NCBI GenBank assembly: GCA_000004985.1
Contig: GG738921.1
From: Naegleria gruberi
Taxonomy: Eukaryota
Reading direction: 5' to 3' (one strand)
Length of the DNA: 64,000 bases
Numbering within the stretch: position 1 is the stretch's first letter; every line of letters starts with the position of its first letter. A program made the translations under genes and the position numbers. Below, in pieces: positions 1 to 64,000 of this stretch. Under the pieces are notes generated by a model, which saw only the letters and a program-made list of their open reading frames with translations, was not told the DNA's origin and did not search any database.

Positions 1-19
1 TGGTATAAAATCTCAATCG

Positions 20-1967
20 TTGGTGAATCGGGATTTTTCCTATCTTTTTGATGATCATCATGAGAACAGTGATTTGGAAAGGGAGTGGTCAATCTTTGAA
101 GATCGTAATATACCATCCATTCTGATTCAATTGAATTTTTTAGAAGATGATTTTCCAATCTCTCATGTATTGAGATTCTTTAGACATTTAGTTGGAGAAA
201 AGAATTTTAAACAATGGAGTAGTACAGAAGCCGATATTATCATTAATTGGGGTTCGGAGGGAAGAAGTTCAATGGATTTAATATTTAAGGAACTTGATGC
301 TCTTTCGTCTATTAATTTGAAAGGCATGGAGGCAGAGAATCAGGAACAAACAGTAAGAGAAATGATCTCAAATTGGAGAGAAAACAAGAGGTTTTTCATA
401 AGTGAAAACGATGTTCTAAACCCTTTCCGAGTTTTTAAAAAGATTAAGATCAAAATTCAAGGGTTTCAGGATAAATTTTCAAATCTGTATGAGGAACACC
501 CGAGACCAATTCGTTGTAAAAATTGCATCCATGTAACAAGTTCCCATCCCAAAACATTTTTCAATGAATATGATGTGATTATGTTTAATGGTTCCATCAA
601 ACATGATTATAAAACATGTACAACATTTGACAATCTTCCAAGAGACAAATTTGAAAAATTTGATGAAAAATGCAGGCTTTTCTCTATAGCATGGTAGATC
701 AAGTGNNNNNNNNNNNNNNNNNNNNNNNNNNNNNNNNNNNNNNNNNNNNNNNNNNAGCTCTCCCCATTGAATACAATCTCTCTTCATTCTCAAATCATAA
801 CAACAAGATTAATGAAGCCTTGATGGTCCGAATGAAAATGATTAACAATAACACTCGAGCAGATGATGAAGGCATACCTGAGCTTCTAATCCCTAACATT
901 TACAAAGATTCTTCTGCTGCTTTCAACATCTTTATGGTGTTTGATAAATATACATTCAAAGAGGCCCAAGATGAAGGAATTATTACTGAAGAAGAAATTA
1001 AAAGAGTAACCGAAAATAATCCAGTTATAATTCATGGTGGGAATGATGGTAAACTAATTTGTTCTGGATCTGCCTTTTTGTTACATCCTTGGTTCAATAG
1101 ACCTCAAGAATCTCAAACTCTATACTTCGCAACAGCTAGACACAATCTGTGCAAACAGATATTGAACAACTATGTGATTAAATTATCCACAATGTATGTC
1201 ACTGAGCATGTGCAAACTGATGTGTATCATCAAGACATTGGTTTAAACAATTATGATAAAATTCTTGCCACCCCATTAATTAAGAAGGATGTTGAATCCT
1301 TAATGTGTACATCAGATCCAGATATAACTTTTTTCAAAATCCATCTAGATGGTTTTTCCAATCATAGAATGGCATTTGAATTCTTTAGCAAAGCAAGATA
1401 TTTCATTCCAAAATCTGTAACGCAACTTTCAACAATTAATGATGAAAGCTATAATGTTGGAATAGCTTGTGTATTAGGAAAGTGGAGAGATGTGGATTTT
1501 GAAAGGTAAGTATTCAATTATTTAAGTAGTTATATTTTATGACAAGATTGGAAAACACTAGCCCAAGTATTGAGTGGACTGAATCATTAAGGCAATATCT
1601 GAACTCAACTAATCGACCTGGAGGTGTGGTTTGGTCATTTGGTCAGTCAAAAGGATTCAAAACTATTGGAAACATTGACTATATTTGTTATAATTGTGCC
1701 TCTGCACCTGGATGTAGTGGCGGAGCTTGTATTTTAATGAATCCAATCAGTAATCCTTATCCGTCCAAAGAACAATGTATCTCATTCATTGGTGTTCACA
1801 GAGGGTTTAGTCCACAACATGACTGTAACATTGCAACTCCATTCTCCATAGCGAAAGATCAATACAAGACACTCATCTATGCCAATATTAAGAATGATTT
1901 GCCAAGAAAGGGAAGAAGACAAATAGAAGAGTTTTTGGGTGAAAAAGGATCTTGTACTGTATTGTAA
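20..1967 (+). CDS. Trypsin-fold serine peptidase. The protease domain lies at about 760-1967 and has one intron at 1506-1546 (GTAAGT..AG). Because of the N-gap at 716-755 it is unclear whether the upstream ORF 20-697 belongs to the same gene.
   Basis: Catalytic-triad-like motifs are in the right order: TARHNL (His), QDIGL (Asp) and GCSGGAC (Ser; GxSGG). The donor GAAAG|gtaagt and acceptor gacaag|ATTGG keep the frame into ORF 1539-1967. Confidence 0.5.
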
Positions 1968-2263
1968 ATAACCAATCTGTCCATATTTTGAGAGCATCCC
2001 TAAATTCTCGTCCTGTACAATAATTTCAATTTATTCAAAGTTAGCATTTCCATTAACAAATCCTCTAACATTGAATGTTGTTTTATTTTTCAATTATTAT
2101 TTAGATCCCAAACTATCAGTTTCAACAAGACAAATTAAAATACACATGATAACAGACGATTTCTTGTTTTGATAGAACTTTTTGGAGTTTTATAATTTTT
2201 TAATCTATTTTTTATTATTAAAAATTTAATTTTTGATAAACTGGGTGAAATAATCAAGAAAAC

Positions 2264-5200
2264 TTAGATTTCTTGACAATAATTACCAGGGAAGAGTCCC
2301 CTCTTTCCTTGTTTTTCACCTTCCCACCAACCAGATGGATCTTTATCTAACAAGGTAATAATTTCTCCTTCACGAAGAGTCAACTCGTCGTCAGCTGAAG
2401 CTTGATAATTGTACAATACCTTAACCTTTGGCTTTTCATCCTTCTTTGGTGGAGGTGGTAACTTCTTCTTATATGCACCACCGCCTTGTTCTTGTTGTTG
2501 AGCTAGGTAGGTTGATTCTTGAATTGGTGCAGTTTCCAATAATGACATTCTGTGACCAATTTGTTTTGGTTGATTGTTGGCTTGATAGGCTTGCATCTTA
2601 ACTTCGACCTTCTTTGGTTGGGAACTTGCTGGTAAACCATCAGCAATACCAATCTTGTAGCCAGAACCAGAACCAGAAACGTTGGCTAACTTGCTCTTTG
2701 GATCCAATACAAATTCTGCCTTCTTAACAGTCTTCTTCTTCTTATTCTCAGTGAAGGACAACATATTTTCAAAGGTACGAGGAATATCACGATTCATCTT
2801 GGCTCTGTATTGATCGTTCAAAATGGCCAAAAATTCAGTCTTGTTTTCACATTCCAAGAATAAGTCATCAATGTTTGGATCATTGATTTGAATGGCAAGC
2901 CAATTGTCAGACAATTGAGACATGGAAACACATTGAATTTGATTCATGGAAATTCTACACAACATGTCCATAATGAATTGCTTCTTGACCTTTTCACGAT
3001 GGATAAAGTACAAGGCCTCATTGGTCAATAGACCCCAAATCTTGTCGAAAGTGACACCCTTCAAGAGTTTCTTCTTTGGTCTCATGAAAATATCACCAAA
3101 GACAACACCACCATCATCTTTACGACCTTGCTTTTTCATCACTTCTTGCAATTGAGCATTATCCATATAATTGGCATGGTCACCCAAAAAGTTTCTATTG
3201 AGTGACAATCTACGACGTTGCTTTCTTCCTTCCAACAAGTCAGCACTGGTATTTCTCAACTTGATAAAGTAACGTTTCAACTTGTAGTTACGCCACAATC
3301 TTTGCATTTGAGTAGCATTGTCGTGGAATAAACGTTCCTTACTTTCTTCCAAACCAAAGAGAGTATCTGGCTTTCTCAAAAAGATTTTAGTTTTACCCAT
3401 TTGATATTCACCTTGATCAATGCCCATATCCTTCAAAATGGTTTCACAACCAGTACGTGGATCACCCTTCCATTGTGGCCATGTCTTTTTAGAGAGGACA
3501 GAGAAGGAGTTCAAGAACTTTTGGAATGGAGCACGGAATGCAAAACCAGCTCTTCTCACACGAATATTTTCCAACAAACCCAAATATTTGACTTGATGGA
3601 GTACACGTTTGGTATCAAAGTCACGAGGTTGCTTGGTTTCGTTTGGTTTAATACAACGAATATAGTGAGGTTCACACTTTTTCAATGTTGCAACCAATTC
3701 CACAGCAGAATTCTTAATCTTAAAACCAGCACTTTCAGGTCTCTTCTTATCATTTTCATTGACATTTTCAGGGAAGAACTTTCTAATGAAAGAATTGGTT
3801 GTAGATTGCATACATTGAATCAAGGTCTTGTAGAGAACGTCCTTATTCTTATCAGTGAAACCATCAATGTTATAATCGACAGTACCAGCATAGTGCTTAA
3901 CTGAAAATTCATTGGTACGACCAACAAAGTGAGGATTATTGACAACTTCACGCAAACGTGTCAAGAATTTTTCATCAGCAGCTCTAGCTTCCATAGAGTG
4001 AGTAGTGTTACAAGTGTCATCGAGAATGGAAAAGATACCAGGTGGATTCTTTTCTTCAATCAAATCACAGACAATCTTATTGTTAAAGTATTGAATTGGT
4101 TCCCATTTGATACCTTCTTGAGTATATTCTTCCTGTTCTGCTTTAAGTGTCAAGTCAATAAAGATTTGTTGCAATTTTTCATTGACATAATTGATACAGA
4201 ATTGTTCAAAACCATTCTTGTCAAAGATTTCAAAACCATAAATGTCCAAAACAGCTAAAATCAAAGTATTCTTCTTTGTATCCATGGCATCATTGATACG
4301 TTTAACCAACCAATCGAACAATCTAGCATATAATACCTTAGCCAAGGCATCACGAATGTTGGCAGCTTGAGCAGGTGATTGAGAAACTGTAATTTCTTCA
4401 TTACCTGATTTGATAATTCTATTCAACAAGGCAAATTGCAACTTATCAGAAGCAACATTGAGTAAATAGGCAGCATAATCCAAAGTACCTGAATCTTCAA
4501 CAACAGATCCTTTACCAGCTTCTCTAAATGTAATGTTACCAAGCCACAAGATACCTGCAACCATTCTCATGATATTTGATTGTTCTTCCTTTGTAATACC
4601 AATAACGTCCATGGCCTTTCTAGTCAATTGATATTCTTCAGCATCATCAATACCATCAACATTGTAACAACCAGATTGTGATAAGTAGTAGAAATCGTGA
4701 GCATTGGTTGTGGCAAATTCTTCCTTTTCTTCCTTAGAAGCACCTGCACACAATTGATAGAAAATGTGGAAGTTACGTTCACCAGCTTGTTGATAGACAA
4801 CTCTGGATTTTTCCAAGAGATAGTTGGTAATTTTACCACCTATTGGATCACCTCTATCATCAAACTGTTTAATAGTTGAGTAGTAGTAGTAGTTGTGGTA
4901 GTAGTAGTTACAGTTTACAATGAAATTTTTGTAACAAGTACATATTGAAATAAATTACAAAAAAATGTTAAACATTATATTAACAAATCAGCAAGTAGTA
5001 CAACATACCTGAATTTCAAAGAATTTACCGAAACGAGATGAATTGTTGTTACGAACAGTTTTGGCATTACCAAAAGCTTCTAACAATGGATTGGACTCGA
5101 GGATAATTCTCTTCACACGATCAACACCAACACCATCACCAGAAACAGCAGCAATATATTGCATAATTAACTTGGAAGCTTCAGTCTATTATAACAATTT

Positions 5201-5709
5201 ATCACATAATAAAAAGTATTAGTATTGGTAGTATTAGTAGTGGTATTAGAAAAGGAAAATGGCAAATATATAGAGTGTCATGAAAAAAACAATGTAGAAT
5301 GCAACAACAACAATAATAAAACATTTCAAGTAACATAAGATAAGCATAAACATAAAAATAACTCATAACATACCTTACCAGCACCAGATTCACCTGAAAT
5401 GATAACACACTGTGAATCACCATTATTCTTCATGTTTTTGTAAGCAGTTTCAGCAAGAGCATAAACGTGTGGAGGTTCTTCATATGGATACTTTCCATTG
5501 TATTGATCAATGAAATTTTGATCAAAAATAGGAATTTGTTTGAAAGGATTGACAGAAATCAAGACATTTCCAATGTAGGTATAAATCACATCCGAACCAT
5601 GTCTCTTTTTAAGATTTTCCATAACTTCATTCTCTGATAATTTTGGTAAGAGGACCATGTCATCAATACCAGCTTGTTTTTGTTTGGCTTTCTTTGCGTT
5701 AAATGCCAT
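2264..5709 (-). CDS. Long-tailed class I myosin heavy chain (motor, IQ, basic TH1, short G/P TH2, C-terminal SH3). It has three exons: complement(join(2264..4864,5009..5185,5374..5709)).
   Basis: P-loop GESGAGKT is split by intron 1 at AAG|gtatgt. Exon 2 encodes [16 protein letters not shown]...[11 protein letters not shown]. Exon 3 starts [22 protein letters not shown] and carries LDIYGFE. The C-terminal SH3 reads [20 protein letters not shown]...GWWEG. All splice junctions keep the frame. Confidence 0.9.
4881..4913. repeat. (TAG/TAC)n-like microsatellite inside myosin intron 2.
   Basis: The sequence reads tagtagtagtagttgtggtagtagtagtta. Confidence 0.6.
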
Positions 5710-6426
5710 TTTTTACAATTTAAATATTTAATATAATATAATAGTGGAGAGGAAAGTAGAGTGATGATTGTTTTTTCACAAAAATCGGCTAGGGTTTGTT
5801 TAACTCGCTCTGCTGTATTCAACTCTCTCGAGAATTTTTTTTTTGATGGGTTTAACAATTTGACGTTCTCACTTTGAAAGTTGACGTGATTCTCGTACAG
5901 TTTGAATCGCAGTGATGATCTATCACTCGTTTGTGGTAAGACAATTTGCAAACATTTGAAAAAATAGACATTTTATTGATAATTTCTAAAGTTGTTAATA
6001 TAGATTACAATACATGTTAAATATTTTCAATATCTGGTTTTTGTTTAATTGAGAAAACTTGTTAGATTTAATGTTTTTAATAACAATTTCAATTAAAAAC
6101 GGCATTATAATAATGAAAAGTGAGATTCAAGTAAAAAATATTGATTTGTGATTGGTGTGACAGGTTTGACGATCTTGCTCTTTCCTTTTGCAATGAAAAA
6201 TTGCTCTTGATTACAATATTACATTCAGTGTTATTATTCATCATATTAAGAGTATCTCTATTTTAACAAGAATCAGTTAATGATTTTCCTTAATTTCTTT
6301 GTTGTTAACCATCTCATTTGATAAGTTGAGGGAATGTACTCATTGCATAAGTAAAATGAAAGAATTGAGATCCAATGTATGCATCAATCATGATGGATGA
6401 GGGATCAATACTATTGAAAGCACATC

Positions 6427-7529
6427 CTATTGAAAAATAATACTTTCAGAAAGGAAGGGCATTTCTTCAACACTCTTCTTCAGTGAAAACTCTTCATCCT
6501 TTCCTCCATATGTGAATACTCCAATAAAATTATTGTTATAACCAATCACTCGAATTGTTTCCCACATTTTAACAAGTTGATGTTCAATAAAAAGGTCAAA
6601 TTCAAACATTTGTTCAATTTGCTTATTTCTGCAATGAGGAGATGGAAGGATATTTTCTCTAATTGCCATCAATTCAACATTTGTATATTTCTTCTTTAGA
6701 GATGTAATAGTTTCACCTTTAATCTTCTTTGACAATAATCCAAAATCAATTTTTTCTTTAAATTCTTTCAAAACAGTTTCAAAAGACACCCCATTCGATG
6801 AATTGACGAATGAGGCCATATAACTATGCGATGAATCATTTGAACTTGTCATTGAAAATTCCTTAGGAAGACAATATTCACACTTTTTAAAAGGTTTAAA
6901 GATTTTAAAGTCTTCCTCATGAATTCCTTGAGTTTCATCTTTACCAATAATGATTTTTACAAACAAGATACCAGCAGCCTTTTTTCCATCTCTTAGAGGT
7001 AACATTTCTTCGTATTCCTTACCATACTCCAATTCTTCCGATTTAAGAGTCCAAGATGTACTTCCCAGAAAATCCTTAATACAACAATTGATATAGTAAA
7101 TAAGTAATAATAATAATATTATTAAATTTGATTCAATTAATACAAACAAATTATGAACTTACATCTTTTGAGAATCGATCGTAATCATAAACTTCAAAAA
7201 TCACTTCAATTCCCTTGTGCTGCCTATCTAAACAATCAAGGGAATGGAACGTCTTACTTTCATTCCATGAGGGATTTAGATTTTCCATCACTACGGAAGT
7301 TCTTTGCTCCCAAACCTTGTCTGAATTATTTGGAGGCAATCTTTCCTCTCCGACTGATCGTAATTTAATCACCACATACTATTTTAAATCAATTCATGTA
7401 TTAATTATTAATTGAAAATTAAAAGCAATAATACATTACAGGGTCCGAAAGATTATTCAGATCTGATGCTTTGAGTCCAGTGGCTTTATATGGAGAAATG
7501 ATGAGAGTATCAATTGATGAGAAGGGCAT
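6427..7529 (-). CDS. C2-domain protein, paralog A: complement(join(6427..7074,7163..7378,7440..7529)), 317 aa.
   Basis: Exon 0 encodes MPFSSIDTLIISPYKATGLKASDLNNLSDP and splits DP|YV. Exon 1 encodes YVVIKLRSVGEE...LNPSWNE...FEVYDYDRFSKD, a C2 fold signature. Introns are gtaatgt..aaaatag and gtaagt..attaag, and the exon lengths sum to a multiple of three. Confidence 0.7.
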
Positions 7530-7659
7530 GATTGTTCTATTTTTTATAATGTTTGTATCAATTAGCGCCAATAAGTTAGAATTCTATTAAAGGAAAAACA
7601 AACAATACAAAAAGAAATCATGATGATTTCGATTGATTTTATTGTTATAGTGTGTAAAT

Positions 7660-8809
7660 CTAGAGAAAGAGGGTATTTTCTGAAACTCTGGCAACTTCAG
7701 CTTCACCCATTCTCAAAATACTATGAAGTGCATCTTGTGGTTCAATATAAATGTATAGTCCTAGTTTTCCATTTGAATGAGAAACAATACGGAAAGTTCC
7801 CCACATCCTTATTCCTCCCTTCTTTTCAAGTAAGAGAATGTACTCCATAATATTGGTAATTAATTTGTTTCTACAATGAGGATCTGGGTTAACATGTTCA
7901 TTCTTACTCTTAACTTCCACCTTGGAGTATTCCTTTTTCATGTCACTAATCTTTTGGTCACTCACTTGCTTGGCAATATCTGCAAACTTGGCATTGCTAT
8001 CGAATGGAATAAACTTGGTCAATAATACTTCAGCTCTCTTCATATCTGCAAAAACTGCATTATGCGCATCGGTTTCTTCACTTGAAGAGATGAGAGAAAA
8101 TTGTCTTGGGGTACAAATTTCAGCAAAACCAGATTGGAATGGGGAAATAAAGTTAAATTCCTTATCAACTCTATCTTGTTCATAACTCCAAATCTTGTAA
8201 CTGATATACAGTGTTCCCGATTTACAATCAGTTAATTCAAGGACCTCTGAATATTCCCTATCATGCTCAAGTTTATCACCATCAAGTAGAATTTCAGCTT
8301 GTCCAATAGGATCCTTTCAAAATGATGGATTGATGAATACATTTGAATTTAACACTTACATCCTTAGACAATAAATCCCAATCATAAACTTCAAACTTTA
8401 ACTTGATTCCCAAGCCAGTGTCAAGATACAATAAACTGTGGAATGTTTTATCCTCATTCCATTCGGGATTTAAGGTCTTTTTTTTGACGCTTGTTTTTTG
8501 TCTCCATTCCTTAGCTGTTTCCTTCATTATATCGTCAAATCTTTCATCATCAATGGCTGATTTTGCTTGTACAATCACATACTATTACAAGTCAATAAAC
8601 CAATACTAATTAACAATCACTTACAGGATCCTTTGGAAAGAGTCAATACATCAATCGAATAATAAATTCACTTACAGAAAATCCATTAAGATCAGCCTAT
8701 TACGATAATTAAGATGAATTGATAGCACCAATAAGAGTCAACCTACAGCCTCAAGATTTTTTGCGTGCTTGATTGTCACGGTTAATGTATCCATAGCTCT
8801 GAAAGGCAT
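7660..8809 (-). CDS. C2-domain protein, paralog B (tandem duplicate of A). Proposed structure is complement(join(7660..8313,8360..8581,8625..8630,8676..8696,8747..8809)), with two extra introns and a 6-nt micro-exon.
   Basis: It encodes MPFRAMDTLTVTIKHAKNLEA|ADLNGFS|DP|YVIVQAKS...KKKTLNPEWNE...FEVYDWDLLSKD|DPIGQAEILLD...PHCRNK...MWGTFRIV. This is collinear with paralog A (PHCRNK, MWETIRV). All junctions are GT..AG and the total length is 966 nt. Confidence 0.55.
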
Positions 8810-9121
8810 CTTTAAATTATGTTTGATAAAAATCTAGTAGCAATTGTTGAATCAGTGAAAATGAACACTTGATTGTTTGTTATTTTTTCTGTATTGCTTT
8901 TTGCTTGCTTAATATTGTTATTTACTTTTCAAATCCCATAGTACCTTATTAAAAGTTGTTAGGGACATGAAATTACCATTTCGGGAACGGTTTTTATATA
9001 ATGCCGAAAACCTAAACACCTTAATAGAGTATAACAATAATTTAAAGGTGGGTACTAGCAAAATATCAACAGATTTTTAATCAAGAGTGACTTCACTAGT
9101 TTATTACAACAAATGTTCAAT

Positions 9122-9866
9122 TTAAGCTGTAGTAGTGGTGTTTGAAGCAACTACTGGAGTAACAACAGTTTCAGTCTTCTTGGCCTTCTTAGATCCCTTC
9201 TTGACCTTCTTAACCTTCTTAGCACCCTTCTTAGCAGTCTTTTTTACCTTCTTAGCACCCTTCTTTGTACCCTTCTTGACCTTCTTGGCACCTTTCTTAG
9301 TGGACTTCTTAACCTTCTTAGCCTTCTTAGATCCCTTCTTGGCACCCTTCTTGACCTTCTTAACCTTCTTAGCAGTCTTCTTTGCCTTCTTAGTACCCTT
9401 CTTGGCAGATCTAACAGTCTTCTTTGCCTTCTTAGCACCCTTCTTGGTGGACTTCTTTGGTGTTTTCTTGACAGATCTTACAGTAGTCTTGGTGGACTTC
9501 TTGGCAACCTTCTTAACACCAGTTTTCTTTGGAGTCTTCTTTACAGATCTAACAGCAGTCTTCTTTGGGGAAGCCTTCTTGGTTGCCCTCTTTGTTGTTC
9601 TCTTGACAGATCTAACGGCCTTTGGCTTCTTTGGAGCAGCAACTCTAGTGGAGTTTCTTTGACTAAGAGTCTTGATAACGGTAGGTGGCTTCTTAGCTCT
9701 TGTGGTTTTAGTGGCTCTAACACCTCTAATTTTAGCCTTAGCCTCAGTCTTCCAATTGATAAGAATAAAAGCAACAATTAAAATTAGTACGTACAGCCAT
9801 AGTCATGCCGGCAACACAGGCCAACAAGGCAATCAAACACAATGTAAGGAAAAGCTTAGCACTCAT
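9122..9866 (-). CDS. Signal-peptide-bearing lysine-rich repeat protein with a histone H1 C-terminal-tail-like sequence: complement(join(9122..9748,9795..9866)), 232 aa.
   Basis: Exon 1 encodes MSAKLFLTLCLIALLACVAGMTMA, followed by a gtacgt donor and a 46-nt intron ending ttggaag. Exon 2 encodes TEAKAKIRGVRATK...KKASPKKTAVRSVKKTPKK...(KKGAKKVKKVKKGSKKAKK)n...TETVVTPVVASNTTTTA*. Exon 2 contains no Met, so exon 1 is needed for a start. The plus-strand ORF 9135-9662 is its antisense mirror. Confidence 0.6.
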
Positions 9867-10517
9867 GATTAATGTTGTTCGGTAATTTTTTTTGATGATG
9901 AAAACATACCTCAATCAAAACCGCTTTTTAAAAACTGAGGGACTGTAATCACATTACAGATGAAGTATGCACAACACACTAATACTGATACTCGCCTAAG
10001 GTTAGTGGATAACAATGGGTGGAAAAACAGGATCAGTGTTTGGTAGGTGAATGAAGTAACTTGAGTTTTGTTTTAACTTACGTTGTAATCTATGGAGAGA
10101 CTGTATGTGTAGAAACAGTTAGTAGTAAAATTGAGCAAATTGGGTAATGGAATGTTGTATCGGCGACAATGTGTTTAATTTTATTGAAATAATTGTGGAA
10201 TGTGGATTGTACATCAAAGAGAAAAGTCTTTGAAAATCATTACTGAACTTTGATAGATTCTTATATTCATAATTTTTTAATATTGACATTCACAAAAGAG
10301 AGATAAACAAAATAAAGATGAAATTCATATCTTTATTTGAAATGTTACTAAATAGTTAGTAGAGAGGTTATTAAACAAGCTTTATCTGTCAGTTTTCCTC
10401 CCAATTAATAGTTGTTTAGAGATATGAACAATTTCTCTCTTGTTAATCGAGGAAAATAAGTTTGCCCATAAAGAGCGGTGAGTTGAGCTTTGTTTATTTT
10501 CAAAAAGAAAAAAAAAC

Positions 10518-11486
10518 ATGTTCAAGATCTCATTCGTCGAGTTTTCAACACCTCAAACAATTAAATCAGCCTTATCTTGTGAGGTCAAGAATAAGAACAA
10601 CAATTCTCCAAAGAAACGAGGACGACCACCAAAGAAGAAACAACAGGAAAGAGATTCAAAAGTTGTCACATCCTCAGAATCAATGAAAGATGCTCAAAAG
10701 AATGATGTAAATCATCCTGCTGTGATCTTGACCGAATGTAAGAAGAGGAAATTGGAGAATGTTTGTGAGCAATACAGAACTCCTCCATTGGTGGTTTCTC
10801 CTCCTTCACTGCATGTTGAGGAGGATTCTAATACTCAAGCAACAACAACAACATTAGCAAGGAATAGAAAAATTATAAGAACCTCAATATCGCTTAAAGA
10901 AATATTGAATTATAATGGACAACAANNNNNNNNNNNNNNNNNNNNNNNNNNNNNNNNNNNNNNNNNNNNNNNNNNAAAGATGTACATTAACAAATTCTCT
11001 ATTGTTGACTTTACTCCTGCTCAGAATATTCAAACAAAAACTACTGATTTACCAAAGAAGAGAGGTAGACCACCTAAGAATTCACCACATGCAAACAAAT
11101 CAATGTTTATTAGGTCAACTGAGACAATGCCAATGAGGTATGAATTGACGAATAGAATGACAGACCAATTCAAGAAGGATAAACGAAGAAGAAGGGAAAA
11201 GAAAGCATGTAATAGTCCAAACACATCTAATTGCTCCACATCTAGTAGTACATCATCTTTGACTATTGTGCAAGAATTGAATAATTGTTTAGTTTCAGAC
11301 ACATTAGTTTCGTCTCTTCCAACAACGCATGCATCCACTCCTCAATCTAATATCACTACCACTAACGACAATACAACAACACATCTAGAATCCAATCTTA
11401 TCACCTCCAACAATAACAACACATCCAATTATAAACCTCCAAGAAAGATAAGATATTCGATATCCATCCAAGAATTATTAAATTGA
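10518..11486 (+). CDS. AT-hook (GRP) protein with two similar modules, one on each side of the assembly gap 10926-10975. These may be one gene or two tandem genes. Module 2 starts at ATG 10979.
   Basis: Module 1 reads MFKISFVEFSTP...SPKKRGRPPKKK...KIIRTSISLKEILN. Module 2 reads MYINKFSIVDFTP...LPKKRGRPPKNSP...KIRYSISIQELLN*. Both carry an AT-hook core RGRP. Confidence 0.55.
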   Translation: MFKISFVEFSTPQTIKSALSCEVKNKNNNSPKKRGRPPKKKQQERDSKVVTSSESMKDAQKNDVNHPAVILTECKKRKLENVCEQYRTPPLVVSPPSLHVEEDSNTQATTTTLARNRKIIRTSISLKEILNYNGQQXXXXXXXXXXXXXXXXXKMYINKFSIVDFTPAQNIQTKTTDLPKKRGRPPKNSPHANKSMFIRSTETMPMRYELTNRMTDQFKKDKRRRREKKACNSPNTSNCSTSSSTSSLTIVQELNNCLVSDTLVSSLPTTHASTPQSNITTTNDNTTTHLESNLITSNNNNTSNYKPPRKIRYSISIQELLN

Positions 11487-11840
11487 AACTATTCCAATAT
11501 TAATACTAATTAGATGTAATATTTCAAAAAGATGCGTTTTGGAAAGGTAGATGCTTTTTTACGCGATTTCCTTTCAGTAGCTATCACACATGTGTTTCGA
11601 ATCGTTTCGAATAATAGTGCAGAGGACAAATAAATCACCTCTTTCATTATCACTCACAATACAAAATACATGCATGTGTCATCTTCTTGTTGGTCCTTTT
11701 ATCAACAGAAAGTACATGAGAATCGAATAGATGAAGAGGTTTAGTTTGTGAAGGATGTGTGAAATAATTTTTTTAATAAATCAAATTCTACTAACTGTGG
11801 ATTCTTTAGCACTACTAGCACAAATTACGGAGACCAATCT

Positions 11841-13274
11841 TCAATTAGTTTCTCACCTTGCCGCCTTTCTAATTTTGTCCTTTAGCCAATTCAAGAATGT
11901 TAAAAGTTTTTCGTTGAGGGGATTCTTATCAAGGGTTCTCTCCTTAGTAATACTGTACAATACAATGCCAGCTACAAGAATAAATAAGCTCTCAATATCA
12001 AGGTTCGATAATTTTTGTTGGAAAGCAGGTCCAGCAATAAATCTTTAAAAAAATCAATTATTCGAAAGTAAACTAAATTACTTACGGAATCATAAAGAAG
12101 AGATTGGACATTACCAAACGAGAAGTTAGAGCAATCATGGCCAAAGTTGAAGATCCATGCTTGAAAACAACCAATTGAGTAACATTAAATAAAACATTGA
12201 AAACTTCAAATAAAATTGCAACCCAATAAACTCCATCACAAATGTCACCCTTCAAAGAATTCATTCCAACAACACATTTCAATGAATATAACATGTAATT
12301 AGGTAGGTCAGAAGCAGATTTCACAATACTATTTGGATTCCAAGGAATTAATAAAAATGGAATGAAAAATAAAATTCCAAATAATAATTGAAATAATTCA
12401 ATCCATGCGACCATATAGAAAACATCTAATTTCTCCTTTTTTAGATAATGTTCAATGTAAACATTGGCAATGGCTTGGAAAAATGTGGAAATTAATAGAA
12501 CGAGAGCCCAAATCCATTCTGTTGAGCTAGTTCCAGACCTTCCTGAAAGAAATAAAGGCAAAACATTTAAAATTACTCCAATGATTACAATAAAAGTTCC
12601 TCCAAATTGTAGAATATTATATCTCACCGATAAGAATATCATGGAAACGAGCATATTATTGATGATAATGGTTTGATTCATTGCCACGTTTACACTACCT
12701 GAAACATTTGATGAGGCAATGACCAATATCAAGTTTGCTAAATTCGTTAAAAATCCCATAATTACAAACTATTCCAATAATTGATTAGAAACATTCCTCC
12801 CATTTGAAAACATACTCTATAAACAGGAAATTTTCTCATTTCCTTTGTAACACTCCTAGTTCCAAACATTTTAAACCAAGCAATTGGCCAATAAACAATA
12901 TTTGACATGGTTGGAATTAAAATCGATGACAGGAAATATCCATAATGTTTCATTTGTGTTGACAATCTAACAATCAGAACAAAATTAATAGATCTAGAGA
13001 AGGCCATCACCAAAACCACCAAACACAAGGCCCCAAACACAACATACTTGTTGGTGTGAAGGAAATTCCTCACAGCACCTAAATTCCTTCGGAATGTTGA
13101 AGTTGTGTGAATTTGCATCTCACAATTATTGACATTTCCTTGAACAGAATTCTGATAACCAGGATCCTGAACCTCAACATGAAGACCTTGTTGCAGTTGT
13201 GAATTATTGTCGTTATGTAGTGATGGAACAATCAAGGGCACATGTTCATCATCTTTTCGTGCCATTTTTTTCAC
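11841..13274 (-). CDS. Multi-pass membrane transporter (about 10 TM helices). It is possibly CRT-like / nucleotide-sugar-transporter-like within the DMT superfamily. It has at least three exons at about 12762..13274, 12087..12759 and 11841..12045.
   Basis: ORFs 12762-13274 and 12082-12759 are hydrophobic throughout. A gtaagt donor lies at FFMI-CC| and an acceptor at tttttaaag|A, extending into ...PFIAGPAFQQ...LFILVAGIVLYSITKE...KIRKAAR*. The family assignment is by overall topology only. Confidence 0.4.
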
Positions 13275-13727
13275 ATCAGGAAAAATTGTCGTTTTTCTTA
13301 AGGTTCACAAGGAGTCTAGTTATGTTTTGGAAACAAGTATTGAATTTAAATTAGCCGGCTCCAGTTATGACTCATTATTTTGTTATGACTTTACGAAGAT
13401 AATTATTGGCAAAGAGAAAGATCACTCAAGAAAACAAACCATTCTATCATCAAATGAAAAGTGAGAACACTTTCAAACTGAATGAAGGAGGGCTTCTATT
13501 AATCAACTTATTTCATATAACCAACAAGAACAAAAGAGGAAATGTGTCCACTGTTTTAAAATGACTACACATGGACAAGTGTCCCCGACCTAATAATAAT
13601 TATGAACAAAATTTCTTCCTTTTCTGAAGCGATTTTCAAAGTCCATAGGCTAAAACCCAAAAGACTTCAGACCTACAGCCAATTTTAAAGATTAATTCAT
13701 ATAATATTTATGATTAAGAATGGATAG

Positions 13728-14499
13728 TGAGAGCATTTTATCACTATTCACAAATAAAAAATTAATTACACAAATTTTTTGTGAATATTTGTGGTAAAAT
13801 ATTTTCACAAATTTGTGTTTGTGTTTGTGTAGACAGGCCATTTTATCTTGCACAAATACATATTTTTATTAAAATTATTCCAACTAATGTCTATCTCAAT
13901 AGAAGGTATAAGTTGAAATCAGAAAGTAATTTCTACAATATGTTGATTCGAATGTAATGTATCCTAATTTAATTAGTGATGATGGAGTTGGTTCTGGTGG
14001 TGCGGAATCAATGAAAGCATGCTCCAAAAACAAACTGTTTTGTTCCAAATATTTAATTATTCCATCTGTTACTGCTTTCCCTCTTTATTTCACTTGAATC
14101 TTGGGTTGTTGGTGGTGTTGATGTTGGTTTCTCTGATGAAGGTTCTTCTTACATTTTTTAATATTTAATTAATAAAAAATGTATTAAACTTCTCCTTCAT
14201 CAAACGGGAGAAGAAATCAGCAACCATTAGAACCCGATTCATGTCCAATTCTTGCAACAACAATATTGATATCGGATCACATATTTCAAGATCAACGACG
14301 AATGAACTTTTACTACTAGATTCAAAGAAAACAACCTAAGATTCAAGACCAACAATAATTTATTATTTTAATAAAATACTTTTGTGTTTTCACAAATATT
14401 TGTGCAAGATAAAATGGTCTGTCTACACAAACACAAATCACAAATTTTTAAATCTGTGTAATTAATTTTTATTTGTGTTTAGAGATAAAATGCTCTCAG
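13728..14499. mobile_element. Non-autonomous TIR element (MITE-like), about 770 bp, with about 150-bp imperfect terminal inverted repeats and a non-coding core.
   Basis: The left arm 13728-13880 (gagagcattttatcactattcacaaataaaaaattaattacacaaatt...tgtgtttgtgtagacaggccattttatcttgcacaaata) is the reverse complement of 14361-14499 (...tatttgtgcaagataaaatggtctgtctacacaaacacaaatcacaaatt...taaaatgctctc). AGT flanks both ends and may be a 3-bp TSD. Confidence 0.6.
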
Positions 14500-15311
14500 T
14501 GTCCTGTTATTATGAAAGTTGCAGTTTGCCATGAAATCTATTGTAACAAATAAAGACCACTCAACAAGCAATCATTTGACACTTCTGTAATACATAAAAG
14601 AGCACAAATTATGAAAATCCTAAAATCACAGATACTATCATGTTCCTGTTAGCAATGAATTGTATAACTCAATTTGAGGACATATTTCAATCAATAATAA
14701 TATTCTCCATATTGAACTGTTTTTAGCCTTGTCATGCTAGTTGTGTTTCATATTCCTCTCCAATTTCATTAAGAACAGTTTTAGCACAGTACTATTATAT
14801 TGACACTCCCATTGTCAGATAAGGCGACAAAACCCTTTTCTGCCTTAATACTCCCTTCCCTCATTCAAGTGGGTAAATCTGAAATTTCTGCTGACTTTTG
14901 GAAGGCGGTTATTGACGCTAAGGAGCTTTGTGTGTAAACATGTAAAGTATTTTCAAATAAAGAAGTCCTCAAATGGAAATTCTGCTGGTTAAATGTGTAT
15001 TTGCGGTTTTAATGCACCCTTATTAAGGCAGTGACAGGAGGCGTATCCAATGGAGGATCACAATTAAATAATGGCACTTTAATTAAATCGTCATATTTGG
15101 CCATCCTTAACATCAGGTACGGGCAGTTAGAGGATACGAAATATTTAAATGTCTGTCCTGCGACACACATCCCCCAATGCTATTAGAGCTTGTGTGTTTG
15201 AATTGGATTAAGAGTAAGCAAAAATCTCTTCATCAACCTTCTCGTTTCACAAAATTTCACACACACACGAAGAGTTATAATTCTTCCATTTTCAATTACA
15301 GAAAAAAAAAT

Positions 15312-15851
15312 ATGTATAGCAAATTCTCAATCGTTCAATTTACAACACTCAGCTATATTCAGCCATCACATCAGGACAGCAACTGCCTGTGTATGGATGT
15401 TTCTTCTTCAAACAATTCAGCTAAAAATCCACTCTCCATTGGTCATAATCATGTTGAACTGATGCCAAAGAAGAGAGGAAGACCTATTAAGAATGAACCA
15501 AAATCCAACACCCAAATGGTAATTACCTCAACAGAAAGTTTGTTATGTCGGTCAATGAGCAATCGTCAAACAAATGTTACAAAGAGACAACACAGAGACA
15601 GTACATGTTGGGAGAGAAGAGTGAAACCAAAACCTGCAACAGTTACATCTCCTTCATCATCAATGGATATGCATACATGTATTAGCAATACTCCTTCAAT
15701 GCTCAATAGCCATACATATAATTACTCACAACCAGCAACAAGTATTCATGTTGAAAGCGAGGAGTTGCCTGCTTCTCCACATGGAACTGTGCAAATCTCC
15801 AAGAAGAGAATAATAAGAAGTTCGATATCAATTAAGGAATTGCTTAATTAA
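15312..15851 (+). CDS. AT-hook (GRP) protein, a paralog of the 10518-11486 modules (about 179 aa).
   Basis: It reads MYSKFSIVQFTTLSYIQ...MPKKRGRPIKNEPK...KKRIIRSSISIKELLN*. The N-terminal MxxKFSIVxF motif, the central KKRGRPxK and the C-terminal R(S/T)SISxKELLN match the other copies. Confidence 0.6.
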   Translation: MYSKFSIVQFTTLSYIQPSHQDSNCLCMDVSSSNNSAKNPLSIGHNHVELMPKKRGRPIKNEPKSNTQMVITSTESLLCRSMSNRQTNVTKRQHRDSTCWERRVKPKPATVTSPSSSMDMHTCISNTPSMLNSHTYNYSQPATSIHVESEELPASPHGTVQISKKRIIRSSISIKELLN

Positions 15852-16428
15852 GGTTTAGAGCTGTGTAGGATTGATAGGTCAATCCACATCATTCTCTCAA
15901 TTTACAAACCAACATTTAATTGGTCTAGTTCAGGACAAATAATCAAAAGATAGCTAGTTAAGAATTTCTGTAGATCTAATAGTTGATTCAGAATAAAGTA
16001 TTGAATAACGTTCAACATACAAACATGCATGGAAAGTGAGATTTTGAAATGATTAGTTACAGTTGTTGGTATTACAATAGTGGATGGGAGTACTTTTGTT
16101 GATAGGCAAAACTTCAAGTTGCGTTGATGATTTGTGATGGATTGTGACGAGTCAAACCCAACTTCTTATCATTCTCACAAAACTAAACACTTCATTCGAA
16201 AGTTATTTTCTCAACAATTACTTAGCATCGTGTAAGAAAATTTTACAATTTCAATAGCAGAACATTCCCTTTACCCCTTTTCGACGTTTACCAATCTACT
16301 TTTCCCTCTAAACCATTGACATTCACCAATTTCTTAACTGTCATCAAAATACACATCTCATCCATCACCTGATCAAATATTCTGCAAATTTAAAAAAATT
16401 AAAAAAAACAAATCTAATCACCATCATC

Positions 16429-17172
16429 ATGTCATCAGATCAAGTTTACGAAGATTCTTTAACCCCAGAGCAATCTAGAACTTTACGTTATTTCTCTGCT
16501 GCCAAGAGAGGACAAGTTTTGGAAATCCAAGAATTGCTTCAAGAAGATCCAAAGTTTAATACAGGAGCCTTGGATGAATTTGGAAATAATGCATTGGTGA
16601 GTTTTATGATGATGATAATGATTTAATTAACCATTATTATGTGATCTTTTTGTGGTGTATCATTTCCGATCATTGTCTCTCACTGCTGATCAATTATATT
16701 ATTCCTCTCCTATTTATTTGTTCATGATTTTACTTAATTTTGTTTTTTTTTGATTCTTCAACACCAATTAATGTTTTTTTGATCGATGTAAAATGTTTTA
16801 CAATCATGAATACTGCTTTTTCATATGAAATTGAATAATATTTTGATAATAATAATAATATTATTATGTGAGTAGCATTGGGCAGCTGGTGCTGGTCACT
16901 TGGATTGTGTTAAATTCCTTGTTGAAACTGTCAAGTTGTCAATTGATGCTATCAACAAACAAGGTGATACTCCTCTTCACAAGGCAACATGGAGAGGTGC
17001 TTTGGATGTTGTTAAATATCTTGTCGAAAAGGACGCTAAATTAGATGTTGTGAATGGTCAAAAGAAGAGACCAGTCGATTTGGCTCATCACTTGGAAGTC
17101 AAGTCCTATTTACAATCATATGAAGGAGGTGATGATGAAGACGATGAAGATGACGAAGATGAAGATGAATAA
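16429..17172 (+). CDS. Small ankyrin-repeat protein with an acidic C-terminus: join(16429..16596,16876..17172), 154 aa.
   Basis: Exon 1 ends ...DEFGNNAL|gtgagt. Exon 2 is agtag|HWAAGAGHLDCVKFLVE...GDTPLHKATWRGALDVVKYLVEKDAKLD (ANK consensus) followed by DDEDDEDDEDEDE*. The intron is about 279 nt. Confidence 0.7.
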
Positions 17173-17494
17173 ATATTTAATGTACCATATTATTTTGTAA
17201 AATAGCACAAAATTGATGGCTTAATTGACTGAATTCCTTTATTTGCTGTTGCATAGTAACAAATTCAAATTAAATTTTCAAAGTTAAATTTAGATATTTA
17301 TTGTTTGGATTTTGGGTAACGGAATTCATAACAGAAAAAAATACATCCAAATCAACTGTGGAAGGAACTACTTTGATTGGAGAAGAAAAACACATCACCA
17401 CCAATTTTTTGATACTCTTTTGATCTAATCAAATATAATTGTAGATTTAACTTGATCATTTTTGGATCTTTTATCAACTTGATCGGAATTGAAA

Positions 17495-19543
17495 ATGGTA
17501 ACAGTTGATTTAAATAACGAGGATGAGAGCACATTATTGAAGGCTATAGAGAATAAGCCTGCTTCACCTCTCCTTGACTTTACAGATGAAAATGGAACAA
17601 TTCATATCATTGATGATATGGATACAAAGGAAGATACAGAATTGGCTAGAGCTATCCAAATTTCTCTTGATCAAGACAAGGCTTCAAATAATAATAATAC
17701 CAATTCAACAAATGTACCTTCAAACCCAGATGAGTTAATTTTAAGAACTACTTGGACTCCACAGGGAGATCAAGAGAAATTTCCAAGTGGTGTAGGCTTG
17801 AAGAATATTGGAAATACTTGTTATGTAAATGCATTGTTGCAATCATATTTCATGATACCCTCTGTTTTGAAAAGTATCATGAAAACAAAACCATCAGCTC
17901 AAAAACCCAATTCTTCTCCAGAAGATGTACAAATGACAGAAGCAAATCAAACACAGGATGCTTCATTGGCCCACTTAGATGAAGAATCTAGTATTGAGTT
18001 TTTACAGAGTCTACAAAAATTATTTGCAAGCATGTTACTTTCAAATACAAATTTTGTGGATCCCTCACCAGTCATGCAAAAATTGAAAGATGCTGAAAAT
18101 AAGCCATACAAAATTGGTGAAATGCAAGATTTACCAGAGTTTAACAGTTTATTCCTCTCTAGATTAGAGAAAGGAATGGAAACCCTACATAAGGAATCCA
18201 GAGAAAATATTTCAGCAAAATTCAAAGAACTTTTCTATGGAAAAACAGCTGTGTTTGTTGAAGCTGAGGAGTTGGACCATACCAAGATTGAAAAAAAGAC
18301 CATCGATACATTCAACCATCTTATCCTTCCAATATCTCAAGATACACGAAACTATATGGATGCCTTTGAATTGTGCATGAAGGACGACATGATTGAATAT
18401 ACCACAGATAAGAGTCACAAGACAAAGGCTCGTAAGACCATGTGGTTTGATGGAAAGGATTCTGTTCCTCCAGTTTTATTTTTACAAACATCTAGAGCTG
18501 TTTATGGTACCAATACTTTGACCAAAATTCAAAATTCAATTGATTTGCCTTTTGATCTTAATTTAGGACCATATCTTCTTCATAATAAGGAAATAACAGA
18601 AGGTATCAGATCCAAATTGAAAGTACTGAATCAAGAACTTGAACATGTTGACAGACGTCTTAAATCATTCTTGGAGTCTTATGAAAATAGAGACTTTGGA
18701 TTAATTCAAGCTTTTGAAGTGTGCTCAAATAGGTTATTTGAAATAAGGCATGAATATGAAGAACAATTATCTTCCTCAAATGCAAACAACATTGATCATT
18801 TTTCAATTGCTATTCAAGTTTTACAACAACAACAAGAAAATATGACAAGAAGAGTCTCTGAATTGAAAGAAAAGAGAGATTCATTACTCAACCAAATAGA
18901 AAAAGTTTGGGAGGTTCAATATCCTCAAGAATTAACATACAATCTTTATTCAATAATTATGCATTCAGGATCAAGTGCCTTAGGTGGACATTACTGGAGT
19001 TATATCAAATATCAAGGAGATGATGATACTTGGTTTAAGTTTAACGATACAATAGTCACCACTTTAACAAAAGAAGATGTGATCAGAGAAGCTTTCAAAA
19101 CCAAGAGTAATTCTGCATACTGTTTAATTTATATTGATCCAAGCAAAACTGGCAAGTTTGATGCATCTTTCAAAGATGAAATAGTCACAGAAGTACCTCA
19201 ACAAGTACTCGCAGAAATTGAAAGGAAAAACCATGATATTTTAAGAAAATTCAAACCTGAAATTCTACAGGAAATGAAGAAGAATTTTTCAGTCAAAGAT
19301 TTATTGAAAGATGATATGACCAACAGAATACATTTAGCAAGAAGCGATTTGCAAAATTCATCTTTAGAGCATGATTACAAGTTGAGAAACTTCCTTTCCT
19401 TCCTTCAATGCATTATAAATGCAGCTTCTTCTGAGGCTGCTAAAAACGAGCTCAATGCTATATTTTGCGCTCACATTGTAAATGAAGGTCAGAGGCTGTA
19501 TTTGGTGAATCATTTTCAAAGAATCCTGAACATCAAAAAATAG
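17495..19543 (+). CDS. Ubiquitin carboxyl-terminal hydrolase (USP family) with an N-terminal UIM, similar in architecture to USP25/USP28.
   Basis: The Cys box reads GLKNIGNTCYVNALLQSYF. The His box reads YNLYSIIMHSGSSALGGHYWSYIKYQGDDDTWFKFNDTIV. The UIM-like segment reads EDTELARAIQISLDQD. The true ATG is at 17495; the track starts at a TTG. Confidence 0.8.
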   Translation: MVTVDLNNEDESTLLKAIENKPASPLLDFTDENGTIHIIDDMDTKEDTELARAIQISLDQDKASNNNNTNSTNVPSNPDELILRTTWTPQGDQEKFPSGVGLKNIGNTCYVNALLQSYFMIPSVLKSIMKTKPSAQKPNSSPEDVQMTEANQTQDASLAHLDEESSIEFLQSLQKLFASMLLSNTNFVDPSPVMQKLKDAENKPYKIGEMQDLPEFNSLFLSRLEKGMETLHKESRENISAKFKELFYGKTAVFVEAEELDHTKIEKKTIDTFNHLILPISQDTRNYMDAFELCMKDDMIEYTTDKSHKTKARKTMWFDGKDSVPPVLFLQTSRAVYGTNTLTKIQNSIDLPFDLNLGPYLLHNKEITEGIRSKLKVLNQELEHVDRRLKSFLESYENRDFGLIQAFEVCSNRLFEIRHEYEEQLSSSNANNIDHFSIAIQVLQQQQENMTRRVSELKEKRDSLLNQIEKVWEVQYPQELTYNLYSIIMHSGSSALGGHYWSYIKYQGDDDTWFKFNDTIVTTLTKEDVIREAFKTKSNSAYCLIYIDPSKTGKFDASFKDEIVTEVPQQVLAEIERKNHDILRKFKPEILQEMKKNFSVKDLLKDDMTNRIHLARSDLQNSSLEHDYKLRNFLSFLQCIINAASSEAAKNELNAIFCAHIVNEGQRLYLVNHFQRILNIKK

Positions 19544-19607
19544 TAGACGAATTAATAGAAGACCACTCTGTTACTGAATTGGCTTAGAAGATTACAAAAT
19601 TTATAGA

Positions 19608-20153
19608 ATGGCTAGATTGGCAATTAATAGAGCTCTCACATCAATTACAAATAGCACATTCACTGATTCCATTAATTATTTGGCATTTTCAATTTCAGAA
19701 TCTAGACGTATTAAGAACAAATTCATTCAAGAAGAAATGGTGAAGGAGGCTCAATCTGTTCTCAATATTTGTTGTGCCTCTCTCCTCAGTGAAATGCTGT
19801 CATTCTTGCAATTTGAAACTGGCGAACCAAGTAAGCAAATTGTCAACTTTTGTGTTAAATGTGCAGCTGATTTCGGCTCTATTGAATTGTGTAAATACTT
19901 GTTAGAAAAATGTGACCTAATCAACCAACAATTCGATGGTTGTTTAAAGACCTATAATGTTTGGATTGAAGATTTAAAGAAACGAATTAAGAATGATAGA
20001 GTTATTGGAACAAACTATCACATCGATAAGAAATCTGTCCACATTTCTCCTCAAGAGGATGAATCTTACTATGAAGCTGAAATTGAAGAAAGCAAGAGAA
20101 ACTATCCTCAATTCCTCTCCCTACGAGCAGCTTACGCTTCGGATTTTATATAA
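19608..20153 (+). CDS. Hypothetical 181-aa protein with no recognisable domain. It could be a 3' part of the preceding USP gene if an undetected intron exists.
   Basis: An intact ORF starts with ATG and has coding-like composition. It lies 65 nt after the USP stop in the same orientation. Confidence 0.3.
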   Translation: MARLAINRALTSITNSTFTDSINYLAFSISESRRIKNKFIQEEMVKEAQSVLNICCASLLSEMLSFLQFETGEPSKQIVNFCVKCAADFGSIELCKYLLEKCDLINQQFDGCLKTYNVWIEDLKKRIKNDRVIGTNYHIDKKSVHISPQEDESYYEAEIEESKRNYPQFLSLRAAYASDFI

Positions 20154-20364
20154 ATTATTTTCAACACAACTATATATTAAAATACTCTTGTACAACAAGA
20201 TCCACCTCAATGACACGTTTATTGACCCTTTAAAAGATCTAAATTCCAAGTAATTTCCATCAAAATAACCATCGCTGCTGTTAGAGAAAAGATACTTGGC
20301 AATGTTGTTTGATTTATTAATTTTTTATTTTTACACGTAATTGCCCCATCATCACTCTAAAAAA

Positions 20365-23199
20365 ATGATGCAAGAACGAGACCCACACAACAAGGCAAAG
20401 GACGAAGATGAAGAGGGTAAGTGTATCATCCTATTAGAGGTGCGATGTATTTTTGATCATCAATTGTATTAATATTATTAATCATCATCGTGATATTATT
20501 TTAATTATTATTGGATAATTTTTGAACAACAACAACAATATTATTAATATTCGATCTTTATAGTTGAATTTCCATTCCAAAATTTGGAAAAGACTCAAGT
20601 CTTACAAGAGACTAGAATTTTCAACGAGTCACCTCTAAGTCCTCGTAAATGTGTTCTTACACTTCTCCAACTCTTGTACGTCATTTATCAAGGAAAGAAT
20701 TTGAATGCTACTGAAGCTACCGATGTTTTTATGAACATTACAAAGCTTTTCTTAAGCCCTGATGTACGATTGAGAAGAATGTTATATATTGCTGTAAAGG
20801 AACTTTCAAGGACAGCTAATCAAACATTTGTAGCAAGTAACAGTCTCTTCAAGGACATGAGTCAAAATCAAAACGAAGATTTTAAAATCAACGCTATTCG
20901 TTCATTAAGAACAATCATGGATGAAAATCTTTTCAGTAACCTTGAAAGACACTTGAAGCAATGTGTTGTTGATAAGAATCCAGGTGTTGCCAGCTCTGCT
21001 ATTTTGGCTGGTTTCCACATGTCCGATTCACAAAAAGGTGATCAACTTGTTAAGAGATGGACTGGAGAAATTCAATCAGCTGTTGATTCTCGTTTCCACA
21101 TGGTACAATACCATGCTTTGGCATTATCTTACAAACTTAGACATCAAGATGGTTTGGCTATCAGCAAGATTGTTTCCGCTGGTATGCAAAATCTCAGATC
21201 ACCTCTTGCTCATACTCTTCTCATCAAATATTCCATGAGGATTATGAGAATGGAAGGAAATATTAATTCTGATAGAAGCAAGGCAATTTTACAATATTTA
21301 ACATCATGTCTTAAATTTAGAAATGATATGGTCATTCTTGAAGCTGCTAAAGCAATTTGTACAATTAGAGATTTAGGAAAGGAACTTTCCGCAGCTATTG
21401 AAGCTCTTCGTATGTTCTTGTCATCAAACAAGCCAGTTAAGAGATTTGCTGCAATTCGTCTTTTGAATGATGTTGCAAATCATTATCCAACTCTTGTTTC
21501 TCAATGTAATAACGAACTTGAAAAGTTGATTGCTGATCCAAATAGAAATATTGCTACCCTCGCTGTTACAACTCTCTTAAAGACTGGACAAGAAACAAAT
21601 ATTGAAAAATTGATGAAGAAGATTCAAAGATTTATTCCAGAAATTCCTGATGAATTCAAGATTATTGTTGTTAAATCTATTGAATCTTTGTGTATTAGAT
21701 ATCCAAAGAAGTTCTACAGCATGGTTTCTTTCTTATCAAATGCTTTACGCACTGAAGGTGGATATGAATATAAGAAACAATTAGTCAGTACTTTGATTTC
21801 AATCTGTAAGGCATTGCCAGAAAGTAGAGATTTGATTGTTTCCTACTTGTGCGAATTTATTGAAGATTGTGAATATACCATTGTTTTGCAACAAGTATTA
21901 CACTTTTTGGGAGATGAAGGTACTCAAAGTACAGGTCCTTCTAAATGTATTAGATTTATTTATAATCGTTTGATTTTGGAAAACCCAACCGTAAGAGGAA
22001 GTGCTGTTATTACTATTGCTAAATTTGCTGCCAAGATTCCAGACCTTAGAAAGTCTATTTTGGTCATTTTGAGAAGAGTTTTACTCGATAGTGATGATGA
22101 AGTCAGAGATCGTGCTGTTTTCTACGTTAAGGCTCTCGAAACAAAGGATGAAGATTTGATTAGAAAGTTGATTGTTAATGACCTTCCAGATAATATGCAA
22201 CACTACTTCTACAGTGTTGAAAAGAGTTTGGTTAACTATCTTCAATCTACTCTTGATGAACCATTTGATCTTTCTGATGTCCAACTTGTTGATGCTTCTG
22301 CCATTCAAACTGAAGCTCCTACTGAAACTGGTTTGGAATCTGCTGTAACACAACCAATCCTTTCTGAAACTACCACCACTGAAACTAGCAATGCCAATGA
22401 TACTCAAGAATATGAACAAGCAATTACAAAGATTCCACAACTCCAAAATCTTGGAAAGGTTTTCAAGACAAACCCTCCAATTTACCTTACTGAAGTTGAC
22501 GCTGACTATGTAGTCTCATGTGCTATCCATGTTTTCGAATCTAATATTGTTCTCCAATATATTGTAAAGAATAGAGTTGAATCTCAACAATTGAGTAACC
22601 TTATTGTTGATTTGGATTTGGGAGATTTTGAAGATGTACAAGAAGTTTTCAAGATTCAAGCTGAATCAGCTATCAAATTTAATCAAGCCGAATCTACCTT
22701 TGTTGTTTTGAAGAGAGAAAAGGAAATTGCTACTGGTAAAATTTTCAGTACTCTCAAGTTTTGTACAGCCGATGTTGATCCAGAAACTGGTGATCCTTAC
22801 GATGAAGAAGATGAGAATGAAGACGAATTTGAATTGGAAGCATTTAATATTCGTGTTACTGATTTCGTTAGAAATATGGCAGTATCATCATTCAAAGAAG
22901 AATGGGATAAGCTTGGTGAAGAGTCCGAATTTGCTCAACAACCAATTGAATACACTGCATCAGATGATTTGCAAGCTGCTGTTGACAAGTTCATTTCTAG
23001 TGTTGGTTTGAGACCAATTGGTGACAGAACCGTCTCAAAGAAGACTCACTCTTTATACTTTGCTGGTAAATCAATATTCGGTGATATGGTTTTGGTTGCT
23101 GCTCAATTAGGTGAAAAGAATGGTTCTATACTTCTTAAATTATCTGTGCGATCACAAGGAGATTTGAGAGAAAGTATTGTTCAACAATTATCTGATTAA
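20365..23199 (+). CDS. copG: Coatomer subunit gamma (COPI): join(20365..20416,20564..23199), about 896 aa.
   Basis: It reads EKTQVLQETRIFNESPLSPRKC...LYVIYQGKNL..ATEATDVFMNITKLF..PDVRLRRMLYIAVKELS, which is collinear with metazoan COPG N-termini. The first exon MMQERDPHNKAKDEDEE ends G|gtaagt and the acceptor is tttatag|TTGAATTT. Confidence 0.9.
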
Positions 23200-23228
23200 A
23201 CTTATTTAAATTTATATTATTAAGATTT

Positions 23229-24671
23229 TTATTGTTTTGCATAAACCAAAAGGAAACTCTGAGAAATTGACACTTCTTCAGCAATGACTTCCTTTACATC
23301 CAAATCCTGAATTTCATACCACTTTCCTTCAGCAACATTATGTACATGTATTTTGTAGACACTTCCATCATGACAAATATTGGCAACAAGATTGTAATGA
23401 CTTCCAGAGTAATCTGGAGCTATCTCACTAATGTCTAAATTATTGAGAGGAAAGTTAACAATTGTGTTATTCTTCTCTTCAAAGAAAAAGTTCTTGGAAA
23501 ATCTCTTTACATGGAAAACTAAATATGGTGGTAATTTTTCAATCTTGTACTTTCTCATTTCTACATTGCCATCATTGAGTGGAACAGCTGTTTCCTTCTC
23601 ACCATTGAATTTCGAAAGCAAACTGAAAAGCGAAACTTGGGGTAAGATATTTCTCTCATATTCATCTTTGAATATTGGCGCTGAAGGCACATCTAGTGTC
23701 AAAAACATGAATGGTGTTGTATTTTGTGAGGTTGTTTCTTCCACTTGTTTTTTGTCAGCTCCACCCGATTTCTTTCTTTTAATTACTTTCGAAGTGATTG
23801 TAATCCTACCTCTAAATGATTCTGATATTATACTCTTTTGTTTTGGTTGATTATCAGTCAGTTCTCCATGTAAATAGTTCAACAACCATGTGAAAAATTG
23901 GACTGGGTCTATACTTTCTCCTAGTTTAAATTGCTTTGCGTTTGATAAAATACTTTGTACAAATTCTAGAGGATTTACATGATTCTTAAAATTTTTAGGA
24001 TTCCAAATTTTTCTTAACAATTCAGAAAATAGTAATACAGATCTGGACTTGACTTTTGAAAGATTCTTCTGATCCAAAAGGAAAAAGTCTCTAACTGGCT
24101 TAATTCTAGTAAGTGCTTGAATTGCCACATTTATACCATCTGTAGATTGTTTGATTGAATTTAATCCAACAAAACCTGGCATGAATGTAGCACCATTACT
24201 TATTGATGTTACTGTTTTCAATTGAATATCCAATTCCTCGACATCCTTCTCAGAATATGTTGGATTCAAATTAAATTTAATATCCTCCAAACTCTTATCA
24301 TTCACTTCATAATTATCAGGCAAACAATATATTTTTCCATTAGAAATACTCATAAATAAGTGATGATCCTCGTTCAGTGAGTGAATATAAGCTGGTGTAG
24401 ACTCTCCTTTTCCTTTAAAGAATTTTCCATCAACCAAACAACAATAAACATTAGTATTGGACAATGTTTCGGAGCAAACTTTTTCAAAATCAAAATCCAA
24501 AACTTTTCTATTAATTGTATCCAGATATGGACACTCACTCTCATCTATATTCTGTACTGATTGATTACCATTGGTCTTTAACTTTTTATGATGATTATTC
24601 GTATCCTCCGATTCACTTGATTGAACACTCTCAGACAACTTTCTCTTTAAAGATTCTTCCATAGTCTTCAT
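23229..24671 (-). CDS. U4/U6.U5 tri-snRNP-associated protein 2 (USP39/Sad1-like): ZnF-UBP followed by an inactive USP domain.
   Basis: ZnF-UBP reads CPYLDTINRKVLDFDFEKVCS..NVYCCLVDGKFF...HHLFMSI. The USP-like core is GFVGLNSIKQSTDGINVAIQAL with no catalytic Cys. The true ATG is at 24671 (MKTMEESLKRK). Confidence 0.8.
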   Translation of the reverse strand: MKTMEESLKRKLSESVQSSESEDTNNHHKKLKTNGNQSVQNIDESECPYLDTINRKVLDFDFEKVCSETLSNTNVYCCLVDGKFFKGKGESTPAYIHSLNEDHHLFMSISNGKIYCLPDNYEVNDKSLEDIKFNLNPTYSEKDVEELDIQLKTVTSISNGATFMPGFVGLNSIKQSTDGINVAIQALTRIKPVRDFFLLDQKNLSKVKSRSVLLFSELLRKIWNPKNFKNHVNPLEFVQSILSNAKQFKLGESIDPVQFFTWLLNYLHGELTDNQPKQKSIISESFRGRITITSKVIKRKKSGGADKKQVEETTSQNTTPFMFLTLDVPSAPIFKDEYERNILPQVSLFSLLSKFNGEKETAVPLNDGNVEMRKYKIEKLPPYLVFHVKRFSKNFFFEEKNNTIVNFPLNNLDISEIAPDYSGSHYNLVANICHDGSVYKIHVHNVAEGKWYEIQDLDVKEVIAEEVSISQSFLLVYAKQ

Positions 24672-24858
24672 ACAATTATTAAATTTCAAAATTGATATAA
24701 TCTTCTAATAATATACTATTTAAAATAGTGTGCCGGCACCAAAACTACAATATCGAAATAACAACAACAAGGCTTCTTGTGATGAAGGCTTGATAACAAG
24801 GAATATTTGTAAGAGAATCTAAAAATTAAATTTTTTTTTAAATTTGAAATTGAAAAAA

Positions 24859-26841
24859 ATGAGCAAGCAATACATTGTCACGCCGCGCGACATTCAAAAC
24901 TTTGATGAAAACGAAGAATTTGTTTTTGATGAACCTGAAGTAACTTTTAATGACGATATTTCCAATGTTGTTGTTATTGATGGTTTACCAATCATTGACC
25001 AAGCCAAGGAAGAAGCTTTAAAGAGCAAGGTTGTTCAAATTATAGAAAAGAAAGCCGAAGCAAAGATTGTTAATTTTTATATTCCATATCAAGCAGGAAA
25101 GTCTAAAGGTATGGCTATTGTAGAACTTTCAACAGCAGAACAAGCTAAAAAGGTCCTTGATGGAATTGAAGGATTTAAATTTGCCAGTTTTACTCTTCAC
25201 TCAATTTCTGCAGCTGAAGTGGACAAGTATCAAAAATTCGACGAAACAACATACCAACAACAACACAAACAACAATCAAAACAATACAAGGAAAGAGATA
25301 ATTTGGTCAGCTGGTTGAAGGATCCTAACGCAAGAAGTCAATATGCTATTAGATATGATGAAACTGTTGATATTTGTTGGAATGATCCACTTCACGTTAA
25401 AGAAATTATTTACTCTAAAGAAAGATGGTCCGATGATAAGATTGACTTTTCACCACTTGGTTCATATATTGTTACTTATCACGAAAAAGGTGTTGCCTTG
25501 TGGGGTGGTCCAGAATTCAAAGACCAAGATACTCTTTCACATAGGAACGTTATTAGTGTTCAATTCTCACCAAACGAATCATTTGTTGTAACTGTTAGTG
25601 AAAGTCCAGCTAGAGCTGTCTTGTGGGATTTGAGAGCCCAAAGAAAGGCCATGTCTCTTCCATTGAAGGATAGAAGTGCTCTTAAAGGACATGTTTTCAA
25701 GTGGAGTGCTGATGAAAAATACTTTGCCAAGATGGGTGTAGATTGTATCCACATTTTCGATTCTTCTACTATGGAATTGCTCCACCAAAAGACATACTCT
25801 GTTCCAGGTGTCAGAGATTTTGCTTTCAATCCTGTTGGTAAATCTTTCATGATTTATTCCGCTATTAATGATACCAATGGAGAAGGTTTGGTTACTTTGG
25901 TTGATATTAACAGTAGATCAATCAAGGAATTGAAGTCTAAACCATACTATAACTCTACTGATATTAAGCTCAACTGGCAACTTAGTGGTGACTACATTGC
26001 TATTGCTACTAGTCGTGAATCAACAATTCAAATGGAAAAGGTCATTACAACTGCTTTCGATGTTATGAAAGTTAACCAAAAGAACTTCCCAATTGAAGGT
26101 ATTGCTGATTTTAATGATTGTGTCGATGAATTCGAATTTGAACCAATCGGAGATACTCTCGCCATTATTCACGGACCTGGTAATGTCAAGAAGTCTTTCA
26201 GTTTGTATTCATTCAAGAATGCTGTTCACAAGCTCATTAAGAAATGTGAAGGAAAGACAATTAATAGAATGTTGTGGAGTCCTCGTGGTCATGATTTGGT
26301 TCTCATGAATACAAAGCTTGTCAGTGTTACTCTCGAATTCTGGAATGCTGAAGAAGGTGAACTTGTTGGTACAGGAGAACACTTCTCTATGACTGATGCT
26401 TGTTGGGATCCATCTGGTAGATATTTCTCTACTTTTGTTAGTGCTGAACGTAGATCAAATGACAATGGTTTCATTATCTGGACATTCTTGGGTAAGGTTA
26501 TGCATAAGGCTAACGTTGAAAGACTCCTCGAATTCAAATGGAGACCAAGAATCAAATCACTCCTCACTGCTAACATGGAAAAGGAAGTCAAGAAGAGATT
26601 ACCAAACAAGAAGGTTGAAATTGAACAAAAACTTTTACAAGAAGCTAAGGCTTTGCGTGAAGCTAAGCTCAAGAAGAGAAAGAGTGCTTGGGATGAATTT
26701 GAACAAGTTTTGGCCAGACTGAAGTCTCAATACGAAAAGATGAAACCAGAATTGATTGCTCTTAAGGGTTATGATCCTGATGAATTTAATCAAGAAGAAG
26801 TTGATGAAGTTATTGAAACAATTGAAGAAATTGTCGAGTAA
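24859..26841 (+). CDS. eif3B: Eukaryotic translation initiation factor 3 subunit B (eIF3b/Prt1): RRM followed by WD beta-propeller.
   Basis: RRM reads VVVIDGLPII...KGMAIVELSTAEQAKKVLDGIEGFKF. The propeller region carries KWSADEKYFAK, MLWSPRGHDLVLMN and ACWDPSGRYFSTFVSAERRSNDNGFIIWTF. The lysine-rich acidic C-terminus is typical. Confidence 0.85.
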   Translation: MSKQYIVTPRDIQNFDENEEFVFDEPEVTFNDDISNVVVIDGLPIIDQAKEEALKSKVVQIIEKKAEAKIVNFYIPYQAGKSKGMAIVELSTAEQAKKVLDGIEGFKFASFTLHSISAAEVDKYQKFDETTYQQQHKQQSKQYKERDNLVSWLKDPNARSQYAIRYDETVDICWNDPLHVKEIIYSKERWSDDKIDFSPLGSYIVTYHEKGVALWGGPEFKDQDTLSHRNVISVQFSPNESFVVTVSESPARAVLWDLRAQRKAMSLPLKDRSALKGHVFKWSADEKYFAKMGVDCIHIFDSSTMELLHQKTYSVPGVRDFAFNPVGKSFMIYSAINDTNGEGLVTLVDINSRSIKELKSKPYYNSTDIKLNWQLSGDYIAIATSRESTIQMEKVITTAFDVMKVNQKNFPIEGIADFNDCVDEFEFEPIGDTLAIIHGPGNVKKSFSLYSFKNAVHKLIKKCEGKTINRMLWSPRGHDLVLMNTKLVSVTLEFWNAEEGELVGTGEHFSMTDACWDPSGRYFSTFVSAERRSNDNGFIIWTFLGKVMHKANVERLLEFKWRPRIKSLLTANMEKEVKKRLPNKKVEIEQKLLQEAKALREAKLKKRKSAWDEFEQVLARLKSQYEKMKPELIALKGYDPDEFNQEEVDEVIETIEEIVE

Positions 26842-26900
26842 ATCTAACCTATTTATTTATTGATTAAATCAAATATAGTTTTTTTGTACAGAGAAGGAAT

Positions 26901-29900
26901 TTATGTTTGTAAAAAGTTCAATAGTGATTCCAAAGATTCTGCAACTTGAATAAATTCTGGTCTTTGATTAGGTTCATTATTCCAACATTCTTTCATAATT
27001 TCGATATAATCCGAAAGAGATAGTTCTAATTTTGAAATTCCATATTTATCAATTTCCTTTTTTGAAATATTATTTTCGATCCATGCTTGATCTGTAGTAA
27101 TAATTCTTGGTCTATGTCCTTTGATGACTTCCATCAATATGGAAAATACTGTATTGGTGTCTGACAATTCATCCGAAAATGGGACCATTTCGTATAATAA
27201 TTCCCACAAAATAATTCCAAAAGAGTAAACATCAATTTTAGTAGTAGGACCTCTATGATGATTAGAAAGTAACTCCTATTAGAAATTATATTTAAATTAT
27301 TCAGAAATGTTATCAAAAACTTACAGGTGCCTTTTAAAATAGTTTAAATTAGAATTCGAATAAAACTTACAATATCTTTACATCAAAATTAAGAAACTGA
27401 TCTAATTTCGTATTACTTACATAATAGAGTTCCAACATTTGTGGTCATTGTTGCAGAATTCCCATTAACAATCTTACTTAATCCAAAATCTCCCACTTTT
27501 GCATTCATATTCTTGTCGAGTAGAATATTTGCACATTTCAAATCTCTGTGAATTATCTTGTTTGGCCTAATTGAATGTAAATAGACCATTCCTTTACATA
27601 CATCATTCAGAATATTTAATTTTGTAACGTAACTCAATTTCTTTTTTCCTATTTTTGATTCGTAAATTGCTCCATCTAAGGCACCATTCGAAAGATATTC
27701 CACCTTAATATTCAATTCATTAAGTACATCAATTGTATTCAAATACTTACAATCATATATTTTGATTCAGTGGATAGAGAAATTCCATAACAACTAACAA
27801 TTGAAGGATGTCGTAGGGAGCTCATCAATAAGGCCTCCCTTTCAAATTCTTCATCATCAGTGTCTGTCTTGAATTGCTTAATGGCAACATCTGTTTTGTT
27901 CCAAAGTCCTTTATAAACCACACCCGACGCTCCTTCACCAATCTTTTTCACGATAGTAATATCTGAAATTGGAATAATGTACCTTTCAGGAGTTTCATTA
28001 TTCAAACTATTCTCAAGTAAGGGCAAGTTTTCGATACCATTTCCAAATACAAAGTATTTGTTTTTGAATTGATCTTCAATTCTCTTCTCCGCCTTTTCTT
28101 GTTTTCTCAATTTGAACAACTTTTTCATTACATAAACGATTACAAAAATTGTAAAAGAAAAAATGATGGTGAGTGAGATAGTTCCCAAAACTGCTGATGG
28201 AATAATTATCTCAAATGGAATGGATTGACAGTAATAATACTTGCCTCCTCCCAACACCAATGAAAATCCTGCTGGACATTTCATTACTTCCACATTAACA
28301 AACGAGGTAATAACATCCAAGTCTGTAATTGAAAATCTCAACTCAAAATGGTCAGAATTGAAATCCTTATCAACGAGTAGGTATTGTAAATTGTTGAGCA
28401 TGATATATCCTTCTCCGACTTGATAATCCTGCTTTTGTAGAATGATATTCTTCACAGAAGAAACTACCAAAAGTGGGGAGTCACTAGAAAGCTTTGAAGT
28501 GCTTTGATTATATTGATCATAAATGAATAATTTGAAATCAAGTGGTTGGCCAGGATACACTTGAATGGATTTGCCTTCTGCAACTCTGAATTGACCATCC
28601 TGTCCTCTAAATTCAATTCTTTGGCTCACCAATTCTGAACCGATATCATTTCCATAATAGTAAGCTCTGTTTTCACCAATCATTCGATATTTCGTATTTG
28701 GATTTAAGGAACTCGATGTGGATGATTTGTAGATACAACCTCCAACTTGAAATGCAATATTATCCTGACAATAACTGTCAGTTGTGGCAATACCACTTAA
28801 TAGATTGAGGAGATAGATGGCTCCTCCCTTCTTTGCCTCATTTCCAATAAATGAACAGTTTGAGAGAGTTAGGGAATTACTGATCTCAATTCTAATGGCA
28901 CCTCCAAATTCTGCAACATTATTCGAAAAGAAACAATTGAAAACTATTAAGCTATTGCCATTGTAAAAAAGAGGTGAACCACCCATATTGTTTCTGAACT
29001 GACACGTCCTTACCATTGAAGCTGTTTGCTCAGATGTCATGATTGAAACAAAAGAGGAATCTTTCAGAACTCTATTGGAAATGAATTTTGATTCGTCTAT
29101 TACTATTGGAGCTACAATTGTATTAATATCCCAATAGATATCCTTAATAGATAGTATTGTTCCAGTATTGTTATTAAATGTACAATTAAATACTTGAACA
29201 GTTTTACCTTTTTGAATGGAAATCAAATTGGCAAATATATTGTTAGTTACATTCCAGTTTCGAATAGAGATTTCGGTAGAACCAATCAAGCTCAGATAGG
29301 ATTCGGATATATCACCAATAACTCGATCAATAATACTAATTCCATCCAAAACAACTTGAAAAACTATCATAATCTGAATAGTTGGAATGGAGCTAGCCTC
29401 TGTAATATTCAACACGTTTCCAGCATTGAAAGCACATAAAGAACTAGCTGTCCAATGACAATTGTTAATTTTCACAGTTCCAAAAAAATCAATATTTAGA
29501 ATTGCATTCAATAATTTAGAATTATCTATTTGAATAGACTCTGTCTTACTCAATCTTACTTTCGTTTCAGAAATGGTCGATTCAAATACTCGAAATGTCT
29601 CCACCATTGCATTTTTCAATCCAAAGTTGTTGAAATTTGACTGATTAATAAGTAAATTTTTCACATTTAATTCACTCATTACCAACAAATCACTATGGCA
29701 TTGATCAAAACTGAGAATTTCCAATTTCCTATCCAAACTCAATGCTCTACCAACTCCTCCATTCACAAAATGAAATCTCTCAATTACACTCTGCCTATTA
29801 ACGAGCCACTCACATCCAGGATATATAAAACCATTAGTATCCATTCCAATCCAACTCAATTCAAATCTATTGGTATATTCGGAAAAGTCAAACAATTGTC

Positions 29901-30279
29901 CACATTCATAACTTCCCTTCATCATTATTTTCATTTGAAATTTGAATAATTTTGATGAATTGCCAATAGGAAACATGGAATATAATTCATCGTTAGCAGC
30001 AGTGATGACTTGATGAAATACTTGACATGGTAGATTCACATCAGTGCATGTATTATTCTTCGGTTGTTGTGATTGGTTGGAGTCAATGTAATAGGTACGT
30101 TCAATACTCTGCTGTTGTGCTCCGACAAGAAGAACAACTAGGTGATGTATTAAAATTAATGACACGATGAAGATTTGTGCAATTGTTCGAGTAGACAAAT
30201 GGTGTGGCAGTAGTTGTGGTAGTTTCATTCTTTTTTGTTGGAAGATATTGTCCAAGGTTTTGTGTGTTACTGTTATCAT
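26901..30279 (-). CDS. Receptor-like protein kinase. It has a signal/TM N-terminus, a large ectodomain with parallel beta-helix-type GGAI/FxxN repeats, a single TM and a TKL-type kinase. Proposed structure is complement(join(26901..27275,27325..27330,27371..27375,27421..27703,27751..30279)), 1065 aa.
   Basis: Ectodomain repeats read FNCFFSNNVAEFGGAIRIE and SFIGNEAKKGGAIYLLN. TM reads IIIPSAVLGTISLTIIFSFTIFVIVYVM. Kinase motifs are IGEGASGVVYKG..VAIKQFK, HRDLKCANILLD, VGDFGLSK, GTLL-YI-AP-ELLSNH and DVYSFGIILWEL. The exon lengths sum to 3198 nt. Confidence 0.65.
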
Positions 30280-30617
30280 GGAGATGATTACAACTCTTGG
30301 GGAGGCATTTCAATAAAAATTGGAATGTTGTTGGATATTGTTCCAGAATTTCAAACACTGGTTAAAGCTCTCAGGTTGAATTCAACTGTTCGATTATTCT
30401 CGTATGGGACAAAAGCATTCATTACCAAATATATAAATTAATATCTTGATCCCAAATTCATGGCACAATCACTCTTGCATCAACGCTTTTACCTATGTCA
30501 TGACATTGTCTACTTTCAAATGATTGTAGTGTTGGTACTTTACTTCATTTCTTTGGAACGTATAGGAAGGTAAGAGAGGAAATTGTTTTTAATAATGTTG
30601 TTGCCTTAATTGAAAGA

Positions 30618-31262
30618 CTAACCTTGGTGTTCATTCTGTTCTCCATCTTGGGTTTCCTCTTCATCATTCCCTTCATCGATGAGAAAAGCAGACCGTTTGA
30701 GTGAGTGGAGTGCCTCACAGGTTTCAATCATATTATAGTAGGATTCGTCTTGTGTAATTTCTTCATCCCAATGAGGGAAAGTTCTACATTGTTGAGGTCG
30801 TACTGGATAAATTGAACAAGAATAAGTCACTTGTCCATCTTCTTGTGTTTGAGGTTTCAGAAATATGCATTGAACTCGTTTGTGAAAGGCTAAGGAAGGC
30901 TTATATTTGATAGAGATTGAGGTTTCATCTGATTGTTTAAGGGTTGACAAGGTATAGTTCTGAATAAATTCATTCGGAGATATTTTCAAATAATTTGATA
31001 TTTGTTTCACATTATTCTCATCTAGATAAATACGTATAGATCCAAAACCGGTACAACACTTTCCACATTGTGTACACCCTTTGAAATTTTCAGTAATTAA
31101 TTTCTTTCGTTCCTCCAATTTGTTTTTATTCCTATTGCATGATAAGTGGGTAGAGAAAAATTGTTTATTAAATTCCTTCCTCATTCCGACAGAACATGTT
31201 ATATTGTGTTTCAGCATTGCAGTCAAAATTGAAGCTTTCCTTGAGAGTTGTTGTGTTTGCAT
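30618..31262 (-). CDS. UPF0153/YkgJ-type CxxCxxCC putative zinc- or iron-chelating domain protein. It may have a 3' intron, as the stop context is QG*.
   Basis: It reads ...GCTQCGKCCTGFGSIRIYL...CIFL...YSCSIYPVRPQQCRTFP, matching the C-x2-C-G-x-CC ... C ... C-R-x-FP arrangement of that family. Confidence 0.5.
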   Translation of the reverse strand: MQTQQLSRKASILTAMLKHNITCSVGMRKEFNKQFFSTHLSCNRNKNKLEERKKLITENFKGCTQCGKCCTGFGSIRIYLDENNVKQISNYLKISPNEFIQNYTLSTLKQSDETSISIKYKPSLAFHKRVQCIFLKPQTQEDGQVTYSCSIYPVRPQQCRTFPHWDEEITQDESYYNMIETCEALHSLKRSAFLIDEGNDEEETQDGEQNEHQG

Positions 31263-31265
31263 TTT

Positions 31266-33654
31266 TTATTCTTCTGTTGGTTTTCGTTCAATTTTTGAAA
31301 GTAATTGATTGCAAATGTCTAACAGCTCCTTATTTTCCTTTTCTTTTGCTTTTAATCGATTTTCAACCTGCACTCTTTTCTCCTCTTCTTTCTTTAACTT
31401 TTCTTCAAGTGTAGATGATGGAGTTGTGGTTGAGGATGACGAGGAAATTAGAGTTTTCAATGCTTCTATTTCATTTGTCTTATCATAAATCTTTGCCTTT
31501 AGCTTTTGATTTTCTTCGTAAAATACGTGTAAAGATTGTTGAAGCTCGTCATTTCTAACTTTGAATTCTTCCTTTTCCTCCTTGATTTTTCGTGTTTCAG
31601 TTTCCTGAGAGATTATTTTGGATTGGAAATCATTTGATTCTTTAACCAGTTTTTCGTTTGTAAATTCTAGGAACTTGATTCTGTCTTCGAGGGCTTTGAT
31701 CTGAGTCTTTGGAATGGTGGAGAGCTTTTTGATTTTATCATTTAGGGAGACTATTTGTTCGTCCTTGTCTTCCTTCTCTTTCTTCATCAAATTCATCTCT
31801 TGTTCCAATGACGTTATCTTACTCTCGAGCTGATGTTTAGTTGTGGATAACTCTTTGAGTTTGGTATTAGCTCCATTAAGTTGGTCCTCTGCATGTTCCT
31901 TGAGCTTATTATATTTGGTCTCGTAAACTTTACAATCTTTCATGCTGGCATGAATCTTTTCTTTCAGTACTTGCTCGTTTTGTTTAAATTTTTCATTTAC
32001 AATTTTAGCCTCGTCGTATCTACCTTTTAATTCCTTAAAGGATGACTCTATTTTTGAGTAGTCTATCAGTAACTGGGTATATTGTACCTTGATACTCTCC
32101 TTTTCCTTGTCATCTCCATTCTTTAAACTCAAATTTTTAAACTCCTTTTCATAATTTTGAACAAATGCTTCCAGCTCTCGTCTCTTTCTAACTTCAATGT
32201 TTAACCTTTGTTCCATGTCATCGTACTCTGCTGTTAGAATAGCCATTTCCTTTAGTGTTTGTTCCACACTTTCTTGCTTAATTTTCTGCACTTGTTCTTC
32301 TGTATATATCACTATTTCTGGTGGTGGTGAGGTAGACATATCCTTCCTCTCAACAATTGTGGTCTTCTCCTCAACCTTAAAGTCTGTCAAAAAATATGGA
32401 TCCAAAGGAGAGAATTGAGGTGGTTGGTTACACTGTTTGTCTTTTGGTGTAGATTGCTCAATCTCCTCAAAGTTTCTGGTTTCAGTTTTTACAATTAACT
32501 TTGGTGTTGCAGGTCTATCATGGAGCTCAATCTTTGGAAGATCGAAAGAGGTGTTGACTTCTGGTTCTTGAATTTTGATCATTTCGGATAAACTTGAAGG
32601 TTGGTCAGAAATTGATGACGTAGAAGTAGTTGAGGAAATTGATGAATTTGATACATTTGTTTTAATATCCTCTCCTTTTTCCAATAGATATTCCAAATTT
32701 GTTATTGCTGTTTTGATATCTTCATTTTCTTCTCTTTTCAGTTTCTTTAAACATTTGATGATGGTGTCTCGGTTGAAAATATCTGCCCTTTGTTTTTGAA
32801 GATTGTAAACTGAAACTAAGGCTGAGCGTTTTGTTTCAATATTTCCTTGATAGGAAACGTCATCCAAATACTCCTCAAACAATCCATATGATACAATTCC
32901 GATAGATCCGTTGACATTTTGAATTTCCTCAAGACAACCTCTGCAAGATGATGATATCGAGTCAATTATTGAGAAGGTTCCTTTCAATAGAGGTTTTAAC
33001 AATATAGCGTTCAATACCTCAAAATCCTCATCCAACAACCTAACAATCGATACAATTACATCACACGAAGCCTTGACGATTGAAGACCTTAAATCCGAAA
33101 GCTGCAAAACTCATTATACAACACAACATTATCCTATAACTTACCATAATCGATAATGGTTCTTGAATAGATATGGCAATTTCAAGTGCTTTTTTCTTTG
33201 ATATTGTTCCTGAAGTGAGTACATCATCCAACTCTTGCAGACAATCTAACTTTGTTGACCAATGTGTTTCCAGTGATTGGAGACTCGTTATGCAACCCCT
33301 CTCAGTCTCTGTTATATTTTCTGGTTCAATATCTATCACTCTGCTCGAATTTATATTTTGATGATTATCAAAGGCTCCGAAGCTAGCTCCCTCAATTAAA
33401 GGACTCTCCTAAAACAATTCCTTAAATACACCAAAAACATAACTTCAACTTACCGATGATTCATCCAGTGGAGAATGATCAAAAAACGACTGTGCAGTTG
33501 CACTCTGATTTCTACTTATTACAAGTAGTCTCGATTTCAATTCCTCTGATGATGAGGGCGTAGTCATGCTGACTGAGGAGGACGTTATTTTTTTGATTAA
33601 ATAATTTCGCGCCCAATTTATTGTATGTTGTTCATATTCCTGGCCGCTGTTCAT
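31266..33654 (-). CDS. Large protein with an N-terminal HEAT/ARM-like region followed by about 450 aa of coiled coil. It is multi-exon: about 33445..33654, about 33130..33340 and 31266..33107.
   Basis: The long heptad-rich region reads ...EQVLKEKIHASMKDCKVYETKYNKLKEHAEDQLNGANTKLKELSTTKHQLESKITSLEQEMNLMKKEKEDKDEQIVSLNDKIKKL... The upstream ORFs are in compatible orientation with gtaagt donors. Confidence 0.45.
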
Positions 33655-34425
33655 TTACATCAATAAGATCCATCACACAACCTCAAAAGAAGAAGTGAGA
33701 AAGGACATTGGGTTGTGATGGAGTATATTGCTTAGTAAAAGGCTTGAATTTTGATTCAACTTTCAAAATAGTAAACCTTAATGAAAATATATTTTGTAAC
33801 AACAAACCACTTGCTCACAATGAGATTGATAATAAAATCATTTCCAATAAATTAGTATTATTGCAACAAATTGACCAATTAAAGCCCATAAAAAGAAAGG
33901 GCAACATTGATAGAGAAGAACTTGAAATGTTTATTTTAATCGACCATCTGCCTTCTTCAAGAAAGGTTTCCGATTACAGTGTGGTTGACCTCATTAAAAT
34001 TTTATAAACGAAACCTCTTTGGAATTTCCCTCTTCTTTTCCCGTATGTCAGTGCACACAGTTTGACCGTTTATCGTTCGTTGTATCTTTAAAATAAAAAT
34101 TGGCGAAAGCAATCATCACTTTATATTGACAAGGAACGAGTGATTCACTAGTTGACGACAATTTGGTCAGTTCATGAACAATACTCAACAACAAAATAGC
34201 ACAAACTTTTCATTTAGTTTTATAGTGAGAGCATATTGTCAATATATTCAATTCCTCCCTCTTCAACCTTCTCAATCATCATACGCTAAGCTATGAATCA
34301 CACTTTTTCAAATAATAATATTAATAATACAAGAAGAAAATTCATCAATCATCACAATAATAGTGTAGTATTACTTTAAATTAATACTAAGAGAAAAACA
34401 AAAAACAGACATACAGAGAGAGAGA

Positions 34426-36612
34426 ATGGGACAAAATCCTTCTTCACCCTCTCAGAATAATAGCAATCATCTCGTTGCTCATAATCATCATCATCATCAA
34501 CAGCAGCAACAACAACCCCATCATCATCACCATCATCAACATCAACAGTGTGATGTCTTACCGAATTCAACTCATCTAATAGCAGACATTTCAGAGGAAG
34601 AACTTACAACAGATTCAACCTCGGCAACAACACCAACATCATCAACCATGACAGCTTCTCTCTCATCAAATCTTATATCGAGGAGAAGATCCTCTCTCCC
34701 CCATAAATTGAATGACCATAGTACAATGAGTGGAGAACATGATGAAACGAAACGATCCCTTGGTAAAGTATTCAAAAGTGCCACACATTTAAACGCTCAT
34801 GAAGATATTGAGAATTATTCATTGGGAAAACAATTGTGGGAGGTTGAAAAAGCAAGTAATAGTTGTAGTAGTGATGAGAGTCAGCAGCAGCAGCAGCAAC
34901 AAGACTCCCATCACGAGAGTCCAGCAATGATAATATGCCAGACTCCAAGAAATACGAAAATTTAAATATCAAATCGAAACGAAACAATACTCTACCACTA
35001 ACAATAACTGCTAAGGAGAATGAATCACCAGTTCATCGCTCGAATACTCATCCTCATCTTTCCTCTCGCAATTTTCAAGATCACCAACAACAACCTGTAA
35101 CATATTCCAATAATCTCAATACTCCAAATTCTGCCACCTACAAAACTTCCCAGAAATTAATCAAACTAAAGCCATTTTCTACACCAGATTTGAAAAGGAG
35201 TGCACTTTTAAATAGTAGGAACAATCAAGAGGAAGTAAGTGTATTTAATTTGATTTCTAATAGTTTCGAATAATTTCGAATAGATGAATGGAGTAGATAC
35301 AGATACTTTAACACCTACAGTGAGTGACGATATTTCATTTAATTCATCATCTGTCTATTCTCCACCACAACATGCCAATTCTTTCAGAAATAGTGTCCTC
35401 TCAACAACAAGTAGTGCCAGTGGAGGATCCAACAATAATCACAATAATAGTCTCATCAATTCTCTTTTCCCATCTCTTCCGGTTGACAGGACTAAAATGA
35501 CTGATGAGGAATTTACTGTCTACAAGGAGGTTGTCAGTAAACCAGTTTATGAAAAAATTCTGAAAAGTAAACCTCTGACAGCTAAATGTGGATTCAATGA
35601 AGAGTATATGAAAGAGTTTGCTTTTGAACTTTCTGATGAGGAAGAATTGAAAAATACCTATCTCACAACAGACTGGGTTGAAACAGCAAAACTCCTCCAA
35701 AGAACAAGAAGTATCGACGAGACCACTCTCAATCTTGACCCAAAAACTCTACTCGAACCAATAATTAATACAGTTTCTAAACGTGATTCTCTCTCCTCTA
35801 TTGAAGAGGAAGTGAAGAAAATTGTAATGGAAGAACAAGAGGTTCTCAAACAAGAAATCAAAATCAAGCTAATAATTACTGAAATTGCAAATGCACCTAC
35901 AAAAACTCTGAGACAATTTCTTTCTCCTGTTTTGCACAAGATGAATGTTCTACCAGAGATTGGTTGGTTTCACTCTGCTATTCTCGTAGGGAAGTGGAGA
36001 CTTGACTTTAATGATAGTAGTGTAGTAATACCGAGAAAGCTTGTTAGTCAGGCTGCTGTTATTACTACAGACATTGAAACAATTAGTACATTGGAGGATC
36101 TCAATAGAGTGATTGATGGCATGTCGAGATGCATTTGTAAATGGAATAGAAATATAACGTATAAACAAACTGGAGGAGATAGAATTAACACAGGGAACTG
36201 TCAGGATTTTGTGGAAGATTTGTTGGATAGTATTGGAGTTAAAATGAATCTTTCTGGAAGTATGAAGAAATTTGTAAAACGTTTGAGAAAGACAGGAAAG
36301 TGTTCCCTTGTCTTTGAAATGGATAAGAGATTCAGAGAATATTTTGGAATGGAATCTAAACGGGTGAAGTTCAAATCACACGAACAATTAGATTTGTTTG
36401 TGAGAAAATTACTTGACAAGTGTCCAAATTTTGCTCAAGAATTCAATGATGAATGGATACTCTTACAAAGTTTTGATAGAACCTACTGGTTGAAACACAT
36501 TACGTACACTCACATTGAAGAGTATAAACCATGCAAGGTCATTAGAGATAATAAGGGAGTTTCCGATTGTCCATTTCACGAACCCGAGTTCACTAACTTG
36601 CTTAAAGACTAG
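34426..36612 (+). CDS. Protein with an N-terminal MGQNPSS start (a possible N-myristoylation signal) and a C-terminal LRAT/H-REV107-like (NlpC/P60 superfamily) domain. It has one clear intron at 35235..35283 and one unresolved frame discontinuity near 34930.
   Basis: It reads MGQNPSSPSQ...HNHHHHQQQQQQPHHHHHHQHQQ, joins ...NNQEE|gtaagt..cgaatag|MNGVDTD, and carries the C-terminal H-box WFHSAILVGKW and NCEHF-like box GNCQDFVEDLL. Confidence 0.5.
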
Positions 36613-36753
36613 GCTTTGATATTTGAATCAATTTTGTAAGAAAAATTGAACAAACTCTATTGTGTTTCTTTACATAAAGAATATTAATCACGAAATACTG
36701 TTAATTATTGATCAACATTGTTAATATTATATTATTAAATAGAGAAAGAAAAA

Positions 36754-37609
36754 ATGGAACAAGACAAAACAACCAAAGACACAACAATCAACAATAACAT
36801 TGCAGAGGATGATTTTGAAGACGAGGAGATTCCTTCCGATGAATACTACGACAGAATGTATCAACAAAATGTTCATAAATATTTGAAAGAAAAGGAAGAA
36901 TTTTACAAAAAGCAACAAGACAAGTTAGCTTGTTCCGAACCACAAGAAAAAAAGATTAAAAAGTAAAGCCTTCATAGCTGCATCTCTACTATTCATCATT
37001 ATGAAGAAGGCTAATTACGGACTTGCAAAATGTGATTATACACATTGGATAATTATTTGTACCATTGATTGTGATTGCAAATTAACAGATAATCAAATTA
37101 AAACAGGCTTGGAACAATTCGAGAAAATTTCGATTAGTAAATGTAAAGACATTCCAATGCAAAACGGAAGGAGAAGAATTTTGCTAGATCTTGCCACAGA
37201 ACAGAATTATTATTACTTTTTAAACTTATTTACAAGGAAAAGTAATTTTAGCATGCAAGGCCTAACAATTTATTTGAGTGGACAAGGAATTGCAGACGAT
37301 ACCAATCAAGTTAAAAACCTAGTTGCCTATCTCAAAGGTAAATTGGCAACACTAAAGAGATATCAAGATAATTTTGATTTAGTTGTTTCAGAGCAGAATG
37401 ATGATTGGCAAAATAAGAAGGAAGAAAACAACATTGACGAATTTACTGAACTCTATGAAACTTTGAAAAGCTCTAACTCAAACTATGAATCCAATCTCAA
37501 GAAGGAGGTAAATACACTTCTCCACTCAATGTATCCCTCTGCTTTCACTCCTAACTCAACCACAACTCAAATAACCTGTCTCAAAACTGGAATAACACGA
37601 AAATTCTAA
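36754..37609 (+). CDS. Hypothetical protein. ORF 36754-36966 (acidic, 70 aa) may join ORF 37001-37609 through a possible 44-nt intron 36964..37007 (AAG|gtaaag...atgaag|AAGGCT).
   Basis: Both ORFs have coding-like composition and the junction is in frame. No conserved domain was recognised. Confidence 0.3.
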
Positions 37610-37915
37610 ATGCCTCAAACTCACTCCCATCCACCTTCCACCTCAATAAGTTAAATTATTCTCAACATTAAAGAGATAATTGTAGAATTATTGCTAATCA
37701 CGTTATCGGAAAAATCAACAATTAAAATTTTATTTTAAAAAAACGAAAAAATTGTTGTCCAATAATTTGATTGGTGCGTTGCAAAGACATAACATTACAC
37801 GTAATCACCACATCATCATCATTTGTTTTTCGTTCAAACCAACGAATCTATTTTAAATTGGATTGATTTGTGGACAATCAACAATTATCTTCATCATCAT
37901 TAATTTATTCGGAAA

Positions 37916-40636
37916 ATGTCGAAAAATCCTTCACAACAACAACAACAACCAGAACACACAATTCAACTCAGTGATAAAGTTGATCAGGTTCTTGAGGAGG
38001 TGCTTCCACAGAGAGATCCTTTCGATTCGAGTTTCTTTGATCCTGTTCATTATATAAATCTTCGTTTCCCTAACGAACAAGCCTTGAATGAAGGTCTTGA
38101 ATCATCCATCATAAAAGTCAAGAAGAAGATTCAACGTGTCGATGAAGATATCCTTGTTGCTGTTCGTAAACAAAGCTCTTCTGGTGTTCAGGCAAGGAGA
38201 GACTTGGAGGAAGCAAGAGAAACCATTCAAAGTTTGTTTAAAAAGATTAACGAAATTAAGTCTAAAGCTGAACAATCCGAACAAATGGTACAAAACATCA
38301 CAAAGGATATTAAATCACTTGACTATGGTAAGAGAAATCTTACTGTTACAATGACTACATTGAAGAGACTTCACATGTTGGTGTCGGCTGTGGATAAGTT
38401 AACACTCTACACACAAAAGAAACAATACAAACAAGTTGCGGAATTATTGGAAGCTGTCAATGAGTTGTTGGCTAATTTTGAAAAGTACAAATCTAGCATT
38501 CCTAAAGTTCAAAATTTATTTATGAGATTTGAAAGTGTTAAAAAGTCACTTCGTGATCAATTGTTCCAAGATTTTAAGAGTTTGGACGCTCACAAAAATT
38601 CAGGTAGAGAAAACGTACAACAACTGTTATCAGAGGCTTGTTTGGCTGTGGATGCTCTTGGAGATTCTATTAGAACTGAACTTATTTCTCAATTTGTTAA
38701 AAATAGAGCATTGCATGTCTATGATATGACATTCAGAGAAGGAAAAGAAGAAAGTAAATTGGAAAGAATTGCAGACAGATACAAATGGCTCATGAAAGTT
38801 TTGAAATCCTATCAAGAACAATTTGGAGATATCTTCCCTAGTTTTTGGTCAGTTCCACAAGAAATTACTGTTGAATTCAGTTTAATGACTAGACAAGCTA
38901 TTGTTCAAATGCTCCAAAGAGGAAACAATGTTTCTGGTAAAACTTTATATACAGTAATCTTGTCAACAATCAAGTTTGAACGTGACATGCAAGAGAGATT
39001 TTATGATCCAGACGAATCTGAAATTTTGGTAGATCTTCAACAACAAAAGAGACAACTTGATCAAGAAGAAAAGCTCTTAAAAGAGGCAGGTCAAAAATTA
39101 CAAGAGGGTAGTCCTGAAGCCAATGACAATCTGAAAAAACAATTCAAGATTATGATCAAACGTAGAGAACTTGAAAAGGTTGAAAATGATATTACTAAAA
39201 CATCAACTCTTGATTCCTTATTGAAAGAGGGTGATGGATCAGCTAGTGGCATTAAAGAAGTTGAAAAGGCAAAGAAGAAACCAAAGAATAAGTATAACTT
39301 TATTGGTTTTATTAGTAGTTGTTTCGAGGAACATATGAGTGTATATATTGAATATGAAGAAGAGTCAATGAGAGAAACTCTTTCAAATATTATCCAAAAA
39401 GAAACTTGGGACATGAACAGCGAATACAGCAGTAGTCAAGATTTGTTCATGTACATTGTGGAATCTATGAAGTCATGCAGTGCTTTATCTAAAAAGAAGA
39501 CCCTCTATGACTTGGTTGAGAAGGTATTCAAAAAGTATCTTGCTGAGTATGCTGGCATTCTTACTAACAAATTACCAAAAATTCAATCTATTGCTTCTTT
39601 AAATTCCAACGCTCCAAATAATGCTGCATCAGGAAATTCTAGTGTTTCGTCACCTGTTGCTGGTGGTTCTGGTGCCTCCTCATTCATTCGTAGTTTGGGT
39701 ATGTCAAATATTTTACCAACAGAAACCTTCTCCGATAAGAAGATTAAGCTTACTGATAGAGAAGAAATGGTTGTATTTTACATTATTAATAGTGCTGACT
39801 ACTGTCAACAAAACATTGAAATGGTACAAGATGAATTGAAAGAAACTCTTCAAGAACCATATTGTGACCAAGTTGACCTTTCTGAAGAACAAGGTCAATT
39901 CTACCATGTTTTGAAGAGTGGTATTGAGGTTCTTGTACATAACTTGATGAATGTCATGGAAAAACAATTTTCTGAAATGATTTCTGTTGCATGGGGTAGT
40001 ATGGATACTGTCGGAGATCAATCTCCTTTCATTTCTGTTATCATGCAAACTCTCAAAGATGCTATACCATTCTTGGCTAAGGCACTTCCTATTACTCACT
40101 TTAAATTCTTCTGTGACAATTTTGTATTGTCATTTATGGCAAACTATATCAACAATATTTACAAGTGTAAGAAGATTTCACTAATGGGAGCTCAACAATT
40201 GTTGGTCAACTCTAGGTCACTTGTAAAATATAGTATTAGAGAATTAATTAATTTGGGTGATAATACAAGATTTGATGAGGATGATTTGGCAAGTTTTGCA
40301 AGGAAAGTTGATGGAAAGGCCCAAAAAATTGAATGTATTTTACGTACCTTATCTGCTCCAAATGATTTGATTGCTGAGACTTATATTAGTCTTGCTCCAA
40401 ACGACCATTCTTTACCTGAACTCACAAAGATTTTGGAATTGAAAGAATTACAAAAGAATGAAAAACAACAAATTCTTGAAGGTTATCAAAAAGAATTAAG
40501 GAAGAGACAAGGTGGAGATGCCAAAGATGCACCTCAAGCTAGTGCTATTGGTACAGCAACAAAGAAAATGGAACAAGCAACAAGTGCTATCATGACTTCA
40601 AGTAAGAGCTTTATCAAAAAGTTTACTAAGGATTAA
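37916..40636 (+). CDS. vps53: Vps53 subunit of the GARP tethering complex (906 aa, single exon).
   Basis: The N-terminus FDPVHYINLRFPNEQALNEGLESSIIKVKKKIQRVDEDILVAVRKQ...IKSKAEQSEQMVQNITKDIKSLDYGKRNLTVTMTTLKRLHMLV is collinear with Vps53 family N-termini. Confidence 0.75.
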   Translation: MSKNPSQQQQQPEHTIQLSDKVDQVLEEVLPQRDPFDSSFFDPVHYINLRFPNEQALNEGLESSIIKVKKKIQRVDEDILVAVRKQSSSGVQARRDLEEARETIQSLFKKINEIKSKAEQSEQMVQNITKDIKSLDYGKRNLTVTMTTLKRLHMLVSAVDKLTLYTQKKQYKQVAELLEAVNELLANFEKYKSSIPKVQNLFMRFESVKKSLRDQLFQDFKSLDAHKNSGRENVQQLLSEACLAVDALGDSIRTELISQFVKNRALHVYDMTFREGKEESKLERIADRYKWLMKVLKSYQEQFGDIFPSFWSVPQEITVEFSLMTRQAIVQMLQRGNNVSGKTLYTVILSTIKFERDMQERFYDPDESEILVDLQQQKRQLDQEEKLLKEAGQKLQEGSPEANDNLKKQFKIMIKRRELEKVENDITKTSTLDSLLKEGDGSASGIKEVEKAKKKPKNKYNFIGFISSCFEEHMSVYIEYEEESMRETLSNIIQKETWDMNSEYSSSQDLFMYIVESMKSCSALSKKKTLYDLVEKVFKKYLAEYAGILTNKLPKIQSIASLNSNAPNNAASGNSSVSSPVAGGSGASSFIRSLGMSNILPTETFSDKKIKLTDREEMVVFYIINSADYCQQNIEMVQDELKETLQEPYCDQVDLSEEQGQFYHVLKSGIEVLVHNLMNVMEKQFSEMISVAWGSMDTVGDQSPFISVIMQTLKDAIPFLAKALPITHFKFFCDNFVLSFMANYINNIYKCKKISLMGAQQLLVNSRSLVKYSIRELINLGDNTRFDEDDLASFARKVDGKAQKIECILRTLSAPNDLIAETYISLAPNDHSLPELTKILELKELQKNEKQQILEGYQKELRKRQGGDAKDAPQASAIGTATKKMEQATSAIMTSSKSFIKKFTKD

Positions 40637-40667
40637 ACGTTTCTGTTAATATTATATTACAATTTCT

Positions 40668-41761
40668 CTATTTGTTTAACCAAGCATGTGGAGGTATTTT
40701 TCCTGATTCACGAGCATTCACATAGAGTTCCCAAGCTTTTTCAGGATTATAGTTGGCCTCTGATAGACAAATAACAGTAAACTCTCTCGTGAGACCAGAT
40801 AAGGATGAAAACTTTTGTATCAGTTCCTCTTCTGGAGAAATGTTATGGTGTTGATGATTCTGGTGGTGAATCGATGGCTGTTGTTGTGGCTGTGGACTGG
40901 AATAATCTGAATCATGATAATTCTTAGATGAATAGATACTGTTAAGGCGTTCTTCTGCCTCTTTGGATGAAAAACTTAGGTTAGAATTGTTATACGAACT
41001 ATTATACGAAATATTCGAATTATAGTATTCCTCTTCTTCCTCTTGTTCCTCTTCATGATATTCAGGTGAAGAATGTGAAACATTTTTGGAACTGCTACTA
41101 CTAGAAGGTTTAGAAGACTTAGCATGTTTTTCCTCCTGCTTTTTCTTGGATTCTCTTTTCACTTCATTTGCAAGATATAGCAATACATAATTCCTCATCT
41201 TGTCAACTTCCTCCCATTCATGACTCTTCTCTGGAATTAATTCCAATAACCTCTGAATACTATCAATATATCGATACGTATCCCTCAAAGTAAAATGATT
41301 TTGATGAGCCCACTTATTTCTACAATTCCTAGCTTCAAATAATAAATTCCTATCCGTATTAGTCAACCATCTATTTCCCGCAGCAAACGCATCATTCCAA
41401 TGTCGTTGTATAACTCCAATAATATTCTGTGTATCCCAAGCACTTGATGCTGATAAATTAACATTAAATCTCGGAGCAGATGAAGATGATCCTCTTCCAA
41501 ATGTTGTAGCACTCATATAATCACCTCCCTGATCTTGATTACTTGCTGCTTTTTCTACAATTTCCTTCCAGCCTTCTCCATACTCTTCGGACAAGGCTGT
41601 TTTCACCAGAGGTTCATAAATTCTATTAAAATACTTTAAACACCTTCCGATAATATCGTGAATCTAAAATGTAACTTCCGTTTTGATCAAAAAGAGTCTT
41701 TAATATTACATCATACCTTTTGTTGATCGAGAGTTTCATCCTTCTTGTCGTGTTTTCCCAT
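40668..41761 (-). CDS. Small protein with a HEPN/KEN-like RNxxxH motif region and a C-terminal TAP-C (NXF-type UBA-like) domain: complement(join(40668..about 41663,about 41717..41761)).
   Basis: Exon 1 MGKHDKKDETLDQQK|gtatga has a 53-nt intron ending cattttag. The body carries ...NLLFEARNCRNKWAHQNHFTL.... The C-terminal EELIQKFSSLSGLTREFTVICLSEANYNPEKAWELYVNARESGKIPPHAWLNK* closely parallels the NXF1 TAP-C tail (FS..SGM..EWS.KCL..N.W......F.....G.IP..AF.K*). Confidence 0.55.
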
Positions 41762-41834
41762 TTTTTTTAAAAATTTAAATTTAAAAATAGTATTTTAACT
41801 ATTTAATAATTATTGAAAAGATTACAATATTAAA

Positions 41835-44125
41835 TCAATAAAAAAAAAATTCTAATACTGTTTCACCATATTCGTTAAGCATTTCCAATTTAAAATCAGA
41901 ATCATTCTTTAACAAATCATCTGCAAAATATAATGCATACTCATCATATTGAGCTACCTCTTTCATGAATGACTTGTCTATTTTGAATGACACATCAATA
42001 TATTCCAATACTAAAACGTTTTGAATGACTGCTTCAATTACAATTTCCTTATCCATCTGTAATGATGAATCAAGAGAAAATAATACGAATCCATCATTTT
42101 GCAATGCAATCTTTACAATTTCTCTATCTTTTTGGAATTTTGGATCAACGTATTCCAATGCTGCTCCATCAATTTCAACCAATTGTAAAACAAAATCTCT
42201 ATCTTTCTTCCAAGATTCGTCTACATATGTCAATGCATGCACATTATTGCCTACTGCTGCTTTGATAATGTCTGGATCATTTTTGAAATCTTCACTCACA
42301 TATTCCAATGCTGTTCCCTTCTGTTTAACTGTTTCTAAAATGAATTTCTTATCATTCCTTATTAATTCATCGGCTTGTTGAATAGATGGTCGAAACTTCT
42401 TAATAACCTCTAATACAAGCTCCTTATCATTTTTATAATAATTTGGAGCTCTTGGTAAGATGGAAGCAGAATATAACTCCTCAATAAAATCATTCTGTGC
42501 AAACTCATTGATTGACTTCACTAGTGTATCTCTTGAAGTTTCGAATATTTCCTCAATGTTTTCAGTGAAATCGTTCTCACAGAAATCTAGATTGGATAGT
42601 GCTATTTGAAGAGCTTCCTCAACATGACTAAATTGTTTCATGATAAATTCTCTATTCCTTATTTTTTTCAATTCAATTCCTAGTTGTTCAATAACTTTTA
42701 AATTATTTTCAATATCATTCTTCAAAGATTCAACACAAGCCTGAAGCGATAATTTAAATCTTTCAACTGTCAATTGAATAATTTGTTCATCATGTTTAAG
42801 AGATGAATCTATTTCGAAATAGGCATTAGCATTCTGTTGAATAGCTGTTTCGATTATTTCTCTATCCTTCTTAAATGTAGCATTATTAACATAGGCAAGA
42901 GACGTTCCATCCTCTCTGACTGCTTCTAATACTATTTCTCTATCTATTTCATTAATATATTTCAATAAATATCCTTTCCTGTTAACAACTTGCATTATGA
43001 ATTGTCTATCCATTCTCAACAATTCATTATTTTCAAATGGATTGCATTTAAAATAAACATCACTAAATGAAAGGCATGCCAATATAATATCTCTATTATG
43101 AGTAAAATTATCATTAATACCTATTGGATATGATTTAAAAAAATCTGATGATAATCCATTTGTCTTGAATATTCTACTCAATATTTCACTTGCATTTGGC
43201 CTCATTTCATAATCGTCATTCAACATGGAAATTAGGATTTTGAAAAATTCAGTCCAACCTTCAATATCATCATCCAAATTAGCTTCCTTAATTATTTGTG
43301 AAATATTATTATTTTCCATGTGAATGATTAAATATTGATATATATCATCTAAATGATGTTGAATATCTAGGGATTCATTTTTTGGAAATATTACATTTAA
43401 TAATGATCTACCTAAACTCCAAATATCACTCCTGAAAGATATTAAACCTTGATTTAGGCATTCAGGTGCAATAAATCCAAAAGTCCCACATATGAAAGAA
43501 GAGGAAGAAGAACTCTCTGATAAATTTGATGGGTTTGAATCAACATCTTGAACTTTTGTAACAGTGACACCAATTCTATCAGAAGGTATTGGACATGCAT
43601 TCTCTCTAACACTTCCCAAATCTCCAATAATTGTCTCTATATGGAGAATATTATCCTCTTTTTTGGTAATTATTGTTTCTTGGAGGAATAAATTGTCTGG
43701 TTTGATATCACAATGAATTAAATTGTTATCATGAAGAGATTTTAGTCCATGACTGGTTTTAATTAGAATTTGAAGTAAATTTCCCAAATAGAGTTTAGGT
43801 TTCAAATTTCTATAATTAGACAAATTAATACCTCTATATTTGGAAATAATAATAGCTTCATTTCCATTCTTTTCAGTGATTTCATAAGTTAATATATTTG
43901 CATTGTGCATTTGTTTAGCTTTCATATTATGTTCAATTTCTCCATAATTATAAATTTAATTTTAACAACATAATGACCATTTAAATTTACATCGGTTCCA
44001 ATATATTTAGATTTGAATACAATAATACCGTCATTTCTTGCAAGTTTTAATGGTTCTTCAATTTGTAGTGCCAAGTGTTGGATGGTGATCTCCGATTTTG
44101 TGTGAATGGTTGAAATTAAACTCAT
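41835..44125 (-). CDS. Protein kinase (N-terminal catalytic domain) followed by at least eight DUF4116 repeats. There is a frame break in the alpha-C region near 43925-43990.
   Basis: Kinase motifs are GIIVFKSKYIG...HYVVKIK, LIHCDIKPDNLFL, IGDLGS, ICGTFGFIAPE and DIWSLGRSLL. Repeats match the DUF4116 pattern, for example FKNDPDIIKAAVGNNVHALTYVDESWKKDRDFVLQLVEIDGAALEYVDPKFQKDREIVKIAL. Confidence 0.65.
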
Positions 44126-44272
44126 TTCCTCCTCTTATTTTTTTTTAAAGTAATTTTAATTTTTGTAATTCCAAAACGTGATTTAGTTTACGACTATTCG
44201 AAAGATTACAAAATTTACTTCATGAGATTAAAAACAATATATAAATGAGAATTTGTGAAAATTAAGGTTATT

Positions 44273-45346
44273 TTAATTTAAGGTTGTGTATTGTTTCTTA
44301 CGATAAAACATGTAAAGTAATCCAATAATTGAGACAGAGAAACAAATAATCACGAAAAGACCACCTATGGTTGCTCCAACGATAATTCCAATATCTGAAC
44401 TGTCATCCTTTTTTGGATTAAATGGAGAAGGTGATTGACCATTGACAGTAAAATTTTGAGCATTTGAAACAGAGAATTCAGTACATGCAGAATTTCTGTT
44501 CAATTTTCCAAATAAGATATTCTTCAATTTTTGATCATTGCACAAATTGCACTTGTCATTAGAATTGACACATGACTTGACATTTGAATTAATAAGGGAA
44601 TAGTTTGAGAAAATTTCAAATTCACCAATAACTAGGGACTGAGAACCATTACACAAAGGTCCTTCAATAGTTTCAATCATCATTTCAAAATTTCCCAATT
44701 TAAATCTCGAAAGTGTTTTCGTCTCTGAAAATTTAACATAAAATTTGTGTTGCATGTCTTCAGTGACGAACCAATCCTTCTTTTCTACAAATTCATCACA
44801 GAAAGTAGTAGGATATCTTTCACTTTGTTCAAATTCTAATTCAATAAATGAATTCTTCAAGGTTAATTGAGTGCAATTGTTAGTCAATTGAGTTTGATAA
44901 GCATTTTGAGATGTTCCCGCTGTTCTGAAGAATTTTTGCCACTTTGAGCAAGCCATGGCTCTGTTGGACTCATCTGTGGAGGAAAACTTGCCAAAATATT
45001 CATAACATGGAGTAAGTGATGCACTGCCCAATCTAATACTTTCGTCGAAAATAGTATAGCTAACTGAGAACTCAATCACAAGATCTCTTGTATTTCCTTC
45101 ATAATTAAAATCAACAACTTGTACATGTGCATACTGTTCACTGAAAAACATGTGCATTTGATTGAAATTGCTAGGATTGGTCGAGTATTTAAAACCGTTC
45201 ATGGTTGTTGTGAAATTCTTTCCAATTAAAAAATCTCTTGTGATGCTGGTTGGACATTCATCACACAAGATGACATTCAATAGACAACAACAGGATATGA
45301 CCAATAGGATGGACAACAACAGGAAGTGGAGATTGACAGTTCGCAT
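44273..45346 (-). CDS. Type I membrane glycoprotein: signal peptide, Cys- and N-glycosylation-rich ectodomain, C-terminal TM plus a short tail.
   Basis: Signal reads MRTVNLHFLLLSILLVISCCCLL. There are many NxS/T sites. TM reads IGIIVGATIGGLFVIICFSVSIIGLLYMFY, followed by RKKQYTTLN*. The true ATG is at 45346. Confidence 0.5.
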   Translation of the reverse strand: MRTVNLHFLLLSILLVISCCCLLNVILCDECPTSITRDFLIGKNFTTTMNGFKYSTNPSNFNQMHMFFSEQYAHVQVVDFNYEGNTRDLVIEFSVSYTIFDESIRLGSASLTPCYEYFGKFSSTDESNRAMACSKWQKFFRTAGTSQNAYQTQLTNNCTQLTLKNSFIELEFEQSERYPTTFCDEFVEKKDWFVTEDMQHKFYVKFSETKTLSRFKLGNFEMMIETIEGPLCNGSQSLVIGEFEIFSNYSLINSNVKSCVNSNDKCNLCNDQKLKNILFGKLNRNSACTEFSVSNAQNFTVNGQSPSPFNPKKDDSSDIGIIVGATIGGLFVIICFSVSIIGLLYMFYRKKQYTTLN

Positions 45347-45693
45347 TATTGAATTATTTTTTAACAATTTGAAATAATTTGAGATTCGATTAGAATTAAA
45401 CTATTTAAGATAATTATCTTGGTGGATGTTATATGGAGTTTTGCGCATGTGGAATTATATTGGAATCTATTTGGCATTCAAGAAAAGTGTGTAACGGAGT
45501 TAAATTACAGTGACCATACTTATTGAGTATGAGATACAATGTTCCCATAGCTGAGGATTCGTGTATTAATATATCCATTACTGTTCGTTCTTATTCTCTC
45601 ACTTCTTTTATTAATAAACTACTAGAAATGTACATTTCTATTATTGAACCGATGTGAATGAATAAACAAAGAAATATTTCATAGTGAATGTAT

Positions 45694-45765
45694 TCCCGTG
45701 TAGTCCAATGGCTAGGATACCTGGCTTTCACCCAGGAGGTCCGGGTTCAATTCCCGGCATGGGAG
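45694..45765 (+). tRNA. tRNA-Glu (anticodon UUC), 72 nt.
   Basis: Acceptor stem tcccgtg/catggga. Anticodon stem cctgg/ccagg with loop ctTTCac. T-arm ccggg-ttcaatt-cccgg. Confidence 0.8.
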
Positions 45766-45840
45766 GATAATTTTACATTTTCAAATGCGGAATAGTTTGG
45801 TTATCATCTCCGGATTTATTTCTGAAACACTGCAAAAAAA

Positions 45841-48716
45841 ATGGCAAACTCCTTTTCTTTCATCTTGTTTGCCATCTTGGTTTTGAATTGGGCCTTGTTA
45901 GCCAATTGTAATTTGACTTTTTCACAACAAACATTCAACACTCTCCTCAACTCAACCCAAACTTCAACTCTATCACTGACAATGTACATGGGAGGTGGAA
46001 CAACCATCAAAAACAGTAACAACAGCACATGTGGAATGTCTGTGGATAATCCATGTACAAACTTTAATCAATTATTATTAACTTTTAATTGGACACTCTT
46101 TAGTCAATTTGAGAATTTCACAAAAGCAACATCGGCAGGTGAAAGAAACGTTCACTTGAAGATACTGATACTTCCAGATGGCAGTATTTTCTGTCCTATC
46201 AATCCAGTTAATTTATCTCCTTCAATGAATTATCATTTAGAATTTACGAAACTAGTCGAATCATCAACAATAACACCCATCTTGACCTGCCTCAACACAC
46301 AAGATGGAAATGGCATTTCCATTCCTNNNNNNNNNNNNNNNNNNNNNNNNNNNNNNNNNNNNNNNNNNNNNNNNNNNNNNNNNNNNNNNNNNNNNNNNNN
46401 NNNNNNNNNNNNNNNNNNNNNNNNNNNNNNNNNNNNNNNNNNNNNNNNNNNNNNNNNNNNNNNNNNNNNNNNNNNNNNNNNNNNNNNNNNNNNNNNNNNN
46501 NNNNNNNNNNNNNNNNNNNNNNNNNNNNNNNNNNNNNNNNNNNNNNNNNNNNNNNNNNNNNNNNNNNNNNNNNNNNNNNNNNNNNNNNNNNNNNNNNNNN
46601 NNNNNNNNNNNNNNNNNNNNNNNNNNNNNNNNNNNNNNNNNNNNNNNNNNNNNNNNNNNNNNNNNNNNNNNNNNNNNNNNNNNNNNNNNNNNNNNNNNNN
46701 NNNNNNNNNNNNNNNNNNNNNNNNNNNNNNNNNNNNNNNNNNNNNNNNNNNNNNNNNNNNNNNNNNNNNNNNNNNNNNNNNNNNNNNNNNNNNNNNNNNN
46801 NNNNNNNNNNNNNNNNNNNNNNNNNNNNNNNNNNNNNNNNNNNNNNNNNNNNNNNNNNNNNNNNNNNNNNNNNNNNNNNNNNNNNNNNNNNNNNNNNNNN
46901 NNNNNNNNNNNNNNNNNNNNNNNNNNNNNNNNNNNNNNNNNNNNNNNNNNNNNNNNNNNNNNNNNNNNNNNNNNNNNNNNNNNNNNNNNNNNNNNNNNNN
47001 NNNNNNNNNNNNNNNNNNNNNNNNNNNNNNNNNNNNNNNNNNNNNNNNNNNNNNNNNNNNNNNNNNNNNNNNNNNNNNNNNNNNNNNNNNNNNNNNNNNN
47101 NNNNNNNNNNNNNNNNNNNNNNNNNNNNNNNNNNNNNNNNNNNNNNNNNNNNNNNNNNNNNNNNNNNNNNNNNNNNNNNNNNNNNNNNNNNNNNNNNNNN
47201 NNNNNNNNNNNNNNNNNNNNNNNNNNNNNNNNNNNNNNNNNNNNNNNNNNNNNNNNNNNNNNNNNNNNNNNNNNNNNNNNNNNNNNNNNNNNNNNNNNNN
47301 NNNNNNNNNNNNNNNNNNNNNNNNNNNNNNNNNNNNNNNNNNNNNNNNNNNNNNNNNNNNNNNNNNNNNNNNNNNNNNNNNNNNNNNNNNNNNNNNNNNN
47401 NNNNNNNNNNNNNNNNNNNNNNNNNNNNNNNNNNNNNNNNNNNNNNNNNNNNNNNNNNNNNNNNNNNNNNNNNNNNNNNNNNNNNNNNNNNNNNNNNNNN
47501 NNNNNNNNNNNNNNNNNNNNTTGGAATAGCATTAGGTTTTGGAATATTCTTTGTGTGGAAAATTGTAAAGAAATTGAGAAAACTGAAAAGTAAGGAGAAG
47601 GCAGAGAAACAAATTGAAGAAAAACTTTTAGACAAGCGACTTATTTTCAATATGAATGACGAGGAGGATGAATATTATGAGGGCTCCACACCAAATATTG
47701 AAAGAAGCAAATCATCTTATGGGAAAGTATCTGAAAAGGAGTTAGTTTCTTCATTGATTGACAGTGAAAAGAAGAAATCAAAACATTCTTTCAGTTTTTC
47801 ATCCTCTTACATTATTCCAATTGAAGACATATCAATTATTAAAAAGATTGGAGAAGGAGGCGCAGCTAATGTATATTATGGTACATGGACCAATATTAAA
47901 GTGGCTATCAAGTCACTCAAGATTGACAGTTTTGATGATGATTTTGAGAATGAAGCAGCCATCCTCAGTTTAATTAGACATCCAAACATTCTGACATTCT
48001 ATGGAGTATGTTTGACTGATAAGAGTCGATATATTGTGACTGAATATATGGAAAATGGCTCTCTAGACAGGTATATATTTTTGAATAAGAACAGAGCATT
48101 GAATATTGACCTATTCAAATCAAATATTGGAATTTTGTGTGGAATTGTGGATGGTATGCAATATTTACACTCTCTTAAACCTTCAATTATTCACAGAGAT
48201 TTGAAATCGAGTAATATATTGTTGGACGAAAGAAATACTCCAAAAGTTTCTGATTTTGGTCTTGTTAAAGTATTGGGAAACAATACAATCAGTCAAATTA
48301 CAAAAGGAATTGGTACAGTGTATTATTTAGCTCCAGAAACATTCATTGCTGAACATCAAATTGAAAATAAGGAAGAGGCAACCAAGTTGGACATTTACAG
48401 TTTTGCAATAATCATGTGGGAATTATTCTTTCGAATGAGTCCTTATCATCATGTGAAAAATCCATTCAAAGTGCCTCAAATGGTTGTCAATGGAGAAAGA
48501 CCTCAAATTCCCTTCAATATTGAAAATGATACGGAAATCAAAGAATGGCTTTCAATTCAAGCATTGGAAATTTCATCGTCTGACAATTCTTTCATTAATG
48601 GTATTAAGAAATACTTCTCACTCATTCTCCAATGTTGGAATCAAAATCCATTACAAAGACCTACATTCCTGACAATTAGAAGAGAATTGGATGAGATTTA
48701 CAATCTAATCGGTTGA
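45841..48716 (+). CDS. Receptor-like protein kinase, a paralog of the 26901-30279 gene. Its ectodomain is mostly lost in the 1.2-kb assembly gap.
   Basis: Signal reads MANSFSFILFAILVLNWALLANC. After the gap, TM reads GIALGFGIFFVWKIV. Kinase motifs are IGEGGAANVYYGTWTNIKVAIKSLK, HRDLKSSNILLDE, VSDFGLVKV, GTVYYLAPE and DIYSFAIIMWELF. Confidence 0.65.
46327..47520. other. Assembly gap (run of N). There are smaller gaps at 716-755 and 10926-10975.
   Basis: Uninterrupted n characters. ORFs translated as X-runs across them are artefacts. Confidence 1.
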
Positions 48717-48876
48717 ATGCAATCTATCCTCAATCCTTTTTTATTTCATAGATTGTCCGAGTTCAAATTACAAAACTTTACAAAATCAAATGAAGTGTCG
48801 ATATGATTCATGCACAGATGAACTTGGAATTTGGGTAATTTTCAAAATAGCACAAAAAAAAACAAAAATAAAAAAA

Positions 48877-50074
48877 ATGTTCTCACTTCTCAAGAAGATA
48901 ACTGGTTCTGGTCAACAGCAACAACCAATCATTTCTAGAAAGATCAATAGTGAAGCAAGACTTTCGGAGAATGATATGAAGGATTTGGAAAAGTTAACCA
49001 ATGAATTAAATTCTAAAATTTCATCACCCAATTTGAGAGCCTTGTTGGCTATTTATTCAAAGAATATTGATGAGATCAATGGCTCGGAAGTTGTGTTGGA
49101 TCAATCGATTGCGGATTTGGAAAATAGATTCTTATCGGTTCATAAAGAACAAAAGTCTTTGATTTTTGCTCATCCTGAATTGTCCAACTCGAATGAAGAT
49201 GAAGAAATGGTCGACGGAGAAGATATGTATGAATATATTAAAAAGAAGAGTATGATCAAGAATGAATTAAAGAAATTGAATAGTGAATTTTCCAAATCCA
49301 AGATAACCTATTGTCACTATTTCTGTAAAGAAGAAACTGATTTTATTCAAAAGAATGGAAACAAAAAGGATGAATGCAAATCTTATATTTTACGACCAAG
49401 TGTTGCTTTTGATCCGTTTATTGTAACCGGTGAAGATTTTCATTTCAGATTGGCATCTTCGTTTCTTAATCATGCAAATGCTGGATTTACTTTGAATGAA
49501 GTGACATACGTTTGTAATCCATACAACTTGAAGAAATTCAATGAAAAGAAGAGAGAATTGGCTAAACGTCACAATTTTATGCTCGATTCAATGAAGCCAC
49601 TCATTCTATTCCATGGTAACAGATTGGAATCAAACTATGATAGTATTATGAAAACTAATTTTTCAATTTCAAAGGTTGGTTCAAACACTGGTAATTTAGG
49701 ATATTACGGAAAGGTAAGTTTACAATATATTGACAATAATTTAACACTCTAAAGGGAGTTTATTTCAGTTCCATTCCTTCGTATAGTGCTGCATATGCAG
49801 GTACTAATATACTTCTTGTTTGTTTGGTGTTTACAGGAAAGGCATATCCCCTCCAGCAAATTACAATGGGTTGTCCAAGACAGGAAGGTGAGTTTTCAAA
49901 TAATTTGAACAATAATTATTTAACAATTCCTTATTTGAAATAGGTTACGATTCACACACATCCCCTGATGGCTATTCAGAAGTTGTGATTTTTGATGAAG
50001 ATCAAATATTACCAGTATGTTATTATTATTTAGAACTCTATCTATATCTAATCGTTTCAATTTCATTACTTTGA
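48877..50074 (+). CDS. PARP-family ADP-ribosyltransferase catalytic-domain protein with a hydrophobic C-terminus: join(48877..49713,49755..49887,49944..50074).
   Basis: It carries H-G-N (ILFHGNRLE), the donor-loop region GYYGK|GVYFSSIPSYSAAYAG, and GYSEVVIFDEDQILPVCYY, which aligns with PARP1 LLYNEYIVYDIAQV (catalytic Glu conserved). Two GT..AG introns keep the frame. The tail reads YYYLELYLYLIVSISLL*. Confidence 0.6.
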
Positions 50075-50293
50075 TAGATTTACAAAATCAAATATTCTGT
50101 TTAAGTTGTAAAATATATAAGAAATGTAAATAAGAAGGAACAGAAAATAAACTAAACGCAACAAAGAAATTAATTTCGGAAGGAATAGGTTCAAATTATC
50201 ATGTTTCGCAAATTACATTGGAAGATTTGCCCCTTTATTAAACGATTGATTTTTTTAATACGTTTAGTTGTTGGATTCGTATTTGGTTGTAAA

Positions 50294-53200
50294 TCATTCC
50301 TCTTCTGCTTCTTCTCTATTGTATCCAAATGGATGACAAGTTTTTCTACTCATTAAGGCAAGACAACAATTTACAACATATTCAAAGTAAGGCTTTCCAT
50401 CTACATGGATTAGTTTGGGTTGATAGTAGGCTCTTTGTACTGCATTCCTTCCTGAACTTGCAAGTGAATGAAATGTATTTTTGAAAACAAAGAATGATTC
50501 TGTGTGGAAATCAGAATTTGCAAATATTGCTTTAACTTTGATTGATTCCAATTCGTTTTCTTTGTCATTGTAATCAAATGAACATAGATATAGGTATAAT
50601 GATGAGTTTTCTCTAAAATCCTTAACCTCTGTTAATTATCGCGTAGAGAAATACAGTGTTTGTAACTAATTTCATAAAACTACTTACTATTGGCAACACC
50701 CAAGTGATTGAAACAAGCTGAAAACTTGGCTCCAAATGCTGTGAACTTATCTGAATAACAACATCTATCAATATTATCAGGACTAACACGAAATGTCAAA
50801 GTATGGATGGATAATGGAAACTCTGTTGCCCATCTATGAACAATAGGAGGATAATTAGTTGAGGATGATTCCTTTCTTCCAACATGGAACATTTCAATAT
50901 TATTGAAAGGTTTGAATGGTTCTTCCTCAACTTTCTTCATCCCAACCACAAATTTAAACTTGAGAAAATCATCGTCATCTGTTGAGTAAGCGGCAATATG
51001 GGTCTTATCAAGAAATATTCCATAAGATGCTTTAGGCATAATGAATTTTCTACTGTGAACAAGATAGGATTGAGGTTCTAGATCAAAATTACAAATAAAA
51101 AAGTCGAGTCTTATTCTATCAAATACCTGTTGCTTATTCTCTACTGGAATTGTGGAATTTAGTGTTAAAAATACTGTAGAATTGCCCAAACATTCATCTT
51201 CATCATCTGTTTCCGATTAGACAATTAGAAAATTAATAAAACGTAACATACCTGGCAGAAGCTCCACAACCCACTCGTGTCCAAACTGTATGAAAGGTTC
51301 AGAATAATAGCTAGTATTAAAAGGGCCAGTTTTTGGTACCTTAACATCTGCAATATGAATGGTATAATCTTTTTTCTGTGGTGGAATATTTTCCTGCACA
51401 AATTGGAAAAGGTCTTCTCCTATAGGTTTCAATATTGGCTTAATTTTTGTTTCTGTGAACTCTGTATCTATTTTTGCTTTCTTTTCTGCAATAAGTTCTA
51501 AGGTTTTCTTAGAAGATTTGAAAAATTCATTGGACATAACTAGGTTGATAAAGTCCAAAATGCTATCATTTTGTGGGAAATGATCCACTACTGCAATAAC
51601 AGTATTAATAATAACATGTCCAGAAAAATTACAAATTTCTTGTTTCCCATCAATAAACTGATGTAAAACTCTACTGATCATCTTTTGTGTGCAATTTTGA
51701 ATATTATCATATATCAAACATTGTATGATACACTCAAAACAATTGAAAAAACTGGTGAACCTCCCTAAATCCATTAAAATATTAGCAACAACACAAAATT
51801 CAGTTTGAGATAATATTTTAGGTATTAACTTTTCCAGATCGTGAATATTATTTTCCTCAAATATAATTTTTCCTTCTTTCCATAGTACATCCAAAAGATC
51901 AAATATTCCATAAAAGTCCACACTAGTTTCATCTTGAAAAGCAGTCAGAAAAAGTTTACAAATTTCGGCTTTCGAAATGTCTAAAAAAACATAGCTGGAT
52001 AGTTGTTCAATAGCTAAACATGCATCTTTCATTTCTCTTAAATATATTCTTTCTCTTACATAGGAAAGACATTGATCAATATCATTATAATCAATTGTTG
52101 GGTAAATCCGTTTTGTGCTTAGTGGTTCTTCTTTCATTATAACGGTAACCCTGTTAACTTCTTGTTCAAAAAGAGAATAATCTGCGCTCAATACTCTAGA
52201 GTCAAAGCATTCCAACAGTAAAACTCTACAATTGGTGAATTGTCTGAAATATTGTGTCGATTCTTGTGTAAGGCCGTCATTGTACTCTATTTTTAGGATA
52301 TCCAACTCATCAGATAGGGGAATAATATCCTTAATAAATTCATCTTGAATCTTACACCTTGAAAACACTAATTCTTTTAAAATTTTTGTAGAGAGTAGCC
52401 AGTCTTTGAATCCAATTTCTGCTCCAGTAATCTCTCCGACAAAAGAAAGATTAGTAATGTTACTTGGAAAAGTGCACTCTTGTAAGTTAGTAACTTGCTC
52501 ACCAAAGCATACTTTCAATGTTGTCAAATTCTTGAATTCTCCAAGATATTTTAGATATTCAACATTCTCGTTGGTTACCCTTACATTAAGAACCTTTAGA
52601 GAACTCCTAGGTAAATGAGGAATAACTGAAGCTTCAATGGCCTCACCTAAAACTTCTTCCAGTTTGCAATTTACTATTGCTTGGATATTTTGATGAATAA
52701 TTTTATCTTCGAACTGTTCACCTTGCAGATCCAATATTTTTAAATCTTCACAGTCATGGAGAAATGAATGGTTCCTCCTCAATATCAATATAAGTATCAG
52801 TATGGTACAGCAGTTTTTCCAAATGTTGTCCTATTAAAGCCTTAACAACATTAAAACAAATTATTTCGTTAGTACCTCCATAAATTTTAAGAATTCTGAG
52901 TTGTAAACAACTTTTCAATTGTTCCAAAATATCTTCTTTTACAATTGTAAATTGAAAATTTCTAGGAAAGTCTAATGTTAATTTAGACAACTTAGAGAGA
53001 TTACAGAGACAACCTAGCAATGTATCTAACTCATATGAGGGATCATATTCATTAGTGAAAACAACATTCAATCTTTCTAATGTTCTTGAAAGGATGCTCA
53101 AATTCTTTTGGAGATTCAATATTGTTTCATCAGAAGTTGATTTCCATACCACCTTGAGCTTTTTCAAATGGGAGAATGAATTAGATGAAAATACTGAAAA

Positions 53201-54010
53201 GTATGAACCAGTTATATTTGATAGTGTGTCTCGAGCAAAGAGGGAAAATTTTTCAATCTTTTGTGAAACATTGGAAAGTACTAATGACATAATAGAATCA
53301 TCAAAATAACTAGGGTTGATAACCAAAACTGTTAAATTTGGACATTGTTGTGTGATATCCTCAATATTCTTGCGTGTTAGTGGATAGCTAGAACGAAACT
53401 CTGTCAAAGATTGAGGAAACCCAATCACGGTTTGATCCATTTCTTCTTCATGGAGGTTTAGTTCAGATAAAAGGCTTATCAACTCGAGAGTTTTTAAATT
53501 TTTAAACTCTTTCAACAAGTGAAAATATTCAGTTTTAAGATTAGTAAGTGTCAATACTGTCAAAGATTCCAACAATGGACTTGCATTCATTATCCACTCA
53601 ACAATGAAACTTCCAGAAATACAAGTTGCAGCTCTCAACCTCAACTCTTCCATTGACAATCGTCCAAGCTCACACAAACCCACATCTAAAAAAGCATATA
53701 TTAATCGACCATTCATAAATAATAATAATAAATTGATAACAATTACCTGTTAATGACGAGAACTCCAAAGAATTGAATGTAAACAAATCAATAACCTTCA
53801 ATCGTTTCATCTTGATCAGTAAATTATCCACAACTCCTCCGATCCTATGATTACTCAATCCGATGTGAATAAAGTATTGGGTCTTGTTATTCAGGAAATA
53901 ATACCAGATCCACTCGGCAAAAGTCTTTGAAATAAATCTCATCTGCAACAAGTGGTATTCATTGAAAAAACATAGCAAGTGTTCGGCACACAAATCACAA
54001 GGTAAATTCT
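50294..54010 (-). CDS. F-box / leucine-rich-repeat / MATH-domain protein locus. It is either one long multi-exon gene or two tandem genes, and the exon structure is unresolved.
   Basis: An F-box-like segment reads LPCDLCAEHLLCFFNEYHLLQMRFISKTFAEWI (53670-54020). Two similar LRR blocks occupy ORFs 52754-53716 and 51217-52788. A MATH/TRAF-like segment reads YYSEPFIQFGHEWVVELLPG and continues across an intron into ORF 50680-51189. Confidence 0.45.
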
Positions 54011-54703
54011 GAATTTTCATTTTTTTTTGATTTGATAGGAAATCTTTGTTAAACTGGAATGAAATTGTAATATCTAAATAATTTAAATATTAAATTATTT
54101 AATATTTAAATATTCAATTTTACATGATACAATTGAGGGGTCCGATCTATTCTTAAATTCATCCTCACAATATTCCTCGCACGAGCATAGAGCTCTTATT
54201 ATCGGGTTTCCAATTTCCTCTCACAACCCTTTCAATTCACCTCTCCATGGAATTTCAATTATTCAACCTTGATCATCACATGGCAACAACCTCTTAATGC
54301 GACAACGAGAAAAAACACGAATAATTTTATTACTCCATCCTCTTCAAAGAAAGGGCGGGTTTTTTTCTTAACGTAAAAAAATACCTCGCAGCGTGCTAAG
54401 CGTTGGAATGTTTCGCACTAAGCAGAGTGCGCAAAGAGAGCACCATCAGCAGATTCCTTAGAGAAGAAGAAGGATGATACTGCTGATGGAAGGCTTTGCT
54501 CTCTATTCTTCTTCTAAAAGGTGGTGAAGGAGGACAATGTGTTGTGAGGATTATTTGTTTTTGAATGAATAGTTGAAATTGTACGTCGCTGATTCTCCAA
54601 AACACAATCAGAAAAAACAACAATACAAGAAACTATTAGGTTTCAATATATATTCCGAGTTTTATTGAATATTTGAATCATTAATTGATAATTACTTTGA
54701 AAA

Positions 54704-56776
54704 ATGTCAACAAATAATGAATTGGTTGTTGACGTCCAACAAATTAAGGATGATATGAAACAACAACAGCAACAACAGCCAGAGAGGAAATCAAGAAATC
54801 CCTTCAAGAAAAACAAGAAAAAGGCTGAAAACAAAGAAACAGAAGATATTGTCGATACAAGAGAACCAAATCTCAAATTTAAAGACAGTTTCACAATTTA
54901 CAAAATCATTGGATGGAATTGGATTTTGATATTCTTGGGAAGTATTGGTGCTATGGGAACAGGTGTTATTCCAATTAGGTAAGTTTCAGATATTTGAGTT
55001 TTTGTTACAAACACTTTCAAAGTTTCCAATTTGTTATGGGAGATTTAATCAATGTCTTTTCACCAACACGTGCCGATGGATCCACTGTTACTGCAGCTGA
55101 ACAGAAAGCTGAAATTGGAACATATGCTTCATACTTTGCAATTATTGCAGCTGCAGCTTGTATTGCCAATTTCATGTCTCAATTCTTTTTGAATTGGGCA
55201 AGTGAAAGAATTGGTGTTGCTATTAGAAGTGCTTATTTTGACTCATTGACAGTTCAAGAGATGGGTTTCTTTGATATTAAGAAGGTTGGTGCATTGACCA
55301 TTACTCTTTCTGAAGATATTACTCGTATTCAGGAAGTTTACTCTGTCAAGTTGGCTACCTTACTTCAAAACTTGGCTCAGTTCGTTGTCGGTGTCATTCT
55401 TGCCTTAACATCAGGATGGCAAATGGCCCTCGTCATGATGAGTACAACACCATTAATGATTTTGGGTGTAGTGTTGTTGGGTGGTGTTATCAGAAAGTTG
55501 ACCTTGTCAATTAATAAGGCCAACGATCATAGTGCCTCCATTGCTACTGAAGTGATGGGAGCTATGAGAACTGTAAGATCAATGGCCGGAGAGGAAAAGG
55601 AAAGAGTCAGATACAAGAAGGACTTGACCAAGATGTATTTGGCTGGTATTGGTAAGGCTGTTGCTCAAGGTTCTACTTTTGGTGTTTTGGTTGGTATCTT
55701 GTGGGGTACTACTGCTTTAGGTAAGTTTTTTTATTATTTCAAATTAGCTCAATAATGTTATTTTAGCTTTCTGGTATGGTGGTGGTCTAGTTGTTGATGG
55801 AACCATGAATATTGGATCTATGCTCAAGGTTTTCGGTTTGACATTGTTTGCTATTATTGGTATTTCTCAAGCTGGTTCATTCTTCCCTGATTATGGTAAG
55901 GCCATGGTTTCTCAAAAGACTGTTTTGAAATTATTGAAGAGACAACCAGCTATTATTTTCAAGGGAGGTAAAACTCTTGATACTATCATTGGTAATGTCA
56001 CATTTGAAAATGTTGATTTTGTCTATCCATCACGTCCAAATGCTACTGTCTTGAAGAATTTCAGTTTGGATATTAAGGCAGGTCAAGCTGTTGCTTTGGT
56101 TGGTCCATCTGGTTCAGGTAAATCAACAATTGTTGGTTTATTGGAAAGATTCTACGACCCAGCTCAGGGTAAGGTTTATCTTGATGGTGTTGATATCGCT
56201 GAAATCGATCCAATGTGGCTCCACAAGAATATTGGTATTGTCACTCAAGAACCTGTATTGTTTGCAACCAGCATTTACAAGAATATTGCTTATGCTATTG
56301 GTGAAGAAAATACTACAATGGAAAAGGTTATTGAAGCCGCTAAATCTGCCAACTGTCACAATTTCATTATGGACTTACCAGATGGATACAATACTTTATT
56401 GGGTGAACGTGGTGTCTCACTCTCAGGTGGTCAAAAGCAACGTGTCTGTATTGCTCGTGCCTTATTGCAAAATCCAAAACTTCTCTTATTGGATGAAGCT
56501 ACATCTGCCTTGGATACTGAATCTGAATCTCTCGTTCAAGCTGCTTTGGATTTATTGATGAAGGGTCGTACAACTATTTGTATTGCTCACAGATTGTCAA
56601 CTGTTAAGAACTCTGACAAGATTTGTGTATTGGCTAAGGGTATTTTGAAAGAAACTGGTACTCATGCCGAATTAATGGCCATTGAAAATGGTATCTATAA
56701 GAATTTGGCTGAAAGACAAATGTTGTTCTCTAATGAAAATGCTGATGTTGAAGCAACAATGGAAGTTTTGCAATAA
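54704..56776 (+). CDS. ABC transporter, B-family half-transporter (TMD-NBD): join(54704..54978,55023..55720,55767..56776), 660 aa.
   Basis: TMD carries the ABCB signature ALAFWYGG. NBD carries Walker A GPSGSGKST, Q-loop, signature LSGGQKQR, Walker B LLLLDEATSALD and the H-loop AHRL. The introns are AG|gtaagt and G|gtaagt, and the total is 1983 nt. Confidence 0.85.
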
Positions 56777-56985
56777 TGTAAATATGTAATTTTGGAGAGT
56801 GTAAATAAATTCAATTTCAAAAATTCTTTAGTAATAACAGAGATGGGAAAGGAGAATCATTAATCAACCAATATTCCAGGATAGAGATGTGGCCTTATTC
56901 TACCCATTGAATTCTACAATGGGAAGTGAACAATTTGTAAAAGATTTGATTTAAAACAAGCTTTACAATTTTGATAAAAAACTCT

Positions 56986-59469
56986 TTAATTACTAGTTGA
57001 TCCTTCAGTTAATTCTTTGGCCACTGACTTGACAAGTTTGTAATAAATCAATAAGGCAATAAACAAGATGGCAACTGATACAATAATTACTGATGATGGC
57101 TTGTATCCTGTCAAATTTCTTCTTTGGAACCAATATTTGGTTATTTCCTTATATTGAACATTGGTTTTGATAGCTTCTCCTTCGTTCATTAGGAATCTCT
57201 TGAATGTAAACTTGATTTGACCCTTATTGACAGGGGTGGAATTATAGGTCTGATAATTATTAAAGGACGTATCACATTCGTCAATCCATTCATTTTGAAC
57301 ATCAATAATTTCTCTAACTTTGTGTTGTTGTGTGGCAGAATAGTTTGACTTTTTCTTGGCAAATCTTTTAAGTCCGACAATACTATCAGAGAGGGTATTC
57401 TTTAAAATTCCTGTTTTGCTTTCGTCGATATTTCCTTCAAATTCTGCATACTTGTAATCATCAGGCAAAAGTAAATCAAATTGAAGTTCAGTAATTGGTG
57501 CATCAATTTGAGCAAGTGATACTGAGAGTGTTCCTGAGGAGGCAAGTTTTGTGGATGGTACAGTAAAAGTGAGGTCAATATTCATTGGAGTGGAACCTTC
57601 CTTCTTGGAGAGTGGAATGAGGATGGTCTTTTCATTATCTTTAACTTCTTGACCTGGTTTAATGGTTGCTCCATCACACAAAGTAGACCATACTTCAGAG
57701 CCGTTCAATTCTTCTGGCAATTTGATTCTCAAATATTGTTTGAAAGTATTGTAGCAGTTAAGATTAATCTTGTGGAGGAGCTTATCTCCAGAATGAGTAA
57801 TGGTATAGGTACATTGAGAAATATTTGTGGATAAAACAGACACGTCAGCATGTCTGATGACATCTAATTGCAATTCGTGTTGACTTTCTAAAAATCTATA
57901 ACCCATCAAGATTGGGAATCCACTTTGCTTATGTACATGTGGTAATTCTCCAATGTCTATCTTTCTCAAGAATCTTCTTGACTTTTCTACAATTTCTACA
58001 ACTGTCTTGGCAATAATGGCCATAGTACCAGTTTCTCTTGAAACGTTATGAGTGGAAAGAGAAGGAACTCTTACTAATGCACTAGTACCTCCCATATCAG
58101 CTTCACTCACGACTTCCAAATGGTAGGATCTTTCAATTTCTCTTGTAAAGGTAACAACTAACTTCTTTTTACAGTTTGTAAGAGAGTTGGCTTCTTCTAA
58201 TTGGTCATCCTTGACTTCTTCACTAACCATGTTCCATTCCTTAATATAGCTACCAGAAACAGAGATAATTCTGAATGGCAAATTGTATGGATTGATAGAA
58301 ATTTCCAATGAGGTAATGATTCCATTAACAATAGAGTAATCGAATCTACTCTTTGTATTGATAACACCTTCACCAATCAAACAACTGGAGTCTTGGGTAG
58401 AACTGACAGAAACTGGAAGAACAACCTTTTGTTCCTTTTCTTTTTCTTCCTCTGGCTCCTTTTGGAAGATGAGATCAATGGCTTTTTGTTGAATTTCAGG
58501 AGTCCACAAAATACTGAGATATTGTGTGGATGGAAGTTGAGTGGCAACCTTGGTAACAACTCTATCTTCAATTGTTGTATTGGATTGGTCCAAATAGAGA
58601 GATGGAGTAACTTTCACTTGACACTTTTCATTTTCAATAATGAATTCCAATGTACTGGTGACAGCATTTGGAATAGAAAGTGTGACTTGTCTTGGGGAAG
58701 TTTCATTCTTCAAACATTCAAGGTTAGTATAATTAACATCAACTTTCAATCTAACTTCATAGAGACCAGATGAATCTGTCAACATTATAATTTTACCTTG
58801 ATCAATTGAAACATGGCAATTTACATAATCATTTTCTTCCTTTTCACCCATATACTTTACATTAACTGTCTTGATCACAATACGTTGTTCTACATTACTC
58901 AATAATACACATTGAGTCCATAACTTCTTTGCTAGTAAGAGATTATTTCTTTGAAGAATGGCTTTTTGCTTTTTTGATACATTTTCTAACATATCTACCA
59001 TATACACAATTTCAAATGCACAACTATTTACACGTTCTTCTTCCTTTCCAATAGATTCTGCCAAACTCAAATTTTCCTTCTTGACATAATTTTGCTTTCC
59101 CTTTATATCCATAGATCTGATAATGTATGGTTGATCAGCAGCACTAATCACAGAATCATCGAAATGTTCTTCCAAAAACTTTTGTTGTTGTTGGAATTGT
59201 TGTAAAATCTCCAAATACTTATCAAGTGGAAGGGAAACACTTGGTAAACTGGTAGAAACACCTGATGCTCCACCAACACCTCCAGCTGGAGAATTATTCC
59301 ATTGTTGTGGTTGTTGTGGTGGTGTTATTGATGATTGAGGTGTTGGTTTGCACTCTTTCTTTTGTACTGCCAAAAAGTCGTCACAACCATTTTGTTGATA
59401 GGCAGGTTGTGAGGAGTGAGACCAAACATTAGCCTTTCTATCCTTCATCATTTTAACTTTGTTGAACAT
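56986..59469 (-). CDS. Large (827 aa) C-terminally membrane-anchored protein of unknown family.
   Basis: A single long ORF has a Q/P/G-rich N-terminus and a C-terminal TM segment IIVSVAILFIALLIYY followed by a short tail. Confidence 0.4.
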   Translation of the reverse strand: MFNKVKMMKDRKANVWSHSSQPAYQQNGCDDFLAVQKKECKPTPQSSITPPQQPQQWNNSPAGGVGGASGVSTSLPSVSLPLDKYLEILQQFQQQQKFLEEHFDDSVISAADQPYIIRSMDIKGKQNYVKKENLSLAESIGKEEERVNSCAFEIVYMVDMLENVSKKQKAILQRNNLLLAKKLWTQCVLLSNVEQRIVIKTVNVKYMGEKEENDYVNCHVSIDQGKIIMLTDSSGLYEVRLKVDVNYTNLECLKNETSPRQVTLSIPNAVTSTLEFIIENEKCQVKVTPSLYLDQSNTTIEDRVVTKVATQLPSTQYLSILWTPEIQQKAIDLIFQKEPEEEKEKEQKVVLPVSVSSTQDSSCLIGEGVINTKSRFDYSIVNGIITSLEISINPYNLPFRIISVSGSYIKEWNMVSEEVKDDQLEEANSLTNCKKKLVVTFTREIERSYHLEVVSEADMGGTSALVRVPSLSTHNVSRETGTMAIIAKTVVEIVEKSRRFLRKIDIGELPHVHKQSGFPILMGYRFLESQHELQLDVIRHADVSVLSTNISQCTYTITHSGDKLLHKINLNCYNTFKQYLRIKLPEELNGSEVWSTLCDGATIKPGQEVKDNEKTILIPLSKKEGSTPMNIDLTFTVPSTKLASSGTLSVSLAQIDAPITELQFDLLLPDDYKYAEFEGNIDESKTGILKNTLSDSIVGLKRFAKKKSNYSATQQHKVREIIDVQNEWIDECDTSFNNYQTYNSTPVNKGQIKFTFKRFLMNEGEAIKTNVQYKEITKYWFQRRNLTGYKPSSVIIVSVAILFIALLIYYKLVKSVAKELTEGSTSN

Positions 59470-59832
59470 TTTGATCAGGTTTTTATAATAATGTTATCTG
59501 TACAATTTTGTTGTTGTTTAGATCAGCAGCCTATCAAGAGAAACCTCCGAAAATATGTGTGTGGTAATAATTTGGAAGATGATCAAATGATATCTTTTTT
59601 TTTTAATTTTCTCTTTGGATGAACTCACCTGGTAAGAGTTCACTCTTCAAAATTGTGTTGACCCAAGGTTCACCACCTGTTAATAATTATTAAATACTTT
59701 ACAAAAAAAATAAAATATTTAATTTAATAATAATAACAATCAATATCAGAATGAATTTTTTTGCATATTATGATTTGACTTCATGCTGGGAATGTACATT
59801 AGATAATTGTGTTCATCTCCTTCAATTAAAAA

Positions 59833-62800
59833 ATGCTCAATGATGACGATGAGGGTAGCACAACCAACAACAGCCTGACCATTTCCTCCTCAGCAAATAA
59901 TAATAGTAACAACAACAACAATAGAAGGAGAGTAGTATTTGTTGTCGATGCAGAGCAACAAAAAGAACACCATACAAATGCTACTACTAATGTAAATAAT
60001 AGTGTGTTGGAAGAGGCTGAACAACAACATAACGATAGACATGTTCATTTTGGGGAATTAGTAACGAGTCATTATCATCATCATATGGACGAACAAACAC
60101 AACAGAAGCCTTCTTCAGAAATGATTGCCGAGGGAGTTAAAAGTTTATCGGTGAGGAAGATTGCAAAGGATAATCTTGTCAAATATAACAAGGTTTATGT
60201 ATCGGATAGGTTGTATTTAAAGTTGAGAAAACAAGCATATAATGAAAGATATTCAGTGGAATCAGTTCGTTTTCCTATTAGTGCTATTGAGGAGAATGTT
60301 ATTTATTTACTTTTGGGAAATGGTGATAATTTGGGAGTGTATCAGTGTTCATTGGAGAATTCCGAATCAAAACCAACAAATTTGAGTGGAAAGAAACAAA
60401 GCTTTTTGAAAAACAACACATCCACTATTGCTTTAAATTATTTTCAACGAGAATCTATGAGTGTACAGGAAAATAGTAATGTAAATATTGTATCATCCTA
60501 TTTGGAGTGTATAGTTGAAGAAAAGTTATTCTCTGACTTTTCTTCTTTCATATTTGGAAATGGTACTAAAGTTACAGTTTTGGAGAGAATATCATTTTCA
60601 ATAACCTCTAATACTTTGTCATCATTATTGCAACAGCGTAATAATGAAAAAGTCAAATTAACAGAAGAATCTTTGAAGGAACAATTTTCACAATTTGTAC
60701 AAAAGTATTTAATTGGCAATGTATTTAAAAAGGATCAACGAGTTGGTATGGAGTATTTGACAAAGAATGGAAATTCTAAAAAGAAGAAGGAAATGATTGA
60801 GTTTATTGTCTCAAATCTAACTTTTTCCAAAAATGATATTTCATTATTTGGGATTATTACTTCAAACACTTCGATAGATATAGAGTTACGACCAACTACC
60901 GTCTCTAAGAATTTTTTGAATAAGGAACGAATTTTTCAAACACAACCAATTATGCAACTATCATGCCAACCTTTACTTTTTACTAACTTGACTAAATATG
61001 ACTGTGTATTCTGCAGTTGTGAACTAATTGAATCTGATAAGATAATGACAAAAGATGGACCATTGCTTCTTTATGCTAGAATAATACCGAGTAACATAAT
61101 TTATAGAGTCATGTTAATGAAAGGAATGGAACCAGGTACTATTCTAATGGGTAAACACCAACGTCAGAACCTTGCCACTAATGTGAATGAGAGTTTGCAA
61201 GTGAAATTTTTCTTTATGGATCCTTCGAGATGTCTTGAGGTTTCAAATGATGAAATGACAAAGAGAGTCAAGGAAAGTAATCCATTCAATTCACTTCAAG
61301 AACCAACTTCATACAATGATAGGCATTTCAGATCTCTTCAGACAATAGTCTTCAAATTGGATGAAACAAATGGAAATAGTATTTCATTCAGTAGTTTGAT
61401 TTCGTATATTTATTACTTTTTCCAATATCACTACTTTGAAATTGGGCAAGAACTTGCCTTCTCGTTAGAATACTCTATCATTAGGATGAAAGTAATATCA
61501 ATCAATGGCGTTGGAGTGCTTAGTATGAACAAGCCAATAGGAGGTTTGCTGGGAAAGAATACTCTTTGTTATTTTGAAAAATCAAGAGCCTTTGAATACA
61601 AGGCAGTTCCATCGCTTGATTTACTAGAGTTGCAACAGAGTGTTCACATAATGAAAGGATCTCTAATATCAGAAAGTGATGGAAACAGTTATTTTGTAAA
61701 TACTCTATGCCCTGAAAAGAGACAACCTCAATGCTTTGAAATTGAAAGATACGAGAAGGCTCCTTCAACAATTAACATAATCCATCATGATCAATATCCT
61801 TCCAAGGATGTTTTTAAGAGAGTTTCCAAGTTTAACAAGTCCTTACAATTTACAAAAATAATTAGATGCACGAATCATAACTCTGATTCAGAAATTAGAC
61901 ATATTGTATTCAATTTGGATTTAAACTCTGTTGAACTATTTGATTCTTATGGAGATAAGGTTGAAACTGTAGAGGAAGCAACAATTAATGAATCAATCAA
62001 TTTCCAAACCTCGGAATTTGCTAAAATTCCAGAATGGCTAAAACTATTCAATACTGGAAGGTTGAAGGCTTGTAAATTTGAAGAGCTAGCAACTCATTCT
62101 GCCACTACTTTTTACATGGACGATTTTGTAATTTTACAGGGAGGATGTGATACACAAGTCAATGAAATACAGCCACAAACAACCTTACTCATCTACTCTA
62201 TCAAGGATAGAAAATTAATCAAGCTGGACGATTCTCAGAACAAAATGTCACTTCAGCATCCTCTTAGTATTTATCACCACTCTGCTAATATTTATGAGAA
62301 CGATAAGCTGCTTCTCTATGGAGGTTTGAATTATGACTCTCAACAGAAAAAGTTTTCATCCTTGAATAATTTGATTCAACTCAATCTGAAAACTTTCGAA
62401 TGGGAATATATTGAAACAAAGAATGAAGGGCCATCTCTCTATTATCATACCTCAACACAAGCTCATGATTCTCTATTTATTTGTGGTGGATGTCACAGTA
62501 GTACTAGAATTACAGAGTATCCTTATTTGTGGGAACTCAATTTATACACATTATTTTGGAGAAAAATCAAAACAGAAGAACCAAAAGAAGATGTCAATAT
62601 TGGATGTTACTGTCTTTCACTACTCAAATTTTGTCCAATATTCTCCCAAATCATCTTCCTCCAAATGCACAGAGAACCAAAGGATGAACACTATGATACC
62701 AACTATTACAAATTATCCAAGTTACAAAAAGGATCCAGACATTTAAAGGTCAGAAAGATTACATTAAGACTGGAAAAGTCACCCCTCAAAGCATATTCCA

Positions 62801-62883
62801 AATGGCTTGCCGTCTTTGAGAGTACTTTCATGCTACCATCAGAGAGATGCACCTATCAGGATGTTCTTTTCCTTCACGAATGA
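59833..62883 (+). CDS. Kelch-repeat (beta-propeller) protein, 1016 aa. The N-terminal 700 aa have unknown function.
   Basis: C-terminal repeats include HSATTFYMDDFVILQGGCD, HSANIYENDKLLLYGGLNY, HTSTQAHDSLFICGGCH and WELNLYTLFW, which are Kelch blade signatures. Confidence 0.5.
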   Translation: MLNDDDEGSTTNNSLTISSSANNNSNNNNNRRRVVFVVDAEQQKEHHTNATTNVNNSVLEEAEQQHNDRHVHFGELVTSHYHHHMDEQTQQKPSSEMIAEGVKSLSVRKIAKDNLVKYNKVYVSDRLYLKLRKQAYNERYSVESVRFPISAIEENVIYLLLGNGDNLGVYQCSLENSESKPTNLSGKKQSFLKNNTSTIALNYFQRESMSVQENSNVNIVSSYLECIVEEKLFSDFSSFIFGNGTKVTVLERISFSITSNTLSSLLQQRNNEKVKLTEESLKEQFSQFVQKYLIGNVFKKDQRVGMEYLTKNGNSKKKKEMIEFIVSNLTFSKNDISLFGIITSNTSIDIELRPTTVSKNFLNKERIFQTQPIMQLSCQPLLFTNLTKYDCVFCSCELIESDKIMTKDGPLLLYARIIPSNIIYRVMLMKGMEPGTILMGKHQRQNLATNVNESLQVKFFFMDPSRCLEVSNDEMTKRVKESNPFNSLQEPTSYNDRHFRSLQTIVFKLDETNGNSISFSSLISYIYYFFQYHYFEIGQELAFSLEYSIIRMKVISINGVGVLSMNKPIGGLLGKNTLCYFEKSRAFEYKAVPSLDLLELQQSVHIMKGSLISESDGNSYFVNTLCPEKRQPQCFEIERYEKAPSTINIIHHDQYPSKDVFKRVSKFNKSLQFTKIIRCTNHNSDSEIRHIVFNLDLNSVELFDSYGDKVETVEEATINESINFQTSEFAKIPEWLKLFNTGRLKACKFEELATHSATTFYMDDFVILQGGCDTQVNEIQPQTTLLIYSIKDRKLIKLDDSQNKMSLQHPLSIYHHSANIYENDKLLLYGGLNYDSQQKKFSSLNNLIQLNLKTFEWEYIETKNEGPSLYYHTSTQAHDSLFICGGCHSSTRITEYPYLWELNLYTLFWRKIKTEEPKEDVNIGCYCLSLLKFCPIFSQIIFLQMHREPKDEHYDTNYYKLSKLQKGSRHLKVRKITLRLEKSPLKAYSKWLAVFESTFMLPSERCTYQDVLFLHE

Positions 62884-62989
62884 ATGAAACAATTAAAAAG
62901 AAACTGAAAAGTAAATCTTCCTTCAACTCTCAATTCCTGAACGATTTTTCGGCCGTTATTTAAAAACATTTTAAAAATTTAAAAAAAAT

Positions 62990-64000
62990 GGAGCCACACA
63001 TCATTGAGGAGAGGGAAGTTCCTAAAGCCTATTTACTTAAATCAGCCTCGGTGCCGAAGCCTATGGGATTTCTGGATAGGTTTGAAGTGAGAAGTGTAGC
63101 TAGGGATTTTTCACTGTTGGAAAATTTACGAGATGAGGATAAAGTTTGTAGTGGTAGGTAATCTTGGATAATTATGTGATGGAAATAATATGTGGATGAA
63201 TAATAACAAAATAGATGATTCGGAAATGGTTGGAATAGAATGCCAGGATGACATGATGTTGTACTTTACAGGATTTCTAGTACTCCCATCAAATGCTAAT
63301 AAATTTCATGAGAATCCATCAAACACTAGTATATTGGATAGAGATGAAAATAGAATTTATTACTTGATGTGTTCACCGAGTAGAATGTGGTCGTTTGATT
63401 ATTCGGAAGATTTACGAGGAGTGTGGTTTGAAAATGATAATGGATGGTACAAGTTATTAAATCCAAGCAAAAAGTATGCTCCGATCTATGCCCCATTCAA
63501 AGCAGTAAGTGTTGTTCTGGTTAATACTTTATTAATTGTGATAATCTTTTGCTGAAATATATTGGAAATTTAATTATTAGAAATGTGATTTGTGGTTGTC
63601 ACTTCATGAAGTTTTACAGTCTAACTTTTCGTCCACAATCAGTCAAGTAGTAGGGATGTTAGATGAGGATAAATATACAGAAAAAAACATTCTAGATAAT
63701 GCTCAATTTATTCTCACCAATTGTTCAAATACTCAGGATGAATCAGGCAAGAAATTTTCTTCGTCTGTTTTTGCTGTGGAGCTGAGGAAAAAAATTGCTG
63801 AAATCGCATCAAATGAGAAGAAACATCCTAAAGTTAAATCTGAACCTATTAGTAGTACTACTGTAAAAAAGAGGGAACGTGTGGAAGTTGAAGTCCCAAC
63901 CAAAAAATCAAAAATCAAAAAAGCTTCAAAAAAAACCTCTCTCATCAATCCAATTTTAATAGACTCATTCAATACGGCAAAACAAAAATGGAAAAAAGAA
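62990..64000 (+). CDS. Partial multi-exon gene running off the window end. Exons lie at about 62990-63160, 63190-63519 and 63597 onward.
   Basis: It starts MEPHIIEEREVPKAYLLKSASVPKPMGF, has a gtaagt donor at 63520 and acceptor attattag|AAATGTGATTTG, then a long lysine-rich open frame to 64000. Confidence 0.35.

What the first reader, a model, noticed from the sequence alone, without database searches (positions are those of the whole stretch)
26901..48716. Kinase-rich neighbourhood: two inverted paralogous receptor kinases with beta-helix GGAI/FxxN-repeat ectodomains, plus a kinase-DUF4116 gene between them
The 26901-30279 ectodomain is built from repeats containing GGAI and FxxN in the spacing of right-handed parallel beta-helix (Pmp/PbH1-type) repeats. 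This is an adhesin-like architecture uncommon for eukaryotic receptor kinases. The paralog at 45841-48716 has the same signal/TM/kinase layout, but its ectodomain falls in the 1.2-kb gap. Because it cannot be compared, it is a priority for gap closure. A third kinase at 41835-44125 carries DUF4116 repeats, a domain of unknown function.
Basis: partly seen in the sequence, partly recalled or inferred. Interest (0 to 1): 0.5.

Follow-up and report, generated by a model that had tools for sequence, protein, structure and literature searches.

The report
Naegleria receptor kinases with beta-helix ectodomain
This stretch of the Naegleria gruberi genome encodes membrane-spanning protein kinases whose outer part folds as a bacterial-adhesin-like beta-helix, an unusual and unstudied sensor design, but the genes are already in public databases and their clustering looks incidental.

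Summary
The window is Naegleria gruberi NEG-M, not a dictyostelid. Gene A (26901-30228, minus; NAEGRDRAFT_75112) is a type I membrane protein. It has a signal peptide, an N-terminal cap, a right-handed parallel beta-helix, a stalk, one TM helix, a conserved juxtamembrane motif and an intact TKL-like kinase.

Gene B (45841-48716, plus) shares the layout, the juxtamembrane motif and a kinase insert. Its kinase is only 39% identical to A, whereas A's closest paralogue (71%) lies on another scaffold. The 1194-N gap hides B's ectodomain.

Gene C has a kinase plus 10 DUF4116 repeats. Here it is frame-disrupted in the N-lobe, and it may itself be a receptor kinase spliced to the upstream TM-protein ORF.

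The same architecture is seen in one N. fowleri protein. I found no paper describing it. The three kinases do not form a functional cluster. This is a moderately interesting, lineage-restricted variant of receptor kinases, with ligand and function unknown.

The parts
26901..30228 (-). Gene A (NAEGRDRAFT_75112 / XP_002669923.1), corrected model of 1049 aa from Met at 30228 (the longest ORF starts at 30279). Exons: 30228-27748, 27703-27421, 27375-27371, 27330-27325, 27275-26901.
   Evidence: The deposited 947-aa model P0033 uses the same micro-exons but starts at MMKGSY and lacks the signal peptide. A second strain's contig, L001, is 98.2% identical with the ORF and splice sites intact.
30118..30228 (-). 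Signal peptide of gene A (MKLPQLLPHHLSTRTIAQIFIVSLILIHHLVVLLVGA).
   Evidence: Read directly from the sequence. The start is conserved in the second strain's protein P0001. No dedicated signal-peptide predictor was run.
29989..30099 (-). N-terminal cap motif (YYIDSN...NNTC..V.LPC..F.QVI.AA), shared by family members and weakly by gene B.
   Evidence: Invariant D49, N51, P67, C68, Q73 and A77 in family alignment A2. Gene B aligns here.
28636..29793 (-). Right-handed parallel beta-helix (residues 163-548 of the 1066-aa ORF numbering).
28720..29190 (-). Pmp-type rungs carrying FxxN and GGA(I)-like motifs (residues 364-520).
   Evidence: Motif positions and shuffle test. Pfam Chlam_PMP 22.0 bits against 20.6, and Beta_helix 20.7 against 25.9. 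TIGR01376 16 against 15. PDB sequence hit to Rhombotarget A 9cdu, E 1.3e-4.
28210..28704 (-). Membrane-proximal stalk (YGN.IA., VYPGQP, CP.G.S...C motifs). Fold unresolved.
   Evidence: Among about 290 retrieved proteins it is conserved in only three genes: gene A (in three sequence versions), NAEGRDRAFT_68759 and N. fowleri FDP41_004621. AF2 pLDDT is below 40 here.
28075..28209 (-). Transmembrane helix (28126-28209) and conserved juxtamembrane motif KKLFKLRKQEKAEKRIE (28075-28125).
   Evidence: Sequence. The motif is invariant across the family and present in gene B.
26901..27960 (-). Kinase domain of gene A, split by four introns of 44, 45, 40 and 49 nt. It includes a 5-nt micro-exon (27371-27375) and a 6-nt micro-exon (27325-27330) that together encode the Y-I-A-P of the APE motif.
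   Evidence: Pfam PK_Tyr_Ser-Thr E 8.5e-53. GxGxxG, VAIK, HRDLKCAN, DFG and APE are all present. Best PDB matches are EGFR, CTR1, a Src-Abl ancestral tyrosine kinase, TAK1, BMX, TNNI3K and ABL.
45841..46326 (+). Gene B 5' part: signal peptide (MANSFSFILFAILVLNWALLANC), the cap motif and the first 162 residues of the ectodomain.
   Evidence: No Pfam hit.
46327..47520 (.). Assembly gap (1194 N) hiding most of gene B's ectodomain.
47521..48716 (+). Gene B 3' part: end of the TM helix, juxtamembrane motif KKLRKLKSKEKAEKQIE, and an uninterrupted intact kinase domain.
   Evidence: Pfam E 3.8e-50. 37% identical to gene A across TM, juxtamembrane and kinase, and 39% over the kinase alone.
41835..43925 (-). 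Gene C main ORF (NAEGRDRAFT_75119): kinase from subdomain III onward plus 10 DUF4116 repeats.
   Evidence: Pfam DUF4116 E 7.2e-92 and Pkinase E 1.6e-17, covering profile positions 54-260 only. 100% identical to P0015.
43922..44125 (-). Gene C upstream ORF encoding the putative kinase N-lobe (…GIIVFKSKY…HYVVKI…). It is out of frame with the main ORF in this assembly.
   Evidence: A second N. gruberi copy, P0017, joins the two in frame through 31 extra residues.
44302..45346 (-). ORF for a signal peptide, a Cys-containing ectodomain and a TM helix. It is possibly exon 1 of gene C through a 168-nt GTAAGA…AG intron at 44134-44301.
   Evidence: In-frame canonical splice sites. The deposited partial model P0017 makes exactly this fusion, 'MFYQEEMSLIS'. 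No Pfam domain.

Best explanation
Genes A and B encode members of a Naegleria-restricted family of type I single-pass receptor-like protein kinases.

Shown:
- One continuous exon of gene A encodes a signal peptide, an N-terminal cap, a right-handed parallel beta-helix of about 390 residues whose last six or so rungs carry Pmp-type FxxN/GGA(I) motifs, a family-specific stalk, one TM helix, a conserved basic/acidic juxtamembrane motif and the start of a kinase.
- The kinase has every catalytic motif. It is of the TKL type (HRDLKxxN), so it is probably Ser/Thr or dual-specific.

Inferred:
- The beta-helix is displayed on the cell surface. It binds an extended ligand along its groove or flank. By analogy with other PbH1/Pmp beta-helices, that ligand is most likely a polysaccharide or a glycosylated surface, such as bacterial prey, substratum or another cell.
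- Ligand-driven clustering or dimerisation brings the cytoplasmic kinases together for trans-phosphorylation. This couples surface contact to intracellular signalling (motility, phagocytosis, differentiation).

Gene C is an unrelated kinase fused to a DUF4116 alpha-solenoid. It lies between A and B by coincidence, and the three genes are not a functional unit.
For: - Organism and gene identity.
- Single-ORF architecture, so no gene-fusion artefact.
- Kinase intact.
- Pmp repeat above curated cut-offs in two libraries. It is also above cut-off in the N. fowleri homologue (24.3 bits).
- Every sequence homologue of the ectodomain outside Naegleria is a Pmp/beta-helix repeat protein.
- GGA(I,L,V)/FxxN repeats are known to map to beta-helix coils in chlamydial Pmps: PMC11166332, PMC10715098.
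- Family members with the same full architecture: NAEGRDRAFT_68759 (E 9e-43 over the whole ectodomain) and N. fowleri FDP41_004621.
- The gene is intact in a second strain, with 17 synonymous and 21 non-synonymous codon differences.
- There are 10 N-glycosylation sequons and 15 Cys in the ectodomain.
Against: - No expression, localisation, ligand or activity data exist.
- The signal peptide and TM helix were judged by eye, not with a predictor.
- Pmp HMM scores exceed the cut-offs only marginally. Pfam Beta_helix is below its cut-off (20.7 against 25.9).
- Foldseek E-values were not significant (>=0.014), although the fold class was consistent.
- The stalk and the first ~160 residues are poorly modelled.
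- The carbohydrate-ligand idea rests only on analogy.
- Gene B's ectodomain is unseen.
Confidence: 0.72

Rival explanations
1. The proteins act mainly as adhesion or phagocytosis receptors, analogous to the Entamoeba histolytica transmembrane kinase PATMK and to Trichomonas and Chlamydia Pmp adhesins. The beta-helix sticks to prey or host surfaces, and the kinase triggers engulfment. This refines the best explanation rather than excluding it.
For: - Structural neighbours include the bona fide adhesins PfbA and Vag8.
- Pmp proteins mediate adherence in Chlamydia and Trichomonas (PMC2997323; bioRxiv 10.1101/454884).
- A Naegleria 'omics study reports that adhesion factors are largely unidentified (bioRxiv 10.1101/2020.01.16.908186).
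Against: There are no functional data. The top structural neighbours are equally enzymes (tailspike depolymerases, lyases, epimerases). N. gruberi is non-pathogenic.
Confidence: 0.3
2. The beta-helix ectodomain is catalytic, acting as a polysaccharide lyase, hydrolase or epimerase like most of its structural neighbours. The protein would then be a surface enzyme whose kinase reports substrate turnover.
Against: Sequence identity to these enzymes is only 8-14%. No enzyme-family HMM hit was found. Sequence relatives are non-catalytic Pmp-repeat proteins.
Confidence: 0.07
3. The three kinases form a functionally linked or co-regulated 'kinase island' created by local duplication.
For: Three kinases lie within 22 kb. 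A and B share a juxtamembrane motif and a C-lobe insert.
Against: - A and B share only 39% kinase identity and 68.6% DNA identity over 140 nt, whereas A is 71% identical to a gene on another scaffold.
- Kinase C is not detectably similar to kinase A.
- Unrelated genes and a tRNA are interspersed.
- Taking roughly 250-300 kinases in 41 Mb (my recollection of the genome paper, not checked here), about one such 22-kb triple is expected by chance genome-wide.
Confidence: 0.05
4. Gene A is a decaying or mis-assembled gene, and the micro-exon model is an annotation artefact.
For: Two tandem micro-exons of 5 and 6 nt are extreme. No transcript evidence was available to me.
Against: - Only this splicing restores the frame and the APE…DVYSFG motifs.
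- All donors are GTAAGT and all acceptors are AG.
- The deposited model uses the same exons.
- Both micro-exons and all splice sites are unchanged in a second strain, and the only two differences in that segment fall inside an intron.
Confidence: 0.04

Closest known systems
Chlamydial polymorphic membrane proteins (Pmp) and other Pmp-repeat (PF02415/TIGR01376) surface proteins, including Trichomonas vaginalis Pmp-like proteins
   Same: FxxN and GGA(I/L/V) motifs occur once per rung of a right-handed parallel beta-helix. The domain is extracellular, and an adhesin-type function is documented for Chlamydia and Trichomonas members.
   Different: There is no autotransporter beta-barrel. Only about 6 motif-bearing rungs and 2 exact GGAI motifs are present, against dozens in Pmps. 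The protein is anchored by a eukaryotic type I TM helix and fused to a cytoplasmic kinase.
Entamoeba histolytica transmembrane kinases (TMKs, e.g. PATMK) and other protist receptor-like TKL kinases
   Same: Single-pass type I topology, a TKL-like kinase, a lineage-specific expansion in an amoeboid phagotroph, and likely roles in surface sensing or phagocytosis.
   Different: TMK ectodomains are CXXC-rich repeats (my own knowledge). Gene A's ectodomain has no CxxC motif and is a beta-helix. The two families arose independently, in Amoebozoa and Heterolobosea.
EGFR / insulin-receptor L domains
   Same: A right-handed beta-helical ligand-binding module in the ectodomain of a single-pass receptor kinase (my own knowledge).
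   Different: There is no Recep_L_domain or furin-like hit. L domains are short, at about 5-6 turns, and are LRR-like. Those kinases are true tyrosine kinases.
Beta-helix surface adhesins PfbA (S. pneumoniae) and Vag8 (Bordetella), and phage tailspikes
   Different: Sequence identity is only 10-13%. They are bacterial or viral and have no kinase.
Naegleria DUF4116-kinase proteins (P0016, P0020, P0021, P0024, P0026), compared with gene C
   Same: A kinase combined with DUF4116 repeats in the same species.
   Different: Those paralogues have DUF4116 at the N-terminus and the kinase at the C-terminus, with no TM helix. Gene C has the kinase first and may carry an upstream ectodomain and TM exon.

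Membership tests
Pmp-repeat proteins (Pfam PF02415 Chlam_PMP / TIGR01376) | HMM score above the curated cut-off | tested here: met
   PF02415 scores 22.0 bits against 20.6. TIGR01376 scores 16 against 15. Both are marginal. The N. fowleri homologue scores 24.3. Paralogue 68759 shows no hit at E<=0.01.
Pmp-repeat proteins (Pfam PF02415 Chlam_PMP / TIGR01376) | Repeated FxxN and GGA(I/L/V) tetrapeptides at one-rung spacing | tested here: met
   There are five FxxN motifs 23-31 residues apart, two exact GGAI and two degenerate GG motifs. The composite motif is absent from 5000 shuffles. The count is low compared with chlamydial Pmps.
Chlamydial Pmp autotransporters (type V secretion) | C-terminal autotransporter beta-barrel domain | tested here: not met
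   No PF03797 hit. The C-terminus is a TM helix plus a kinase.
Right-handed parallel beta-helix (pectin-lyase-like fold) | Three-stranded rungs forming a right-handed solenoid that superposes on solved members | tested here: met
Single-pass type I receptor-like protein kinases | N-terminal signal peptide, one TM helix and a cytoplasmic kinase in one polypeptide | tested here: met
   All are encoded in one ORF/exon. The hydrophobic N-terminus and a 28-residue TM helix followed by KKLFKLRK were judged by inspection, not with a predictor.
Single-pass type I receptor-like protein kinases | Catalytically competent kinase (G-loop, VAIK Lys, alphaC Glu, HRD, DFG, APE) | tested here: met
   All motifs are present in A and B. 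Pfam E 8.5e-53 and 3.8e-50. Activity itself is not testable here.
Single-pass type I receptor-like protein kinases | Ligand-regulated kinase activity at the plasma membrane | not testable with these tools
   Requires experiments.
TKL kinase group | HRDLKxxN catalytic loop and closest similarity to TKL families | tested here: inconclusive
   The catalytic loop reads HRDLKCAN. The best PDB sequence matches mix TKLs (CTR1, TAK1, TNNI3K) with tyrosine kinases (EGFR, a Src-Abl ancestral kinase, BMX, ABL, ITK). No kinome-wide phylogeny was done.
Entamoeba TMK family | CXXC-rich ectodomain repeats | tested here: not met
   No CxxC motifs in the gene A ectodomain.
DUF4116 (PF13475) repeat proteins (gene C) | Multiple ~49-residue DUF4116 repeats above the cut-off | tested here: met
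   301 bits against 24.9, 10 repeats.
Gene A/B family (Naegleria beta-helix receptor kinases): membership of gene B | Homologous beta-helix ectodomain | tested here: inconclusive
   Only 162 residues lie before the gap. The cap motif aligns at the equivalent position (E 4e-4; hhalign E 0.0017, probability 15%). The juxtamembrane motif and the kinase insert are shared.

The most novel reading that the evidence does not exclude
Naegleria (Heterolobosea) independently invented a family of pattern-recognition-type receptor kinases that use a Pmp/PbH1 beta-helix to read bacterial or cell-surface polysaccharides and to trigger feeding, adhesion or differentiation. A neighbouring third gene adds another new receptor architecture: an unknown Cys-containing ectodomain, a TM helix, a kinase and a DUF4116 solenoid. 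This would be an uncharacterised route to receptor-kinase signalling in a deep-branching eukaryote, with a homologue in the pathogen N. fowleri.
Probability: 0.25. Interest if true: 0.6.

Novelty: new variant of a known kind. Interest (0 to 1): 0.35.

Why it matters
Receptor kinases arose repeatedly in eukaryotes, by fusing a TKL or TK kinase to whatever extracellular module a lineage had available. A Pmp-type beta-helix ectodomain is a module not described for receptor kinases in the literature I could search.

It occurs in Heterolobosea, where surface receptors and adhesion factors are almost unknown, including in the lethal pathogen N. fowleri. If these proteins sense prey or host glycans, they would be entry points for studying feeding, adhesion and differentiation in Naegleria.

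There are practical consequences too. The deposited model of gene A lacks its signal peptide, so automated pipelines miss the receptor topology. Gene C may be mis-split. Gene B needs gap closure.

Tried and rejected
- **Word-indexed homologue searches** with the ectodomain and with a three-member family profile returned only the near-identical strain copy plus generic Pmp proteins. They did not even return the family members used in the query, so family size could not be measured this way.
- **The exhaustive representative search** found two further kinase-bearing members among the top 150 hits, but the list is dominated by long Pmp proteins.
- **The first AF2 model** of the whole ectodomain was poor (pLDDT 53). 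The stalk fold stays unresolved.
- **Closing the gene B gap** through environmental orthologues failed. Two JGI metagenome scans, one with the N-terminal part and one with the kinase part, found nothing.
- **Contig look-ups** for P0017 and P0015 found no record. The second-copy DNA of gene C and the public gene calls around it could therefore not be inspected.
- **The Naegleria genome paper** is not held. The other literature searches found no description of these proteins.
- **An alternative intron to repair the gene C frameshift** was considered and rejected, because no GT…AG pair restores the frame.
- **A recent inverted duplication of A and B** was rejected.
- **A dictyostelid origin** was rejected.

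Full report
**Source and gene identities**

The window is about 33% G+C and contains spliced eukaryotic genes. The kinase/DUF4116 ORF is 100% identical to the 'predicted protein [Naegleria gruberi]' NAEGRDRAFT_75119, which sits on a 207-kb scaffold.

Gene A belongs to the 90% cluster that contains NAEGRDRAFT_75112 / XP_002669923.1. This is the heterolobosean N. gruberi NEG-M.

**Checking the observation**

- phmmer of the A and C kinase domains against all six-frame ORF fragments finds exactly three kinase genes in the 64 kb, at the coordinates given.
- The N-run is 46327-47520.
- Gene C has 10 DUF4116 repeats (E 7e-92) after a kinase.
- Genes A (minus strand) and B (plus strand) are divergently oriented, about 15.5 kb apart.

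**Gene A model**

The long ORF 27739-30279 encodes everything from the N-terminus to kinase subdomain V. The rest of the kinase needs four short introns of 44, 45, 40 and 49 nt. These include two tandem micro-exons: ATATT (27375-27371) and GCACCT (27330-27325). All donors are GTAAGT.

Only this splicing restores …GTLLYIAPELL…DVYSFG…. The deposited 947-aa model uses it too.

That deposited model starts at an internal Met (MMKGSY) and so lacks the signal peptide and the cap. A 98.2%-identical contig from an ENA metagenome (L001) starts its ORF at the equivalent of Met-30228. It keeps every splice site and both micro-exons, and shows 17 synonymous and 21 non-synonymous codon differences. The gene is therefore intact and conserved in a second strain.

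**Gene A architecture (1066-aa ORF numbering)**

| Feature | Residues |
|---|---|
| Signal peptide | 18-54 |
| Cap motif YYID…NNTC…LPC…F.QVI.AA | 61-97 |
| Beta-helix | about 163-548 |
| Stalk | 526-690 |
| TM helix | 691-718 |
| Juxtamembrane motif KKLFKLRKQEKAEKRIE | 719-735 |
| Kinase | 774-1057 |

The kinase has an intact G-loop, VAIK, HRDLKCAN, DFG and APE. Its best PDB sequence matches are EGFR, CTR1, a Src-Abl ancestral tyrosine kinase, TAK1, BMX, TNNI3K and ABL. Taken with the HRDLKxxN loop, this points to a TKL-type kinase, though no phylogeny was done.

**Is the ectodomain a Pmp-type beta-helix?**

Sequence evidence:
- Pfam Chlam_PMP scores 22.0 bits (cut-off 20.6). Beta_helix scores 20.7, below its cut-off of 25.9.
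- TIGR01376 scores 16 against 15.
- FxxN sits at 368, 399, 428, 451 and 477. GGAI sits at 459 and 485, with GGSP at 433 and GGCI at 513.
- Two GGA[ILV] motifs are expected in 0.04% of shuffles, and the composite motif in none of 5000.
- A family profile hits one solved protein, Rhombotarget A (9cdu, E 1.3e-4).
- Every non-Naegleria homologue is a Pmp/beta-helix repeat protein.

Structural evidence:
- The first AF2 model of the whole ectodomain was poor overall (pLDDT 53), but it reached pLDDT 70-94 in the rung regions.
- A second model of residues 163-548, built with a 39-sequence alignment, reached pLDDT 78.9 and pTM 0.77, with a regular three-strand periodicity.
- Foldseek E-values were not significant, although the hits were almost all beta-helices.

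The caveat is that canonical Pmp motifs mark only about six rungs. The N-terminal two-thirds of the helix is degenerate.

**The family**

The exhaustive search found P0034, whose cluster contains NAEGRDRAFT_68759. It matches with E 9e-43 and 31% identity over the entire ectodomain. The search also found N. fowleri FDP41_004621 (P0176). Both have the same arrangement of cap, helix, stalk, TM helix, juxtamembrane motif and kinase.

Among about 290 retrieved proteins, the stalk and the juxtamembrane motif occur in only three genes: gene A (in three sequence versions), NAEGRDRAFT_68759 and N. fowleri FDP41_004621. No other Pmp-like hit carries a kinase.

**Gene B**

Before the gap, gene B has a signal peptide and a weak but positionally equivalent match to the cap (E 4e-4; hhalign E 0.0017). 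After the gap it has the end of a TM helix, the motif KKLRKLKSKEKAEKQIE and an intact, intron-free kinase.

Both A and B have an unusually long insert of about 25 residues between the 'RP.I' and 'CW' motifs of the C-lobe. This is read from the alignment.

Kinase identities are:

| Pair | Kinase identity |
|---|---|
| A and 68759 | 71% |
| B and 68759 | 46% |
| A and B | 39% |

DNA similarity between A and B is limited to 140 nt at 68.6%. A and B are old family members, not a recent inverted duplication. Whether B's ectodomain is a beta-helix remains open. If the nominal gap size is right, B's ectodomain would be about 560 residues, comparable with A's roughly 635.

**Gene C**

The main ORF (41835-43925) covers the kinase only from Pfam profile position 54 onward. 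The N-lobe-like sequence (…GIIVFKSKY…HYVVKI) lies in ORF 43922-44125, in another frame. No GT…AG pair repairs this.

A second N. gruberi entry, P0017 (partial, on a 4.9-kb scaffold), is 99% identical. It joins the two parts in frame through 31 extra residues. At that point the window has just 2 nt. The window copy is therefore either a frame-disrupted allele or an assembly error.

P0017 also splices the upstream ORF (44302-45346: signal peptide, Cys-containing ectodomain, TM helix) to the kinase. The window has the same in-frame GTAAGA…AG sites, giving a 168-nt intron at 44134-44301. Gene C may thus be a third receptor kinase with the order ectodomain, TM helix, kinase, DUF4116. I put this at roughly 45%. 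Against it, the unspliced ORF ends 8 codons after the donor site, and the intron would be much longer than gene A's.

Other N. gruberi kinase/DUF4116 proteins have the opposite domain order and no TM helix. DUF4116 has been modelled as an alpha-solenoid (PMC8078820).

**The neighbourhood**

Between the kinases lie unrelated genes:
- a CxxCxxCC-domain gene;
- a TACC-like coiled-coil gene;
- Vps53;
- a HEPN_Swt1/TAP_C gene;
- tRNA-Glu.

Kinase C shows no phmmer similarity to kinase A at E<=0.01. From my recollection, the 41-Mb genome holds a few hundred kinases. On that basis, about one 22-kb window with three kinases is expected by chance. I see no evidence of a functional cluster.

**Mechanism**

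The shown parts are the domain order, the fold, the intact catalytic motifs and the conservation. The inferred parts are surface display, binding of an extended (probably glycan) ligand along the helix, and activation by clustering, with outputs in feeding, adhesion or differentiation.

The adhesion/phagocytosis version resembles Entamoeba PATMK and the Trichomonas and Chlamydia Pmp adhesins (PMC2997323, bioRxiv 10.1101/454884). It is a plausible specialisation of the main idea. A catalytic ectodomain is unlikely.

**Novelty**

The sequences have been public since the 2010 genome, auto-annotated as 'predicted protein' or 'non-specific serine/threonine protein kinase'. I found no paper describing a Pmp/beta-helix receptor kinase in Naegleria or elsewhere.

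I rate it a new variant of a known kind: a single-pass receptor-like TKL kinase with an unusual ectodomain. It is of moderate interest.

Noticed in passing
window 27371-27375 and 27325-27330 (minus strand): Two tandem micro-exons of 5 nt (ATATT) and 6 nt (GCACCT), separated by a 40-nt intron and flanked by introns of 45 and 49 nt, encode the Y-I-A-P of the kinase APE motif in gene A. They are conserved with all splice sites in a second strain. Paralogue 68759's deposited model reads 'LLYIKKAPELL' at the same place, which suggests a similar structure there.
   Followed up: partly
window 29920-30228 (minus strand): The deposited model of NAEGRDRAFT_75112 (947 aa) starts at an internal Met. It omits about 100 N-terminal residues, including the signal peptide and the cap, which hides the receptor topology.
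   Followed up: yes
window 43900-44000 (minus strand): Gene C's kinase N-lobe is out of frame with the rest. A second N. gruberi copy (P0017, on a 4.9-kb scaffold) has 31 extra residues (INNGDYDHDYHDSNNVGGDDDGGEENANDLS) where the window has 2 nt. This is either an allelic ~91-nt deletion (null allele) or an assembly error.
   Followed up: partly
window 44134-45346 (minus strand): An ORF for a signal peptide, a Cys-containing ectodomain of unknown family and a TM helix can be spliced in frame to gene C through a 168-nt GTAAGA…AG intron, as in the deposited partial model P0017. That would make gene C a third receptor kinase with a C-terminal DUF4116 solenoid.
   Followed up: partly
window 45693-45766 (+): A tRNA-Glu(TTC) gene lies only about 75 nt upstream of gene B's start codon.
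   Followed up: no
window 30618-33107 (minus strand): The TACC-like coiled-coil ORF (31266-33107) and the CxxCxxCC-domain ORF (30618-31262) are on the same strand and only 3 nt apart. This is either extremely tight gene packing or a single mis-split gene.
   Followed up: no
L001 (ENA ERZ929261, run ERR1078381, PRJEB11402): A metagenome assembly contains a contig 98.2% identical to gene A, so a close N. gruberi relative was present in that sample. Such data might also hold the sequence missing in the gene B gap, but this collection could not be scanned by DNA.
   Followed up: partly
window 26990-27110 (gene A) and 48500-48640 (gene B): Both kinases carry an insert of about 25 residues between the 'RP.I' and 'CW' motifs of the C-lobe. 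It is a shared derived feature of the family.
   Followed up: no
window 40668-41606 (minus strand): This gene combines a Swt1-like HEPN domain (E 5e-16) with a C-terminal TAP_C/UBA-like domain (E 2e-11). It lies directly downstream of Vps53 (37916-40636).
   Followed up: no
window 51217-53716 (minus strand): Two adjacent ORFs (523 and 320 aa) overlap by 35 nt (52754-52788) and look leucine-rich and repetitive. They were not analysed.
   Followed up: no
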